Assembly: GCA_036389695.1 (NCBI GenBank)
Contig: DASVWG010000291.1
Coordinates: 1 to 54,452, forward strand
Direction: 5' to 3'
DNA length: 54,452 bases
DNA from: Pyrinomonadaceae bacterium
Lineage (GTDB): Bacteria > Acidobacteriota > Blastocatellia > Pyrinomonadales > Pyrinomonadaceae
Below, piece by piece: positions 1 to 54,452 of the stretch; positions within the stretch are counted from its first letter, which is position 1; each line of letters begins with the position of its first letter. A program made the translations under genes and the position numbers. Under the pieces are notes generated by a model. It was not told the origin of the DNA, ran no database searches, and saw only the letters and a list, made by a program, of their open reading frames with translations.

Positions 1-72
1 CAGGATAGAAAAGATTATTCAACTCAATTTCTGCATTTTTAATCCTGTTTATCCTGTCCATCCTGTTTGAAT
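1..72. repeat. CAGGAT-type hairpin repeat, copy cut by the window start
   Basis: Right arm 42-71 ATCCTGTTTATCCTGTCCATCCTGTTTGAA differs by 1 nt from arm 5876-5905; remnant of the left arm CAGGATAGA at 1-9. Confidence 0.8.
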
Positions 73-563
73 TCTTCTTTAGTAATCGAGTAGTGAACCA
101 AATCGCGCCCGTAAAATTCGCCGGTGTAGTCGAAAGTCATTCCGAGCTTTTCCATCACGCGCCGCGAAGCGGTGTTTTCGGGCACGGCGACGGCGACGAT
201 TTTATCGAGCTTCAGCGTTTCAAAGCCGTAAGCGAGAAACGCCGCGGCGGCTTCGCTTCCCAAGCCTTTGCCCCAAAACCTTCGGGCAATCGCGTAGCCG
301 ATTTCCGTTTCGCCGGTTTCCGGCAGGCGCCACAAGCCGCACCAGCCGATAAGCGCGCCCGAATGCTTTTCGACGACGGCGCAAAAGCCGATTTTATCAG
401 TCGTCCAAAGGCTCGAAACCATCTTCAGCCATTTGACGCTTTCCTGTCGATTTTGCGGCGCGCGGATAAAATGCATTATTTCGGCGTCGCGTCTGAGAGC
501 GAAAACCGCGTCCGTATCGTCTTCGGTAAAGCGCCGCAGGATGAGTCTTTCGGTTTCGAGCAT
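39..563 (-). CDS. GNAT family N-acetyltransferase (RimJ/RimL-like)
   Basis: 174-aa ORF; ERLILRRF N-terminus and motif-A-like RRFWGKGLGSEAA; last ~10 codons (KQDGQDKQD-stop) lie inside the CAGGAT-type repeat arm at 42-71. Confidence 0.8.
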   Translation of the reverse strand: MLETERLILRRFTEDDTDAVFALRRDAEIMHFIRAPQNRQESVKWLKMVSSLWTTDKIGFCAVVEKHSGALIGWCGLWRLPETGETEIGYAIARRFWGKGLGSEAAAAFLAYGFETLKLDKIVAVAVPENTASRRVMEKLGMTFDYTGEFYGRDLVHYSITKEEFKQDGQDKQD

Positions 564-680
564 AAACTACAGCCAATATAAGGCAATTTTCGCCCGTCAA
601 CAAATTTTAAAAAATAAAGGGAAGAAAAATTTCGCGCCCTTCGTCTAATGTGTGATAAAGCGTTTTGAAAGGAGCAGAAA

Positions 681-1349
681 ATGAATCGAATCGAACAAAT
701 TGAAAGCCGCCGCAGTTTTTTGAAACAGGCTGGAATCGCCGCCGCCGCGTTTCCGTTTTTAATCAGCTGCAAAGCGGACGCGCTGGCGCAAAAAAGCGAA
801 AATGAAGTATTGAGCCTGATAAAGAAAAACGCGCGCCCCATCGGCGCGGAAGGAATGGGAGCGATAGAAGCGCCCGCCGATGTTTCGTGGAAAACCGCGC
901 TGGCGAAAAAATCCGACCGCGATTTGCCGATGATTATTTCGGGCACGGTTTATCAAACCGACGGCAAAACGCCCGCGCCTAACGTTTTGATTTATTTTTA
1001 TCACACCGACAGCGAAGGCTATTACGGCAGAGGCGGCGGCGAGCCGAAACACGGGCATTTTCGCGGCTGGCTGCTGACCGGCGCGCGCGGGCAGTATGAA
1101 TTAAGCTCGATAAAGCCAGCCGCTTATCCCGTCAGAAAATTTGCCGCGCACGTTCATATGACGATTACCGCGAAAAATTTCGGCGAAGACTGGATTGACT
1201 CGATTTTGTTTGAAGACGACCCGCTTATTTCCGCGCAGGAACGAAATCAGGCTGGCGGACGAGGTGGTTTCAATCCGATTCTGAAGCTCGAAAAGGGCGC
1301 GGACGGCATTTTGCGCGGCACGCGCGATATTCAGTTATGGCAGGTTTGA
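681..1349 (+). CDS. Tat-exported intradiol ring-cleavage dioxygenase-like protein
   Basis: Twin-arginine leader SRRSFLKQAGIAAAAF; YFYHTDSEGYYG..HFRGW..YP..AHVHM pattern of the intradiol dioxygenase fold; AAGGAG RBS 8 nt upstream. Confidence 0.65.
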   Translation: MNRIEQIESRRSFLKQAGIAAAAFPFLISCKADALAQKSENEVLSLIKKNARPIGAEGMGAIEAPADVSWKTALAKKSDRDLPMIISGTVYQTDGKTPAPNVLIYFYHTDSEGYYGRGGGEPKHGHFRGWLLTGARGQYELSSIKPAAYPVRKFAAHVHMTITAKNFGEDWIDSILFEDDPLISAQERNQAGGRGGFNPILKLEKGADGILRGTRDIQLWQV

Positions 1350-1361
1350 TTAGGAGAAAAT

Positions 1362-2342
1362 ATGCGACATTTTATTGGATTTTTATTTATATTTGTTTGT
1401 CTCGTCTCGACGGCTTTCGGCTGTTATCCGGCTAAAACAGCATACGTCTGGAATGAAGTCACCGCGAGCGCCGATTATCCGCAAGGCTACGGTTATCCGG
1501 TTTTTACGATGAACGGCGAGATGCGGGCTTTGCATCACAAGGGCGGCTGGATTTCAAAAGACGGAAAAAACTGGACGAAAACGAATTTGCCGAATGTCGG
1601 CTTGAATCCGGGTTATCAGGATTTTGTACAGTTTAAAGACGCGATTTACGCACTCGGCACGATGCAGGGAAATTATACGAATATGAAACTGACTTCAAAA
1701 ATTTCCCGCACGCGCGATTTTAAAACCTGGGAAACCGTCGCCGAAAAATCCAGTCTGCCCGCCAGAGTTTTTTACGGCGCGGTCGTTTTCAAAGACAAAA
1801 TCTGGCTCGTCGGCGGCTGGGACGGCAAAAATTATCACAACGATGTTTGGAATTCCGTGGACGGCGTAAACTGGCGGCGGGCGGCGGAAAAAACAGCCTG
1901 GACGCCGCGCACCGCGGGCTTGGTCGTCTTCAAAGACCGAATGTGGCTGATTGGCGGCGGCGTCATCGACGGCGATAAAGTGACGAATCCGAACGCCGGA
2001 CGAGAAGTCTGGTCGTCGGCGGACGGCATAAACTGGACTGAAGAGAAAATAAATTCGCCCGGACAACTCGGCGGAGCGGCGGTCGTTTTCGACGACAAAT
2101 TGTGGCTCATCGGCGCGAACCGCAACGACGGTAATTTTGACCGAGCGCTTTACGTTTCCGCCGACGGCGTAAACTGGCAGCGGCAATCCGCGCCGTGGTC
2201 GCCGCGCGGCGCGGTCGCGGTCTGGGTTTTCGGCGACAAGCTTTATATGACGGGCGGAAAGTTTTCATACACCTTGCGAAACGGCGAAATAAAATTTGTT
2301 TACAGCAACGACGTTTGGGCGATGACGAGAAAAACGGAGTAG
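1362..2342 (+). CDS. Kelch-repeat beta-propeller protein with hydrophobic leader
   Basis: 326 aa; repeated (V)VFKDK(I/L/M)WL(I/V)GG and GxNW blades; leader FIGFLFIFVCLVSTAFGC. Confidence 0.7.
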   Translation: MRHFIGFLFIFVCLVSTAFGCYPAKTAYVWNEVTASADYPQGYGYPVFTMNGEMRALHHKGGWISKDGKNWTKTNLPNVGLNPGYQDFVQFKDAIYALGTMQGNYTNMKLTSKISRTRDFKTWETVAEKSSLPARVFYGAVVFKDKIWLVGGWDGKNYHNDVWNSVDGVNWRRAAEKTAWTPRTAGLVVFKDRMWLIGGGVIDGDKVTNPNAGREVWSSADGINWTEEKINSPGQLGGAAVVFDDKLWLIGANRNDGNFDRALYVSADGVNWQRQSAPWSPRGAVAVWVFGDKLYMTGGKFSYTLRNGEIKFVYSNDVWAMTRKTE

Positions 2343-2359
2343 AATCTTTGAAAATCAAA

Positions 2360-2944
2360 ATGGAGCGATTCGCCTTGATGACCGAAAACCGAACCGAACA
2401 GGAATTGCTCGCCGCTTGTCGAAACGGCGACCGCAATGCTTTCGAGTCGCTCTACGTCCAGAATCAAAAACGCGTTTTTTCGGTCGCGCTGAATTTTTTC
2501 GGCGGCGATGAAGAACGGGCGAAAGACATTACGCAGCAGGTTTTTTTGAAAATTTACGGGCGCTTGCAGGATTTTCGGGGCGAGTCGGGATTTACGACGT
2601 GGCTTTATCGCATCACGGTCAACGCCTGTCTGGACGAAGCCAGGAAAACGCGCCCGCTGCTTTCGCTGACGGATTTTCTCGGAGTTTTCGGCGTGAAACG
2701 AGGAGCGCAGGACGAAAAAGTTTATCGCCGGGAAATTTGCGACGAGGTGCAAAAAGCGGTCGCCAAACTGAAACCGAAATTCCGTCTGCCGATTCTGTTG
2801 AAATACGTCGAAGGACTTTCGTATGAAGAAATCGCCAAAGTTCTCGACTGCTCGACCGGCACGGTGGCGTCGCGCCTGAATCGCGGGCACAAGATGCTTG
2901 CCGGCAAATTGGGACATTTGAAAGGTGAAATTAAGAGTTTTTAA
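2360..2944 (+). CDS. ECF (sigma-70 family) RNA polymerase sigma factor
   Basis: Region 2 (FESLYVQNQKRVFSVALNFF, WLYRITVNACLD) and region 4 (LPILLKYVEGLSYEEIAKVLDCSTGTVASRLNRG); start trimmed to ATG 2360 because the 2195 extension overlaps the Kelch gene. Confidence 0.85.
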   Translation: MERFALMTENRTEQELLAACRNGDRNAFESLYVQNQKRVFSVALNFFGGDEERAKDITQQVFLKIYGRLQDFRGESGFTTWLYRITVNACLDEARKTRPLLSLTDFLGVFGVKRGAQDEKVYRREICDEVQKAVAKLKPKFRLPILLKYVEGLSYEEIAKVLDCSTGTVASRLNRGHKMLAGKLGHLKGEIKSF

Positions 2945-3049
2945 CACAAAGGCACAAAGAACACGAAGGTTTTTAAGAATATGAAACCACAGAATTACAC
3001 AGACAAACACAGATTTATTTTTGATTCAGCTGTTCTTTGTGCCTTTGTG
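2945..3049. repeat. 19-bp perfect inverted repeat (CACAAAG units) between ECF sigma and anti-sigma genes
   Basis: CACAAAGGCACAAAGAACA (2945-2963) / TGTTCTTTGTGCCTTTGTG (3031-3049); 67-nt loop contains CACAGA x3 at 10-nt phase. Confidence 0.9.
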
Positions 3050-3066
3050 GTGAAGAAGTAGTAAAA

Positions 3067-4431
3067 ATGCAAAAACACATAAAAGAAAAACTTTCCGCAT
3101 ACCTCAATCACGAGCTGCCGAAAGACGAGCGGCAGGCGATTGCCGAGCATCTTTTGCAGTGCGAGAAATGCCGCGACGAGCACGACCGCATAAAGCTCGG
3201 CGCGGCGCTGGCGAGCCAGTTAAAACGCACCGACGCGCCGGAAAATTTGTGGAGCGAAATCGAAAACGCTTTAGACGGAAAACATCAGCCGCAGGTTTCT
3301 TCGATTCCGGCTTTTTCGTTTTCGGGCTCGCGCGGGCTTTTGGCGACGGCATCGGCGTTATTGATTGGCTTGGCTTTGGTCGCAATCGTTTATTTCGGTT
3401 TGTCGAAAAACGAACCGGCGGAAGTCGCGAAAACTGAACGGAATTCCAATCAAACCGTCGAAGTCGAAACGCCGCCGACCGTTTCAACGCCGAACGAAAT
3501 TCCGGCGAATGAAAATACAAATGCGCCAATTTTGCCAGGCGCGAATTCAAATATTATTTCGCCGGACGCGAACGTGAACGTTCAGATTCAGCCGAAAAAT
3601 CAGAATTCAAACGTTCAAGCTTTGCCGAAAGTCGCTCCGAATCAGACACTTACGAATCCGCGAGAAACGTTTATCGCGCAAAATAATTTGCCCGCGTGGA
3701 GTGTCGAGACGCTTGCCGGAACGCCGACGGCGGGAAACGAAGCGATTGGCGAAAAGGGAAAACTCAGCGTCGGCGAGTTTCTGGAAACCGACGCGAACTC
3801 GCGCGCGCGCGTTCAGGTTTCAAATATCGGGCAGGTCGAAATCGCGCCGAATTCGCGCGTGCAGCTTGTCAAAACGCAAGCGACCGAGCACCGGCTGTCG
3901 CTCGAACGCGGGCTTTTGAAAGCGAAAATTCTCGCGCCGCCGCGACTTTTTATCGTCGATACGCCGTCGGCGGTGGCGGTCGATTTGGGCTGCGAATACA
4001 CGCTCGAAGTCGATAAAGACGGCGGCAGCCGTCTGCACGTGACCGCCGGTTTTGTCGCGCTGGAGCGCGGCGGGCGCGAATCAATCGTTCCGGCGGGCGC
4101 GATTTGTTTTACGCGTCGCGGGCGCGGCTTGGGAACGCCTTTTTCCGACGACGCTTCCGCCGAATTTCAAAAGGCGATTCAGCGATTCGATTTTGAAAAC
4201 GGCGGAAGCCTTGCGCTCGCAACGATTATTAAAGAAGCGAGCCTGTATGATTCGCTGACGCTCTGGCACCTGCTCGCGCGCGTGCCGAAAAACGAGCGCG
4301 AAAAGGTCTTCGACGCGCTCGCGGGTTACGTCAAACCGCCCGCCGACGTCACGCGCGAAGGCATTTTGCGATTGGACAAAAAAATGCTCGACGGCTGGTG
4401 GAAGGAAATTGAAAACGTCTGGTTTGAGTAA
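3067..4431 (+). CDS. Zinc-binding (ZAS, HxxxCxxC) anti-sigma factor with TM segment and FecR-like C-terminal domain
   Basis: HLLQCEKC motif, one TM (LLIGLALVAIVYFGL), low-complexity linker, FecR-like beta-rich C-terminus; directly follows the ECF sigma gene; start set at ATG 3067. Confidence 0.75.
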   Translation: MQKHIKEKLSAYLNHELPKDERQAIAEHLLQCEKCRDEHDRIKLGAALASQLKRTDAPENLWSEIENALDGKHQPQVSSIPAFSFSGSRGLLATASALLIGLALVAIVYFGLSKNEPAEVAKTERNSNQTVEVETPPTVSTPNEIPANENTNAPILPGANSNIISPDANVNVQIQPKNQNSNVQALPKVAPNQTLTNPRETFIAQNNLPAWSVETLAGTPTAGNEAIGEKGKLSVGEFLETDANSRARVQVSNIGQVEIAPNSRVQLVKTQATEHRLSLERGLLKAKILAPPRLFIVDTPSAVAVDLGCEYTLEVDKDGGSRLHVTAGFVALERGGRESIVPAGAICFTRRGRGLGTPFSDDASAEFQKAIQRFDFENGGSLALATIIKEASLYDSLTLWHLLARVPKNEREKVFDALAGYVKPPADVTREGILRLDKKMLDGWWKEIENVWFE

Positions 4432-4528
4432 TCGTCCTTAGTCCTTCGTCCTTTACTGGTTGAATGGAAATTCAGAACGCAATTTATATTCAACGAGCGA
4501 AGGACAAAGGACGAAGGACTAAGGACGA
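4432..4528. repeat. 22-bp perfect inverted repeat (GTCCTT units)
   Basis: TCGTCCTTAGTCCTTCGTCCTT (4432-4453) / AAGGACGAAGGACTAAGGACGA (4507-4528); begins 1 nt after the anti-sigma stop. Confidence 0.9.
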
Positions 4529-4545
4529 ATAGAAAGGAGAAAATT

Positions 4546-5784
4546 ATGAAACGCAGTTTATTTGTTTTGACCGTTGCCAGTTATCTGGCTTTAGCTTTAA
4601 CTCTCCTTGATTTTGGCGTGCCGAAGAAAGCGGGCGCGACGCTTTCGCCGAATGATTTGGTGGTTCACGAATGGGGAACTTTTACGTCGATTGCCGGAAA
4701 AAACGGCGTGGCGATTGACTGGCGACCTTTAAACGGCGCGTCGGATTTGCCGAAATTCGTTTATACGAGCGCGAGCGAAGACGGCTATCGCCAGACTTAC
4801 GGCTCGAAATTCGTGCCGGGCGATAAAGGTCGCGTCGTCGCCAAAATTCGGATGGAAACGCCCGTCATTTATTTTTATACCGGCAAGGAAATGGAAGTTT
4901 CCGTCAACGTCGATTTTCCGCGCGGGCAAATCACCGAATGGTATCCGCAGGCGAGCATCGTCAACGGTTTTTTTGCCAAAGAGCAAACCGCCAGAAATGC
5001 GCCGCGCGGCATTCGCTGGGGCACGGTTAAGCTTCTGCCCGACGAAAAACCGGATTACCTGCGCGAGGTTTCCTACAGCCATTATTATCCGGCGCGCGAG
5101 ACCGACGCCGTGCCGGTTCAGGTCTGCAACGCCGATAAAACCAAAATGGAAAAGGAAAAATTTTTGTTTTATCGCGGCGTCGGCGATTTTCAGCTGCCTT
5201 TGAGCGTCAGATTAAGCGCCGCAAAAATCACGCTGCTCAACAACGGCGCGGGCGAAGTGAAAAACGCAATCGTCTTTGAAAATCGCGGCGGAAAAATCGG
5301 TTTTCGCTACATCGAATCAATCGGCAAACAGGCAATTCTTGAGCGCCCGGAAACCTCGCAAACGCTCGACAAAGTTTTAAACGAGCTCGAAAAAATTCTG
5401 GTTGCCGAAGGTCTCTACGCGAAAGAAGCCAAAGCGATGATAAAAACGTGGCAGGATTCGTGGTTTGAAGAAGGCTTGCGCGTTTTCTACATTTTGCCGA
5501 CCAAAGCGACCGACGAAATCTTGCCTTTAAACATCGAGCCGAAGCCGAAAGAAATCGTCCGGGTTTTAGTCGGTCGCGCCGAAGTCGTCACGCCGGAAAT
5601 GGAGCGGGACGTGCGGCGGCAAGTCGGGCTTTTGAAATCCGGTTCAGCCGAAACGCGCGCCGAAGCGCAAAAGAATTTGCAGAAACACGGCAGATTTTAC
5701 GAGCCGATTCTGAAAAGCCTTTTACAGACCGAGAAAGACGCGAAAGTGCGGGCGCACATTCAGAAACTTATTTCGCTAAGCTGA
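4546..5784 (+). CDS. Secreted hypothetical protein with C-terminal HEAT-like helical repeat
   Basis: 412 aa; signal peptide; conserved-looking HEWGTFTS block; C-terminal ETRAEAQKNLQKHGRFYEPILKSLL..DAKVRAHIQKLI; AGGAG RBS. Confidence 0.6.
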   Translation: MKRSLFVLTVASYLALALTLLDFGVPKKAGATLSPNDLVVHEWGTFTSIAGKNGVAIDWRPLNGASDLPKFVYTSASEDGYRQTYGSKFVPGDKGRVVAKIRMETPVIYFYTGKEMEVSVNVDFPRGQITEWYPQASIVNGFFAKEQTARNAPRGIRWGTVKLLPDEKPDYLREVSYSHYYPARETDAVPVQVCNADKTKMEKEKFLFYRGVGDFQLPLSVRLSAAKITLLNNGAGEVKNAIVFENRGGKIGFRYIESIGKQAILERPETSQTLDKVLNELEKILVAEGLYAKEAKAMIKTWQDSWFEEGLRVFYILPTKATDEILPLNIEPKPKEIVRVLVGRAEVVTPEMERDVRRQVGLLKSGSAETRAEAQKNLQKHGRFYEPILKSLLQTEKDAKVRAHIQKLISLS

Positions 5785-5785
5785 A

Positions 5786-5906
5786 ATTCAAACAGGATGG
5801 ACAGGATAGACAGGATGGAAACTTTTTTATTCAAACACTTTGAATAAAACCCGAAAGTTGATTTAAAAAACAATTATCCTGTCTATCCTGTCCATCCTGT
5901 TTGAAT
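5786..5906. repeat. 31-bp perfect inverted repeat (ACAGGAT(G/A)G units)
   Basis: ATTCAAACAGGATGGACAGGATAGACAGGAT / reverse complement at 5876-5906; fills the convergent gap 5785-5922. Confidence 0.9.
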
Positions 5907-5922
5907 CGCCCTTTGAATCTCC

Positions 5923-7149
5923 CTAAATCAAATGAATCAAAAGTCCGTCTCTTAATTTCGGCTCGAACCACGTCGATTTCGGCGGCATAATTTCGTCCCG
6001 GTCCGAAACCAGAAACAAATCTTCGACCGTGGTCGGAAACAGCGAGAAAGCGATTTTAAATTCGCCCGTGTCGACCAATCTTTCCAGTTCAGCCGTGCCG
6101 CGAATGCCGCCGACGAAATCGACGCGTTTGTCGGTGCGGATGTCTTCGATACCGAGAACGTTTTTTAAAATATAATTCTGCAAAATGCTGACGTCGAGCG
6201 CATCTACGGGGTCGGGCGCGCGGGCGAAAAGGACATTGAAAATCAGCTTGCGCCATTTTCCGTCGAGATACATGCAGAATTCGTTCCGGTTTTCCGGCGT
6301 CGTTTTTTCGGCGTCGATAATCTTGAAGTTTTTGCGCAGCCGCGCCAGAAATTCTTCTTCCGTCAAGCCGTTTAAATCGCGGACGACGCGGTTATACGGC
6401 AAAATCTGCAAATCTTCCGCCGGAAAAATTCCCGCCATGACGAAATTATAATCTTCCGCGCCGGTGTGATTCGGATTTTCGGCTTGCAAAATATAGCGTG
6501 CGCGGGCGGCGGCTTCGAGCCGATGATGACCGTCGGCGACATACAGCGTCGGCACTTCGGCGAAAGCGTTGACGAAATCATTCGTCGCCTCGGCGGAAAC
6601 TTTCCAGATTGTGTTCGAGATTTGCTGCGGGCAGCCGAAATCGTAAAGCGGCTCGCCCTTGACGGTTTCCGCAATCAAGCGGGAAATCGCTTCAGTTCCG
6701 CGAAAGGTGAAAAATATCAAGCCCGTCTGCGCGCGCAGGGCGAGAATGTGCTCGGTTCGGTCCTGCACTTTGTCTTCGCGCGTTTTTTCGTGTTTTTTGA
6801 TGTAACCTTTTTCGTATTCGTCGAGCGAGCAGCAGGCGACGACTCCGGTCTGCATCTGCGCGCCGTCCGTCAGGCGATAGACATACAGCGCCGGTTCCGC
6901 ATCCTGCACGAAAACTTTTTCGTCAATCAGTTTTTGCAGATTCTGCCGCGCCAGAGCGAGCGATTCTTCGGTCTCCGCCGCCGCGTCCAGCTCGGCTTCG
7001 GCGCGCGTCACGCGCAGAAAACTCAGCGGATTGTTTTCAATCAGCGCGTGCAGCTCCGCCGGATTGATGACGTCGTAAGGCACACAGGAAACCTGCTCAG
7101 CTTTTTCCCTGACCGGGCGCAAAGCACGAAAAGGTTTGATTATTGCCAC
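5923..7149 (-). CDS. DUF1015 family protein
   Basis: N-terminus MAIIKPFRALRPVREKAEQVSCVPYDVI and DGHHR motif are typical of DUF1015. Confidence 0.8.
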   Translation of the reverse strand: MAIIKPFRALRPVREKAEQVSCVPYDVINPAELHALIENNPLSFLRVTRAEAELDAAAETEESLALARQNLQKLIDEKVFVQDAEPALYVYRLTDGAQMQTGVVACCSLDEYEKGYIKKHEKTREDKVQDRTEHILALRAQTGLIFFTFRGTEAISRLIAETVKGEPLYDFGCPQQISNTIWKVSAEATNDFVNAFAEVPTLYVADGHHRLEAAARARYILQAENPNHTGAEDYNFVMAGIFPAEDLQILPYNRVVRDLNGLTEEEFLARLRKNFKIIDAEKTTPENRNEFCMYLDGKWRKLIFNVLFARAPDPVDALDVSILQNYILKNVLGIEDIRTDKRVDFVGGIRGTAELERLVDTGEFKIAFSLFPTTVEDLFLVSDRDEIMPPKSTWFEPKLRDGLLIHLI

Positions 7150-7184
7150 TGTAAAAATTCTCCTAAATAGCTATCCAACAAATT

Positions 7185-7664
7185 TTATTTCTTTTTATTG
7201 ACTTCCTTATCGAGTCTTTCCAATTCTTTGTCGACCGTTTCGAATTTTTCGTTAAAATTTTCGATTGTGTCGTAAAACATATCGCCGGCGGCAACTTTCC
7301 AGCGTCCGTCTTCCTTGACAAAGTCCATTTCAATCCACGAATCGGTATATTTATTTCTGACTTCGACCGTCGCCTTGCTGCCGTTTATTTTCTCGTTTCT
7401 GGTTTCAGGATTTTGCAGAATCGGCGGAATCACAGGCTCGTTTTTTTGAATCGCTTCTTCCAGCGTCATGCCTTCTTCTTTGGCGGTTTCTTCCATCAGT
7501 TGAATGGTTTTTTTTGAAGCGGTTTCTTTTATTTTGTCGAGATTTTTCGATTTTATCGCCTCGACATACTGCTTTAAAGCTTCCGTCGGCGACGTTTCCT
7601 GCAGCTGCCCGCAGGCAGCGGCTAAAAGAGCGAAAAGAATAATGAATTTGCCGTAAGTTTTCAT
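7185..7664 (-). CDS. Small lipoprotein, paralog 1 of 4 (DUF4878/NTF2-like, family from memory)
   Basis: Lipobox LLAAAC; shared core SPTE..K.Y.EA.K.K......K......M.E.AK....T.EE.I...PE.RNEKI.G..ATVEV.N....W....FVKE.G.WK.A. Confidence 0.75.
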   Translation of the reverse strand: MKTYGKFIILFALLAAACGQLQETSPTEALKQYVEAIKSKNLDKIKETASKKTIQLMEETAKEEGMTLEEAIQKNEPVIPPILQNPETRNEKINGSKATVEVRNKYTDSWIEMDFVKEDGRWKVAAGDMFYDTIENFNEKFETVDKELERLDKEVNKKK

Positions 7665-7666
7665 AC

Positions 7667-8206
7667 CTATTTTTTATTTTCGACGGTTTTGGGAGATTTA
7701 TTATTGCCGTTGGCGGGCGATGAATTATTGGCGTTCTCGGTCAGAATTTTCAGTAAACCGCCGAGCTGTTTGTCTAATTCTTCCATAAACTTATCCATCG
7801 CCATTTTCCATTCGCCGTTTTCGCGGACGAAATACATTTTCTCCCATCTGCCCGAAACCGGGTGCTGTATCTCGACGGTAGCCGCGTCGCCTTCAATGGT
7901 TTCATTGCGCATTTCGGGAAGCTCTTTCAGAAATTTCCCGCTGTCGCCGATTAAGATTTCGTCAAGCGTGGTATTTTTCTTTTTCGCCGCATCTTCATAC
8001 ATCTTTAAAGAATTTTGCGAGAGAGTTTTTTTAACGGCAGCGACATCTTTTTCGTTTTTGGCTTTAATAAATGCTTTAAAAACTTCCGTCGGCGAGCCGG
8101 TCGGCAGTTGCTGCGGCGGCGGCTGTTGCTGCGCCTGCGGCGCGACGCCGCAGGCTGTAAACGCGAGGGCAAGCAAAATAATCTTCAATAATTTATTGAT
8201 TTTCAT
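7667..8206 (-). CDS. Small lipoprotein, paralog 2 of 4
   Basis: Lipobox LAFTAC; same core motif (PEMRNETIEGDAATVEI...YFVRENGEWKMA); only 2 nt from paralog 1. Confidence 0.75.
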   Translation of the reverse strand: MKINKLLKIILLALAFTACGVAPQAQQQPPPQQLPTGSPTEVFKAFIKAKNEKDVAAVKKTLSQNSLKMYEDAAKKKNTTLDEILIGDSGKFLKELPEMRNETIEGDAATVEIQHPVSGRWEKMYFVRENGEWKMAMDKFMEELDKQLGGLLKILTENANNSSPANGNNKSPKTVENKK

Positions 8207-8292
8207 AAATCACGGATGAGTTTTGCGGGAACGCGGCAAACAATCAAGTGCTCCCGCCATTAATTCGCATCAGCCGGAAATTTTATTTAAAT

Positions 8293-8796
8293 CTACGGTT
8301 TTTTCTCGGTTGAAGGCTTATCGCCGTCGGTGGTCGAATCGTCGAAATTGGGCATCTTCCAGTCGCCGAGCGATTTTTTGAATATTTCTTCAAGCGATTT
8401 ATCGAGCGCGATTTTCCATTCGTCCGATTCCTTGACGAAATAGAGCGTATCCCATTCGCTGGTTTTTTCGTTTTTTACTTCGAGCGTCGCCGTGTCGCCT
8501 TCGATTTTTTCGTTGCGCATTTCCGGCGCCTGCTTGTATTCGTTTTCGCCCGCGTCGCTTTCCTTTATCGTCTGGTCAAGCGTTTTGCCCTGCATCTTGG
8601 CAAGCCCTTCCATCATTTTTATCGTGCTGCTCGAAAGCGTTTTTTTCACGCCTTCGACATCTTTTTTCTGCGACGCCTCGACAAAGTTTTTCATCGTCCG
8701 CGTCGGCGATTTCGGCTGCATTAAATTTTGTATTTGCGTGCAGCCCGCCAGCGCGCAGGCGATAAAGGCGACAAGCAAAATTTTATAATTTTTCAT
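8293..8796 (-). CDS. Small lipoprotein, paralog 3 of 4
   Basis: Lipobox ALAGC; core PEMRNEKIEGDTATLEVKN...YFVKESDEWKIA. Confidence 0.75.
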   Translation of the reverse strand: MKNYKILLVAFIACALAGCTQIQNLMQPKSPTRTMKNFVEASQKKDVEGVKKTLSSSTIKMMEGLAKMQGKTLDQTIKESDAGENEYKQAPEMRNEKIEGDTATLEVKNEKTSEWDTLYFVKESDEWKIALDKSLEEIFKKSLGDWKMPNFDDSTTDGDKPSTEKKP

Positions 8797-8936
8797 AATT
8801 TTCCTTTCCGATAGTTTAAAATGTGCAAGTATAACTCAAAATCCGTTTGTTTTTCAGAAACCGCGACGCGAAATTTCGCGACGGGAAAATCGTTTTCGAT
8901 TCGGTAAAACGACGAAACCGTTCGCTTTGCTTCAGA

Positions 8937-9509
8937 TTAAGGCGTCGGCGCGGGCGTCGATGTATCGGGCACGCCGGAAGTCGGCGGCGCGGGCGTTTGA
9001 AATGTCGGCGACGAGGCGTCGGGAATTGCCGGCGACGTCGCGTCGTCGGGAATCGTCTGCTGTTTAAATTGCTCGTCCATCCGCCGCATTTCCTCTTCGG
9101 TCTTTTTCATCTGTTCCTCGACGTAGCGTTCTTTGGCGATTTTCCATTCGCCGTCTTCCTTATTAAAAGGCACGATGTCCCACGAGCCGAAAGAATTTTT
9201 AACTTCAATCGTCGCGCGGTCGCCGTCGATTTTTTCGTTTTTAAACTCGACGGTTTTCTGCGCTTCGGTAAAAAGCGTTTCGCGTTTGACGACTTCGTCG
9301 ACGGTCGTATTCTGCGCTTTGGCTTCGTCTTCCGCCATTTTCAGAGAGCCTTTCGAAAGCAGAAGCTTCATCTGCGTCGTGTCTTTTTTCTTGATGGCTT
9401 GCATATAAGCTTTCAGCGTGTCGAGCGGCGTCTCCGGCTTCGGCGCGCGCTCGGCGCAGGCGAAAAACAAAGCGGCAAGCAAAATTAAAAATATTCGATA
9501 AAATCGCAT
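8937..9509 (-). CDS. Small lipoprotein, paralog 4 of 4 with Pro/Thr-rich tail
   Basis: Lipobox LFFAC; core FKNEKIDGDRATIEVKN...FNKEDGEWKIA; C-terminal P/T/S-rich tail. Confidence 0.75.
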   Translation of the reverse strand: MRFYRIFLILLAALFFACAERAPKPETPLDTLKAYMQAIKKKDTTQMKLLLSKGSLKMAEDEAKAQNTTVDEVVKRETLFTEAQKTVEFKNEKIDGDRATIEVKNSFGSWDIVPFNKEDGEWKIAKERYVEEQMKKTEEEMRRMDEQFKQQTIPDDATSPAIPDASSPTFQTPAPPTSGVPDTSTPAPTP

Positions 9510-9534
9510 TCTCGTTTAATAACCTTCTGAAAAT

Positions 9535-9562
9535 AGTTATACTCAAAATGAAAAGTATAACT
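9535..9562. promoter_or_regulatory. Palindrome AGTTATACT-N10-AGTATAACT offering TATACT -10-like hexamers on both strands
   Basis: Lies between divergent lipoprotein paralog 4 and the pterin dehydratase gene; related AAGTATAACTCAAAAT at 8827-8842 upstream of paralog 3. Confidence 0.3.
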
Positions 9563-9635
9563 TAAATCGAGCGATGGCGGCGACCTTGTAAAAGCGAAGA
9601 ACTACGGCACTGATTATTTAGGATTGATTAAGATT

Positions 9636-9920
9636 ATGGAAAGACGAAAATTATCGGCGGAAGAAATCGAAGCGAATTTGCCGGGTTTAGCTGATTGGAC
9701 GGTGGCAAACGACAAGCTCTCGAAAAAATTCGAGTTTAAGAATTTCGCCGAGAGTCTGGATTTTGTCAATCGCGTCGGCGAAATCGCCGAGCGCCGCGAC
9801 CATCACCCGGACATTTTATTCGGCTGGGGCTACGCCGAATTTTTTATCACGACGCACGACGCGGGCGGCATCACGGCGCGCGATTTCGATTTGGCGAAAG
9901 AAATAGACAAACTGAGTTAA
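9636..9920 (+). CDS. Pterin-4a-carbinolamine dehydratase (4a-hydroxytetrahydrobiopterin dehydratase)
   Basis: F.F.NF..A..F.N.V...AE...HHPDI...W......TH..GG.T..D pattern; start set at ATG 9636 (track uses TTG 9624). Confidence 0.8.
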   Translation: MERRKLSAEEIEANLPGLADWTVANDKLSKKFEFKNFAESLDFVNRVGEIAERRDHHPDILFGWGYAEFFITTHDAGGITARDFDLAKEIDKLS

Positions 9921-9930
9921 GACTAAACAA

Positions 9931-11175
9931 ATGGCAAAAAAACCGGGTATTTTTCCGACCTTTTTTATTTCCGGTTTCGAGTGTTCCACTTTTCTCTGGA
10001 AAGATAAAGGACGCCGCAACCTCGTCGCTGAAACGCAGCATGACAGATTCGTCCGCGAAGATTACAGGCATTTGCGCGAGCTTGGCATCGCCGTTGCGCG
10101 CGAAGGAATTCCGTGGGCGTTCGTCGATAAAAACGGGCGTTACGATTTTTCCGCGATTGACCCGATGATTGCGGCGATGAACGAATCGCAGATTCTGCCG
10201 ATTTGGGATTTATGTCATTACGGCTACCCGGAGGATTTAGACCCTTTTTCCGAAGGATTTACCGTTCGTTTCGCCGATTACTGCCGCGCCGCCGCGCGCT
10301 ACGTCGTCGCGCGCGTTCGCGGTCCGCATTTCTTTACGCCGATTAACGAAATAACTTTTTTTTCATTCATCGGCGGCGAGTGGGGCTGGACGGCGCCTTA
10401 TAAAAATACCCGGGAAGACCGCTTTAAATTGCGCGTCGCTTTGTGCAAAGCCGCGATTGCCGGCGTCAAGGCGATTCGCGAAATCGAGCCGCAAGCCCGA
10501 ATGATTAACATCGACCCGCTCGTGCAGGTCGTCGCCCCGCGCGACCGACCGGATTTGGCGGAAGCCGCCGAACACGAAACTTTCGTGGACACTTTTCTGG
10601 CGTGGGACATTCTCTACGGACGAGAACACCCGGAACTCGGCGGCGCGCCGGAAATTCTGGATATTGTCGGCGCGAATAATTACTCTTTCGGGCAAATGGA
10701 ATACCGCGAGCAAGGTCCGCACGCCGCGCTCAACCCGGACGACGACCGCATCAAACCGCTCTGCGAATTGATGAAAAGGGTTTGGGAGCGCTATCGCCGA
10801 CCGATGATTATCGGCGAAACCAGCGGTCTCGGCGGCGGGCGCGCCGCGTGGCTCAAAGACGTGACGGAAGAATCGCTCGCCGCCGTCAACGAAGGGATGG
10901 ATTTGCACGGCATCTGTCTGTTTCCGGCAGTCGATATGCAGGATTGGCACACCGGCGAATGGCTGCACAACGGAATCTGCGATTTGGAAGACTGCGACGG
11001 GCAGCTGCGCCGCGTTCCGAGCCGGAACTATGTCAACGAGCTGCGCCGCTGGCAAAAAGAACTGAACCGCGTCACGGCGCTCGACAAAGACCCGTTCAGC
11101 GACCCGGTCGAATTGCAGGACGTGATTGACGCCGCGCGAAGACTTAAGCCGATGCCCGATAAAAATTGGAGTTAG
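9931..11175 (+). CDS. GH1-like (clan GH-A TIM-barrel) glycoside hydrolase
   Basis: FISGFECS N-terminus, candidate acid/base TPINEITF and nucleophile MIIGETS glutamates spaced as in family-1 beta-glucosidase-like enzymes. Confidence 0.55.
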   Translation: MAKKPGIFPTFFISGFECSTFLWKDKGRRNLVAETQHDRFVREDYRHLRELGIAVAREGIPWAFVDKNGRYDFSAIDPMIAAMNESQILPIWDLCHYGYPEDLDPFSEGFTVRFADYCRAAARYVVARVRGPHFFTPINEITFFSFIGGEWGWTAPYKNTREDRFKLRVALCKAAIAGVKAIREIEPQARMINIDPLVQVVAPRDRPDLAEAAEHETFVDTFLAWDILYGREHPELGGAPEILDIVGANNYSFGQMEYREQGPHAALNPDDDRIKPLCELMKRVWERYRRPMIIGETSGLGGGRAAWLKDVTEESLAAVNEGMDLHGICLFPAVDMQDWHTGEWLHNGICDLEDCDGQLRRVPSRNYVNELRRWQKELNRVTALDKDPFSDPVELQDVIDAARRLKPMPDKNWS

Positions 11176-11274
11176 TTTTTAATTTAAATTAGAAAACAGC
11201 CGGACATTTGAGCGAGCTTTTACGATTGCGAACGACGTTATTAACTTTAAATCAGAAAAACTATAGTCATATAA

Positions 11275-11308
11275 AATAAAAAACTCCTGAAATGTCAGGA
11301 GTTTTTTA
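11275..11308. terminator. Bidirectional intrinsic terminator (GH1-like gene / icd)
   Basis: AACTCCTGA-AATG-TCAGGAGTT stem-loop flanked by an A-run and a T-run. Confidence 0.85.
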
Positions 11309-11328
11309 TAAATTTTGAATTTAAAGTT

Positions 11329-13572
<2,244 letters not shown>

Positions 13573-13732
13573 TTATTGTAATCATTGTCGTCCAACTTCT
13601 CCAAAAGTTCAACGAAGCCGGATTAGACGTTATCAAAACCGAAAACCTCTACAGCTTCGACGGCGCGAAAGGTTATTCAGCCTAAGTCGGAATCGCCTGC
13701 GACAGCGGGCGGATTACCGTAAACTCATAAGG

Positions 13733-13770
13733 AAAAAGGATGAAGTCTCGGCTTCGTCCTTTTTGTTTTC
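13733..13770 (+). terminator. Orphan intrinsic-terminator-like hairpin
   Basis: AAAAAGGATGAAGT-CTCG-GCTTCGTCCTTTTT followed by GTTTTC; no annotated gene upstream on the + strand. Confidence 0.5.
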
Positions 13771-13782
13771 GGGCAAATTAAA

Positions 13783-13987
13783 GGTAGTGGGTCATTTTCA
13801 ATGTTGAACACGAATTGAGATTTTGGCTATGCGTGTTAGCGCACAGACAGATGCCATTTATAGTGATTAACTCAACGCCGGACTTTAAAACCCTGGCATA
13901 TGGCGGGAATTAGCGATTCTCTCCTTAATACTACAAAGATAAGATTGCTTATCTTTATTGGTTCAATATTGAAAATGACCCACTACC
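13783..13987. mobile_element. MITE-like 205-bp element with 27-bp terminal inverted repeats
   Basis: GGTAGTGGGTCATTTTCAATGTTGAAC (13783-13809) vs reverse complement at 13961-13987 (26/27); non-coding interior; sits at the edge of the low-GC cassette; no clear target-site duplication seen. Confidence 0.45.
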
Positions 13988-14031
13988 AATGAGCCAGCAG
14001 CGGGCTTATTGAACTAATCCAAAATCAAATA

Positions 14032-15225
14032 ATGAAAAAAAAATATGATGTTATTGTAATCGGAGGCGGTTCGATAGGCTTGTCCACCGCTTATCATTTA
14101 GCCAAAAATAAAACTAAAACATTGGTGCTCGAAAGATTCGGCTTTCTTAACCAACGCGGAAGCTCGGCGGGCGTATCGAGACAATTCCGAATACCATATC
14201 CGGAACCGTATATGGTTCAGATGGTTTTGGAATCCGTCAAGTGGTGGGATGAATTGCAGGGCAAGACCGGCAAACAGCTTTTAGATAAGGTCGGAACATT
14301 GTGGTTTGGCGACCCGGCGGTGCATTCGACGGAGGGAAATATCGGAGCGGCGGAAGATTCTCTGACGGAAAAAAACGTCCCGTTCACAAAACTCGATTCA
14401 AAAGAAATAGAAAATCAATATAATTTCCGCGATTTGCCTTCCACATACGTCGGTTTGTTTCAGCCGGGCGGCGCGAGCATCGATTTGAAGGCGACACTCG
14501 AAACATTATTAAAATCGAATCGGGACTCGCCTGACGTCGATTTAATGGAGGATTCAAAAGTAAAAAGCATTCGGCAGGACGGGAAAATATTTGAAGTAAC
14601 TACCGCGCGCGGAACTTATGAATCCGAAAAATTAGTGCTTACTCCCGGACCGTATATCGACGAGGTTGCGCGCCTGCTAAACTTCGGAACCGAGGTTATC
14701 TACTGGAATATGTCTTCCTGTTACTTTAAAAAAACCGACCCGAACGTTAAGTTTCCGACATGGTTTGTTTTTCAGAATGCCGATAAGCAAAGCGGAAGCG
14801 GCAACGAATTTTACGGTTTTCCCGAAGTGGATTGGGACAATCCGGGATATATACGGGTTGCGCCGGACTTTGTAATGAAGACTCTGACCGACCCCGAGCA
14901 GCGAACGTCCGTTCCCAACAAACAGGAAATCGGATTCACGTCCGAATGGGTCAGCAAGCACATGAAAGGACTCGACCCCAAACCGTATTTCGAATCGACC
15001 TGCTTTGTGGCTTTAAGCCAAAATCAGAATAAAGAGCTAATCATCGATTTTGCGCCGGATTATGTTCCAAATCATAAAAACATCGTGATATACGCGACGG
15101 GATGGGCGGGAAAGTTCGTTCCCTTGATGGGCAAAATTCTTTCCGACCTGACGCTTGACGGAAAAACCGAATACGACATCTCGAATTTCAAGCTCGGAGA
15201 TAAAATCTTTAGACCCCTTAAATAA
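14032..15225 (+). CDS. FAD-dependent oxidoreductase, monomeric sarcosine oxidase / N-methyl amino-acid (pipecolate) oxidase-like
   Basis: KYDVIVIGGGSIGLSTAYHLAK dinucleotide fold; MSOX-like length and C-terminal ATGWAGKF block; visibly lower GC than neighbours. Confidence 0.7.
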   Translation: MKKKYDVIVIGGGSIGLSTAYHLAKNKTKTLVLERFGFLNQRGSSAGVSRQFRIPYPEPYMVQMVLESVKWWDELQGKTGKQLLDKVGTLWFGDPAVHSTEGNIGAAEDSLTEKNVPFTKLDSKEIENQYNFRDLPSTYVGLFQPGGASIDLKATLETLLKSNRDSPDVDLMEDSKVKSIRQDGKIFEVTTARGTYESEKLVLTPGPYIDEVARLLNFGTEVIYWNMSSCYFKKTDPNVKFPTWFVFQNADKQSGSGNEFYGFPEVDWDNPGYIRVAPDFVMKTLTDPEQRTSVPNKQEIGFTSEWVSKHMKGLDPKPYFESTCFVALSQNQNKELIIDFAPDYVPNHKNIVIYATGWAGKFVPLMGKILSDLTLDGKTEYDISNFKLGDKIFRPLK

Positions 15226-15238
15226 AACGACTAAAAAT

Positions 15239-17209
15239 ATGAAAACAAAAACTTACTCCATTTTTGGAGCCGGCGCTGCGGGACTCTACACTGCCTGGAG
15301 ATTGCTCAACGGCGAAGCAAATAATGACAAAGACAACTCAAAAATGCTTGCCGAAGGCGATATTCTCGAATTATACGATTGGGGGAAATATGATTTCTCC
15401 AAAAAACACTCCGGCAGCCGCGAACCGGGCGCGCGCGTTTGCACGTGGCATTACAAAGAGGACAAAACAAAATCGTATCTCGAATTAGGCGGTATGCGCT
15501 ATGCCGATTGGAATAACGATGTAAAGTCCGGTCATTTGCTGGTTTCAACCGTTATCAAAGAACTCGGTCTGGATAGCGAGTCGGTAAATTTTAACGAATC
15601 CTCCAATCAACTGCTTTTTCTGAGAAACCGGAATATGTATCTGAATGACATCGGAGCCGGAGCGCCCGCGCCTTACAATCTTCCCGCCGAGGGCGCTACT
15701 CAATCGCCTTATAACGGATTTGCCGCCGTCCAGAATCTGGTCAACAGCCCGACGACGAGATTGGGCTGGTGCGAATTCTACCGGAACGGAACTCTCTCTA
15801 AGGAAACCGGCGCGCAGTCGGTCTTTGAAAACGGCGATTTCGCGAAGGACATCGGATACTGGAATTTGATGTATGACCAGTTAGGACCGGAGGGATTTGC
15901 CTACACCGCCGACGCCAACGGCTACACGTCAAACGTAATTAACTGGAATTCCGCCGATGCATTTAACGCCAACAACGAGTTTGCTCCGGGCAATCAATAC
16001 AAGACGCTGACGCAGGGATATTCGAGTATGTTCACGGCTCTGTTTGACGAGATTGAAAAACTTGTCAAAAAGAGCGGCGTCGTTTTTAAATATTATCCCG
16101 ATACGCGCCTTCATTCCATTTATGAAAAGAATAACGTCATACATTTCGGTATCGCGACGCGTCGTGACCCGTGGCAAAAGACGGAATCTAAAACCGCCGA
16201 TGCCGCCTGGCTGGCGATGCCCAGAAATTCCATCGACCTCGTAGCGCAAGCGACCCGCTACGCATCGATAGACGGATTTGATGTGTTGAACGAACGCGAA
16301 GTTCAGCTTTATCTGGAAGCGGCGGTTATGCAGCCTTCCTATAAAATCGGTTTGTTTTTTGATTCCGAGTGGTGGCTCAACAGCGCCGCTTACCCGCCTA
16401 AACTAACTTGCTATACCATTACCGGCGATACGCTCAAGCAGCTTGAAAACTTAAACTGGGCGAAAAACGACCTGCGCGAAATGGAGTACGGAAATCCGGC
16501 AGTGTTCAATATCGCTTATGACTCGGTAGAGGCGATTACGCTGGCAGTCAGCAATTGTATCGGCGAGACGCTTGATTTAGAACAACAGACCCAATTGCTC
16601 GGAGCTTCCCGACAACGCAACACCATCGGTCCGGCTTTTACCGATTCACCCGTCCGAATGGCGGTATATTTTGGAAATAATGCCTTAAGTCAATCAGGAG
16701 AAAAGGTTTACGGTATGCTCGCCAGCTATGATGACGAACAGTTTACGACCTTTTGGAAGGAGCTGGAAGAAGGACCCGACAAGCCGGTTGATATTCCGAC
16801 CTGTGAAGACGTTCAACCGCTCGCCGGACCGCGCGATTGTCCTCCGATAATGATAAAAATGCTGCGAAAACAACTTGCTGAAATGCATTTCGGACCGGGT
16901 TCTGATTTTAATCTGGTGCCTGTGCCATTAGAGGCGCGATATATGGATTGGTCGCTGCCGCCGTTTAATGCCGGTTATCACGCGTGGGCGGCTCATTACG
17001 ACATCGGCGACGTGCAGCGCAAAATCCGCAAGCCTTCGCAATTGATTGAAGGGAAAGACGCGAACATTTTTATTGTCGGCGAAACTTATTCAAACGATCA
17101 GGCTTGGGTTGAAGGCGCTTACTGCACCGCCGAATCGGTGCTGAACGACTTTTTCGATATGAAACCTATCGTGGACGAAGACAGCTATCCTTTCATTTGT
17201 CCGGAATAA
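15239..17209 (+). CDS. Flavin amine oxidase family protein, L-amino-acid oxidase/2-monooxygenase-like
   Basis: YSIFGAGAAGLYTAWRL GxGxxG, ELGGMRY (the GxMR block of LAAO/tryptophan 2-monooxygenase group), C-terminal IFIVGETYS..WVEGAYCTAESV; start trimmed to ATG 15239 to remove overlap with the upstream gene. Confidence 0.7.
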   Translation: MKTKTYSIFGAGAAGLYTAWRLLNGEANNDKDNSKMLAEGDILELYDWGKYDFSKKHSGSREPGARVCTWHYKEDKTKSYLELGGMRYADWNNDVKSGHLLVSTVIKELGLDSESVNFNESSNQLLFLRNRNMYLNDIGAGAPAPYNLPAEGATQSPYNGFAAVQNLVNSPTTRLGWCEFYRNGTLSKETGAQSVFENGDFAKDIGYWNLMYDQLGPEGFAYTADANGYTSNVINWNSADAFNANNEFAPGNQYKTLTQGYSSMFTALFDEIEKLVKKSGVVFKYYPDTRLHSIYEKNNVIHFGIATRRDPWQKTESKTADAAWLAMPRNSIDLVAQATRYASIDGFDVLNEREVQLYLEAAVMQPSYKIGLFFDSEWWLNSAAYPPKLTCYTITGDTLKQLENLNWAKNDLREMEYGNPAVFNIAYDSVEAITLAVSNCIGETLDLEQQTQLLGASRQRNTIGPAFTDSPVRMAVYFGNNALSQSGEKVYGMLASYDDEQFTTFWKELEEGPDKPVDIPTCEDVQPLAGPRDCPPIMIKMLRKQLAEMHFGPGSDFNLVPVPLEARYMDWSLPPFNAGYHAWAAHYDIGDVQRKIRKPSQLIEGKDANIFIVGETYSNDQAWVEGAYCTAESVLNDFFDMKPIVDEDSYPFICPE

Positions 17210-17240
17210 CCAGTAAAATTTAAGCGCAGAATCATTATTA

Positions 17241-17267
17241 AGCCGGTTGGAATTATTTCAACCGGCT
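17241..17267 (+). terminator. Stem-loop downstream of the amine-oxidase gene (no U-tract)
   Basis: AGCCGGTTG-GAATTATTT-CAACCGGCT. Confidence 0.4.
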
Positions 17268-17286
17268 AAAAACACTGGTTACTTCT

Positions 17287-17787
17287 ATGACAGACAAAGC
17301 TGAAAAACCTCTTGTCGCAATCATTATGGGCAGCACGTCCGATTGGGAAACAATGCGAAATGCGTCGGATATCTTGACGAATTTCGATGTTCCGCACGAA
17401 ACGCGGGTCGTTTCGGCGCACCGGACGCCGGATTTGCTTTTTGAGTTTGCCAGGCAAGCCGAAGGGCGCGGCGTCGAGGTTATTATCGCGGGCGCGGGCG
17501 GCGCGGCGCATCTGCCCGGAATGACGGCTTCGCAGACGGTTTTGCCGGTTTTGGGCGTGCCCGTGCAGAGCAAGGCTTTGTCGGGCATGGATTCGCTGCT
17601 TTCGATTGTGCAGATGCCGGCGGGAATTCCGGTCGGGACGCTGGCAATCGGCGCGGCGGGCGCGAAAAACGCGGCGCTGTTTGCCGTCTCGATTCTGGCG
17701 AACTCGCGTCCGGAACTGCGAGAAAAATTAAGAGAGTTCAGGCGAAATCAAACTCAAACCGTTTTAGAATCAAAGCTGGAAAATTAA
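17287..17787 (+). CDS. purE: N5-carboxyaminoimidazole ribonucleotide mutase
   Basis: [53 protein letters not shown]. Confidence 0.93.
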
Positions 17788-17855
17788 TCGCCGTGGCACT
17801 TGCGGACAAAGACCGCTTTCCCAATTTTTATCCGTCATTATCTGTGCTAACCTGT

Positions 17856-17895
17856 GATTTCGTTCTGGTGAATTTTCGTGCAAATTCGTGGCTAA
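17856..17895. repeat. Solo arm of the CACGAAA/TTAGCCAC family overlapping the purK start
   Basis: ...TTTTCGTGCAAATTCGTGGCTAA is the reverse complement of TTAGCCACGAATTTGCACGAAAA; no partner arm found upstream. Confidence 0.6.
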
Positions 17896-19057
17896 AATAA
17901 TCCAACCAAATTCAACCATCGGCGTTTTCGGCAGCGGTCAGCTCGGGCGGATGTTCGCCATCGAGGCGCGCAAGATGGGTTATCGCGTGCACACGTTTTC
18001 GCCCGCGTCCGACACGCCGACCGGACAGGTCGCCGATTTTGAAACTTCCGCCGATTATGAAGATTTAGGAAAGGTCAGAAAGTTTGCCGAAGCGGTCGAT
18101 GTCGTGACGTTTGAATTTGAAAACGTGCCGTCAAAAACGGTCGAAGTCGCGGCGCAGTTTGTCGCGGTTCACCCGAAGGGCGAAATTCTGCACACGACGC
18201 AGAACCGCCTGCGCGAAAAAACTTTTCTTTCGCAGAACGGCTTTCCCGTGACGCCTTTCCGGCACGTTAAAACTCTGGAAGATTTAAGCAGCGCGGCTCG
18301 CGAAACCGGTTTTCCGTGCGTGTTGAAAACCGCCGGTTTCGGTTACGACGGTAAAGGTCAGACGAAAATCGAAGCTTTCGGGGAAATCGAAAACGCTTTC
18401 GCCGCTTTGAAAAATCAGGAAGCCGTGCTGGAAGCCTTTGTCGAATTTGAAAAGGAAATTTCGGTCGTCTGCGCGCGCGATTGGACGGGCGATTTCGCGC
18501 ATTACGGCGTCATCGAAAACGAGCACGCGCGGCATATTCTGGACGTTTCTTTCGCGCCCGCGCTCGTCACGGAAAAAATTTATCGGGAAGCGATTGAAAT
18601 CGCGCGCTCTGTTGCCGAAGCTTTCGATTACGTCGGAACTTTGTGCGTCGAATTTTTTCTGACGAAAGACGAGAAGCTGCTCATTAACGAGCTTGCGCCG
18701 CGCCCGCATAATTCCGGTCACCTGACTTTCGATGCGTGCGCCGTATCGCAGTTTGAACAGCAATTGCGCGCCGTCTGCGGCTTGCCGCTCGGCTCGACCG
18801 AATTTTATAAACCGGCGGCGATGGCAAATCTGCTCGGCGACGTCTGGCGCGCGGGCGAGCCTGTCTGGACGAATGCTTTAAAGTTTCCGAATTTAAAATT
18901 GCATCTTTACGGCAAAGCCGAACCGCGCGGCGGGCGCAAAATGGGACACCTGACGGCGCTCGCCGGAACGGCGCGGGAAGCGGTCGAGACGGTGAGAAAA
19001 GCGAGAGAGGAATTAGCCGCGAACAAATCCGAAAAAGCGCGAACAGAGAGAAATTAG
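17888..19057 (+). CDS. purK: N5-carboxyaminoimidazole ribonucleotide synthase
   Basis: IGVFGSGQLGRMF, ATP-grasp body, NELAPRPHNSGH; GTG start and TAG stop both lie inside CACGAAA-family repeat arms. Confidence 0.9.
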   Translation: MAKIIQPNSTIGVFGSGQLGRMFAIEARKMGYRVHTFSPASDTPTGQVADFETSADYEDLGKVRKFAEAVDVVTFEFENVPSKTVEVAAQFVAVHPKGEILHTTQNRLREKTFLSQNGFPVTPFRHVKTLEDLSSAARETGFPCVLKTAGFGYDGKGQTKIEAFGEIENAFAALKNQEAVLEAFVEFEKEISVVCARDWTGDFAHYGVIENEHARHILDVSFAPALVTEKIYREAIEIARSVAEAFDYVGTLCVEFFLTKDEKLLINELAPRPHNSGHLTFDACAVSQFEQQLRAVCGLPLGSTEFYKPAAMANLLGDVWRAGEPVWTNALKFPNLKLHLYGKAEPRGGRKMGHLTALAGTAREAVETVRKAREELAANKSEKARTERN

Positions 19058-19223
19058 CCACGAAAGAACACGAAAAAGCACGAAACAAGAAGAAAGAAAT
19101 TAGCCCGCGAAATACGCGAAAGAAACGAAAAGGAAAACAAATACTGAAATTTTATTTATTTTCTTTTTCGCGCCTTTTCGCGTGTTTCGCGGGCTAATGT
19201 TTTAAGTTTTCTTTCGCGGCTAA
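19054..19223. repeat. Nested double inverted repeat, CACGAAA/TTAGCC family
   Basis: Outer TTAGCCACGAAAGAA.. / ..TTCTTTCGCGGCTAA; inner TTAGCCCGCGAAATACGCGAAA (19100-) / TTTCGCGTGTTTCGCGGGCTAA (-19197); fills the purK/DLH convergent gap. Confidence 0.85.
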
Positions 19224-19226
19224 TCT

Positions 19227-19919
19227 TTAGTTTTCGAGCGGTATTGTTGCTTTTTCGAGATTTTTATCGAAAAATGCGATAACTTTCGCCCAGGCGTCTT
19301 TGGCTGCCGTTTCGTCGTAAACTTCGGGGCGCGTGTTGTTGAAAAAAGCGTGGTCGGCGTCGTATTTCAGCACTTCAATCGGCAGAAAATTTTCCGTCGC
19401 GATTCTTTCCATCTCGCCGACTTTTTCCGGGTTAATCCATTGGTCTTTGATGCCGGAGACGAAAAGAACCGGGCATTTTAAATCCTTGAGCGTAAATTCG
19501 TCGGGAATGTCGCCGTAAAACGGAGCCGCCGCGCCGATGTTTTCCAGTTCGCAGGCGGCGCGCAGGGCGAAAGTGCCGCCCATACAAAAACCCGTGATGC
19601 CGAATTTTTCGATATCGTAAGTGTCCCGCGCTTTGTCAATCGCCATCTGAATCGTGTTTAAGCCGTCTTCGATGTCGAGATTCTGCATCAGGCGTCCGGC
19701 TTCTTCCTTGTCTTTGGTCACTTTTCCGCGATAAAGGTCGGGCGCGATTGCCGTAAAGCCTTCGTCGGCGTAGCGATTCGCAATGTCTTTGATGTGCTCG
19801 TTTAAGCCCCACCATTCCTGAATTATAATGACGGCTTTTTCGCCGCCGGCATCCGGCGCGGCGACATATGCGGTCGAAGCGCCGTTGGCGGTATTAAATT
19901 GTAAAGTTTCGGTTTTCAT
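19227..19919 (-). CDS. Dienelactone hydrolase family protein
   Basis: AVIIIQEWWGLNEHIKDIANRYADEGF, nucleophile elbow GFCMGG, C-terminal DH. Confidence 0.8.
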   Translation of the reverse strand: MKTETLQFNTANGASTAYVAAPDAGGEKAVIIIQEWWGLNEHIKDIANRYADEGFTAIAPDLYRGKVTKDKEEAGRLMQNLDIEDGLNTIQMAIDKARDTYDIEKFGITGFCMGGTFALRAACELENIGAAAPFYGDIPDEFTLKDLKCPVLFVSGIKDQWINPEKVGEMERIATENFLPIEVLKYDADHAFFNNTRPEVYDETAAKDAWAKVIAFFDKNLEKATIPLEN

Positions 19920-20047
19920 AATAACTCCTTGAAAATTTTTTTGCTTTAATTATAAACACGCCGGAGCAAGCGCGTGCAATTTTGTCGGCGAAAACTTTTC
20001 TGGCGGTCGATTAAGTGTTATAAAAATTCTGCCAAACTTTAAAATCT

Positions 20048-21856
20048 ATGTGGAAAAAAATTTTAGCTTTTCAATTATTAATACTACTGTTGTGCCCGTT
20101 TACAGTTTTCGCGCAGGCGAAACAGAAAATTTCGCTTTTGCTCGTTAACGGAAAAATTTTTACGGCTGACGCGCAGTTTTCAATCGCCGAAGCAGTCGCC
20201 GTCGATGGTGAAAAAATCGTCGCAGTCGGGAAAACAAGCGATTTAAAAGCCAGATTTCAGGCGACGCGCGAAATCGATTTGCAGGGAAAGCTCGTGACGC
20301 CGGGATTTAACGACGCGCACGTTCATTTTTTGCGCGGCGCGCTGGCGCTTCTGACCGTGAATCTGCTCGACGCCAAATCGGTCGAAGAAGCAAAAGCGCG
20401 CGTCGCGGCGAAGGCGAAGGAAGTAAAGCCCGGCGAATGGATTTTCGGGCGCGGCTGGGACCACACCGTCTGGAAACAAAATTTTCCGACGAAAAAAGAT
20501 TTGGACGCCGTCGCGCCGAATAATCCGGTTTATCTGGTTCGCGTCGACGGTCACGTCGCCTGGGTAAATTCGGCGGCTTTGAAACTGGCTGGCATCGACC
20601 GCACCACGCCGAACCCGGAAGGCGGCGAGATTGAAAAGGACGCTGCCGGAGAGCCGACCGGAATTTTGAAGGAAACCGCGCAGAGCCTCGTCGCGCGCCT
20701 GATTCCGCAGCCCGACCGACCGACGCTTTTTCGCGGGCTGGAAACCGCGCTCGACATGGCGCGGCGCTACGGCATTACTTCCGTGCAGGACAATTCCGGC
20801 TACGAAACGACGAAGCTTTACCGCGCGTTTTTGCAGCAGGACAAATTGACCGTGCGCGTTTCGGAATGGCAGGATTTTGAAGATTCGATTGAAAAATTAA
20901 AACAGCAGCGCGCCGAGTTCGCCTCGTTTAAAGACAACCCGTCGCGTTTGAAATTGGGCGCTTTAAAAGGTTATGTCGACGGGACTTTAGGCTCGAAAAC
21001 CGCCGCGATGCTCGCGCCTTTTTCCGACGACGCGGGCAATTCCGGCATCCCGCGCCGCCCGGCGGAAGAATTGACCAAGATGATTGTCGAGCGCGATAAG
21101 GAAGGTTTACAAATCGCGCTTCACGCCATCGGCGACCGCGCGAACCGTATGGCGCTGGACGGATTTGAAGCGGCGAGAAAGCCCGTTAAGACGGCGCAAA
21201 ATGACAAAAATGCGCCGAAAGGACTTTTTACCGTTTACGACGTGCAAACGATAAAAGTGTCGGAATTTACTTTCAGCGCAAATTCAGGGCACGGCATTTC
21301 GCCGCAAGACTACGTCAATCCGCGGCGGCATCGCATCGAACACGCGCAGGTTATCAGCCCATCGGATTTTAAGCGTTTCGGCGAGCTCGGCATTATCGCT
21401 TCGATGCAGCCTTCGCACGCGATTTCCGATAAGCGCTGGGCGGAATCTCGCCTGGGCGAATATCGCGTTTTGGGCGCGTATGCGTGGCATTTTATGAAAT
21501 CTTACGGCGTTCACGTGCCGTTCGGAACGGATTTTCCGGTCGAGCCGATAAATCCGTATAACACGCTCTACGCCGCCGTTTCGCGCCAAGATGTCGAAGG
21601 CGACCCGATTGGCGGCTGGCAGCCGCAGGAGCGCCTGACGATGGCGGAAGCGATTCGCTGTCACACATACGAGTCCGCATTTGCGGAATTTTCCGAAAAC
21701 GAAAAAGGCGAAATAAAAACGGGAATGCTGGCTGATTTGGTCGTCCATTCCAAAGATTTGCTGACGATTGAGCCGAAAGAAATTTTAACGACCGAACCCG
21801 TTTTCACGATTTTTAACGGTAAGGTGGTTTACGAAAGTCAGAACCGCCTGCGGTAG
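20048..21856 (+). CDS. Secreted amidohydrolase family protein (amidohydrolase-3 / YtcJ-like)
   Basis: Signal peptide; PGFNDAHVHF HxH metal site, LHAIGD, RIEHAQ, GTDFPVE; last 6 codons plus stop lie in the 29-bp inverted-repeat arm. Confidence 0.8.
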   Translation: MWKKILAFQLLILLLCPFTVFAQAKQKISLLLVNGKIFTADAQFSIAEAVAVDGEKIVAVGKTSDLKARFQATREIDLQGKLVTPGFNDAHVHFLRGALALLTVNLLDAKSVEEAKARVAAKAKEVKPGEWIFGRGWDHTVWKQNFPTKKDLDAVAPNNPVYLVRVDGHVAWVNSAALKLAGIDRTTPNPEGGEIEKDAAGEPTGILKETAQSLVARLIPQPDRPTLFRGLETALDMARRYGITSVQDNSGYETTKLYRAFLQQDKLTVRVSEWQDFEDSIEKLKQQRAEFASFKDNPSRLKLGALKGYVDGTLGSKTAAMLAPFSDDAGNSGIPRRPAEELTKMIVERDKEGLQIALHAIGDRANRMALDGFEAARKPVKTAQNDKNAPKGLFTVYDVQTIKVSEFTFSANSGHGISPQDYVNPRRHRIEHAQVISPSDFKRFGELGIIASMQPSHAISDKRWAESRLGEYRVLGAYAWHFMKSYGVHVPFGTDFPVEPINPYNTLYAAVSRQDVEGDPIGGWQPQERLTMAEAIRCHTYESAFAEFSENEKGEIKTGMLADLVVHSKDLLTIEPKEILTTEPVFTIFNGKVVYESQNRLR

Positions 21857-21951
21857 CGGGCGGTTTAACGCAGCCGTTCAAAACGTAAAAATAAATTCAA
21901 ACGTCTGAAACGCTAAACTTCAACCGCCCGCTACCGCAGGCGGTTCTGACT
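21836..21951. repeat. 30-bp perfect inverted repeat, REPIN-like doublet
   Basis: AGTCAGAACCGCCTGCGGTAGCGGGCGGTT / reverse complement at 21922-21951; each arm is itself a small hairpin (AACCGCC..GGCGGTT) and contains GTAG; overlaps both convergent stop codons. Confidence 0.9.
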
Positions 21952-22954
21952 AAGCCATCGCGCCGCCGCAGCTTGAGCCTGCGCCGGCGGTGCAGCCGAA
22001 GCAATGCGCGGCGGTTCTGATTTCGCGGTTGGTAAAGATTTCGGGCGTAAAATCGAAAATCGTCTGCGGCAAGCGGTCGTCAACGCCGATTTCCAGCATT
22101 TGATTAAAGTCGCAGTCGTAGAGAAACCCGCGCCAATCCACGCTCAGCGTGTTGCGGCACATCAGCCCCGCGACCGTCGCCGGATTAAAGGCGTTAATCA
22201 GCTTCTGCATATAGCTTTCTTCATTTTTCGTGCGACGGAGCCAATCCAGAAAACGCGCAATCGGCATATTCGTAATCGTGTAGAGATTGTTGAAATGCAG
22301 ATTGTAGCGGTTTTTCAGCTCGCGTTTGAAATCGGCTTCGATTGAGCTTTGCGCGGGCGGCAGAAATGCGCCGACCGGATTGTAAACAAGGTTCAAAATC
22401 AGGCGGCTGCCTTCGAAGCCGTAGCCGAAATCGTTCAAACGCTTTATCGCTTCGATGCTTTTTTCAAAAACGCCCGCGCCGCGCTGCGCGTCCGTCTGCT
22501 GCGGCAAAAAATACGGCAGGCTCGACACGACCTCGACTTCGTTTTCCGAAAAAAATCCGGGCAAATCCGCCTGCTGCGGCTCGAACATCACGGTCAGATT
22601 GTGCCTGACCATTATGCGCGCGCCGGTTTTTCGCGCCTCGGTGACCAGATAGCGAAACGACGGATTCAGTTCCGGCGCGCCGCCGGTAATGTCGAGCGTC
22701 GGAATCCGAAAGCCGCGCAGAACGTTCAGACAGGCTTCGACGGTTTCCGCCGCCATAATTTCCGTGCGTTTCGGGCTGGCATCGACGTGACAATGCTTAC
22801 AGGCTTGATTGCAGAGTTTTCCGACATTGATTTGCAAAATATCAACGCCGGTCGAGCGCAGCTCCAAGCCGTGTGCGCCGAGTTTATCGTCAAAACCGAC
22901 GGACGATTGCGGCAGTGCGGTCTTGCCGTGGCGGGTGATTTGAACAGCTTGCAT
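21950..22954 (-). CDS. arsS: Radical SAM/Cys-rich domain protein, ArsS-type (arsenosugar biosynthesis family)
   Basis: CNQACKHC radical-SAM cluster, TLDITGGAPELNP, C-terminal CFGCTAGAGSSCGG (Cys, not Sec, form). Confidence 0.8.
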   Translation of the reverse strand: MQAVQITRHGKTALPQSSVGFDDKLGAHGLELRSTGVDILQINVGKLCNQACKHCHVDASPKRTEIMAAETVEACLNVLRGFRIPTLDITGGAPELNPSFRYLVTEARKTGARIMVRHNLTVMFEPQQADLPGFFSENEVEVVSSLPYFLPQQTDAQRGAGVFEKSIEAIKRLNDFGYGFEGSRLILNLVYNPVGAFLPPAQSSIEADFKRELKNRYNLHFNNLYTITNMPIARFLDWLRRTKNEESYMQKLINAFNPATVAGLMCRNTLSVDWRGFLYDCDFNQMLEIGVDDRLPQTIFDFTPEIFTNREIRTAAHCFGCTAGAGSSCGGAMA

Positions 22955-22957
22955 ATT

Positions 22958-23353
22958 TTAGCTAATGTCCCGGATTTCAGAAATTTTGCCGTCGGCGAAG
23001 CGAAAAATTGATTTACCTTTTAGTTTGATTCGGTCGCCCGCTTTTAATCCGTTCGGCAAATCGGCGGCGATTGTGCCGCGGTAATCGATATTGACTTCGC
23101 AGCCGTCGGCGCTGAAAGCAAAATCCTCGATTTTTTGCGTTCTTTCGGTGAAAATTTTCGCCGCCTGTTCCGCTTGCTCTTTAAAAGCTTCGATTCCTTT
23201 TATCTCAAGCGTCACTTCGCCGTTTGAGACGTTTTCGAAAACTATCCGGTCGTGCAGAACCGACAACATTCGCGCGACATCGAAACGGTTGTAAGCCTGA
23301 ACGTAAGTTTCCACCAGTTTCTTCTTTTTCTCTTCGTCAAACATAAATTTCAA
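22958..23353 (-). CDS. NTF2/SnoaL-like small protein
   Basis: 131 aa; YVQAYNRFDVARMLSVLHDRIVFENV pattern; 3-nt gap to arsS. Confidence 0.55.
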   Translation of the reverse strand: MKFMFDEEKKKKLVETYVQAYNRFDVARMLSVLHDRIVFENVSNGEVTLEIKGIEAFKEQAEQAAKIFTERTQKIEDFAFSADGCEVNIDYRGTIAADLPNGLKAGDRIKLKGKSIFRFADGKISEIRDIS

Positions 23354-23359
23354 CGCCGG

Positions 23360-23689
23360 CTACATCGAAATTTTATCGTGGACGTTGTGCGATTGGATGC
23401 CGTGAATCAGGCTCGCGCCGCCGCGAATTGCCGAAGCCAGATGAATCGCCTCGGTCATCTGCTCCATATTCGAGCCGTTTTCCAGCGACGACTGCGTGTA
23501 GGCGTCGATGCAGTACGGACATTGCACGGTTACGGCGACCGCCAGACCAATCAGCGCCTTTTCGCGCCGTGAAAGCGCGCCGTCTTCCTGACAAGCCTGA
23601 TACCAAGCCATAAATTTTTCAAAAAGCTCGGGTTTGGTTTTCCCGATTTCACCAAATCGCGCTAAATCTTCTTCGTTGTAATAGTGCAT
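23360..23689 (-). CDS. Carboxymuconolactone decarboxylase/AhpD-like, arsenosugar-associated peroxidase-like protein
   Basis: 109 aa; ALIGLAVAVTVQCPYCIDAY CxxC motif of AhpD/CMD fold; linked to arsS. Confidence 0.75.
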   Translation of the reverse strand: MHYYNEEDLARFGEIGKTKPELFEKFMAWYQACQEDGALSRREKALIGLAVAVTVQCPYCIDAYTQSSLENGSNMEQMTEAIHLASAIRGGASLIHGIQSHNVHDKISM

Positions 23690-23694
23690 ATTTA

Positions 23695-24192
23695 TTAGTT
23701 TCGGTTTAATTTTTCAAATTCAAATTTCACCAGAAATTTTTCGATTTGTCGTCTGTGCCGCAAAACGTGAACAATCGCGTGTTCGAGCAATTGTTCGAGG
23801 TCGTAGGTTACGCCCCAGCTTGAATTAATGACGATTTTCGAAATTTCGTCCTCAGTCATTTCCCATTTTCCGTCCAGCGTTTCGCCGGTATAAGCGAGCA
23901 TTTTATCAATCGCCCAGCCGATTTCCGCGTGAGAAATAATTTCGCGCGGAACGGGTTCGGCGGGAATCGAAAACTGCGCGCGAATATAGTTTGCATAGCT
24001 GTAGCCAGCCATGACGACGTGGCGCGAAACGGTTTGAATCGAGCGGCAATCTTCATCAAGGGTTTCGGCGTCGGCAATCCGCGTAAACTCGTCTTCGCCG
24101 ATTTCGCGAAGCAAGGATTGAAGCTCAAGCGCGGCGCGCTCGTATTCGTCCAACATCGCGCCGACGGCGCCCGTGCGAAAAATTTTTGGCAT
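23695..24192 (-). CDS. DinB-fold family protein
   Basis: 165 aa four-helix-type pattern with His residues (RHVVMAGY ... EHAIVHVLRHRRQI). Confidence 0.6.
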   Translation of the reverse strand: MPKIFRTGAVGAMLDEYERAALELQSLLREIGEDEFTRIADAETLDEDCRSIQTVSRHVVMAGYSYANYIRAQFSIPAEPVPREIISHAEIGWAIDKMLAYTGETLDGKWEMTEDEISKIVINSSWGVTYDLEQLLEHAIVHVLRHRRQIEKFLVKFEFEKLNRN

Positions 24193-24237
24193 CTATTTTT
24201 CTTAAAAGCGGCAAAAGTTATAAAATTTCTGTCGGAA

Positions 24238-24918
24238 ATGAAACGCGCAGTTATCATCATGGCGAAAGCGCCGCTTGCCGGAACGGTCAAAACCAGACTT
24301 CAACCATACTTTTCCGCCGCCGAATGCGCGCAGCTTGCCGCGTGTTTCCTAAACGACGCGATAAACAAAGCAAAAACACTAAAAACTGAATTAATTTTAG
24401 CATATTCGCCCGCCGGAGAAACAGATTATTTCCGCGCGTTGGCGGATGAAAAAACGTCTCTGGTCGAGCAAAAAGGCGACAATCTGGGCGAAAAAATGTT
24501 TTCCGCCTTCGAGTTCGCTTTCGCGCAAAATGCCGATGCGGCAGTGATGATTGGGACGGACAGCCCGACGTTTCCGGAAGATTTTATCGAACAGGCATTT
24601 GAGTTTCTCGAAATTAACTCCGACGCCGTTCTGGGAAAAACCGAAGACGGCGGATTTTATTTGATTGGCTTGCGAAAACCGGACGCGAGAATTTTTGAAA
24701 GGGTTAAATGGAGCTCGCCGCAAGCTTTCGCACAGGTGCGCGAAAATATCATGAATCTGAACTGGCACCTGCGCGAAGTTCCGGGCTGGTATGACGTCGA
24801 CGAGCCGAAGGATTTCGAGCAATTAAGAAACGAATTTCTGAACAACAAAAACGCCCGTAAACGCGCGCCGCAAACTTTTGAATGGATTATGAAAAATATA
24901 AATAAAAACGCGGCATGA
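24238..24918 (+). CDS. DUF2064 glycosyltransferase-like protein (rSAM/selenodomain-associated transferase, arsenosugar family)
   Basis: AVIIMAKAPLAGTVKTRL N-terminus, DSP motif (IGTDSPTFP); start trimmed to ATG 24238 because the 23929 extension is antisense to the DinB gene. Confidence 0.75.
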   Translation: MKRAVIIMAKAPLAGTVKTRLQPYFSAAECAQLAACFLNDAINKAKTLKTELILAYSPAGETDYFRALADEKTSLVEQKGDNLGEKMFSAFEFAFAQNADAAVMIGTDSPTFPEDFIEQAFEFLEINSDAVLGKTEDGGFYLIGLRKPDARIFERVKWSSPQAFAQVRENIMNLNWHLREVPGWYDVDEPKDFEQLRNEFLNNKNARKRAPQTFEWIMKNINKNAA

Positions 24919-25111
24919 AATGTAGGGGCACGCCCGCGTGCCTGCCCAATGAGCGTAGCGAATAAGTTTAAGAAATTAGCCACGAAATTTCACGAAAAAA
25001 CACGAAATAAATCATAAAAATATTTCGTGTTTTTTTCGTGTTCTTTCGTGGCTAATCGTTTTTCGCGCTGCCAGCACTCATTGGGCAGGCACAAGACCTG
25101 CCCCTACATTT
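24918..25111. repeat. Composite: outer REPIN-like doublet enclosing an inner CACGAAA-family hairpin
   Basis: Outer AAATGTAGGGGCA-N7/8-TGCCTGCCCAATGAG in inverted copies (24918-24953, 25077-25111); inner TTAGCCACGAAATTTCACGAAAAAACACGAAAT (24976-25008) / reverse complement-like arm to 25055. Confidence 0.85.
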
Positions 25112-26201
25112 CTATGTAAACTCTCTCGGTTTCTTCAATCATTCGTTCTAACGAAAAATTTTCGGCGGCGAATTCCTGCGCTTGTTTGCCGAGCTTTGTT
25201 CGCAGAGTTTCATCGGTTAAAAGTTTGCCGATTGCTTCGGCTAAAGCGACAGGTTCTTGAATCGGAACAAGCAAACCGGTTTCGCCGTCGCGGAGGATTT
25301 CCTTCGCGCCTTCAGTGGCGGTGGCGGCAATCGGCGTCGCGCTTGCCATCGCTTCCAGAATTGCCAGACCGAAGCTTTCCGAGTGCGAGGCGGAGACGAA
25401 AACGTCGAGCGCGTGCAGGAGCGGCGCGGTTTCTTCGACCCAGTCGAGCCAGAGAAAACGGTTTTCGAGATTGAAAATTTTGACCAGCCGTTTCAGCTCG
25501 CTTCGGAAATTTTGATTGACGGAATTATCTTTGCCGACGATGACAAAATGTGCTCCGGCGAATTTTTCAGCGACGATTTTCGCCGCCAGAACGAAATCGC
25601 GCTGACCTTTTAAAAGCTTCAATTCGCCGATTGTGCCGATTAACAGAGCGTCAAAGGAAATATTGTGTTCAAAGCGAAATTCCCGGCGCAGGCTTTCGCG
25701 ATTGGCGTTTGACCACGTTTCGGTTTCGATTCCGTTCGGGACGATTCGAATTTTTTCTTTCGGAAAAATCGTTTCCATCTCGCCGGCGACCGGTTCGGAA
25801 ACGGCGATGACTCTGGCGACGTTTTTTAAGGCGAAGCGGTGAAAAGGCTTCATCGGGAAAAGGACGTGGCGCGTTAAAACGAGCTTCGGCGTTTTCGCGA
25901 TGCGGCAGGCGAGACTCGCCGGCAGGTAATCGCGGGCGACGTGGGCGTGGATGATTTCGACGTTTTTTTCGCGGACGAACTCGGCGATGCGCTGCGCGCT
26001 GAAGATGCCGAAAGAATTTCGTATCGAAACGTGCATAAAATTTTCGGGCGGCAAAAAGTCGAATTTTTCCTGCCATTTGTTGGTCGGGCGCAGGGCAATG
26101 AAGATTTCGTGACCGCGAGCCGCCAAGCCGCGACACAAATCGACCAGATGCTTTTCGCCGCCGCCAAAATTTCTTGCCGATGAGATTTGCAGAATTCTCA
26201 T
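25104..26201 (-). CDS. Glycosyltransferase family 4 (GT-B)
   Basis: MRILQISSARNFGGGEKHL N-terminus, C-terminal SHSESFGLAILEAMASATP (E-x7-E); start trimmed to ATG 26201; stop TAG lies in a repeat arm. Confidence 0.8.
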   Translation of the reverse strand: MRILQISSARNFGGGEKHLVDLCRGLAARGHEIFIALRPTNKWQEKFDFLPPENFMHVSIRNSFGIFSAQRIAEFVREKNVEIIHAHVARDYLPASLACRIAKTPKLVLTRHVLFPMKPFHRFALKNVARVIAVSEPVAGEMETIFPKEKIRIVPNGIETETWSNANRESLRREFRFEHNISFDALLIGTIGELKLLKGQRDFVLAAKIVAEKFAGAHFVIVGKDNSVNQNFRSELKRLVKIFNLENRFLWLDWVEETAPLLHALDVFVSASHSESFGLAILEAMASATPIAATATEGAKEILRDGETGLLVPIQEPVALAEAIGKLLTDETLRTKLGKQAQEFAAENFSLERMIEETERVYIEM

Positions 26202-26239
26202 TCGTAAATCGTAAAACGGAAATCCGAAATCGGCAATCG

Positions 26240-26276
26240 AAAATAAAAATGGCGCGTTTCCCGAAGGAAACGCGCC
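26240..26276 (-). terminator. Intrinsic terminator after the TonB-dependent receptor
   Basis: GGCGCGTTTCC-CGAA-GGAAACGCGCC (26251-26276), followed on the minus strand by ATTTTTATTTT. Confidence 0.8.
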
Positions 26277-26304
26277 GCAAAGGTTTTTCCCCAGTGAGGA
26301 AAAA

Positions 26305-29300
26305 CTAAAATTGAAAACGCGCCGCAAATTGAATTTGGCGTTCGCGATACAAAGTGCTGTCGGTCGTCGTGATGTCGCCGAAAGTCTGTCTGCCGGTCGT
26401 ATCTTTCGTCAAACTCAAATTGGTTCCGCTTCTGGTATAAAGCGACGAACTGACGCCGAAAACTTGCGTGCGGTTTGCCACATTGAAGGCTTCGCCCAGA
26501 AGTTCGAGATTCATAGTTTCCGTGAATCTGAACCGTTTCGAGAGACGTAAATCCAGATTGTGCAGGCTCGGCAGGCGATAAGCGTTGCGCGGATTCAAAG
26601 GAAATCGCGCGTCGCCCTGGCTATTGTTCAAGCTCGCTCCGGAAACGGTCGCATCAAACGGACGACCCGAATAGAAGGTATAAATCGGAGCGATTGACCA
26701 GCCGTTCAGAACGTAATTGTAGAACGAACCCGTGTTTCCTCCTCTGTAAAGCGTCGGAGCATAGACGGCGCTGACGACGACTTTATGACGCACGTCAAAG
26801 TTGCTCGGACCGCGGTCGTAGCTGCGGTCGAACGGGTCATAAGGACTTTGCGTCTGCGTAAAGGTCGCCGAGTTCTGGTTCGTATCCGTGGATTTTGCCA
26901 GAGTGTAGCTGGCTTGAACCTGTAAGCCGTCGGTAAAGCGGCGATTCGCCTGGAAGACGAGCGCGTTGTATTCGGACTTAACGTTGCTCTGGATTTGCGT
27001 CATTGCATTGGTTCCGATGACGCGATTGTAGAGCGGCAGCTGAAAGCTTTGTCCGGCAAACGGTCCGTCGATAACGCTAAAGGTCGTCGTGCCGGTGCGC
27101 TGGTAATTTAAGTCGACGAAGGTCGGCAGATTGCGTCCCAGGCTTCCGACATAAGAAATTGAAACGACTGTATTTCTCATCACCTGACGTTCGAGAATAA
27201 TGTCGTACTGGTGAATTTTCGGCGCTTGAAAGTTTCTTTCGAAGAACTGAACCGCGCCCTGGCTGAAGGTGAGTGAGCTCTGCGGCAGAACGTTCGGGAA
27301 AATCGGAGCGGTTGCCGCCGTCGGCGCGATGCTGACCTGTGCCTGCCCGCCCGGATTTCCGGTGTTGACATAGGCATTGTAAATCGTCGAATTCTGGATG
27401 CGACCGAAATAAATTCCGTAGCCGCCGCGAATGCTGGTTTTGCCGTCGCCGAAAATGTCGTAGGCGAAACCGACGCGCGGTCCGAAATTGTTTCTGTCGT
27501 CCGGCAGCGTGGAAGTAGCTTCCGCCAGAGTTCTCAAATCGTTCGGAATAATGGTCGTGCTCGTGCTCGGCAATACCGCGTCGGGCAGAGAGATGTATTC
27601 GTAGCGCAAGCCCATATTGACCGTCAGACGCGGCGTGATGCGAAAGTCGTCCTGAACGAAAAAGTTATAATCGTAGGTCGTGAATTTCAGTCCGGGTGAA
27701 CCGACGCCCTGCTGGAAGTTGCTGGTGTAGCAGCGTCCGGCGACACGCGTCGGGTTCGCCGCGCAGGTCGGAATAGTTCCGGTGAACGGCGACAGGTAGT
27801 TCAAATAGTCGATAATGAAGTCAGCCGTATTGTTATACGAATAAGCGCCGGCTTCAAAGCGAAGATTTTCGATGTCGTCGGTGACGCGGTTGATGTCGCC
27901 GCCGAACTTGATGGTGTGGCGACCTTTCGTCCAGGTGACCGTGTCGGCAAACTGGATACGGCGCTCGTCAGGGAATTTCGAACGTTCAAGAAAAGTCGGC
28001 GTTCCAAATTCGAGACCGTTGGTGATAAAGACGTTCGGCGCGCGAGTGCCGCCGAGAACGGTGCTGGATGTCGGCGGTTCGCCCTGCAGCGGCGCGGTGC
28101 TGAACTGCGATTCAAAGTCGCGTCCCCACTGAAAGCGGGCTTCGTTCAGCATACTCGGCGAAATGGTCGATTGCAGACGCGCGTTGACCGAATCGACTTC
28201 GACGAAATCATCGCCGAAATTCGAGCGGCTGCGGAAATTGACGGCTTGCGTCTGAACGCCGTTCGGCGATTCCCAGCGCAGGCGGTTGTAGCTGATGCTG
28301 AACAGATTGTTGTTGTTGACCTGCCAGTCGATTTTCGGCAGGAACAATTTCTGGTCGCCCTTGCGCGGCGTCTCGCCCGTAAAGTTGCGAACGACGTTCA
28401 GAACGTTGTTTGCCTGCGCCTGCGAGATGTTGCGGCACGCCAGAAGTTGTCCGGCGGTCAATTGCGCAAAAGGACTGTTACAGGTCAGCGAGCCGGTCGG
28501 CAGAGCGACGTTTACGTTAAAAAACGTCGGCGAGCTGGTCGAGGAAAGACCGGGGAAATTGCGACGCTGCTGGTCGTAGCTGAAGAAAAAGAACAAACGG
28601 TCTTTAATAATCGGACCGCCGATGGTTCCGCCGAACTGCTCGCGCAAATCGACAGGTTTCGCCGCAAGGGTCGTCGGCACGCCGTTTACCAGAACGTTCT
28701 GGAACGCGCGCGGGTTGCGCGCGCCGTTGCGGTTGTTGCGGTTGTAATAGAACAAATCGCCGTGAAACTCGTTGGTTCCGCTCTTGGTGACGGTGTTGAT
28801 AACGCCGCCGGCGGCGCGACCGTATTCGGCTGAATAGTTTGAGCCGTTAATCTGAAACTCGCGCACCGCCGATTGGCTGATAACGTAGTTGATGCGCGTG
28901 CGTCCGCGTTCTTCGGAGAAAAACGCCTGATTGTTATCGCCGCCGTCCACGGTACTGTTGTTGAGCAAGCCGGAGATGCCGCGGAAGCTAATCAAACCGA
29001 AAGTTCCGTCCGGCACGGTCGAAGGCGCTAATAAAGCAAAGTTTGAAGCGCGGCGACCGTTAATCGGCAATTCGTTGATTGATACCTGGTTGATGTTCGT
29101 CGCATTCGAGTTGTCGTTGGTGTTGATAACCGGAGCTTCCGCCGTCACTTCGACATTGGCGGTTTGCCCGGTCACGCCCAATTGAACCTCAATCGGCGTT
29201 ACCTGACCGACTTCGACGACGACTCTTTCCTGCGTAAAAGCGGCAAAGCCGGAAGCCGTCGCTTTCAGCGAATAAACTCCGGGTTGAAGGTTGCTGAAAC

Positions 29301-29541
29301 GATAACCGCCGTCGCCGTCGGTCGTTATGTCCTGAGTTTGATTCGTTCCGGTGTTGGTAATCGTCACGGTCGCATTCGGCACGATCGCGCCCTGCGCGTC
29401 GGTCACGGTGCCGCGAATGCCGCCCGTTACGGTTGATTGTGCCGCAGCTTGCCCGATGCCTAACGCGAGACAAAAGACAGCCAGCATAAAAAAGCGTATC
29501 GAACTAGAAAATAAATTTTTAGTCATTCTCTCTGACCTCAT
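26305..29541 (-). CDS. TonB-dependent receptor with N-terminal carboxypeptidase-regulatory-like domain
   Basis: 1078 aa; signal peptide, GTVTDAQGAIVPNATVTITNTGTNQ...GGYRFSNLQPGVYSL, plug and barrel, terminal FAARFQF; alternative start ATG 29526. Confidence 0.88.
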   Translation of the reverse strand: MRSERMTKNLFSSSIRFFMLAVFCLALGIGQAAAQSTVTGGIRGTVTDAQGAIVPNATVTITNTGTNQTQDITTDGDGGYRFSNLQPGVYSLKATASGFAAFTQERVVVEVGQVTPIEVQLGVTGQTANVEVTAEAPVINTNDNSNATNINQVSINELPINGRRASNFALLAPSTVPDGTFGLISFRGISGLLNNSTVDGGDNNQAFFSEERGRTRINYVISQSAVREFQINGSNYSAEYGRAAGGVINTVTKSGTNEFHGDLFYYNRNNRNGARNPRAFQNVLVNGVPTTLAAKPVDLREQFGGTIGGPIIKDRLFFFFSYDQQRRNFPGLSSTSSPTFFNVNVALPTGSLTCNSPFAQLTAGQLLACRNISQAQANNVLNVVRNFTGETPRKGDQKLFLPKIDWQVNNNNLFSISYNRLRWESPNGVQTQAVNFRSRSNFGDDFVEVDSVNARLQSTISPSMLNEARFQWGRDFESQFSTAPLQGEPPTSSTVLGGTRAPNVFITNGLEFGTPTFLERSKFPDERRIQFADTVTWTKGRHTIKFGGDINRVTDDIENLRFEAGAYSYNNTADFIIDYLNYLSPFTGTIPTCAANPTRVAGRCYTSNFQQGVGSPGLKFTTYDYNFFVQDDFRITPRLTVNMGLRYEYISLPDAVLPSTSTTIIPNDLRTLAEATSTLPDDRNNFGPRVGFAYDIFGDGKTSIRGGYGIYFGRIQNSTIYNAYVNTGNPGGQAQVSIAPTAATAPIFPNVLPQSSLTFSQGAVQFFERNFQAPKIHQYDIILERQVMRNTVVSISYVGSLGRNLPTFVDLNYQRTGTTTFSVIDGPFAGQSFQLPLYNRVIGTNAMTQIQSNVKSEYNALVFQANRRFTDGLQVQASYTLAKSTDTNQNSATFTQTQSPYDPFDRSYDRGPSNFDVRHKVVVSAVYAPTLYRGGNTGSFYNYVLNGWSIAPIYTFYSGRPFDATVSGASLNNSQGDARFPLNPRNAYRLPSLHNLDLRLSKRFRFTETMNLELLGEAFNVANRTQVFGVSSSLYTRSGTNLSLTKDTTGRQTFGDITTTDSTLYRERQIQFAARFQF

Positions 29542-29890
29542 ATTTTGAAATAGAAATTTAGAAACAAAATTACGTGTTGGTTGGAAACATCTTAATTTTT
29601 GGATTTTGAATTTTAGTTTTTGGATTTTGTCACGAAGAATTTTTTACGCAACTCAAAGTCAAAATTCCGAATCGGCTTTCGTTGAACTTTCCAACTTGTT
29701 GAAAACTCACACAATTAGCACTTTCATAACACCCGCTATGAAAATATTTTTTGCCAAATTGTGGGTTTACACTGAAAGACCATAAAATTTTAAGCAATTT
29801 AAGTTCCTAAAATTTCAGTCTTTCCGCATAAATTTATTATCGCGGCGGCTGATTAAATCGCTGTGACGGCGGGCGCGGCGGACGGGCGCG

Positions 29891-29915
29891 GAAAGTTTTG
29901 TAAATAATTGTAAAA
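29891..29915 (+). promoter_or_regulatory. GAAAGTTTTGTAAATAATTGTAAAA motif (GTAAA-N5-GTAAA direct repeat), copy 1
   Basis: Near-identical to 30795-30818; adjacent to the GC-rich block CGGCGGGCGCGG. Confidence 0.3.
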
Positions 29916-30166
29916 AAGCGTGACCGGCGCGAATAAATTTTTACGGATTTTTACGGCAGCGCTTTCCTTTATATAGGCGTCCATAGCTCAATTCGCATCT
30001 GGATTTTTAACAGACCGCTCGCGCGAACGGTTTGAGCGATTTTGGTATACTTGACTTTTTTGTAAGTCTAGTCTATTTTTATGTGACAATGTTTGAGGTA
30101 TCATCCAACAGTGAAACTTCGGGCATTTATATATCAAGCGAGAAAGGGAGGGAAATTATGGCACGA

Positions 30167-30559
30167 ACGGAGTTATCTGCATCGGCAAATCGTCCGCCGC
30201 TACATCATCGGATTATGGCGAATTTGCAGGTTCAGGCGAGTTGGATTGATAAAGTGACCGGTAAAACGGTCTTGGTCGAAGGCTTAACGGAGAATATCGG
30301 TGAAACCAGCGCTCTGGTTAATTTGACTACTCTCCCGCCGGTCGGAAGTGAAGTTAGTCTGCGTATCTATGACGAAGAAAGAACTTTAATCGAAGTACCG
30401 ACGGAAGTAATCAGGGTCGAACGCGACCCGAGCAAACCATTAGCCGCGCTCTCCATCGGCGAAAACTTGAAAAAGTGGAAAACGACTGTGATGACCGCAG
30501 CGCAGGATTGGGTCACTCGTCAATGGAAACTTAACTACGAAGAAGAATGGGTCAACTAG
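30167..30559 (+). CDS. Small cytoplasmic protein, weak PilZ-like
   Basis: Strong RBS AGGGAGGG 7 nt upstream of ATG 30167; RPPLHHR ... ENIGETSALV loosely resembles PilZ RxxxR / DxSxxG; function uncertain. Confidence 0.5.
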   Translation, partial: TELSASANRPPLHHRIMANLQVQASWIDKVTGKTVLVEGLTENIGETSALVNLTTLPPVGSEVSLRIYDEERTLIEVPTEVIRVERDPSKPLAALSIGENLKKWKTTVMTAAQDWVTRQWKLNYEEEWVN

Positions 30560-30590
30560 CTTTTTAGGCTTCATTTCTTATTCATAATTA

Positions 30591-30636
30591 AAACGGGGAA
30601 GTTATTCGAACAGAATGGCTTCCCCGTTTCCCATTT
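30591..30636 (+). terminator. Terminator-like hairpin after the PilZ-like gene
   Basis: AAACGGGGAAG-17 nt-CTTCCCCGTTT then CCCATTTC. Confidence 0.55.
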
Positions 30637-30674
30637 CGGGCGATTTCAAATTCCAGATTCCAAATTTTTTCATT

Positions 30675-30794
30675 GTGTCAGTAGCCCAAGCGTGAGCGCG
30701 GGCTTTTCAGTTTGGAAATTCAAAAGTGGATTTGAAATTCAAAATCTAAAATCGGTAGCGGAAAAGCCCTCCTTTACAGTCGGGCTACTGACAC
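30675..30794. repeat. REPIN-like doublet (GTGTCAGTAGCCC-N12-GGGCTTTT, inverted copies)
   Basis: Units at 30675-30708 and 30762-30794; 13-bp outer stem GTGTCAGTAGCCC/GGGCTACTGACAC; variable hairpin loop. Confidence 0.8.
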
Positions 30795-30818
30795 GAAAGT
30801 TTGTAAATTTATGTAAAT
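30795..30818 (+). promoter_or_regulatory. GAAAGTTTGTAAATTTATGTAAAT motif (GTAAA-N5-GTAAA direct repeat), copy 2
   Basis: 63 nt upstream of the 30881 gene start; followed by CCGCGCCCGCCG (reverse complement of the block next to copy 1). Confidence 0.3.
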
Positions 30819-30880
30819 CCGCGCCCGCCGCTCGTCGCGCGGCAAACTGAAAAATCGTATAATGCATCTTTCTTAAAGTA

Positions 30881-31948
30881 ATGAAAAAAATCATCTCTAT
30901 CGCTTTCATACTGATTTTTGCCGGTTTCAGCTTCGCGCAGGAAACGCCGCCGCAGCAGAAACCGCTGACGCAAGCCGAATATGTCAGGCTGCTTTACGAT
31001 TTGGAAAAAAATCCGCGCAAGCGCGACGAAGTCATCGAAGCCGTGAGAAAACGCGGGCTCGGTTTCACCGTCACGGACGGAATCAAAAGCCTGACCATCA
31101 CCAAAAGCCGCAACGACGCCGAACTCAAACGCGCTCTGGAAGAAGCCTCGCGGCGGCGTGAAAACCCGACCGCCTCGCAGCCGCCGACCGAAAAAGAAAG
31201 CGCGGAAGTTTTAGCCAAATCGCGGCAGGCGACGCTCGAGGCGGTTGACGAGATGCCGGATTTCGTCGTCAAACAGATGATTCAGCGCTCGGAAGCTTAT
31301 GCCGGAACGAACAATTTCAAAAATCTGGACCGGCTGATTGTCGCCGTCAGCTATCGCTCGGAAGGCGCGGAAGAATACAAAATTTTAAGCTTAAACGGCG
31401 TCCTGCAGGATAATCCCAAGCCGAAAGGAACTTATTCGGAGCTCGGCGGAGCCAGCTCGACCGGTGAATTCGTCACGGCTCTGGCGGCGATTTTCAAGCC
31501 CGAAAGCGAAACGAGATTTGAAGTTATCGACACGGATTTGATTCGCGGTCGCCGCACTATCGTCTATGGCTTTGAAATTAAGAAAGACAAATCTCCGCAG
31601 CAAATCAGGACTTCACTCGGCGCCGGAGGCTCGACCTTGAGCGGAACGAAAGGGAAAATCTGGATTGACCGCGAAAACTTTCGCGTTTTACGCGTCGAAT
31701 CGCAGGCGACCGGGATTCCCGATGATTTTCCGATTCGCGCCGTCAGCCGCGTTATCGATTATGATTGGGTAACGATTTCCGATATGAAATTTCTTCTGCC
31801 TTTGCTCTCGGACGTGCGCCTGACCTATCGCGAAAATCGACAGCTTTTCGAATCGCGTAACCTGATTCGCTTCAAAGAGTATCAAAAATTCGGTTCGGAC
31901 GTGAAGGTTCTGGACGACGAGCAGGAAATGCCGGAAGAAAAACCGTAA
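30881..31948 (+). CDS. Secreted hypothetical protein
   Basis: 355 aa; signal peptide MKKIISIAFILIFAGFSFAQ; no recognised motif. Confidence 0.6.
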   Translation: MKKIISIAFILIFAGFSFAQETPPQQKPLTQAEYVRLLYDLEKNPRKRDEVIEAVRKRGLGFTVTDGIKSLTITKSRNDAELKRALEEASRRRENPTASQPPTEKESAEVLAKSRQATLEAVDEMPDFVVKQMIQRSEAYAGTNNFKNLDRLIVAVSYRSEGAEEYKILSLNGVLQDNPKPKGTYSELGGASSTGEFVTALAAIFKPESETRFEVIDTDLIRGRRTIVYGFEIKKDKSPQQIRTSLGAGGSTLSGTKGKIWIDRENFRVLRVESQATGIPDDFPIRAVSRVIDYDWVTISDMKFLLPLLSDVRLTYRENRQLFESRNLIRFKEYQKFGSDVKVLDDEQEMPEEKP

Positions 31949-31998
31949 ACATTTAACATTTAACATTTATCGGTCTTGAATGATAAATGTTAAATGTT
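31948..31998. repeat. 17-bp perfect inverted repeat (AACATTT units) with GGTCTTGAAT loop
   Basis: AACATTTAACATTTATC (31955-31971) / GATAAATGTTAAATGTT (31982-31998), plus one extra unit on the left; overlaps both flanking stop codons. Confidence 0.9.
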
Positions 31999-32182
31999 AC
32001 TTGAGAAAGTCGTAGCCGAAATAAGTCGCGGCGATAATCAGAGCCAGCCAGACCAAGCCTTTAATAAAGAAAAATAAAAAACCGGCGATGCCGAAGCGTT
32101 TCAGCCATTTATTAAGAGGATTTGTTTTTTCTTTCGTTTCCCGCATCATCATAAAAATAACTTTTTTGCACGAGTTTTTCAA
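31997..32182 (-). CDS. Possible small membrane protein
   Basis: 61-aa ORF with one or two hydrophobic spans (FGIAGFLFFFIKGLVWLALIIAATYF); stop overlaps a repeat arm; coding status unproven. Confidence 0.35.
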   Translation of the reverse strand: MKNSCKKVIFMMMRETKEKTNPLNKWLKRFGIAGFLFFFIKGLVWLALIIAATYFGYDFLK

Positions 32183-32210
32183 ACAATTTCTTTATCAGTC
32201 AGGCTGAATT

Positions 32211-32891
32211 ATGAAAAAACATTTTTGGAATTTTACCGCGCTCGTTTTTTGTTTTATTCTTTTTTCGTCCCTAAGTTTCGCACAGGACGCGCCGCCGCAG
32301 GAAGAAAACAAACGTGAGGCTGATTTGGTCGAACTCGTCAAACTCGATAAAACAATAAAACTCGATATTCGCTACAGTCGCACGGACAATTTCGTCGGCA
32401 AAGCCGTCTACACCGAAGCGCGCGCTTTTTTGCAGCGTCCCGCCGCCGAAGCGCTTCTGCGCGTGCATAAAAAGCTGAAAAAACAAAATCTCGGCTTGGT
32501 CATTTTCGACGGCTATCGCCCGTGGTCGGTGACCAAAATTTTCTGGGAAGTGACGCCCGAAGACAAGCGAAAATTTGTCGCGAATCCGAAAACCGGCTCG
32601 AAACACAATCGCGGCTGCGCGGTCGATTTGAGCATCTACGACAGGAAAACCGGAAAGCTCGTCGAGATGCCTTCGGATTTCGACGAATTTACCGAGCGCG
32701 CCTCGCCCGATTACGCGGGCGGAACGGAAAAAGCGAGAGAAAATCGTGATTTGCTGCGCCGTTTAATGGAAGCCGAAGGCTTCACCGTCAACGCCAACGA
32801 ATGGTGGCATTTCGATTATAAAAACTGGCAGGAATACGCGATTTACGACATCGCTTTTTCGGAGATAAAACCCGACAAAAAAAGAAATTAG
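32211..32891 (+). CDS. D-alanyl-D-alanine dipeptidase (peptidase M15D, VanX/DdpX-like), exported
   Basis: Signal peptide; GYRPW, SKHNRGCAVDL, EWWHFDY metal/active-site blocks; last two codons plus TAG come from the CACGAAA-family repeat. Confidence 0.85.
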   Translation: MKKHFWNFTALVFCFILFSSLSFAQDAPPQEENKREADLVELVKLDKTIKLDIRYSRTDNFVGKAVYTEARAFLQRPAAEALLRVHKKLKKQNLGLVIFDGYRPWSVTKIFWEVTPEDKRKFVANPKTGSKHNRGCAVDLSIYDRKTGKLVEMPSDFDEFTERASPDYAGGTEKARENRDLLRRLMEAEGFTVNANEWWHFDYKNWQEYAIYDIAFSEIKPDKKRN

Positions 32892-33047
32892 CCACGAAAG
32901 AACACGAAAGAGCGCGAAAAAGATTTAGCCGCGAATAACATGAATGTCACGAATAAGAAATAAAAATAATATTCGTGTCATTTGTGTAATTCGCGGCTGA
33001 CTTTCTTATTTCTCCTTTCGTGCTTTTTCGTGCCTTTTCGTGGCTAA
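32888..33047. repeat. Nested double inverted repeat, CACGAAA/TTAGCC family
   Basis: Outer TTAGCCACGAAAGAACACGAAAGAGCGCGAAAAAG / CTTTCGTGCTTTTTCGTGCCTTTTCGTGGCTAA; inner TTAGCCGCGAATAACATGAATGTCACGAAT (32925-) / ATTCGTGTCATTTGTGTAATTCGCGGCTGA (-33000). Confidence 0.85.
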
Positions 33048-33058
33048 ATCTTTTTGCT

Positions 33059-34480
33059 TTATTTTGCGGCGGTGCGTTTCAAAATCCAATCGGCGACGGT
33101 TTCCAGAACCTGCGGCGAGATTGTTTCCTCGATTTTGTCATACTCGCTTAATTGTCCGCTCTGGCTGGTTTGAAACAGGTGGTTGAGCTTCGGAAAAGAT
33201 TTGATTGTGTAATCTTTATTTCCGCCCGCTTTGAGTCCGGCGGCGATCAAATCCAGATTTTCCTTCCACGCGACCTGTAAATCGTTTTCGCCGTTGAGCG
33301 CCAGAACGGGAGCTTTTACTTTTTTCAGCGTCGGGCGCGGGTCGAAAGCGACGAAATAGCGAAACCACGCGGAGACATACATCGGAATCTGCGCTTTGAT
33401 AGTGGCTTCGGTCGCCGCAAATTCTTTTTTTTCGTCCTCGCTCAATCCGCTCGATGCTTTGGCGAGAAGCTCGTTGATACGTTGTTCGGCGCGTTTGCTG
33501 TCAGGTTCGGATTTGAGAATCGCCACGATACTTTTCAGAAATTTAACGGATTGCGCCGTCACGTTTTGACTCACTCCGCCGGCTTTTTGCAGTAATTCGG
33601 TTTGCGTGTAAATCACGTCCGCGCCGGTTTGCCCGAGACCGGCGAGCAGGACGATAAACGCCGCATCATTTGAGCGCGCGGCGACCATCGGCGCAATCAT
33701 TCCGCCTTCGCTGTGACCGATTAGACCGATTTGTTTCGGATTGATTTCCTTCCGGGTTTTGAGATATTCGATTCCTGCCAGCACATCTCCGGCAAAGTTT
33801 TCAGCGGTAAAATCGGGCGAGCCTGATTCCGAGCCGCCGACGCCGCGGTCGTCGACGCGCAAAACGGCGATGCCGCGTCTGGTCAGATAATCAGCCAGCA
33901 CGAGAAACGGTCGATGTCCGGCGACGGTTTCGTTGCGGTCCTGCGCGCCGCTGCCGGTAATTAAAATCACCGCCGGATATTGCCCGCCGCCGCGCGGCAA
34001 AGTCAGCGTTCCGGCTAGCTTGACGTTGTCTTTCGTGTTTTTGTAGCTGACTTCTTCCTCGTTATACGGATAAGGTTTCTGCGGGTCTTGCGGGCGGCTG
34101 ATTTTCGGCATTTCGGTCGCGCGCTTGAAAGTTAACGGCAGAGAATTGCCGCCCTGTTTGAGCGTTCCGCTAATCTGGCTGCCGTTTTCGCCCAGAATTC
34201 CTTCGTAGCTCAAGCCGTATTTTTGCGCCTCGAAAGTGACCAGATTATTTTGCTGTTTAATCGCGTCGATTTCCAAATCGTTCGCGCCTTGGTCGATGCT
34301 GTCGAGCTTTGCCGCAAAGCCGCCGGCGGTTTTTGAAACTTTCAGCAGAAGCCGCATTTTGATGCCGTTAAATTCAAGCGAGCCGAGCCAGTTTCCCTCG
34401 ATACCGGCGTTGTTTTGCCCGAAAACCGGCGCTGACAAAACGATTAAAAACATCAATATCTGATAAATTAAATTTTTCAT
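33059..34480 (-). CDS. Secreted alpha/beta hydrolase (serine hydrolase)
   Basis: 473 aa; signal peptide; nucleophile elbow GHSEGG. Confidence 0.7.
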   Translation of the reverse strand: MKNLIYQILMFLIVLSAPVFGQNNAGIEGNWLGSLEFNGIKMRLLLKVSKTAGGFAAKLDSIDQGANDLEIDAIKQQNNLVTFEAQKYGLSYEGILGENGSQISGTLKQGGNSLPLTFKRATEMPKISRPQDPQKPYPYNEEEVSYKNTKDNVKLAGTLTLPRGGGQYPAVILITGSGAQDRNETVAGHRPFLVLADYLTRRGIAVLRVDDRGVGGSESGSPDFTAENFAGDVLAGIEYLKTRKEINPKQIGLIGHSEGGMIAPMVAARSNDAAFIVLLAGLGQTGADVIYTQTELLQKAGGVSQNVTAQSVKFLKSIVAILKSEPDSKRAEQRINELLAKASSGLSEDEKKEFAATEATIKAQIPMYVSAWFRYFVAFDPRPTLKKVKAPVLALNGENDLQVAWKENLDLIAAGLKAGGNKDYTIKSFPKLNHLFQTSQSGQLSEYDKIEETISPQVLETVADWILKRTAAK

Positions 34481-34489
34481 TTTTTCTCC

Positions 34490-34810
34490 TTATCTGCCGC
34501 CGTTCATTTTTTCGAGAACTTCAATCATTTCGCGCAGCCGGTCGAAATTCAGGATAATCAAAATCGGCACGATAACGAGCGCGAGCGCGCCGAGAGCCAT
34601 GCCGACCTGCGCCCAGAGCCGGTGGTCTTTTAGTTTCGGCGCGGGATTTGCCCGCAGCGCCAGCCAGCCGAAAATGACTGCCAGAATCGCTTTTTCCAGA
34701 CCTAAAAGGCTAAAGAAACAGGAAATGCCCAGAACGAGCGCGACGGTCGCGTAAGCATATTTTTGTCCCAGCACGACGGAATCTTTCGTTTCGCTTGCAT
34801 TTGTTTCCAT
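34490..34810 (-). CDS. Small integral membrane protein (DUF4190-like)
   Basis: Start trimmed to ATG 34810; 3 hydrophobic spans; 4-nt gap to the anti-sigma gene. Confidence 0.5.
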   Translation of the reverse strand: METNASETKDSVVLGQKYAYATVALVLGISCFFSLLGLEKAILAVIFGWLALRANPAPKLKDHRLWAQVGMALGALALVIVPILIILNFDRLREMIEVLEKMNGGR

Positions 34811-34814
34811 AATT

Positions 34815-35240
34815 TTATTTCTCCAATATAAGCTCGGTATTAATTTTGAACGGATTTTCCCTGAGAAAACCGAACAACGCGACGACAAAAATCAAAGGCG
34901 CAAGCTTCAGCCACCAGCCGAGCTCTTCCGCCGGAAGCATTTCCAGCAATTTGCAGGCGACGAGAAATGCGCCGAGAACGAGAAAAATCCGCCAGCCGAA
35001 GCGCGGCGCGCATTTAGGCTCAATCCGCTTTTCGATTGCCGACCATAAATCTGCGTCCGGCTCGCGGCGCGCCTGTCTTTTAAGCAAATCGCCGGTTTTT
35101 TGAATTTTCTCAAATTCCTGTCGGCATTCGGCGCATTCGGCGAAATGCAGCGTTTTTTGTTCGGCGGAAATTTCGACTTTCTCGCCGTCCAGCTCAGCCA
35201 GCATCGCCATTAAAACGTTTTCACAATTCGTCTTCGTCAT
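34815..35240 (-). CDS. ZAS-type anti-sigma factor (membrane)
   Basis: HFAECAEC (HxxxCxxC), C-terminal TM spans; ATGA start/stop overlap with the sigma gene; 35537 extension rejected. Confidence 0.7.
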   Translation of the reverse strand: MTKTNCENVLMAMLAELDGEKVEISAEQKTLHFAECAECRQEFEKIQKTGDLLKRQARREPDADLWSAIEKRIEPKCAPRFGWRIFLVLGAFLVACKLLEMLPAEELGWWLKLAPLIFVVALFGFLRENPFKINTELILEK

Positions 35241-35779
35241 CTTTCCAAACGTTCTCCATGAAATTTTCCGGTCAGTTTCGCCTGCAAAGCCCTGCGGGCG
35301 TGGAAAAGGCGACTCATCACGGTTCCGCGCGGAATCTTCAAAAGGTCGGCGATTTCCTGATACGAAAGCCCGTCCAGATATTTCAAAGCGATTATCTCGC
35401 GGTCTTCTTCCGGCAGAGCGAGCAAAGCCGCTTCGAGCGCGAATCGCTCTTCGCGTGACACGCTCGGCTGCGGCGCGAAAATCGCGGTTTCCTCGATATT
35501 TTCGGTTTCCCTGCGCCGTGCCGTCATCTTGAAACAACGATGGCGCAGCAAAACGTAAAACCAGGGATAAAAACGCCGCGTCTTATCAAAACCCCCAAGC
35601 GCCTGATACGCGTCGATAAACGCTTCCTGCACGGCGTCCAGCGCGTCTTCCGCGTTGCCGAGAATGGCGACGGCGTGACTCGCGGCTTGTCTTTGATAGC
35701 TCTCAACCAGAAAACGAAACGCTTCCTTTTCGCCGTTTTGACATTTTTCAATTGCCGTCAAGTCATCCATACCAGCCAC
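35237..35779 (-). CDS. ECF RNA polymerase sigma factor
   Basis: Region 2 (FRFLVESYQRQAASHAVAILG, WFYVLLRHRC) and region 4 (IALKYLDGLSYQEIADLLKIPRGTVMSRLFHAR). Confidence 0.85.
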   Translation of the reverse strand: MAGMDDLTAIEKCQNGEKEAFRFLVESYQRQAASHAVAILGNAEDALDAVQEAFIDAYQALGGFDKTRRFYPWFYVLLRHRCFKMTARRRETENIEETAIFAPQPSVSREERFALEAALLALPEEDREIIALKYLDGLSYQEIADLLKIPRGTVMSRLFHARRALQAKLTGKFHGERLER

Positions 35780-35850
35780 TCACTATAACGTATCCCCAAA
35801 AACGAAAAAATATTCAAATTTTTTTAGAAGCGGTTTGGAAATAGGAATTT

Positions 35851-35980
35851 TGTAACGCCGCCATCTTGGCGGCTGTCCGGCGGGCATCTTGCCTGCCGTT
35901 GTGCCCGCAATGAAGCTGATTTTTGTTTACAGGCGGCGGCAAGATGCCGCCGCGACAGCCAGCAAGATGCTGGCGCTACA
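35851..35980. repeat. Four small GC hairpins with ATCTT/AAGAT loops arranged as an inverted doublet of doublets
   Basis: GCCGCC-ATCTT-GGCGGC (35857-73), GGCGGGC-ATCTT-GCCTGCC (35879-97), GGCGGC-AAGAT-GCCGCC (35935-51), GCCAGC-AAGAT-GCTGGC (35958-74); outer TGTAACGCC / GGCGCTACA. Confidence 0.85.
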
Positions 35981-36082
35981 ATTTCAGCGAATCTTTTGAA
36001 CCTACGCTTTTCTTGCAAATCCGGGCGTAAAGGCATAAATTACTTTTCGTTTTATCAAAACCCGAAAAGGAGTGAAAGAAAA

Positions 36083-36406
36083 ATGTCTATTACCGTTACT
36101 TTTACGCCTGAGTCGATGAGTTCCAGCCAGTATGAGGAAATCATCAAAAGGCTTAAGCAGGCAGGTGCCGACAAGCCGCGCGGCAGACTTTTTCACGTTT
36201 GTCACGGCGACGCCGACCATCTGCGTGTTCTGGACGTTTGGAATTCGATAGAGGATTTTCAGGAGTTCGGGCAGACGCTGATACCAATTATCGGAGAAGT
36301 CGGCGTCATCTCTGCCGAACCAGAAATCCGTGAGGTGTATAGCTTCTCAGATGATATAAACACTATTGATATTGACATAGATACTTCAAGGTTTCATGAC
36401 CTGTAA
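36083..36406 (+). CDS. Small dimeric alpha/beta-barrel (ABM-like) protein
   Basis: 107 aa from ATG 36083 with AAAGGAG RBS; MS..QYEEI...L......P.G.LFHVC.......RVLDVWNS.EDFQEFG pattern. Confidence 0.55.
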   Translation: MSITVTFTPESMSSSQYEEIIKRLKQAGADKPRGRLFHVCHGDADHLRVLDVWNSIEDFQEFGQTLIPIIGEVGVISAEPEIREVYSFSDDINTIDIDIDTSRFHDL

Positions 36407-36442
36407 AAAGGGCAAAGCCGTTTGACCTTGCCCTTTCGTTTT
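36405..36442. terminator. Bidirectional terminator between the ABM-like gene and the M16 peptidase
   Basis: AAAGGGCAA-12 nt-TTGCCCTTT flanked by an A-run and CGTTTT. Confidence 0.7.
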
Positions 36443-36460
36443 AAGCCAATCAGATTGATT

Positions 36461-39295
36461 TTACTCAATCTTAATCGGATTGCCTTCCGCGTCGAGATAC
36501 GTAATCGTTTTGCCCCAGACTTCGATTTCTCGCAGTCGCGGCTCAATCACGCTTCTATCGCCGACGATGACAATCGCCATTTTGTCGGGCGTCAGATATT
36601 TATTGGCGACGCGGTTGACATCGGCGAGCGTGACGGCGTTGATTTTCGAGAAGAAATCATTGAAATACGAATCCGGCAAATCGTATGTGACCAGCGTTCC
36701 GAGCTGACCGGCGATTTGACCGTTCGTTTCAAAGCCCTGCGGCATACCGCGAATCAGGCTTTGTTTGCTGGTTTCAAGTTCTTCCTGCGTGACGGGGCGC
36801 TCGCCGCGAATGCCGTTGAGTTCTTTCATAAACTCGACGACGGATTCTTTCGTCACGGCAGTCTGCACGCCAGCCGAAGCCGTAAACGGTCCGGCGCCGC
36901 GACGGAAACCGAAGCCGCTGCCCGCGCCGTAGGTGTAACCTTTGTCTTCGCGCAGATTCATGTTCAGACGCGACGAGAAAGAACCGCCGAGCATATCGTT
37001 CATCACCAGCAAGGCGAAATAATCGGGATTATCGCGCGCGACGCCGACCTGACCGATGGAAACAATCGACTGCGCCGCGCCCGGTTTGTCCACGATGTAA
37101 ATTCCGGGCTTATCAAAAGCGCCGGGTTCCGCCACTTTCGACGCCGGAATTTCGCCCGGTTTCCAAGCAGCAAAAGCCGTTTCCAATTTCGGCTTGAGCG
37201 TGCTCATCATCGCGTCGCCGACGACAATCAAAACCGCGTTGTTCGGGCGGTAATAGGTTTTGTAAAAATTCTCCAAATCCGATTGCTTAAAGGATTTAAT
37301 CGAGATTTCGTCGCCGCCCGGCGAATTGCCGTAGGGATGATTTCTGCCGTAGAGCAAAGCGTTGTAGACGACGCCGGCAATCGCGTTCGGATTGTCGCGG
37401 CGCTGCTGCAGGGCGAACAGCGAACGGCGGCGCAGCGTTTCGAGTTCCTTATCGGGAAACGTCGGATTGAGCAAAACGTCGGCGTAAATATCCAGCGCTT
37501 TGTCGAGATTTTTCGTCAGCGTCTGCATCGAAACGTTTGCCGAATCCCAGCTTGAGCCGGTTCCTAAAGTCGCGCCGATGTCCGAGAGTTGATTGGAAAT
37601 ATCGACCGCCGAGCGCGTTTTCGTGCCGCTGTTTAAAAGGCTCGAAGTAAACGAAGCCAAACCGGCTTTGCCGCTCGGGTCAATCGTTCCGCCGGATTTG
37701 AAAACCATATTCATCGAAACAATCGGCAGCTCCGGCTGGCGCACGAGCCAGACTTCCAAGCCGTTTGAAAGCCGCTGTTTTTCAATCGTCGGCAAGGCAA
37801 ATTTCGGCTCGCTTCCGGCTTTCGGCAGATTTTTCGTCTGGTCGATGGCGGGTTTTTCCTTCGACGCTTTCGAGGTCGGCGTGTTCGCCGCGTTGTTCGT
37901 CTGCGAAGCGATTTTTTCTTTGCGCGGCACGAAATTCATCACCAGATGATTGGCGTTCAGATAAGTGTTGGCGACGCGCACGACATCGGCGGGCGTCACT
38001 TTCCGGTATTCGTCCAGCTGCTCCTGAAAGCGGTCGGGCTTGCCGAAAAACGTCGCGTTGGTGTTCATCGCATCGGCTTTGCCGAGAACGGTTTGCAGAC
38101 CGAAAATCGTCTGCGCTTCGATGCGGGTGACGGCGCGCGAGACTTCTTCCATGGTCGGCGGCTCTTTCTTGATGCGCTCGATTTCGATATTGATTTGTTC
38201 CTCAATCGGCATCAGGAATTTAGCCGGATTGGTGCGCATTTCTTCGGCGTCTTTCGGTCCGTTCGGGCGCGCCGTCGCCGTGACCTGAAACGTTCCGGCA
38301 AGCTCTCTGGTCGGATGCGAAGTGAAAATGTCCTGCACGATTTGCTTGTCGTAAACCAGCTTCGATTGCAGGCGCGAGCCGCGTCCGCCCGACAGAATCG
38401 AGCTTAAAATATCAATCGCGGCTTCGTCTTTATGTCCTTGCGGAACGGTGTGCCAGACCATATAAACGCGCGGCGACTGCACGGCGTCTTCAAATTCCTT
38501 GCGGATAACGCCCTGCATCGAGGGCTGCGGCGGAGTCGGGCGCGTAATCTCGCCGCCTTTTTTAATCGCGCCGAAATATTTCTGCACCCACGCGCGCGCC
38601 TGTTTCGGATTGAAATCTCCGGCGATGACTAAAGACGCGTTGTTCGGCACGTAATACTGCCGGAAAAAGGCTTTTACGTCGTCCTGCGAAGCGGCGGTCA
38701 AATCGTCGAGCGAGCCGATGGTCGTCCAGTTATACGGGTGACCTTTCGGATAAATTATGTCCATAATCTTTTCGCCCGCCGTGCCGTAAGGCTGGTTGTC
38801 GTAGCGCTGGCGACGCTCGTTTTTCACGACGTCGCGCTGGTTGTCGAGCTTTTCCTGCGTCATCGCGTCGAGCAGATTGCCCATCCGGTCGGCTTCGAGG
38901 AAAAGCGCCGTTTCCAGAAAATTCGACGGCACGACTTCGTAATAATTCGTGCGGTCGGTATTTGTAGAGCCGTTGACGTTTGCGCCGGCGGCGTCGAGCG
39001 GTTTGAAATAATCCGTGTTCCAGTTTTTCGAGCCTTGAAACATCATATGCTCGAAAAGATGCGCGAAACCGGTCTTGCCGACCGTCTCGTTTTTCGAGCC
39101 GACGTGATACCAGACGTTGACGGCGACAATCGGCGTCGAGTGGTCTTCGTGCAAAATCACGCGCAGACCGTTTTTCAGGCGAAACTCCGTGTATTTAATC
39201 GGCGGCAGCTTATCGCCGTTATTCTGGGCTGAAACCATTGTTGTCATAAACGAAACAAAGACGAGCAAAAACACGAGAAATTTTATAGCTTTCAT
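36461..39295 (-). CDS. Secreted two-module M16 (pitrilysin/insulinase) zinc peptidase
   Basis: 944 aa; signal peptide; HLFEHMMFQG (HxxEH); second degenerate M16 half. Confidence 0.88.
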   Translation of the reverse strand: MKAIKFLVFLLVFVSFMTTMVSAQNNGDKLPPIKYTEFRLKNGLRVILHEDHSTPIVAVNVWYHVGSKNETVGKTGFAHLFEHMMFQGSKNWNTDYFKPLDAAGANVNGSTNTDRTNYYEVVPSNFLETALFLEADRMGNLLDAMTQEKLDNQRDVVKNERRQRYDNQPYGTAGEKIMDIIYPKGHPYNWTTIGSLDDLTAASQDDVKAFFRQYYVPNNASLVIAGDFNPKQARAWVQKYFGAIKKGGEITRPTPPQPSMQGVIRKEFEDAVQSPRVYMVWHTVPQGHKDEAAIDILSSILSGGRGSRLQSKLVYDKQIVQDIFTSHPTRELAGTFQVTATARPNGPKDAEEMRTNPAKFLMPIEEQINIEIERIKKEPPTMEEVSRAVTRIEAQTIFGLQTVLGKADAMNTNATFFGKPDRFQEQLDEYRKVTPADVVRVANTYLNANHLVMNFVPRKEKIASQTNNAANTPTSKASKEKPAIDQTKNLPKAGSEPKFALPTIEKQRLSNGLEVWLVRQPELPIVSMNMVFKSGGTIDPSGKAGLASFTSSLLNSGTKTRSAVDISNQLSDIGATLGTGSSWDSANVSMQTLTKNLDKALDIYADVLLNPTFPDKELETLRRRSLFALQQRRDNPNAIAGVVYNALLYGRNHPYGNSPGGDEISIKSFKQSDLENFYKTYYRPNNAVLIVVGDAMMSTLKPKLETAFAAWKPGEIPASKVAEPGAFDKPGIYIVDKPGAAQSIVSIGQVGVARDNPDYFALLVMNDMLGGSFSSRLNMNLREDKGYTYGAGSGFGFRRGAGPFTASAGVQTAVTKESVVEFMKELNGIRGERPVTQEELETSKQSLIRGMPQGFETNGQIAGQLGTLVTYDLPDSYFNDFFSKINAVTLADVNRVANKYLTPDKMAIVIVGDRSVIEPRLREIEVWGKTITYLDAEGNPIKIE

Positions 39296-39348
39296 CGCAA
39301 ACCCCTTTTGATTTTTTTTCGACGCGGCGAGTCACGAGTGGGAAACAA

Positions 39349-39420
39349 GGCAAAAGCCAAAAGTAAAAAGTAAAATTGTTTCACCTTTTTACTTTTTACT
39401 TTCTACTTTCTGCTTTCTGC
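39349..39420. repeat. Inverted repeat of (A/G)GTAAAA / GCAAAAG units
   Basis: Perfect 16-bp core AAAGTAAAAAGTAAAA (39360-39375) / TTTTACTTTTTACTTT (39387-39402), with imperfect unit extensions on both sides. Confidence 0.8.
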
Positions 39421-39487
39421 TTCTTCGGTGACTTGCTGAGTCTTTATGATTTAATTCTACTAATTTTATAGACGTAAGGAAACTGTT

Positions 39488-40324
39488 TTACGTTTCAACT
39501 TTGGCGATTGCCAGCACTTTTTCCTGTTTGGAGACGACCACGCCGCCGGGTTTTTCGGCGGTGACGGCAAAGAGCGTCGGTTTTTGAACTTTTATTTTGG
39601 CGTCAATCGGAATAATCACTTCGCCGCCGCTGACGTCGAAAACGCCGCCGTCGACCGGAGTTTTCGGGTCTTGATTCGAAGCGAAAATCCAGAGCTGATA
39701 CTGCTCCTTCGCCCGGTCATTGACCGGGACGCCGCGCAGGCGCAGGAAACCTTTCTGCGCCGCATCGCTCCACGCCACATCGCCCAGAACTTCGGACGGA
39801 TTTTTCGGATTCGTCAAAGTCGTTTTGACGACATCAGCCGAAGCCAGAAGCTGTTCGAGCTGCTGAGACACGGGCGGCGTCGGCGTCGGCGTTATTTGCT
39901 GCTGAACATAAATTATTTCCGGATTCCGCCGGGTTATCCAAACATTTACTGCCAGCACAATACAGGCGAGCGCCGCGACCAGCCAGCCGAGCCATTGCCG
40001 CGATGAAGAGCGCGGCGGCTCGAAAGCGAAAGTTTTTTGATATTCTTCTTCTGTTTGCGCGGCAGGCGCGCTTCTTTCCTGCGACGCGAAAAATTTATCG
40101 GCGTCGGCTAAGATTTTCGCCTGCAAATGCGCGGGCATCGGTTCGGAAATGTCCAGATTCGTTAAGCTCACACCTGAGGCGGCGATTTCAAAAGAATCGT
40201 CCGCTTTTAATTCGGGAAAAAGTTTTTCCAGTTCTTCAAGCTCCGCCCGCTCGGCTTCGCTTAAATCGAAAAGCGCTTTTCCGGCAAGGAGTTCCAGCAT
40301 TTTTTCTTTGTCCTGTTCGCTCAT
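39488..40324 (-). CDS. Anti-sigma factor, RskA (anti-sigma-K)-like
   Basis: Single TM (WLVAALACIVLAVNVWI), C-terminal YQLWIF...TLFAVTAEKPGGVVVS block; ATGA overlap with the sigma gene. Confidence 0.7.
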   Translation of the reverse strand: MSEQDKEKMLELLAGKALFDLSEAERAELEELEKLFPELKADDSFEIAASGVSLTNLDISEPMPAHLQAKILADADKFFASQERSAPAAQTEEEYQKTFAFEPPRSSSRQWLGWLVAALACIVLAVNVWITRRNPEIIYVQQQITPTPTPPVSQQLEQLLASADVVKTTLTNPKNPSEVLGDVAWSDAAQKGFLRLRGVPVNDRAKEQYQLWIFASNQDPKTPVDGGVFDVSGGEVIIPIDAKIKVQKPTLFAVTAEKPGGVVVSKQEKVLAIAKVET

Positions 40325-40887
40325 GCTACAACTCCTTTCGTTTCATTTTTACCACTGCTGTCAATTCCCAAAACCTCTCTAATCTCCATCAATCCGCGCC
40401 GCGCGTGCGATTTTACAGTGCCAATCGGCATTCCGGTCGCGTCCGCGATTTCCTGATGCGACATTCCCTGATAAATCGAAAGCTGCAAAACCTGGCGCTG
40501 TTCGGGACGCAGCGCGTTCAGGGCTTCGGCGGCTTGTTGGGCTTCGACCGCCGTCTGCATCTGTTTATCCTGCGCTTTGACCGGCTCGATTGTCATCTCC
40601 TCGATTGAATCGATTTGCGGCTGGCGCTGCGATTTTCTGAGCCGGTCAATCAGACGCCGCCGCGCAATCATCGCGACAAACGTCGTTTCAGATGCCTGAG
40701 TCTCGTCAAAACGTTCGGCGTTTTTCCAAATATCGATAAAAATTTCCTGCACGGCGTCTTCCGCGTCGTCCATGTTCCGGCACATACGGCGCGCCAGCGA
40801 CCAGACAAGTCCGCCGTAAGCGTTTAAACATTCCTGCGCGGCGGTTTTATCTTTCGCGGCGATGCGTTGAAGAATGGAGCGAGCCAA
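40321..40887 (-). CDS. ECF RNA polymerase sigma factor (SigK-like)
   Basis: DAEDAVQEIFIDIWKNAERFD, LQLSIYQGMSHQEIADATGMPIGTVKSHARRG. Confidence 0.85.
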   Translation of the reverse strand: MARSILQRIAAKDKTAAQECLNAYGGLVWSLARRMCRNMDDAEDAVQEIFIDIWKNAERFDETQASETTFVAMIARRRLIDRLRKSQRQPQIDSIEEMTIEPVKAQDKQMQTAVEAQQAAEALNALRPEQRQVLQLSIYQGMSHQEIADATGMPIGTVKSHARRGLMEIREVLGIDSSGKNETKGVVA

Positions 40888-41048
40888 AACCTTTTACCCT
40901 TTATGATAAATTTGAAAAAACATTTCTAAACTACTTCATTTCGTCATCGCTTGCCAAGCTAAAGCGGCTCGCGATTTCAAAAATCCGCGCCGCCGTCCGT
41001 TAAATATATTCGTTATATTTGCGAGGATGGATGCAGGGAGAAGTGATG

Positions 41049-41103
41049 GTTGATAACTGATAACTGATAGTGAAAGAAAAACTATCAGTTATCAGTTATC
41101 AAC
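41049..41103. repeat. 23-bp perfect inverted repeat (GATAACT units)
   Basis: GTTGATAACTGATAACTGATAGT / ACTATCAGTTATCAGTTATCAAC, 9-nt loop GAAAGAAAA; immediately downstream of the VKOR stop. Confidence 0.9.
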
Positions 41104-41109
41104 TATCAG

Positions 41110-41553
41110 TTAATTCGTGCGCCAGAAGCGCGAAATCAGAGCGATAATGAAAAGCGTAAACGTGACGAGCGCCGAAAGCAGGCAGAATTGACAAAACGCG
41201 CCGATGACCATGCCCTGCAGATACAAAAGCCAGACGGTAAACGCCGTCATCAGGATGACCTGCACGCCGAAAAGCAGCCAGAATTTACGATTGACGAACG
41301 CCGTCAGAATCGCCAGCAGAAAAGCCGCGAAATAAGCCGCCGCGCCGTATAAAGCGAGCGGAATTCCGGCAATCGTCGCATACGGGCTGTTCAAAACCAT
41401 CTCGCAGCCTTCGAGAATACTGCACGGCACGGGGCGCGCGGTGTAATGCTGAATCGTCAGATAAAGCGCGTCGCCAAGCCCGATGAGCGTGACGACTGCC
41501 GCCACGACGGCAAATTTTTTAAACGGATTGAAAATCTTTTCGGTACTGCTCAT
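41110..41553 (-). CDS. Vitamin K epoxide reductase (VKOR) family membrane protein
   Basis: Start trimmed to ATG 41553; loop cysteines PCSILEGC and active-site CQFC; 4 TM spans. Confidence 0.75.
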   Translation of the reverse strand: MSSTEKIFNPFKKFAVVAAVVTLIGLGDALYLTIQHYTARPVPCSILEGCEMVLNSPYATIAGIPLALYGAAAYFAAFLLAILTAFVNRKFWLLFGVQVILMTAFTVWLLYLQGMVIGAFCQFCLLSALVTFTLFIIALISRFWRTN

Positions 41554-41578
41554 TTTTCGCTCGCTTCGATGAAAGCTT

Positions 41579-42382
41579 TTATTTATTCGTGCCCGCTTGA
41601 TTGGCGTTTCCGGCTGACGTGTTGGCGTTTGCCGGCGTCGCTGCATTGGATGCCGGCGGCGCGGTCTGCGTTGCGGCTTGCGTCTTTTGCAATTCGGCGT
41701 CGATTACCTGGCGGAAACGGTTAAATTCGACAGTATCTTCAAACGCTAGCTGTCTACCGTTTATATAAAAAGTCGGCGTCGAACCGACCTGCAGGGCGCG
41801 CGCGCGCTGCAAATCGGCGTCAACTCTGGATTTCGCTTCCATGCCCGCCATATCGGCGCTGAATTTCTGGACGTCGAGCCCGATTTTCTGCGCGTATTCT
41901 TCAAACGTTTTGCGATGGTCGGCGGCGGTCGTCCAGAATTGCTGGTTGGTGAAAAGCTGATTTTGCATTTCCCAGAATTTTCCCTGCAAGCCGGCGGCTT
42001 CGGCGGCAACCGCCGCGTCATAAGCTTTCGGATGAACCTGCGTCAGCGGCATATTGCGGAAAATTATTTTGATGCGGTCGCCGTAAGCGGCTTGAATCTG
42101 CTGAACTATCGGGTGCATCGAACCGCACGTCGGGCATTGATAATCGGCAAATTCTTCGATGACGACTCTTGCCGCCTGATTACCTTTGAAATGCGCCGGA
42201 TTCGCTCCCGGCGGAGCGCTCGCGTAATTCGGCGTATTGCTCGCATTGTTTGCCTTGTTTGAATTCGAGCCGCTGCGGGCGTTGTTGCCCGTCGAACTGT
42301 TGCCGCAGCCGCTGATAATGGCGACGAGCAAAAATAAACCCGTCAGGATAAAAAGAAAATTACTGTTTTTATTATTGTTCAT
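41579..42382 (-). CDS. DsbA-family thioredoxin-fold lipoprotein
   Basis: Lipobox ISGC, low-complexity N/S linker, CPTC active site. Confidence 0.8.
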   Translation of the reverse strand: MNNNKNSNFLFILTGLFLLVAIISGCGNSSTGNNARSGSNSNKANNASNTPNYASAPPGANPAHFKGNQAARVVIEEFADYQCPTCGSMHPIVQQIQAAYGDRIKIIFRNMPLTQVHPKAYDAAVAAEAAGLQGKFWEMQNQLFTNQQFWTTAADHRKTFEEYAQKIGLDVQKFSADMAGMEAKSRVDADLQRARALQVGSTPTFYINGRQLAFEDTVEFNRFRQVIDAELQKTQAATQTAPPASNAATPANANTSAGNANQAGTNK

Positions 42383-42390
42383 AAATTGAA

Positions 42391-42482
42391 ATCATTTATC
42401 ATTTAACATCTAACACTTATCATTTTATATTTTATTCAACCTTTGAAATGCAAAAATTGATAAATGATAAATGATAAATGTT
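42391..42482. repeat. Imperfect inverted repeat of GATAAAT units
   Basis: ATCATTTATCATTTAACAT (42391-42409) vs TTGATAAATGATAAATGATAAATGTT (42457-42482); between the dxs stop and the dsbA-like start. Confidence 0.7.
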
Positions 42483-42487
42483 CAATG

Positions 42488-44416
42488 TCATCGTAGTGTT
42501 TTCAGACGTTTTTTTCCGGCGCGGCGTTCTTCCAGAATGTCCAGGCTTTCGCGCACTTTATTATAAATTCCGTCGGCGTCCAGTCCGAATTTCGCCAGCA
42601 GAAGCTTCGGGTCGCCGTGCGTGACGATGCGGTCGGGAACGCCCATGCGCACCACTTTAACACTGTCGAGCATACCGTTTTCTTCCAAAAGCTCCATCAC
42701 GGCTGAACCGAAACCGCCCGCCAGATACGCTTCTTCGACCGTCACGATTAAACGCTTTGACTGCGCCAGCGCGAGAATCAATTCCGAATCGAGCGGTTTG
42801 ACGAAACGCGCGTTGACGACGGTCGTTTCGACGCCGTCTTTTTCTAGATTTCGCGCCGCTTCCACCGAAGGATAAACCATCGAGCCGTAAGCCAGAATGG
42901 CAATCTCGCCGCCGTCGCGCAGGATTTCGGCTTTGCCGATTTCCAGCAGCTTCGGCGCTTCGGAAATATCGACGCCGACGCCGTTTCCGCGCGGATAGCG
43001 AATCGCGGCGGGCGTGGGATGCTCAATCGCCGTCAGCAGCATATCGCGCATCTCGGCTTCGTCTTTCGGCGACATCAAAACGATGTTCGGATAACCGCGA
43101 AGATACGCAATATCGAGCAGCCCGTGATGCGTCGGACCGTCAGCGCCGACGATTCCGGCTCTGTCCATCGCAAACGTAACGTTTAAATTTTGCAGGCAGA
43201 CGTCGTGAATAATCTGGTCAAAAGCGCGCTGTAAAAACGTGGAATAAATCGCCGCGACCGGCTTTAAGCCTTCGCAAGCCATTCCCGCGCAGAACGTAAT
43301 GGCGTGCTGTTCGGCAATGCCGACATCAAACGCGCGGGCGGGATGTTTTTCGAGAATTTTGTCCAGACCCGTGCCGTCGGGCATCGCCGCCGTCAGGGCG
43401 ATGATCGATTCATCTTTGTCCATCAATTCGCACATCGTGCGCCCGAAAATTTCCGTGTACTGCGGCGGCGCGGGCTTGTTCGATTTTATCAATTTGCCGG
43501 TTTTCGCGTCGTAAGGTCCGGTCGCGTGATAAGCGTAATAATTTTTTTCGGGATTCGGAAAACCTTTGCCTTTCGTCGTCAGCGCGTGAACGATAACCGG
43601 ACCGTCATCGACCTTTTTCGCTTCTTCCAGCGCGCGCACGAGCATCGGCACATTATGTCCGTCGACGTAACCGATATATTTAAAACCCAGTTCATTGACC
43701 AATGCGCCGGGCAAAACCGCCGCCGCAATCGCGTCTTTGACGGTTTTCGCCGCTTTCCTGAGACGCTCGCCGAAACGCGGAACGCTTTCGAGCGTATCGC
43801 CGATTTCTTCTTTCAAATGCTGGTAGCTTTGCGCTTCCTTGATGCGATTCAGATAACGCGTCAGAGCGCCGACGGCGGGCGCGATGCTCATTTCGTTGTC
43901 GTTCAGCAAAACAATCAGACGCGATTTCAGATGTCCGGCTTGATTGATGGCTTCCATCGCCATTCCGCCTGCCAGAGACGAATCGCCAATCAGCGCGCAG
44001 ACGTGAAAATCCTCGCCTTTCGTATCGCGCGCAATCGCCATTCCGAGCGCGGCGGAAAGCGAAGTCGAAGCGTGTCCCGCGCCGAAAGTGTCGAATTCGG
44101 ATTCTTCGCGCCGCAGAAAACCGGAAAGACCGCCGTATTGCTTGATTGTATGAAGCTGGTCGCGTCTGCCCGTCAAAATTTTGTGCGCGTATGCCTGATG
44201 CCCGACGTCCCAGACTAATTTGTCCTGCGGCGTCTCGAAAACATAATGCATCGCCACCGCCAATTCGACCGCGCCGAGGCTCGCGCCCGTGTGCCCGCCG
44301 ACGCGCGAGGTGGTTTCGATAATAAACTGCCGCACCTCGTTTGCCACTTCCTGCAAATCCTCGACGCGCAATTGGCGCAAGTCCGCCGGTGAATTAATTT
44401 CAGATAAAAATCTCAT
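42488..44416 (-). CDS. dxs: 1-deoxy-D-xylulose-5-phosphate synthase
   Basis: 642 aa; GGHTGASLGAVELAVAMHYVF, VWDVGHQAYAHKILTGRR, GDSSLAGGMA. Confidence 0.93.
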   Translation of the reverse strand: MRFLSEINSPADLRQLRVEDLQEVANEVRQFIIETTSRVGGHTGASLGAVELAVAMHYVFETPQDKLVWDVGHQAYAHKILTGRRDQLHTIKQYGGLSGFLRREESEFDTFGAGHASTSLSAALGMAIARDTKGEDFHVCALIGDSSLAGGMAMEAINQAGHLKSRLIVLLNDNEMSIAPAVGALTRYLNRIKEAQSYQHLKEEIGDTLESVPRFGERLRKAAKTVKDAIAAAVLPGALVNELGFKYIGYVDGHNVPMLVRALEEAKKVDDGPVIVHALTTKGKGFPNPEKNYYAYHATGPYDAKTGKLIKSNKPAPPQYTEIFGRTMCELMDKDESIIALTAAMPDGTGLDKILEKHPARAFDVGIAEQHAITFCAGMACEGLKPVAAIYSTFLQRAFDQIIHDVCLQNLNVTFAMDRAGIVGADGPTHHGLLDIAYLRGYPNIVLMSPKDEAEMRDMLLTAIEHPTPAAIRYPRGNGVGVDISEAPKLLEIGKAEILRDGGEIAILAYGSMVYPSVEAARNLEKDGVETTVVNARFVKPLDSELILALAQSKRLIVTVEEAYLAGGFGSAVMELLEENGMLDSVKVVRMGVPDRIVTHGDPKLLLAKFGLDADGIYNKVRESLDILEERRAGKKRLKTLR

Positions 44417-44864
44417 TTAAAGTTTTCCGCTCGAAATAGATACTCAAGTTTCGCATTTTAACTTGCCGCCGCGTCAATGTTCAATCGCAAACGACCGGAT
44501 TGCCAAACTATTTTCGGCAATAAATTTTATAAATCTTATGTTTGCCCGCGACAGGCGCAGGCTTGCAACTCACAGTTTCAGCTCTGCAATTCACAAGCCG
44601 GACGGTTGTAGCTGACGGTTGTAAAGCCGCTTTTCTCGAAAAATGCTTTATTTATAATGTGAATCTAACGCAAAAACGCCGGAAAAGCGGAAAACGGAAA
44701 GCAGAATCTTTTTGCATTTTGCATTTTACTCTTTGCGTTTTGCCTTATTTACATTTCTTTACACCCGTCTGGTAAAATACTTCGACCAAACGCTTTCGTT
44801 AAGCATCAAAAATAGCGGAAAGCAAAAGCCAACCAAAAAATTCAAGAGAGGTAACCAAAAAATA

Positions 44865-45425
44865 ATGTCTTTAAAGAGAAAAATTCTTACCGGCATCACT
44901 TCGGGTCTTGCCGTTGCGGCTCTAAGCTCGTTTGCGATGGCGCAGGACAACCGCACCATGACGCAGCCGGACAATCAAAAATCGGAGCGTAAATGGGAAA
45001 AACGCGGTGACGGCGAACGTCGCGGCGGCAGATTCGGTCGCGGCGAACGTCGCGGCGGCGGTTTCGGGCTGCACGGACTCAGACAACTCAATCTGACCGA
45101 CGCGCAGAAAGAACAAATCCGCACGATTATGGAAAGCAAGCGCGGTAATCGCGAAGCCAATCAAACCCAGCGCGAAGAGCTTCGTCAAATCATCGAAGCC
45201 AAACACAGCGGCACGATTACGGCTGAGCAGGAAGCGCGTCTGAAAGCATTCCGCAGCGAGCGCCGCGAACAAATGCGTCAAACGCACGAGCAGATTCTGG
45301 CTATCCTGACGCCGGAACAGAAAACGCAGCTTGAACAAATGAAACAGGAAAGACAAAAACGTCGTCAAGAGTTTCGCCAAAATCGTCGTAATAAAACGAA
45401 CGAAACTCCGCAGGACGACAACTAA
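44865..45425 (+). CDS. Periplasmic Spy/CpxP-family (LTxxQ) protein
   Basis: Start trimmed to ATG 44865; signal peptide; LNLTDAQKEQI and LTPEQKTQL motifs; Arg/Gly and Arg/Gln-rich. Confidence 0.7.
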   Translation: MSLKRKILTGITSGLAVAALSSFAMAQDNRTMTQPDNQKSERKWEKRGDGERRGGRFGRGERRGGGFGLHGLRQLNLTDAQKEQIRTIMESKRGNREANQTQREELRQIIEAKHSGTITAEQEARLKAFRSERREQMRQTHEQILAILTPEQKTQLEQMKQERQKRRQEFRQNRRNKTNETPQDDN

Positions 45426-45452
45426 TCTTTTTTGGCTCTCCTCTAAAAAATT

Positions 45453-45481
45453 AAAGGCGCGGAAAATTCCCGCGCCTTTTT
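45453..45481. terminator. Bidirectional intrinsic terminator (spy-like gene / nth-like operon)
   Basis: AAAGGCGCGG-AAAATTC-CCGCGCCTTT plus TT; A/T runs on both sides. Confidence 0.85.
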
Positions 45482-45497
45482 CATTTGAATCGAATTT

Positions 45498-46208
45498 TTA
45501 AATCTGCGTCTGCCCGTAATCGCAATATTCGACGAGCGGGCACGTTTCGCACAGAGGCTCACGCGGGCGACAGATTTTTCTGCCGAGCCGAATCAGATTG
45601 ACGTGCAGCGAATAAAATTTTCCCTGCGGCACAAGCTCGTCCAGAAGCGCGTGGGCTTTCGCGTCGGAAATTTTTTCGGGCAAAATTCCCATCCGTTTCA
45701 GCACGCGAAAAATATGCGTGTCGAGCGGAAAAACTTCTTTGTGACAGGCGAAAAGCAGAGTGCAGGCGACGGTCTTCGGACCGATGCCGCGAAACTGCGC
45801 GAGAAACCGGCGCGCTTCGGCGTCCGACATTTTCTCGATGAATTTAAGCGAAAGCGAGCCGCGCGTTTCCTTGATTTGCCGCAGAAGATTTTTGATGACT
45901 TTCGCCTTTTGATTAGCCAGACCGCCGAGCCTGATGGCGTCGGCGATTTCGCTTTCGTCAGCCTCAAGCACGGCGTCCCAGGTTTCAAAGCGCTTTTTCA
46001 AATTCTGAAAAGTCCGGCGACTGTTCGTATCTGACGTCGCCTGCGACAAAATAATATTGACGAGCATCGCCAGCGGGTCGCTTTTTCGTCCGGGCGAAGG
46101 CACGCCGAAGGTTCTTTCCAGATTTTGCACGATATACCGGAAAGGCTTTTCTTCCTTTATTTTTTCGACGATGGCAACGTGTTTTGCAGTTTCGGGCTTT
46201 ATGAGCAT
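45498..46208 (-). CDS. Endonuclease III-like HhH-GPD base-excision repair protein
   Basis: GIGPKTVACTLLF helix-hairpin-helix, C-x6-C-x2-C-x5-C 4Fe-4S cluster (CRPREPLCETCPLVEYC). Confidence 0.75.
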   Translation of the reverse strand: MLIKPETAKHVAIVEKIKEEKPFRYIVQNLERTFGVPSPGRKSDPLAMLVNIILSQATSDTNSRRTFQNLKKRFETWDAVLEADESEIADAIRLGGLANQKAKVIKNLLRQIKETRGSLSLKFIEKMSDAEARRFLAQFRGIGPKTVACTLLFACHKEVFPLDTHIFRVLKRMGILPEKISDAKAHALLDELVPQGKFYSLHVNLIRLGRKICRPREPLCETCPLVEYCDYGQTQI

Positions 46209-46215
46209 TTATAAA

Positions 46216-47391
46216 TCAAATTTTATCAAGCGCGCTTTCCAGATCGGAAATCAAATCCTGCGCGTCTTCGATGCCGACCGAAAGGCGAATCAAGCCGTCG
46301 GTCACTCCGGCTTTTAATCTCTGCTCGCGCGAGAGCGTCGCGTGCGTCATCGAAGCCGAATGTTGAAGAATCGTCTCGACGCTGCCGAGCGATGTTGCCA
46401 GCGTGCAGACTTCCACATTATTGACCATCCGTTTTCCTTCTTCCACGCCGCCGACGTCAAAAGAAATCATTCCGCCAAAGCCGTTCATCTGTCGTTTCGC
46501 GATTTCGTATTGCGGATGAGAAGTCAAAGCCGGATAAAAAACTTCTCTGACTTTCGGGTGATTGGATAACATATTCGCAATGGCGTATGCGTTATGATTG
46601 TGGCGCTCCATTCGCAAAGCCAGAGTTTTGATTCCGCGCAAAACAAGCCACGCGACCTGCGGCGCGATGTTGCCGCCGTGAAGCTTCGCGATTGTATGAC
46701 GCGCGCGGTCGACAATTTCACGTTTTCCGATTAGCAAACCGGCGGTCAAATCGCTGTGCCCGCCGAAATATTTCGTCGCGCTGTGAATGACGGCATCGAC
46801 TCCGAAATCGAGCGGGCGCTGGTTGAAAGGCGTCGCGAAAGTATTGTCGGCGACCGTGGCGATTCCTTTTTCCTCTGCGATTTCCACAACTGTGGAAAAC
46901 TCTGTGATTTTCAAAAGCGGATTCGAAGGCGTTTCAATCCAGAACAATTTTGTATTGGCTCGCGCGGCAATTGCATAATTTTCCGCGTTCGACGCATCGA
47001 TAAATGTCGTTTCGATGCCGAAATTTTCGGCTAGATGCAGCAGAAAATTGGTCGTCGTCGAATACATCGATTCAGGCGCGACGATATGCTCGCCGGTTTT
47101 TACCAAACTCAAAACCGCCGCCGAAACCGCCGCCATTCCCGAAGCGAGAGCCAGCGCATCTTCGCCGTTTTCGAGCTCGGCGACGGCTTTTTCCAGCGCG
47201 GCTTGCGTCGGATTTCCGAGCCGCCCGTAAAAATAGCCTTCCTTTTGATAATTATGAATCGCCGCGCCTTCGTCGGCGTCTGAAAAGGCAAAAACCGACG
47301 CGTTATAAATCGGCACGCTGACCGCGCCGTAATTTTCCGTTCGATTTTTGCCCGCGTGAACCGCTTTAGTAAAAAATGATTTTTCGCCCAT
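46216..47391 (-). CDS. Cys/Met-metabolism PLP-dependent enzyme (cystathionine gamma-synthase / gamma-lyase / methionine gamma-lyase family)
   Basis: 391 aa; YGRLGNPT, SATKYFGGHSD (PLP lysine); subfamily not resolvable by eye. Confidence 0.8.
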   Translation of the reverse strand: MGEKSFFTKAVHAGKNRTENYGAVSVPIYNASVFAFSDADEGAAIHNYQKEGYFYGRLGNPTQAALEKAVAELENGEDALALASGMAAVSAAVLSLVKTGEHIVAPESMYSTTTNFLLHLAENFGIETTFIDASNAENYAIAARANTKLFWIETPSNPLLKITEFSTVVEIAEEKGIATVADNTFATPFNQRPLDFGVDAVIHSATKYFGGHSDLTAGLLIGKREIVDRARHTIAKLHGGNIAPQVAWLVLRGIKTLALRMERHNHNAYAIANMLSNHPKVREVFYPALTSHPQYEIAKRQMNGFGGMISFDVGGVEEGKRMVNNVEVCTLATSLGSVETILQHSASMTHATLSREQRLKAGVTDGLIRLSVGIEDAQDLISDLESALDKI

Positions 47392-47403
47392 CGCCTCTCC
47401 GGA

Positions 47404-47952
47404 TTAGCAACAAGATTTTTCGCTGACGCGATTGATGCTAACCGGAACTGTTGCCGGAGCGCAACACGACGACGCGGAATCAACCGGATTTTCTTCTTCC
47501 GCCGTTAATTTAATCGGCGCGGTCGCCTCACTCGCCGCGCAGCACATCGAAGTTTCCGCCAGATTGTCTTCGAGAACGACAAAAACTTCCCATTCATTGC
47601 CGTCCGGGTCGTGAACCCAGGTTTTGTCCTGTAGGGCATAACAGCAGTTCGTCTGCATTTCGTCCTGCGTCGCCAAGCCTTTTTCAATCCAGCGCTCGCG
47701 CATCGCCAGAACGTCTTCGGTCGCGGCAACCTGTATGCCCAGATGCGACAAAGCGCCGCGTTCATTGAACGGATATTGATTAAGCGTTAAATTTAAAGGC
47801 GGATTCTGAACGTCGAATTTGGCATATCCGCTGCGGACTTTAGACGGCTCGATGCCGAGCATTTTTTTGTAAAACTCGATGCTTTGCTCGACGTTTTTCA
47901 CGTTGAGCGCCAGGTGCGCTTTTAATGTTTTGATTTCCGTATTATTTGACAT
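47404..47952 (-). CDS. arsI: ArsI-type glyoxalase-fold C-As lyase
   Basis: LALNVKN..FYKKMLG..GYAKF...PPLNLTL..LSHLGIQV, vicinal cysteines in TNCCYALQDKTWVHDPDGNEWEVF, extra C-terminal CC pairs. Confidence 0.78.
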   Translation of the reverse strand: MSNNTEIKTLKAHLALNVKNVEQSIEFYKKMLGIEPSKVRSGYAKFDVQNPPLNLTLNQYPFNERGALSHLGIQVAATEDVLAMRERWIEKGLATQDEMQTNCCYALQDKTWVHDPDGNEWEVFVVLEDNLAETSMCCAASEATAPIKLTAEEENPVDSASSCCAPATVPVSINRVSEKSCC

Positions 47953-47975
47953 AATTTCTTTCTCCTTTAGTATTT

Positions 47976-47997
47976 CATATACGTTTTAACGTATATG
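47976..47997. promoter_or_regulatory. 22-bp perfect palindrome, candidate ArsR operator
   Basis: CATATACGTT-TT-AACGTATATG, 24 nt upstream of the arsI start in the arsI/arsR divergent region. Confidence 0.45.
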
Positions 47998-48068
47998 TTC
48001 TATTCTCTTGTAACATCCCCAAAATTAATAGTCAAGACATTTTTGCAAAATTGTGGTAAATTTTTTTT

Positions 48069-48512
48069 ATGAGCGAAGATTTTCTTTTCGATTTGGAAAC
48101 TTTTTTTATGGCTCTGGCTGACAAAACGCGGCTGCGCCTTTTGAATTTAATGCGGCAGGACGAAGTCTGCGTTTGTTTTTTTACGGAAGTGCTAAGTGAA
48201 AGCCAGCCAAAGATTTCGCGTCATCTGGCTTACTTGCGAAATGCCGGAATCGTCGAAGCGCGCCGTGAGGGAAAATGGATGCATTATCGTATTATCGAGC
48301 CGGAAAACGATTACGCCGCGCAGGTTTTGCAGGATACGCTGGAATGGCTGAAATCGAACGAAGAGATGCGGAAAGATTATGAAAATCTGGCAATCGCCTG
48401 CTGCTCGCCGAGCGCGCCCGTGACGATTACGCGCGCGCCAAAACCGCACATATTCGCGGAAACAAATATAAAAGCGCCGGAAAGAGAACAGATGGAAACA
48501 TTTTTACTTTAA
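48069..48512 (+). CDS. arsR: ArsR/SmtB family metalloregulator
   Basis: LADKTRLRLLNLM..EVCVCFF (CVC site), winged HTH SQPKISRHLAYLRNAGIV, C-terminal ACC pair; divergent from arsI. Confidence 0.85.
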   Translation: MSEDFLFDLETFFMALADKTRLRLLNLMRQDEVCVCFFTEVLSESQPKISRHLAYLRNAGIVEARREGKWMHYRIIEPENDYAAQVLQDTLEWLKSNEEMRKDYENLAIACCSPSAPVTITRAPKPHIFAETNIKAPEREQMETFLL

Positions 48513-48686
48513 ATTGTTTTTCTCATCTTTCGGATAAGGGCAGTGGCGACAACCGTTATTGCAGCAGTAGCCGCGTTTGAGCAAAAAGTGCGCGGTTAAA
48601 ACCATTAAGCCATTTTCAAAATAATAATCGACGCCTTCGACCAGCTTTTCCTGTTTAGTTGTTTGTTTGGTTTTCGCCTGCTTCAT
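48504..48686 (-). CDS. Small Cys-rich protein (DUF5522-like)
   Basis: 60 aa; RGYCCNNGCRHCPY motif; overlaps the tlyA 3' end by 32 nt and the arsR 3' end by 9 nt. Confidence 0.55.
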   Translation of the reverse strand: MKQAKTKQTTKQEKLVEGVDYYFENGLMVLTAHFLLKRGYCCNNGCRHCPYPKDEKNNLK

Positions 48687-49413
48687 ACAAAGCTAAAAAT
48701 TCTTTATTTCCGTCCGCGCCCAGAATCGGCGAATCAATTACGCCGGCGACTTTTAAATTGTTTTCCATCGCGCAATTATTCACTTCATTAATTACTCGTT
48801 CGTGTTTTTCCGCGTCGCGAACAATGCCGCCTTTGCCGACTTCGCCGCGTCCGACTTCAAACTGCGGTTTTATTAAAACGATTATTTTTCCGGCATTTTT
48901 CAAAAGCGGGGGCAGAGCGGGAAAAATTTTCGTGACCGAGATAAAGGAAACGTCCATCACGATTAAATCGAATTTTTCGTCGAAATCCGCTGGCTTCAGA
49001 TAACGCGCGTTGGTGTTTTCGCGCACTTCGACGCGCGAGTCGTTTCGGAGTTTCCAGACGAGCTGATTCGTTCCGACATCGACAGCGACAACTTTTTTCG
49101 CGCCGTTCTGCAAAAGACAATCGGTAAAGCCGCCGGTCGATGCGCCGATGTCGAGACAGATATATTCGTTTACGGCAATATGAAATTCATGCAGCGCTTT
49201 TTCGAGTTTCAAGCCGCCGCGACCGACGTATTTTGATTCGGCTGTTTTGCCTTTTATTCTTATTTTCGAGTCGACGGAAAATTCCTGCGAAGATTTTTCG
49301 GCGCGCATTTCGTTAACCAGAACGACGCCCGACATCACCAGCGCCTGCGCTTTCGTTCGCGAATCAGTGAAGCCTTGCTCGACTAACAATTTGTCAATTC
49401 GTTCTTTCTTCAT
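48655..49413 (-). CDS. tlyA: TlyA-family 16S/23S rRNA (cytidine-2'-O)-methyltransferase
   Basis: S4-like N-terminus RIDKLLVEQGF..SRTKAQALV, FtsJ-type SAM site CLDIGASTGGFTDCLL. Confidence 0.88.
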   Translation of the reverse strand: MKKERIDKLLVEQGFTDSRTKAQALVMSGVVLVNEMRAEKSSQEFSVDSKIRIKGKTAESKYVGRGGLKLEKALHEFHIAVNEYICLDIGASTGGFTDCLLQNGAKKVVAVDVGTNQLVWKLRNDSRVEVRENTNARYLKPADFDEKFDLIVMDVSFISVTKIFPALPPLLKNAGKIIVLIKPQFEVGRGEVGKGGIVRDAEKHERVINEVNNCAMENNLKVAGVIDSPILGADGNKEFLALYEAGENQTNN

Positions 49414-49523
49414 TTAACTCAAGCAAGTAAAAAAAGTTCGATTTCGATTAAGCGAATCTAATTTTGCAGGTCATTTATCTTTCAAATTCAAAGTGTTATG
49501 CTACTACTTTTGAATTTACCAGA

Positions 49524-50510
49524 ATGAAAAGGGAAACAAAACTGTCGGGCTTTGCCAGATACGCGTGGTTTGTCCTGGCATATAATGTCGTGGTCATACT
49601 TTGGGGCGTTTTTCTGCGCGCTTCGAAATCGGGCGACGGCTGCGGGCAGCATTGGCTGACGTGTCACGGCGAAGTCATTCCGTCGGCGCCGGAGATGAAA
49701 ACCGTCATCGAGTTTTCGCATCGTTTAACGAGCGGTTTGGCTTTTATCGCGGTTTTAGCTTTGCTTGTTTGGGCGTTTCGCCAATTCGGAAAAGGTCATC
49801 CGGTACGAAAAACGGCAATTATTTCATTCGTTTTTATCATTACCGAAGCGCTGGTCGGCGCGGGGCTGGTTTTGACCGGAAATACCGCTGAAACCTTGAC
49901 CGCGTCGCGTCCGTTCTGGATGGCTGGACATTTGATTAATACTTTTATTCTGCTTGCTTTTCTGAGCCTGACGGCGTGGTTTGCGAGCGGCGGAAAAATT
50001 TTTAATTTTAAAGCGCCGCCGAAAGTTTTATTGTTTTTAGGCATTGCCGTGCTGGGAATTTTCTTTGTCGGAATGAGCGGCTCGGTGGCGGCTCTGAGCA
50101 GTATGCTGTTTCCGTCCGGGACTTTGACCGAAGGCGTGGCGAAAGATTTTTCCGCCGCGTCGCACATTCTGCTTCGCCTGCGCGTCAGTCACCCGATTTT
50201 GTCGATTATGGTCGCGGTTTTTCTGGTGTTTCTGGCGGGCTGGCTGAAATCGAAAGCCGCCGGAAATTTTCGGGTGAGTCGGTGGGCAAACGTTCTGACG
50301 ATTTTGATTATCGTACAGATTGCGTTCGGCGCATTGACGCTTTTGACGCTCGCGCCGATTGTCATGCAAATCGGGCATCTGTTTCTGGCGGATGCGGTTT
50401 GGATTGTTTTCGTTTTGCTGTCAGCTAGTTTTCTGGCAGAGCAGCAGCAGCAGCAGAACGAATTGCCGGAAGCTTCGATAACGACACAGTCTCAGGAAAC
50501 GATACTGTAA
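49524..50510 (+). CDS. ctaA: Heme A synthase (COX15/CtaA family)
   Basis: Start trimmed to ATG 49524; 8 TM spans; GDGCGQHWLTCHG cysteine pair; conserved His in EFSHRL, AGHLI, VSHPIL, IGHLF. Confidence 0.8.
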   Translation: MKRETKLSGFARYAWFVLAYNVVVILWGVFLRASKSGDGCGQHWLTCHGEVIPSAPEMKTVIEFSHRLTSGLAFIAVLALLVWAFRQFGKGHPVRKTAIISFVFIITEALVGAGLVLTGNTAETLTASRPFWMAGHLINTFILLAFLSLTAWFASGGKIFNFKAPPKVLLFLGIAVLGIFFVGMSGSVAALSSMLFPSGTLTEGVAKDFSAASHILLRLRVSHPILSIMVAVFLVFLAGWLKSKAAGNFRVSRWANVLTILIIVQIAFGALTLLTLAPIVMQIGHLFLADAVWIVFVLLSASFLAEQQQQQNELPEASITTQSQETIL

Positions 50511-50583
50511 AACTTTCGTTTAGCGACGACAAAGAGTGAAATAAAATTTAAAGAAAAGAAAAAATGAGGTTTAGTTTTTCTTT

Positions 50584-51018
50584 TTAAATCAATTTGTTAC
50601 AGACGCCCGTCTTAATTTCGTTTGCCTTCGCGGTCGGCGCGCCGGATTTGCTGCAAAACATAAAACCGACAATTATCAGTAAAGTTACGATAACGAGCGG
50701 AACGAGCCAGTTAAACATCGGATTTTCCGAGTACTCGCCGTCCGTCAAATCGCCGATTTCGGAAAAGGCTGTCGCCGCCGCGCGGTCGCTGACCGTTCCG
50801 ACGCCGCTGCCGAAACCTCTCGCGTCGCGGTCGAAAGTTTCGGCTGCGGCGGTGCCGATGCGGTCAACCGTCTCGGCTGTGTGCGGAACTTCGTCGGCTT
50901 GCAAAGGGACCGTTTCCGTCTCCGCCGCCGGCGCTTCTAAATCCAAAAAAGTTCCGTCGACGGGACAAACCGCGACGCTGTCGGCATATTCTTTTTTACA
51001 ATTCGGACATGTTTTCAT
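50584..51018 (-). CDS. Zinc-ribbon protein with C-terminal TM anchor
   Basis: CPNC..x..CPVDG N-terminal ribbon; one TM (LVPLVIVTLLIIVGFMF). Confidence 0.5.
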   Translation of the reverse strand: MKTCPNCKKEYADSVAVCPVDGTFLDLEAPAAETETVPLQADEVPHTAETVDRIGTAAAETFDRDARGFGSGVGTVSDRAAATAFSEIGDLTDGEYSENPMFNWLVPLVIVTLLIIVGFMFCSKSGAPTAKANEIKTGVCNKLI

Positions 51019-51056
51019 GCAATTTTCCTCAATCAGAATTATTTATTTTTAAATCT

Positions 51057-51791
51057 TTAATCGGGCGAATGCAAGCGTTTGCTTTCCCGCCATTGTTTTC
51101 CACGCAAGACCAGTTCGTCAAGCGATTTTTGCAGTTCCTGCCGCTTATTTTCCAAAACTTCGTCGCCCGCATCCGCCGGAACGTAAATCGGCTCGTTAAT
51201 TATCAGGCGCGCGCGGCTGAACGGTTTCGGAATTTGCAGATTGTCCCAGCTTTTCAGACGCCAGAATTTTTCGGCTTCGACCGCGAAAGGCATCAAAGGA
51301 TTTCCGGTTTTTTTCGCCAGAAGGCACGCGCCGATTTTCGCGACGTATTTCGGTCCTTTCGGTCCGTCAATCGTAAAGCCCATCGGCAAACCTTCACGCA
51401 TTAAACGAATCATTTCGACCAGCGCCGCCACGCCGCCGCGCGTCGAAGAGCCGCGCGCCGCGCCGTAGCCGAAACGCTGTATAAAACGCGCGATGTATTC
51501 GCCGTCAAAGCTCTGCGACGTGATGACGACGATGCCGCGACGGCGAAAAAAATACGTTCCGAGAAAAATCCGGTTGTGCCAGAAAGTGTAAATCGGAACT
51601 CGTCCGGCTCGCTCAATCGCTTCGAAATTTTCCCAGCCTTCCAGTTCGAAACGCACGGTTTTTCCGATAAAATTTATCAGGAAATAAAAGGCTAAATCGG
51701 CAGCTCGAATCAGACATCTTTGCCTGAAAGAATAACCGGCAAGCGAGGCAAACTCGTAAACTTCGCGAATTTTTTTATTTTTGCGCGGCAT
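51057..51791 (-). CDS. DUF374 lysophospholipid acyltransferase-like protein
   Basis: FWHNRIF...ITSQSFDGEYIARFIQRFGYGAARGSSTRGGVAAL. Confidence 0.75.
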   Translation of the reverse strand: MPRKNKKIREVYEFASLAGYSFRQRCLIRAADLAFYFLINFIGKTVRFELEGWENFEAIERAGRVPIYTFWHNRIFLGTYFFRRRGIVVITSQSFDGEYIARFIQRFGYGAARGSSTRGGVAALVEMIRLMREGLPMGFTIDGPKGPKYVAKIGACLLAKKTGNPLMPFAVEAEKFWRLKSWDNLQIPKPFSRARLIINEPIYVPADAGDEVLENKRQELQKSLDELVLRGKQWRESKRLHSPD

Positions 51792-51909
51792 TGATAGGCA
51801 GAAACTAGCAAGTTAGGTTATTATTTGCAACAAAGCAATAGATTTTATCGTAAATTTTGTTGCGGGACTTGTCTATGAAATAAGCTCTAAATCGTTTGAA
51901 AAGGTAAAG

Positions 51910-52716
51910 ATGCAAAGAAAAATTTTGATTATCGACGACCATGATGACCTGGCGACGGCGCTGCGGGAAAAATTTTCCGAACTCGGTCACGACGTCAAGA
52001 TAATCGAAAGCCGCCGCGAAGCGCTCGCCGCGCCGGAAATCGAAGATTTCGATTTGGTTATCACCGACCTGGACGACAGTGAAAAACTGGTCTCGGCACT
52101 CAATCAAAACGGCAACGGCAGCGAATGTCTGCCGGAAGCCGAAGCGGCAGAAACTGCCGAAAGCGTCAAAGCCTTTAAAATCTGCGCCACAAATTTTCGC
52201 CGCGACGAATTTAACGAGGACGAGCTGAAAACGCTCGTCGAGATTGCCTTAGATTACAAAACAAAATTTATCGACCAGCGAAAAGCCATGCAGAATCTGC
52301 ACGAAAACATCGAGTTTGAACTGCCGAGCACTATCAGCGTGATGCATTCGGTGCTCGAATACCTGATGAAGCGCGTCGAAAAAGTCGGCGTCGTTCATTC
52401 GGAAAACTCTAATCTTTTCATCGCTTTAGATGAAGCCTTCGTCAACGCCGTCAAGCACGGCAACAAATTCGACACGCAGAAAAACATCAAAATCACGGCG
52501 GAAGTTTCGACCAAAGAAGCGCGTTTTACCATCGAGGACGAAGGCGAGGGCTTCGACGTCGCGGCGATTCCAGACCCGTGCGACCCGGAAAATCTTTTTA
52601 AAACTTCCGGGCGCGGCGTCCTTTTTATCTACAACATTATGGACGAAGTGAAATACAACGAGCGCGGCAATCGCCTGACAATGATAAAAAAATCTGATAA
52701 AACTGAAAATGTATGA
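51910..52716 (+). CDS. Response-regulator receiver fused to RsbW/SpoIIAB-like anti-sigma serine kinase (HATPase_c_2) domain
   Basis: KILIIDDHDDL...DLVITDL receiver; C-terminal EAFVNAVKHGN, EDEGEGFD, GRGVLFI ATPase blocks. Confidence 0.7.
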   Translation: MQRKILIIDDHDDLATALREKFSELGHDVKIIESRREALAAPEIEDFDLVITDLDDSEKLVSALNQNGNGSECLPEAEAAETAESVKAFKICATNFRRDEFNEDELKTLVEIALDYKTKFIDQRKAMQNLHENIEFELPSTISVMHSVLEYLMKRVEKVGVVHSENSNLFIALDEAFVNAVKHGNKFDTQKNIKITAEVSTKEARFTIEDEGEGFDVAAIPDPCDPENLFKTSGRGVLFIYNIMDEVKYNERGNRLTMIKKSDKTENV

Positions 52717-53510
52717 AGCCGCAACCCGGAAAAGTTTTTCTTTCAATAACTTTTGTCGTTCTGTCCGCTCTACAGCTTTTCGCGCAAACTCCGACAAGTA
52801 ATCACTCGTCAGTCAAAATCGAAATTAAAAATTACAAATATATCGTTTCCGGCGTCGTTTCGAGCGAAGCGGTAAAAAATGAAATCGTCGCAAAAGTCAG
52901 CGAAATAAGTAAAAATAACGCTGAATTTTCCGGACTTAAAGTCGCTGCCGCCGCCGAACGCTTCAGCGACGGCTGGCAGAAGGATTTTGACAAAGCGCTT
53001 TTTAAATCGAAGCTCTGGAAATCGGGCGTGTTTATTTTCACGACGACGCGAAACGCGAGCGATTATCCGAATGCGCCGGACGAAATTTTAAACGCGGGGC
53101 TTTTTCCGACCGACGGCGGCGCGCCGTTTAGAATCGCGGATTACGGAAATAAAACGGTTGTTTTATTTTTTCTGGCGTCGTGGTGTTCGCCGTGCGTTCA
53201 GCAGGCTGAGGCTTTGCAGGAATTTTACGCGGAGGCTTCGGCAAGCGGCGTGGAAATAATCGGCGTCAATACGGACACGGATGCAGACGAGAAATTTAAA
53301 GACTTCGTCGCGATGCGTAAATACAGCTACAAAATGACTGAGGGAAACGAAAAGCTTTACGCCGCCGCGCTCAGCGTTTCCAAATTTGCGGGCATTCCGC
53401 AGGCTTTCTTAATCCGCGACGGAAAGCTTTACGGAATATTTAAGGGCAATGCGCCGAATACGATTAAAAAGCTGAAAGAAGTGACTCTCGAGGTGGCAAA
53501 AATGAGATAA
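52713..53510 (+). CDS. Exported TlpA/ResA-like thioredoxin-fold protein with N-terminal BON-like region
   Basis: Signal peptide; WCSPC active site; ATGA start/stop overlap with the upstream gene. Confidence 0.7.
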   Translation: MKPQPGKVFLSITFVVLSALQLFAQTPTSNHSSVKIEIKNYKYIVSGVVSSEAVKNEIVAKVSEISKNNAEFSGLKVAAAAERFSDGWQKDFDKALFKSKLWKSGVFIFTTTRNASDYPNAPDEILNAGLFPTDGGAPFRIADYGNKTVVLFFLASWCSPCVQQAEALQEFYAEASASGVEIIGVNTDTDADEKFKDFVAMRKYSYKMTEGNEKLYAAALSVSKFAGIPQAFLIRDGKLYGIFKGNAPNTIKKLKEVTLEVAKMR

Positions 53511-53574
53511 GGTCAGGCTAGAAAATAATGCGCGTAACAATCGGACAAATCAACACGATGTAATTTAAGAATCT

Positions 53575-54452
53575 ATGACCAGCAGAACTGCCAACAAAAT
53601 CAAACAACGCAGAGAGAGCTTCAAAGAAAATCAAACTCCGGTCGTTGTGCGAAAACCAAATAAGGAGTTGTTTTCGCTTTTAGCAGGGACATCAGTTGTC
53701 GTTATTATTTTTCTTTCATATTTAGGATATTATAGAAGTGATTTTACAAACGAGTTGATAATCCCAATTATTGTTGCTGTCACCGTTTTGCTTTTGTTGA
53801 TTATCTGGTATTTGCCGAAATTTTATGTCCGGTCATTACCGATTGAAACAGGAAAAGACTTTGACCGCGAAAAAGAGAGACTCAAACTTGAAGATGATAC
53901 ACGAAAAACTTTTGCTCAGATTGTTGGCGGCATCGTGTTTCTTGGAGGTCTGATTTTCACCTATAACACTTTTCGCCTTCAGCAAGAAGGACAATTCACT
54001 GACCGTTTTACCAAAGCAGTTGCCCAACTTGGCGATGATAAATTGGAAATCCGTCTGGGCGGTTTGTATGCTTTAGAAAGAATTGCGAAAGATTCACCAA
54101 AAGATCATTGGACAGTAATGGAAATTCTTTCGGCGTATATTCGTGAAAGCACGAAGAAAAAAGAGGAAATTGCTGAGAATAACAGTAACAAGCCCGCAAA
54201 TGTCAACGTTAATGAAACGAAAAAAAATGAGAAAATTACAACGGATATTCAAGCGGCTTTAACCATTGTCGGGCGAAGAAAAATCGAACAAGATTCAAAA
54301 ACAGACAAAATAAATCTAAGTGGGGCAAATTTAAATAGGTCAAATTTAAATGGGTCAAATTTAAGAAAGGCGGACTTAAGGGAAGCAAATTTAATAGAAG
54401 CAAGCTTAAGGGAAGCAAGCTTAAGGGAAGCAGATTTATTTGGAGCGGATTT
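53575..54452 (+). CDS. Membrane-anchored pentapeptide-repeat protein (3'-truncated by window end)
   Basis: Open frame from ATG 53575 to the window edge, absent from the ORF track because it has no stop. My translation gives 3 TM spans, LGDDKLEIRLGGLYALERIAKDSPKDHW, then ANLNRSNLNGSNLRKADLREANLIEASLREASLREADLFGAD. Very AT-rich. Confidence 0.75.
   Translation, partial: MTSRTANKIKQRRESFKENQTPVVVRKPNKELFSLLAGTSVVVIIFLSYLGYYRSDFTNELIIPIIVAVTVLLLLIIWYLPKFYVRSLPIETGKDFDREKERLKLEDDTRKTFAQIVGGIVFLGGLIFTYNTFRLQQEGQFTDRFTKAVAQLGDDKLEIRLGGLYALERIAKDSPKDHWTVMEILSAYIRESTKKKEEIAENNSNKPANVNVNETKKNEKITTDIQAALTIVGRRKIEQDSKTDKINLSGANLNRSNLNGSNLRKADLREANLIEASLREASLREADLFGAD

Follow-up and report, generated by a model that had tools for sequence, protein, structure and literature searches.

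In the metagenome-derived genome of a soil acidobacterium of the Pyrinomonadaceae (Acidobacteriota), about one gene in five has an end that adjoins a long hairpin whose arms are short repeated units, mostly of 7 nt. In the stretch of DNA analysed, which is 54,452 nt long and is referred to here as the window, each element consists of a tandem array and its inverted counterpart, with units of 7 nt or, more rarely, of 9 or 10 nt, on either side of an A/T-rich loop; stems are A/T-rich and 19-36 bp long, and loops are of 9-67 nt. The range of the elements is one part of the Pyrinomonadaceae, and the closest known kind is the cyanobacterial STRR hairpin. We give about an even chance to the reading that they are palindromic short-tandem-repeat elements, lineage-specific and multi-family, probably with a role at transcript 3' ends.

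Tandem-arm hairpins in the window

The inverted repeats listed in the original prediction were recovered by a repeat search and by a separate ungapped hairpin scan, except for a degenerate GCAAAA version at 44668-44745; this candidate, located in a divergent gap, was rejected, with a fold z-score of -0.7 and 39 of 200 shuffles folding equally well. Tandem Repeats Finder confirmed that the arms are tandem units with a period of 7, 9 or 10. The window holds eleven hairpins that have 18 or more matched bp and a loop no longer than 120 nt, whereas 30 first-order Markov simulations with its dinucleotide transition frequencies gave 0.13 on average and 1 at most. RNA-fold z-scores range from -4.4 to -12.6 (11 folds, representing 10 hairpins, one of them on both strands). 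Among the 54 periodic-arm hairpins found over all loci, the period is 7 in 29, 9 in nine and 10 in seven; in the same survey no preferred lag was seen in non-periodic arms. The heptamer sets detected in the window by Tandem Repeats Finder are paired in five cases and unpaired in three. One unpaired set, six copies of a TCGGAAA-like unit at 26202-26244 that adjoin a canonical terminator, indicates that heptamer arrays exist without an inverted partner too; another, TTTTGGA in 4.7 copies (29597-29629), lies in a divergent gap.

As the window is a metagenome contig, an assembly or sequencing artefact, namely fold-back chimeras made by the assembler, may be considered as a source of the hairpins. 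Assemblies made independently, with other samples and pipelines (Logan SRR3507923, NCBI GCA_036388475.1, a JGI metagenome and ENA ERZ27286130), refute this, as the same hairpins stand at the same places in them. Moreover, the hairpins lie precisely between intact genes, and their divergence is graded, in step with that of the flanking genes; we regard an artefact as having a negligible probability.

Two of the hairpins are built of a 9-nt unit, ACAGGATnn. The first (1-72) is cut by the window start; its right arm (42-72) lies inside a GNAT gene (39..563, minus strand), of which it encodes the C-terminal tail, ...KQDGQDKQD and the stop. The second (5786-5906), between the convergent genes 4546..5784 (plus) and 5923..7083 (minus), has a perfect stem of 31/31 bp whose arms can be prolonged to 49 nt at 84%, fold z-scores of -12.6 and -10.6, and a loop that holds a conserved inner hairpin, TTATTCA..TGAATAA. 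A CACAAAG-unit hairpin (2945-3049; 19/19 bp, loop 67 nt, z = -5.9) directly follows the stop codon of an ECF sigma factor gene (2942-2944) and precedes the start of the anti-sigma factor gene. The next gap is exactly spanned, from the anti-sigma stop codon to the ribosome-binding site of gene 4546..5784, by a hairpin of the 7-nt unit GTCCTT(A/C) (4432-4528; 23/23 bp, loop 51 nt, z = -9.3).

Three further sites carry arms, in 10-nt phase, in which ATTAGCC is followed by CACGAAA or C(G/A)CGAAA. The cluster at 19012-19224, where purK (its relatives are from Pyrinomonadaceae MAGs) converges with a hydrolase gene, comprises three left arms (19012, 19053 and 19099) and two right arms (ending at 19198 and 19224); the purK stop codon TAG (19055-19057) falls within ATTAGCC, and a 41-nt higher-order duplication was found at 19004-19084 by Tandem Repeats Finder. 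The hairpin at 24975-25056 (convergent gap; z = -7.8 and -8.3) lies inside the loop closed by two outer stems that lack tandem units (24921-25103). At 32880-33055, also a convergent gap (z = -11.1), two hairpins are nested, an outer one (32880-32919/33016-33055) and an inner one (32918-32955/32970-33007), and here the TAG of a D-Ala-D-Ala dipeptidase gene (32889-32891) falls within ATTAGCC.

The remaining hairpins are made of other heptamers. An AACATTT-unit hairpin (31948-31998; 19/20 bp, loop 11 nt, z = -5.8) runs from the stop of gene 30881..31948 (plus) to that of a possible small membrane-protein ORF (31997..32182, minus). The AGTAAAA/GCAAAAG type (39344-39425; 20/23 bp, z = -5.3) lies between co-directional minus-strand genes, 3' of the stop of an anti-sigma gene (39488..40324); the same unit type also forms hairpins in two loci from other genomes, L003 and L166. 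A GATAACT-unit hairpin (41041-41111; 27/28 bp, loop 9 nt, z = -11.7) adjoins the stop of a VKOR-family gene (41110..41553, minus), and a GATAAAT-unit hairpin (42393-42488; 22/26 bp, z = -4.4) takes up the entire gap from the dxs stop (42488) to a DsbA-like gene that starts at 42382.

The proposal of one architecture rather than one repeat family thus stands in that at least eight unit types occur in 54 kb, and has to be amended in that true dispersed families exist among the hairpins. Over a distance of 13.8 kb, the ATTAGCC-CRCGAAA arm at 19053 and the outer left arm of 32880-33055 (at 32887) are identical at 31 of 33 positions, and the right arm of 1-72 matches that of 5786-5906 (5876-5906) at 30 of 31; arms with a non-repeat leader recur at unrelated loci, whereas loops do not.

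Gene 3' ends and terminators

Within the window, tandem hairpins are restricted to gaps that contain a gene 3' end, as had been proposed: five are in convergent gaps (one of which counts so only if the small uncalled ORF is real), five in co-directional gaps and one is cut by the window start, with none in the approximately 11 divergent gaps. Over all loci, periodic-arm hairpins occupy 8.6% of convergent, 5.2% of co-directional and 2.0% of divergent gaps. A start 0-3 nt from the stop codon, or overlapping it, was observed at 2945, 4432, 5786, 19054, 31948, 32888, 41108 and 42487, but not at 24976 (~57 nt) or 39344 (~62 nt); over all loci, 42 of the 54 lie no more than 60 nt from a predicted stop and 15 within 5 nt. 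In some cases, the hairpin itself provides a gene's stop codon or C-terminal tail.

This placement directly 3' of stops is shared with intrinsic (Rho-independent, including bidirectional) terminators, as is the presence of a hairpin of some kind in every convergent gap of the window and, in a 2:1 majority, an A-rich left and a T-rich right arm, as in ordinary hairpins here. The elements differ in their A/T-rich 19-36 bp stems, their 9-67 nt loops and, as originally noted, a U-tract that is mostly missing: the 10 nt 3' of the hairpin contain on average 3.5 T, and T-runs follow few of them, although the ATTAGCC family has A-rich and T-rich stretches on its flanks. Canonical terminators (short GC stem and T-run) exist separately in the same window, one (11276-11309) recovered by the hairpin scan and three (26240-26276, 36405-36442 and 45453-45481) identified by reading the sequence only. 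GC-rich REP-like palindromes (21836-21951 and 13706-13730) are present as well and occupy the same kinds of gap.

Pairing and unit change across relatives

Several hairpins stand at the same position in three to six species, with pairing retained through changes on both sides. The 5786-5906 hairpin has orthologues in L164, L166, L167, L168 and L082 (six genomes with the window), and the anticipated co-variation of its arms is borne out: 13 of 46 pairs have changed on both sides as compared to 6.0 +/- 1.8 in shuffles, none of the 500 shuffles reaches 13, slid controls give 2-6, and 90% of the cells in the alignment are paired. The 2945-3049 hairpin, missing from L165 and L167, is kept in L166 and L168 with compensatory changes; such a change also affects the basal stem at 24921 (GTAGGGG/CCCCTAC vs GTACGG/CCGTAC), L002 having the short basal stem only at the site of 24921-25103. 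No excess of G-U over A-C was found among the sense-strand mismatches (13 vs 14), and there is therefore no sign that pairing is maintained in RNA rather than in DNA.

A hairpin stands at the place orthologous to 1-72 in L166, L167 and L168. At other sites the orthologous gap holds nothing, another repeat family, or a hairpin that is either GC-rich and REP-like or plain. Almost nothing stands in the gap of 4432-4528 in L167 (25 nt), L089 and L006, and different repeat families occupy it in L164, L166, L168, L084, L088 and L083, while that of 19012-19224 contains a T(T/C)AGCGGCGAACGGCGCG hairpin in L002 and L166 and an unrelated GC-rich hairpin in L168.

The manner in which units have changed bears on the generating process, for which slippage in one arm followed by template-switch correction of the other had been suggested. 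The relatives do carry footprints of this kind. In L168 the right arm is shorter by one unit; in L082 a G has been added in most units of both arms, turning ACAGGAT into a ACAGGGAT-type unit; the unit of the orthologous hairpin is of 7 nt in L164 and L082 vs 8 nt in L166-L168, as in GTGATAG vs GTGAAAAA; and spacer changes in L166 are mirrored between both arms. The loop of 5786-5906 is inverted in L168 relative to the window (reverse-complement score 54 vs forward 27), which we count as evidence for arm-to-arm recombination. Template-switch correction as such is one candidate; arm-to-arm recombination or selection on pairing would give the same pattern. In many bacteria, heptamers are reported to be more abundant than any other long simple-sequence repeat, with polymerase slippage as the rationale (as summarised in PMC4679880). 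We infer that the arrays lengthen and shorten by replication slippage, to which a 7-nt unit would be the most prone in many bacteria. Complementarity of the arms would then be maintained by recombination or templated copying between them, perhaps also by selection.

Cores such as ACAGGAT are invariant across six species and the 2-nt spacers between them vary freely, which simple whole-unit slippage does not predict. The same feature would be expected of arrays of protein-binding sites in DNA or RNA, with the conserved cores (ACAGGAT, CACAAAG, CRCGAAA, GTGA...) as iteron-like recognition units or, in an alternative form, like the heptamer arrays for which binding by S1, Csp or CsrA-type proteins has been suggested. 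The 10-nt phase of the CRCGAAA family, which sets its cores on one face of B-DNA, is consistent with this, and the GGA-containing cores (ACAGGAT, AAGGAC) presumably resemble CsrA-type motifs. The 7-nt period, in contrast, does not hold sites on one helix face, part of the 1-72 arm is coding, and the cores of different hairpins have no motif in common, so that a single protein could not recognise every one of them. For the heptamer repeats of Beggiatoaceae (PMC4679880) and Nostoc (bioRxiv 10.1101/2022.06.06.494920), putative protein partners have been put forward; no candidate protein was identified here. Core invariance is also expected from pairing constraint alone, since any core can pair with any core of the opposite arm, and binding-site arrays, in either form, seem improbable to us.

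Known repeats, mobility and transcript ends

The elements had not been recognised as a described repeat class. Tandem 7-bp intergenic repeats that form hairpins are, however, known as STRR in filamentous cyanobacteria; those between hupS and hupL were suggested to stabilise transcripts, and transcript stability or translational coupling has been put forward for STRR (PMC2670836; Nostoc heptamer arrays are listed in PMC2408588). The likeness, which extends to the many unit sequences, the high copy number and the hairpin that becomes possible where an inverted array follows (hupS/hupL), makes the present elements a variant within a known kind and not a separate class. They differ in being from Acidobacteriota rather than cyanobacteria, in the inverted hairpin-forming layout being the rule, in additional 9- and 10-nt families with fixed non-repeat leaders (ATTCAAAC, ATTAGCC), and in their location at gene 3' ends, often in contact with the stop codon; none of the classical STRR1-3 heptamers forms an array here. 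The intergenic tandem heptamer TAACTGA of Beggiatoaceae, some Cyanobacteria and Bacteroidetes (MacGregor 2015, PMC4679880) is also found here: it is GATAACT in another phase, occurs twice in each arm of 41041-41111, and has a related unit in L089. The Beggiatoaceae-type repeats form 169 direct sets and one indirect set just 5' of start codons, pointing to translational control (PMC4679880), whereas here TAACTGA is one unit of many and forms an inverted pair just 3' of a stop codon.

The window carries 11.0 periodic-arm hairpins per 100 kb and the close clade 9.7, as compared to 0.7 for other Pyrinomonadaceae loci and 0.6-0.8 for distant ones, so that the architecture is about 10-15 times denser in the close clade than in the rest of the family or in other phyla. 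Such a patchy, lineage-specific distribution is also what selfish, non-autonomous REPIN- or MITE-like elements may show, copied to gene ends and hairpin loops by an enzyme encoded elsewhere. We consider this the main rival, though a clearly less probable one; the enzyme would read structure or an arm leader (ATTAGCC, ATTCAAAC), and any host function would be incidental. The near-identical arms with different loops at unrelated loci support this rival, as do arms that bear the leader at sites without orthology in L168, L008 and L044 (a solitary arm within another hairpin among them) and the nested copies at 32880-33055, 19012-19224 and 24921-25103. The variant that dominates differs from genome to genome (TTAGCCRCGAA nine times in the window, TTAGCCGCGGAT five times in the 8.5-kb L083), and genomes ~89% identical differ in presence and absence, the L082 hairpins at 2371-2456 and 3091-3173 being missing from the window.

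REP, REPIN and BIME elements, which are mobilised by RAYT, are likewise short intergenic repeats at gene 3' ends, with inverted doublets forming long hairpins, conserved arms, variable spacers, genome-specific variants and long vertical persistence. In REP, each arm is itself an imperfect palindrome, rich in GC and tagged with GTAG/CGTC; the single arms here are A/T-rich tandem direct repeats with neither internal palindrome nor tag. Correia, ERIC and Nezha MITEs resemble the elements in length (50-200 bp), in hairpin-foldable terminal inverted repeats, in intergenic location and in nested insertion, and overlap with gene ends and supplied stop codons are known from both REP and MITE insertions. 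Unlike typical MITE copies, the hairpins have unrelated loops and internally tandem-repetitive inverted repeats; no parent insertion sequence is known, and no target-site duplication was seen when filled and empty sites were compared. No transposase or Y1 (RAYT) domain was detected in the approximately 40 window proteins scanned, although the enzyme could be elsewhere in the genome; to copy at least eight unit families that are unrelated within 54 kb, many enzymes or a sequence-blind one would be required, and the fixed position of several hairpins across three to six species also argues against mobility. For REP, REPIN and BIME too, roles in termination and mRNA stabilisation have been proposed (in part in PMC3733652).

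Under the favoured reading, that of lineage-specific palindromic tandem-repeat elements, the hairpins probably act at transcript 3' ends. The filling of the same gaps by GC-rich REP-like or plain hairpins in relatives is read as functional equivalence. Against such a role count the rarity of a U-tract, stems of 19-36 bp and loops of up to 67 nt unlike those of proven intrinsic terminators, and the dispensability of the hairpin at some sites (the gap between the anti-sigma gene and the next gene; the sigma/anti-sigma hairpin in L165 and L167); the ~15-fold smaller number of hairpins in sister lineages suits a proliferating repeat no less well than a required signal. At the RNA level, the stem of 19-36 bp would form a 3'-end hairpin that may halt transcription or make it pause although a canonical U-tract is lacking, may block 3'-to-5' exonucleases, or may serve as a double-stranded processing site between cistrons. 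Under each of these options, the hairpin would insulate convergent genes from one another and uncouple neighbours within an operon.

Hairpins with tandem-unit arms at gene ends

A repeat search of the window returned 60 inverted-repeat pairs lying no more than 200 nt apart. In an ungapped scan (at least 18 matched bp, loop of up to 120 nt) 11 hairpins were found, whereas 30 first-order Markov simulations that kept the dinucleotide transition frequencies of the window averaged 0.13 and never exceeded 1. The original prediction, that many intergenic gaps hold a long hairpin with arms made of tandem units, was thus borne out; all of its coordinates were recovered, the sole failure being a "degenerate" hairpin at 44668-44745, which gave a z-score of -0.7 and lies in a divergent gap. 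The hairpins are located at 2945-3049 (19/19 bp matched), 4432-4528 (23/23 bp), 5786-5906 (31/31 bp) and 1-72 (a copy truncated at the window start), at three sites with ATTAGCC/CRCGAAA arms (19012-19224, 24975-25056 and 32880-33055), and at 31948-31998, 39344-39425, 41041-41111 and 42393-42488. Tandem Repeats Finder independently resolved both arms of each into arrays with a period of 7, 9 or 10, the period-7 arrays being those at 4434, 4500, 31948, 31979, 39359, 39385, 41051, 41083, 42391 and 42458. The arms are A/T-rich direct repeats without an internal palindrome; stems measure 19-36 bp, loops 9-67 nt, and RNA fold z-scores range from -4.4 to -12.6. As had been claimed, most of the hairpins lack a U-tract, the 10 nt that follow on the 3' side containing 3.5 T on average. 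The Rfam search that the prediction had called for yielded no match at gathering score to any of the curated RNA families of Rfam 15 in the window; at E <= 1, the only models matching them were sub-threshold eukaryotic miRNA precursors, i.e., generic long hairpins. A tRNA/tmRNA scan of the window returned no genes.

On a gene map built from codon usage, all of the ~11 hairpins in 54 kb are intergenic or overlap gene ends. Five of those with tandem arms occupy convergent gaps, five occupy co-directional gaps and one is cut by the window start, while none was found in the ~11 divergent gaps. One of the five convergent gaps is convergent only if a small ORF at 31997-32182 (-) is real; this uncalled ORF would encode a putative small membrane protein of ~50-61 aa (…FGIAGFLFFFIKGLVWLALIIAATYFGYDFLK), the stop of which abuts the AACATTT right arm. 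Every convergent gap contains some hairpin, be it tandem-arm, canonical terminator, REP-like or A/T-run, and for eight hairpins one end lies 0-3 nt from a stop codon. Three of the elements extend into a gene. The purK stop codon (19055-19057) is the TAG inside ATTAGCC, the PurK C-terminus crossing one ATTAGCC arm and ending at the TAG of the next (19012-19057); the stop of the D-Ala-D-Ala dipeptidase gene (32889-32891) is likewise the TAG inside ATTAGCC (32887-32893); and the tail of the GNAT acetyltransferase gene 39..563, …KQDGQDKQD*, is encoded by the 9-nt units of the right arm at 42-72 and is kept in two of the related loci fetched for comparison, L166 and L168. As the 9-nt unit reads x-Q-D, the ACAGGATnn family keeps a multiple of three.

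The genes beside the hairpins are ordinary ones (purK, dxs, and those for DsbA-like, VKOR, GNAT acetyltransferase, DUF1015 and D-Ala-D-Ala dipeptidase proteins) and include two ECF sigma/anti-sigma pairs. Proteins of the window were matched on ENA metagenome contigs; the relatives of PurK are almost all from Pyrinomonadaceae/Blastocatellia MAGs, the closest having 87% amino-acid identity. No transposase or RAYT (REP-associated Y1 transposase) was detected by Pfam or NCBIfam among the ~40 window proteins scanned.

Repeats of other kinds were also observed. Heptamer arrays without an inverted partner are present at 26202-26244 (TCGGAAA-like, x6, beside a canonical terminator), 29597-29629 (TTTTGGA, x4.7, in the promoter gap between divergent genes) and 30643-30666 (ATTCCAA, x3.4, next to the REP-like inverted repeat 30675-30794). 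A GC-rich REP-like palindrome (…CCGCCTGCGGTAGCGGGCGG…) forms an inverted doublet at 21836-21951, with 33-nt arms that are 97% complementary, which exactly fills a convergent gap and contains the stop TAG of gene 20048..21856; a single copy is found at 13706-13730, and similar elements in related loci L073 (2835-2907), L039 (9766-9830) and L036 (8495-8581). The inverted repeat at 35850-35981 (44-nt arms, 80% complementary), each arm of which consists of a pair of small GC hairpins whose loops read ATCTTG (GCCGCCATCTTGGCGGC, GGCGGGCATCTTGCCTGCC), is a BIME-like cluster in a divergent gap beside an ECF sigma gene. At 13783-13987, an inverted repeat of 27 nt (96% complementary, arms 151 nt apart) lies within a divergent gap of 492 nt; it looks like a MITE of ~205 bp, unrelated to the tandem-unit hairpins. 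An A-run/T-run hairpin (TTTAAAGAAAAGAAAAA…TTTTTCTTTTTAAA) occupies the convergent gap 50511-50583, and the divergent gap preceding the ArsR-family regulator gene 48069..48512 contains an operator-like 30-nt palindrome (48020-48071). The 15-nt units at 54326-54432 were considered as a hairpin arm truncated at the end of the window; they code for pentapeptide repeats (…SNLNGSNLRKADLREANL…) and are therefore a coding repeat, the ORF concerned (53575-54450, running off the window end) being that of a membrane-anchored pentapeptide-repeat protein.

Dispersal and remodelling in related genomes

In ~1.7 Mb of related loci, the arms of 29 of 54 periodic-arm hairpins have period 7, nine have period 9 and seven period 10; non-periodic hairpins display no favoured lag. 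A predicted stop codon lies within 60 nt of 42 of the 54. The units vary greatly in sequence and include AAAATGG, AAGTAAA, TTGGTGG (x5), GAGGGAT (x4), CATTCAA (x4), GAGTGAC, CGTAATT and AATTAAG. Per 100 kb, hairpins with periodic arms number 11.0 in the window, 9.7 in the close clade (238 kb) and 6.8 in loci L039-L049, whereas they number 0.7 in other Pyrinomonadaceae-labelled loci and 0.6-0.8 in distant ones, which indicates a lineage-specific expansion and not a general bacterial feature. One locus, L001, is 100% identical to window positions 30059-37480 and so uninformative on strain variation.

Arms and their non-repeat leaders recur at unrelated loci, with copies in L168, L008 and L044. 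Within the window, the ATTAGCC arms at 19053 and 32887 are identical at 31 of 33 positions and the ACAGGAT arms at 42-72 and 5876-5906 at 30 of 31; loop matches are limited to orthologous sites. Each genome has a dominant variant of its own, such as TTAGCCRCGAA (x9) in the window and TTAGCCGCGGAT (x5) in the 8.5-kb L083. No convincing or consistent target-site duplication was seen when filled and empty sites were compared, the palindromic TA beside ATTAGCC being indistinguishable from an extension of the stem. An AGCC/GGCT clamp was rejected as a general terminal motif (9 of 172 hairpins, not above other 4-mers) and belongs specifically to the CGCG/CACG family. Two matches to TTAGCCRCGAAANNNCRCGAAA in viral contigs of 63-66% GC without hairpins were taken as chance.

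For a gap-by-gap comparison, a syntenic series of six loci was used, in which the protein of gene 4546..5784 is 92% (L164), 89% (L082), 86% (L165), 85% (L166), 82% (L167) and 81% (L168) identical to that of the window. Six genomes have the ACAGGATnn hairpin of 5786-5906 in the corresponding convergent gap, complete with the loop and an inner hairpin, and 90% of cells are paired. Co-variation of the arms in orthologous gaps, which had been proposed as a check, was observed here: 13 of 46 pairs have changed on both sides, as against 6.0 +/- 1.8 in column shuffles (0/500 of which reach 13) and 2-6 in a slid-partner control. The sigma/anti-sigma hairpin at 2945, common to the window, L166 and L168, also displays compensatory changes.

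The units themselves have changed in concert. Most units of L082, in both arms, read ACAGGGAT/AAGGGGAT in place of ACAGGAT, and the hairpin upstream of DUF1015 is built of 7-nt GTGATAG units in L164 and L082 and of 8-nt GTGAAAAA units in L166-L168. The right arm in L168 has one unit fewer, and L164 carries uncompensated spacer substitutions where the arms of the window are perfect. The loop of L168 (11243-11370) aligns to that of the window (5785-5922) only as its reverse complement (score 54 vs 27), and is thus inverted relative to the window, L164, L166 and L167; such an inversion is the expected product of recombination between inverted arms, and implies that it took place. An array of protein-binding sites would be another reading of the elements, favoured by their invariant cores and free spacers; the lack of a core common to all of the hairpins speaks against it, and we regard it as very improbable.

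In other gaps the filling differs between relatives. The gap between the anti-sigma gene and the next is filled with units of GTCCTT type in the window, of TTGTCNG in L164 and of CGCGGAT in L088; in L166 and L168 it contains nested hairpins led by TTCAGCC, and in L083, L087 and L092 hairpins that are GC-rich and REP-like. L089 and L006 have next to nothing there, and in L167 the gap measures 25 nt. Where the window has the REP-like doublet (gap 21857-21949), L002 has a heptamer hairpin of GGAAAAT units. At 24919-25103 the window has a three-level nest, with an outer stem AATGTAGGGGCA/TGCCCCTACATT (24921-25103), a second stem TGCCTGCCCAATGAG/CTCATTGGGCAGGCA, and the ATTAGCC tandem hairpin innermost; L002 has the short basal stem only, with a compensatory G/C change, and two more hairpins are nested in the loop of that stem in the window. 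Where the window carries genes 7185..7664 (-) and 7667..8206 (-), both without a Pfam match, L082, L164 and L166-L168 carry a GTGATAG/GTGAAAAA tandem hairpin instead, and the hairpin site thus coincides with a difference in gene content. Window 8840-8960 and L082 3010-3255 were aligned too poorly by MAFFT for the limits of an insertion to be placed.

Taken together, the elements are best described as dispersed families of palindromic short-tandem repeats at gene 3' ends, which retain their hairpin form through evolution and are most likely reshaped by slippage of units and by exchange between arms.

Comparison with described repeats

The closest described kind is the STRR (short tandemly repeated repetitive sequences) of filamentous cyanobacteria, the classical units of which are STRR1 CCCCAGT, STRR2 TTGGTCA and STRR3 CAACAGT; an STRR in RNase P RNA was reportedly described by Vioque in 1997. 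These 7-bp tandem repeats can form hairpins and occur, for example, between hupS and hupL; their function is unknown, and a role in transcript stability has been suggested (PMC2670836). Heptamer arrays of Nostoc have been catalogued (PMC2408588), and heptamers are reported to be the commonest long simple repeat in many bacterial genomes, for which polymerase slippage has been proposed (as summarised in PMC4679880). The elements described here resemble STRR in their heptanucleotide units (29/54 periodic arms, with a minority of 9 or 10 nt), in being dispersed, intergenic and present in many copies (~11 in 54 kb; 9.7 per 100 kb in relatives), and in inverted arrays that yield a hairpin. They differ in sequence, as no array of at least two copies of the STRR1-3 units, in any phase, was found in the window, and in host, Pyrinomonadaceae of the Acidobacteriota as opposed to heterocyst-forming/filamentous cyanobacteria. 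TAACTGA repeats are known from Beggiatoaceae, Cyanobacteria and Bacteroidetes (PMC4679880); the hairpin at 41041-41111 has this exact heptamer in both arms, but there the repeats are direct and precede start codons, whereas in the window an inverted pair comes after a stop codon.

Other classes are less similar. The inverted doublet, long hairpin and variable spacer (common arms, differing loops) are shared with REP/REPIN, but a REP unit is an imperfect palindrome of 20-40 nt, usually GC-rich and with a GTAG/CGTC tag, which the present arms are not. MITEs have terminal inverted repeats flanked by a target-site duplication, and their copies have the internal sequence in common; the present elements do have inverted termini, but their loops match at orthologous loci only. 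That the elements are nevertheless purely selfish and REPIN/MITE-like is a possibility to which we give limited credence. An intrinsic terminator has a short GC-rich stem, a small loop and a U-tract, in contrast to 19-36 bp, 9-67 nt and 3.5 T per 10 nt here. Integron attC sites, which lie between promoterless cassettes, were also rejected: the hairpin ends carry no RYYYAAC ... GTTRRRY pair, and the flanking genes are housekeeping ones (purK, dxs, sigma/anti-sigma), often convergent. REP/REPIN, MITE, attC, canonical terminator and Rfam membership each fail in at least one tested defining feature.

The suggestion of an undescribed class therefore has to be withdrawn in favour of STRR as the closest known kind (PMC2670836), while the accompanying interpretation was partly supported, traces of such a generating process being visible in the relatives. 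Literature searches returned no account of repeats of this type from Acidobacteria; a Thiomargarita paper and one on 3' stem-loops in metagenomes proved to have no bearing on them. What is new is the phylum, the dominance of the paired hairpin form, the families of 9- and 10-nt units that carry fixed leaders, and the comparative series showing how the elements change.

Possible function, origin and implications

Judging from sequence, the palindromic elements may act as hairpins at transcript 3' ends. A stem of 19-36 bp in this position could halt or pause RNA polymerase, could block 3'-to-5' exonucleases, or could be cut by a double-strand-specific RNase. Each of these effects would insulate convergent genes and would uncouple operon neighbours, such as sigma, anti-sigma and the next gene, or dxs and the DsbA-like gene. 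A functional role for these positions is supported by the restriction of the hairpins to gaps holding a gene 3' end, by their replacement with other hairpin types in orthologous gaps, and by the maintained pairing. Against a required function we count the lack of a U-tract in most hairpins, the emptiness of some orthologous gaps, the ~15-fold lower number of hairpins in sister lineages, and a test for RNA-level selection, in which G-U and A-C mismatches on the sense strand numbered 13 and 14, giving no signal of asymmetry. The evidence on the two sides therefore leaves the functional reading evenly balanced.

As to origin, a more speculative scenario, which we hold to be unlikely, is that a transposase-free, lineage-specific process seeds and spreads the hairpins at gene ends, an array being copied to its own inverted complement (by fold-back or template switching at stalled forks or breaks) and arms being moved by recombination; this would be the same unexplained process that makes STRR.

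Cyanobacterial heptamer STRR have been known for decades without agreement on their origin and function. That an unrelated soil phylum shares this architecture provides a second, comparatively tractable system for the problem, in which graded related genomes show concerted unit change, arm-specific loss, loop inversion and the swap for other hairpin types; with the dominance of the hairpin form, this series makes origin and function testable. For the annotation of Acidobacteria genomes this means that repeats can furnish the ends of genes, their stop codons or short C-terminal tails, as seen for the tail of GNAT 39..563 and the stop codons of purK and the dipeptidase gene, and that terminator predictors tuned to a short GC stem and U-tract would miss most gene-end hairpins in this clade. 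If true, the transposase-free process would more generally give rise to new 3'-end hairpins, stop codons and C-terminal tails.
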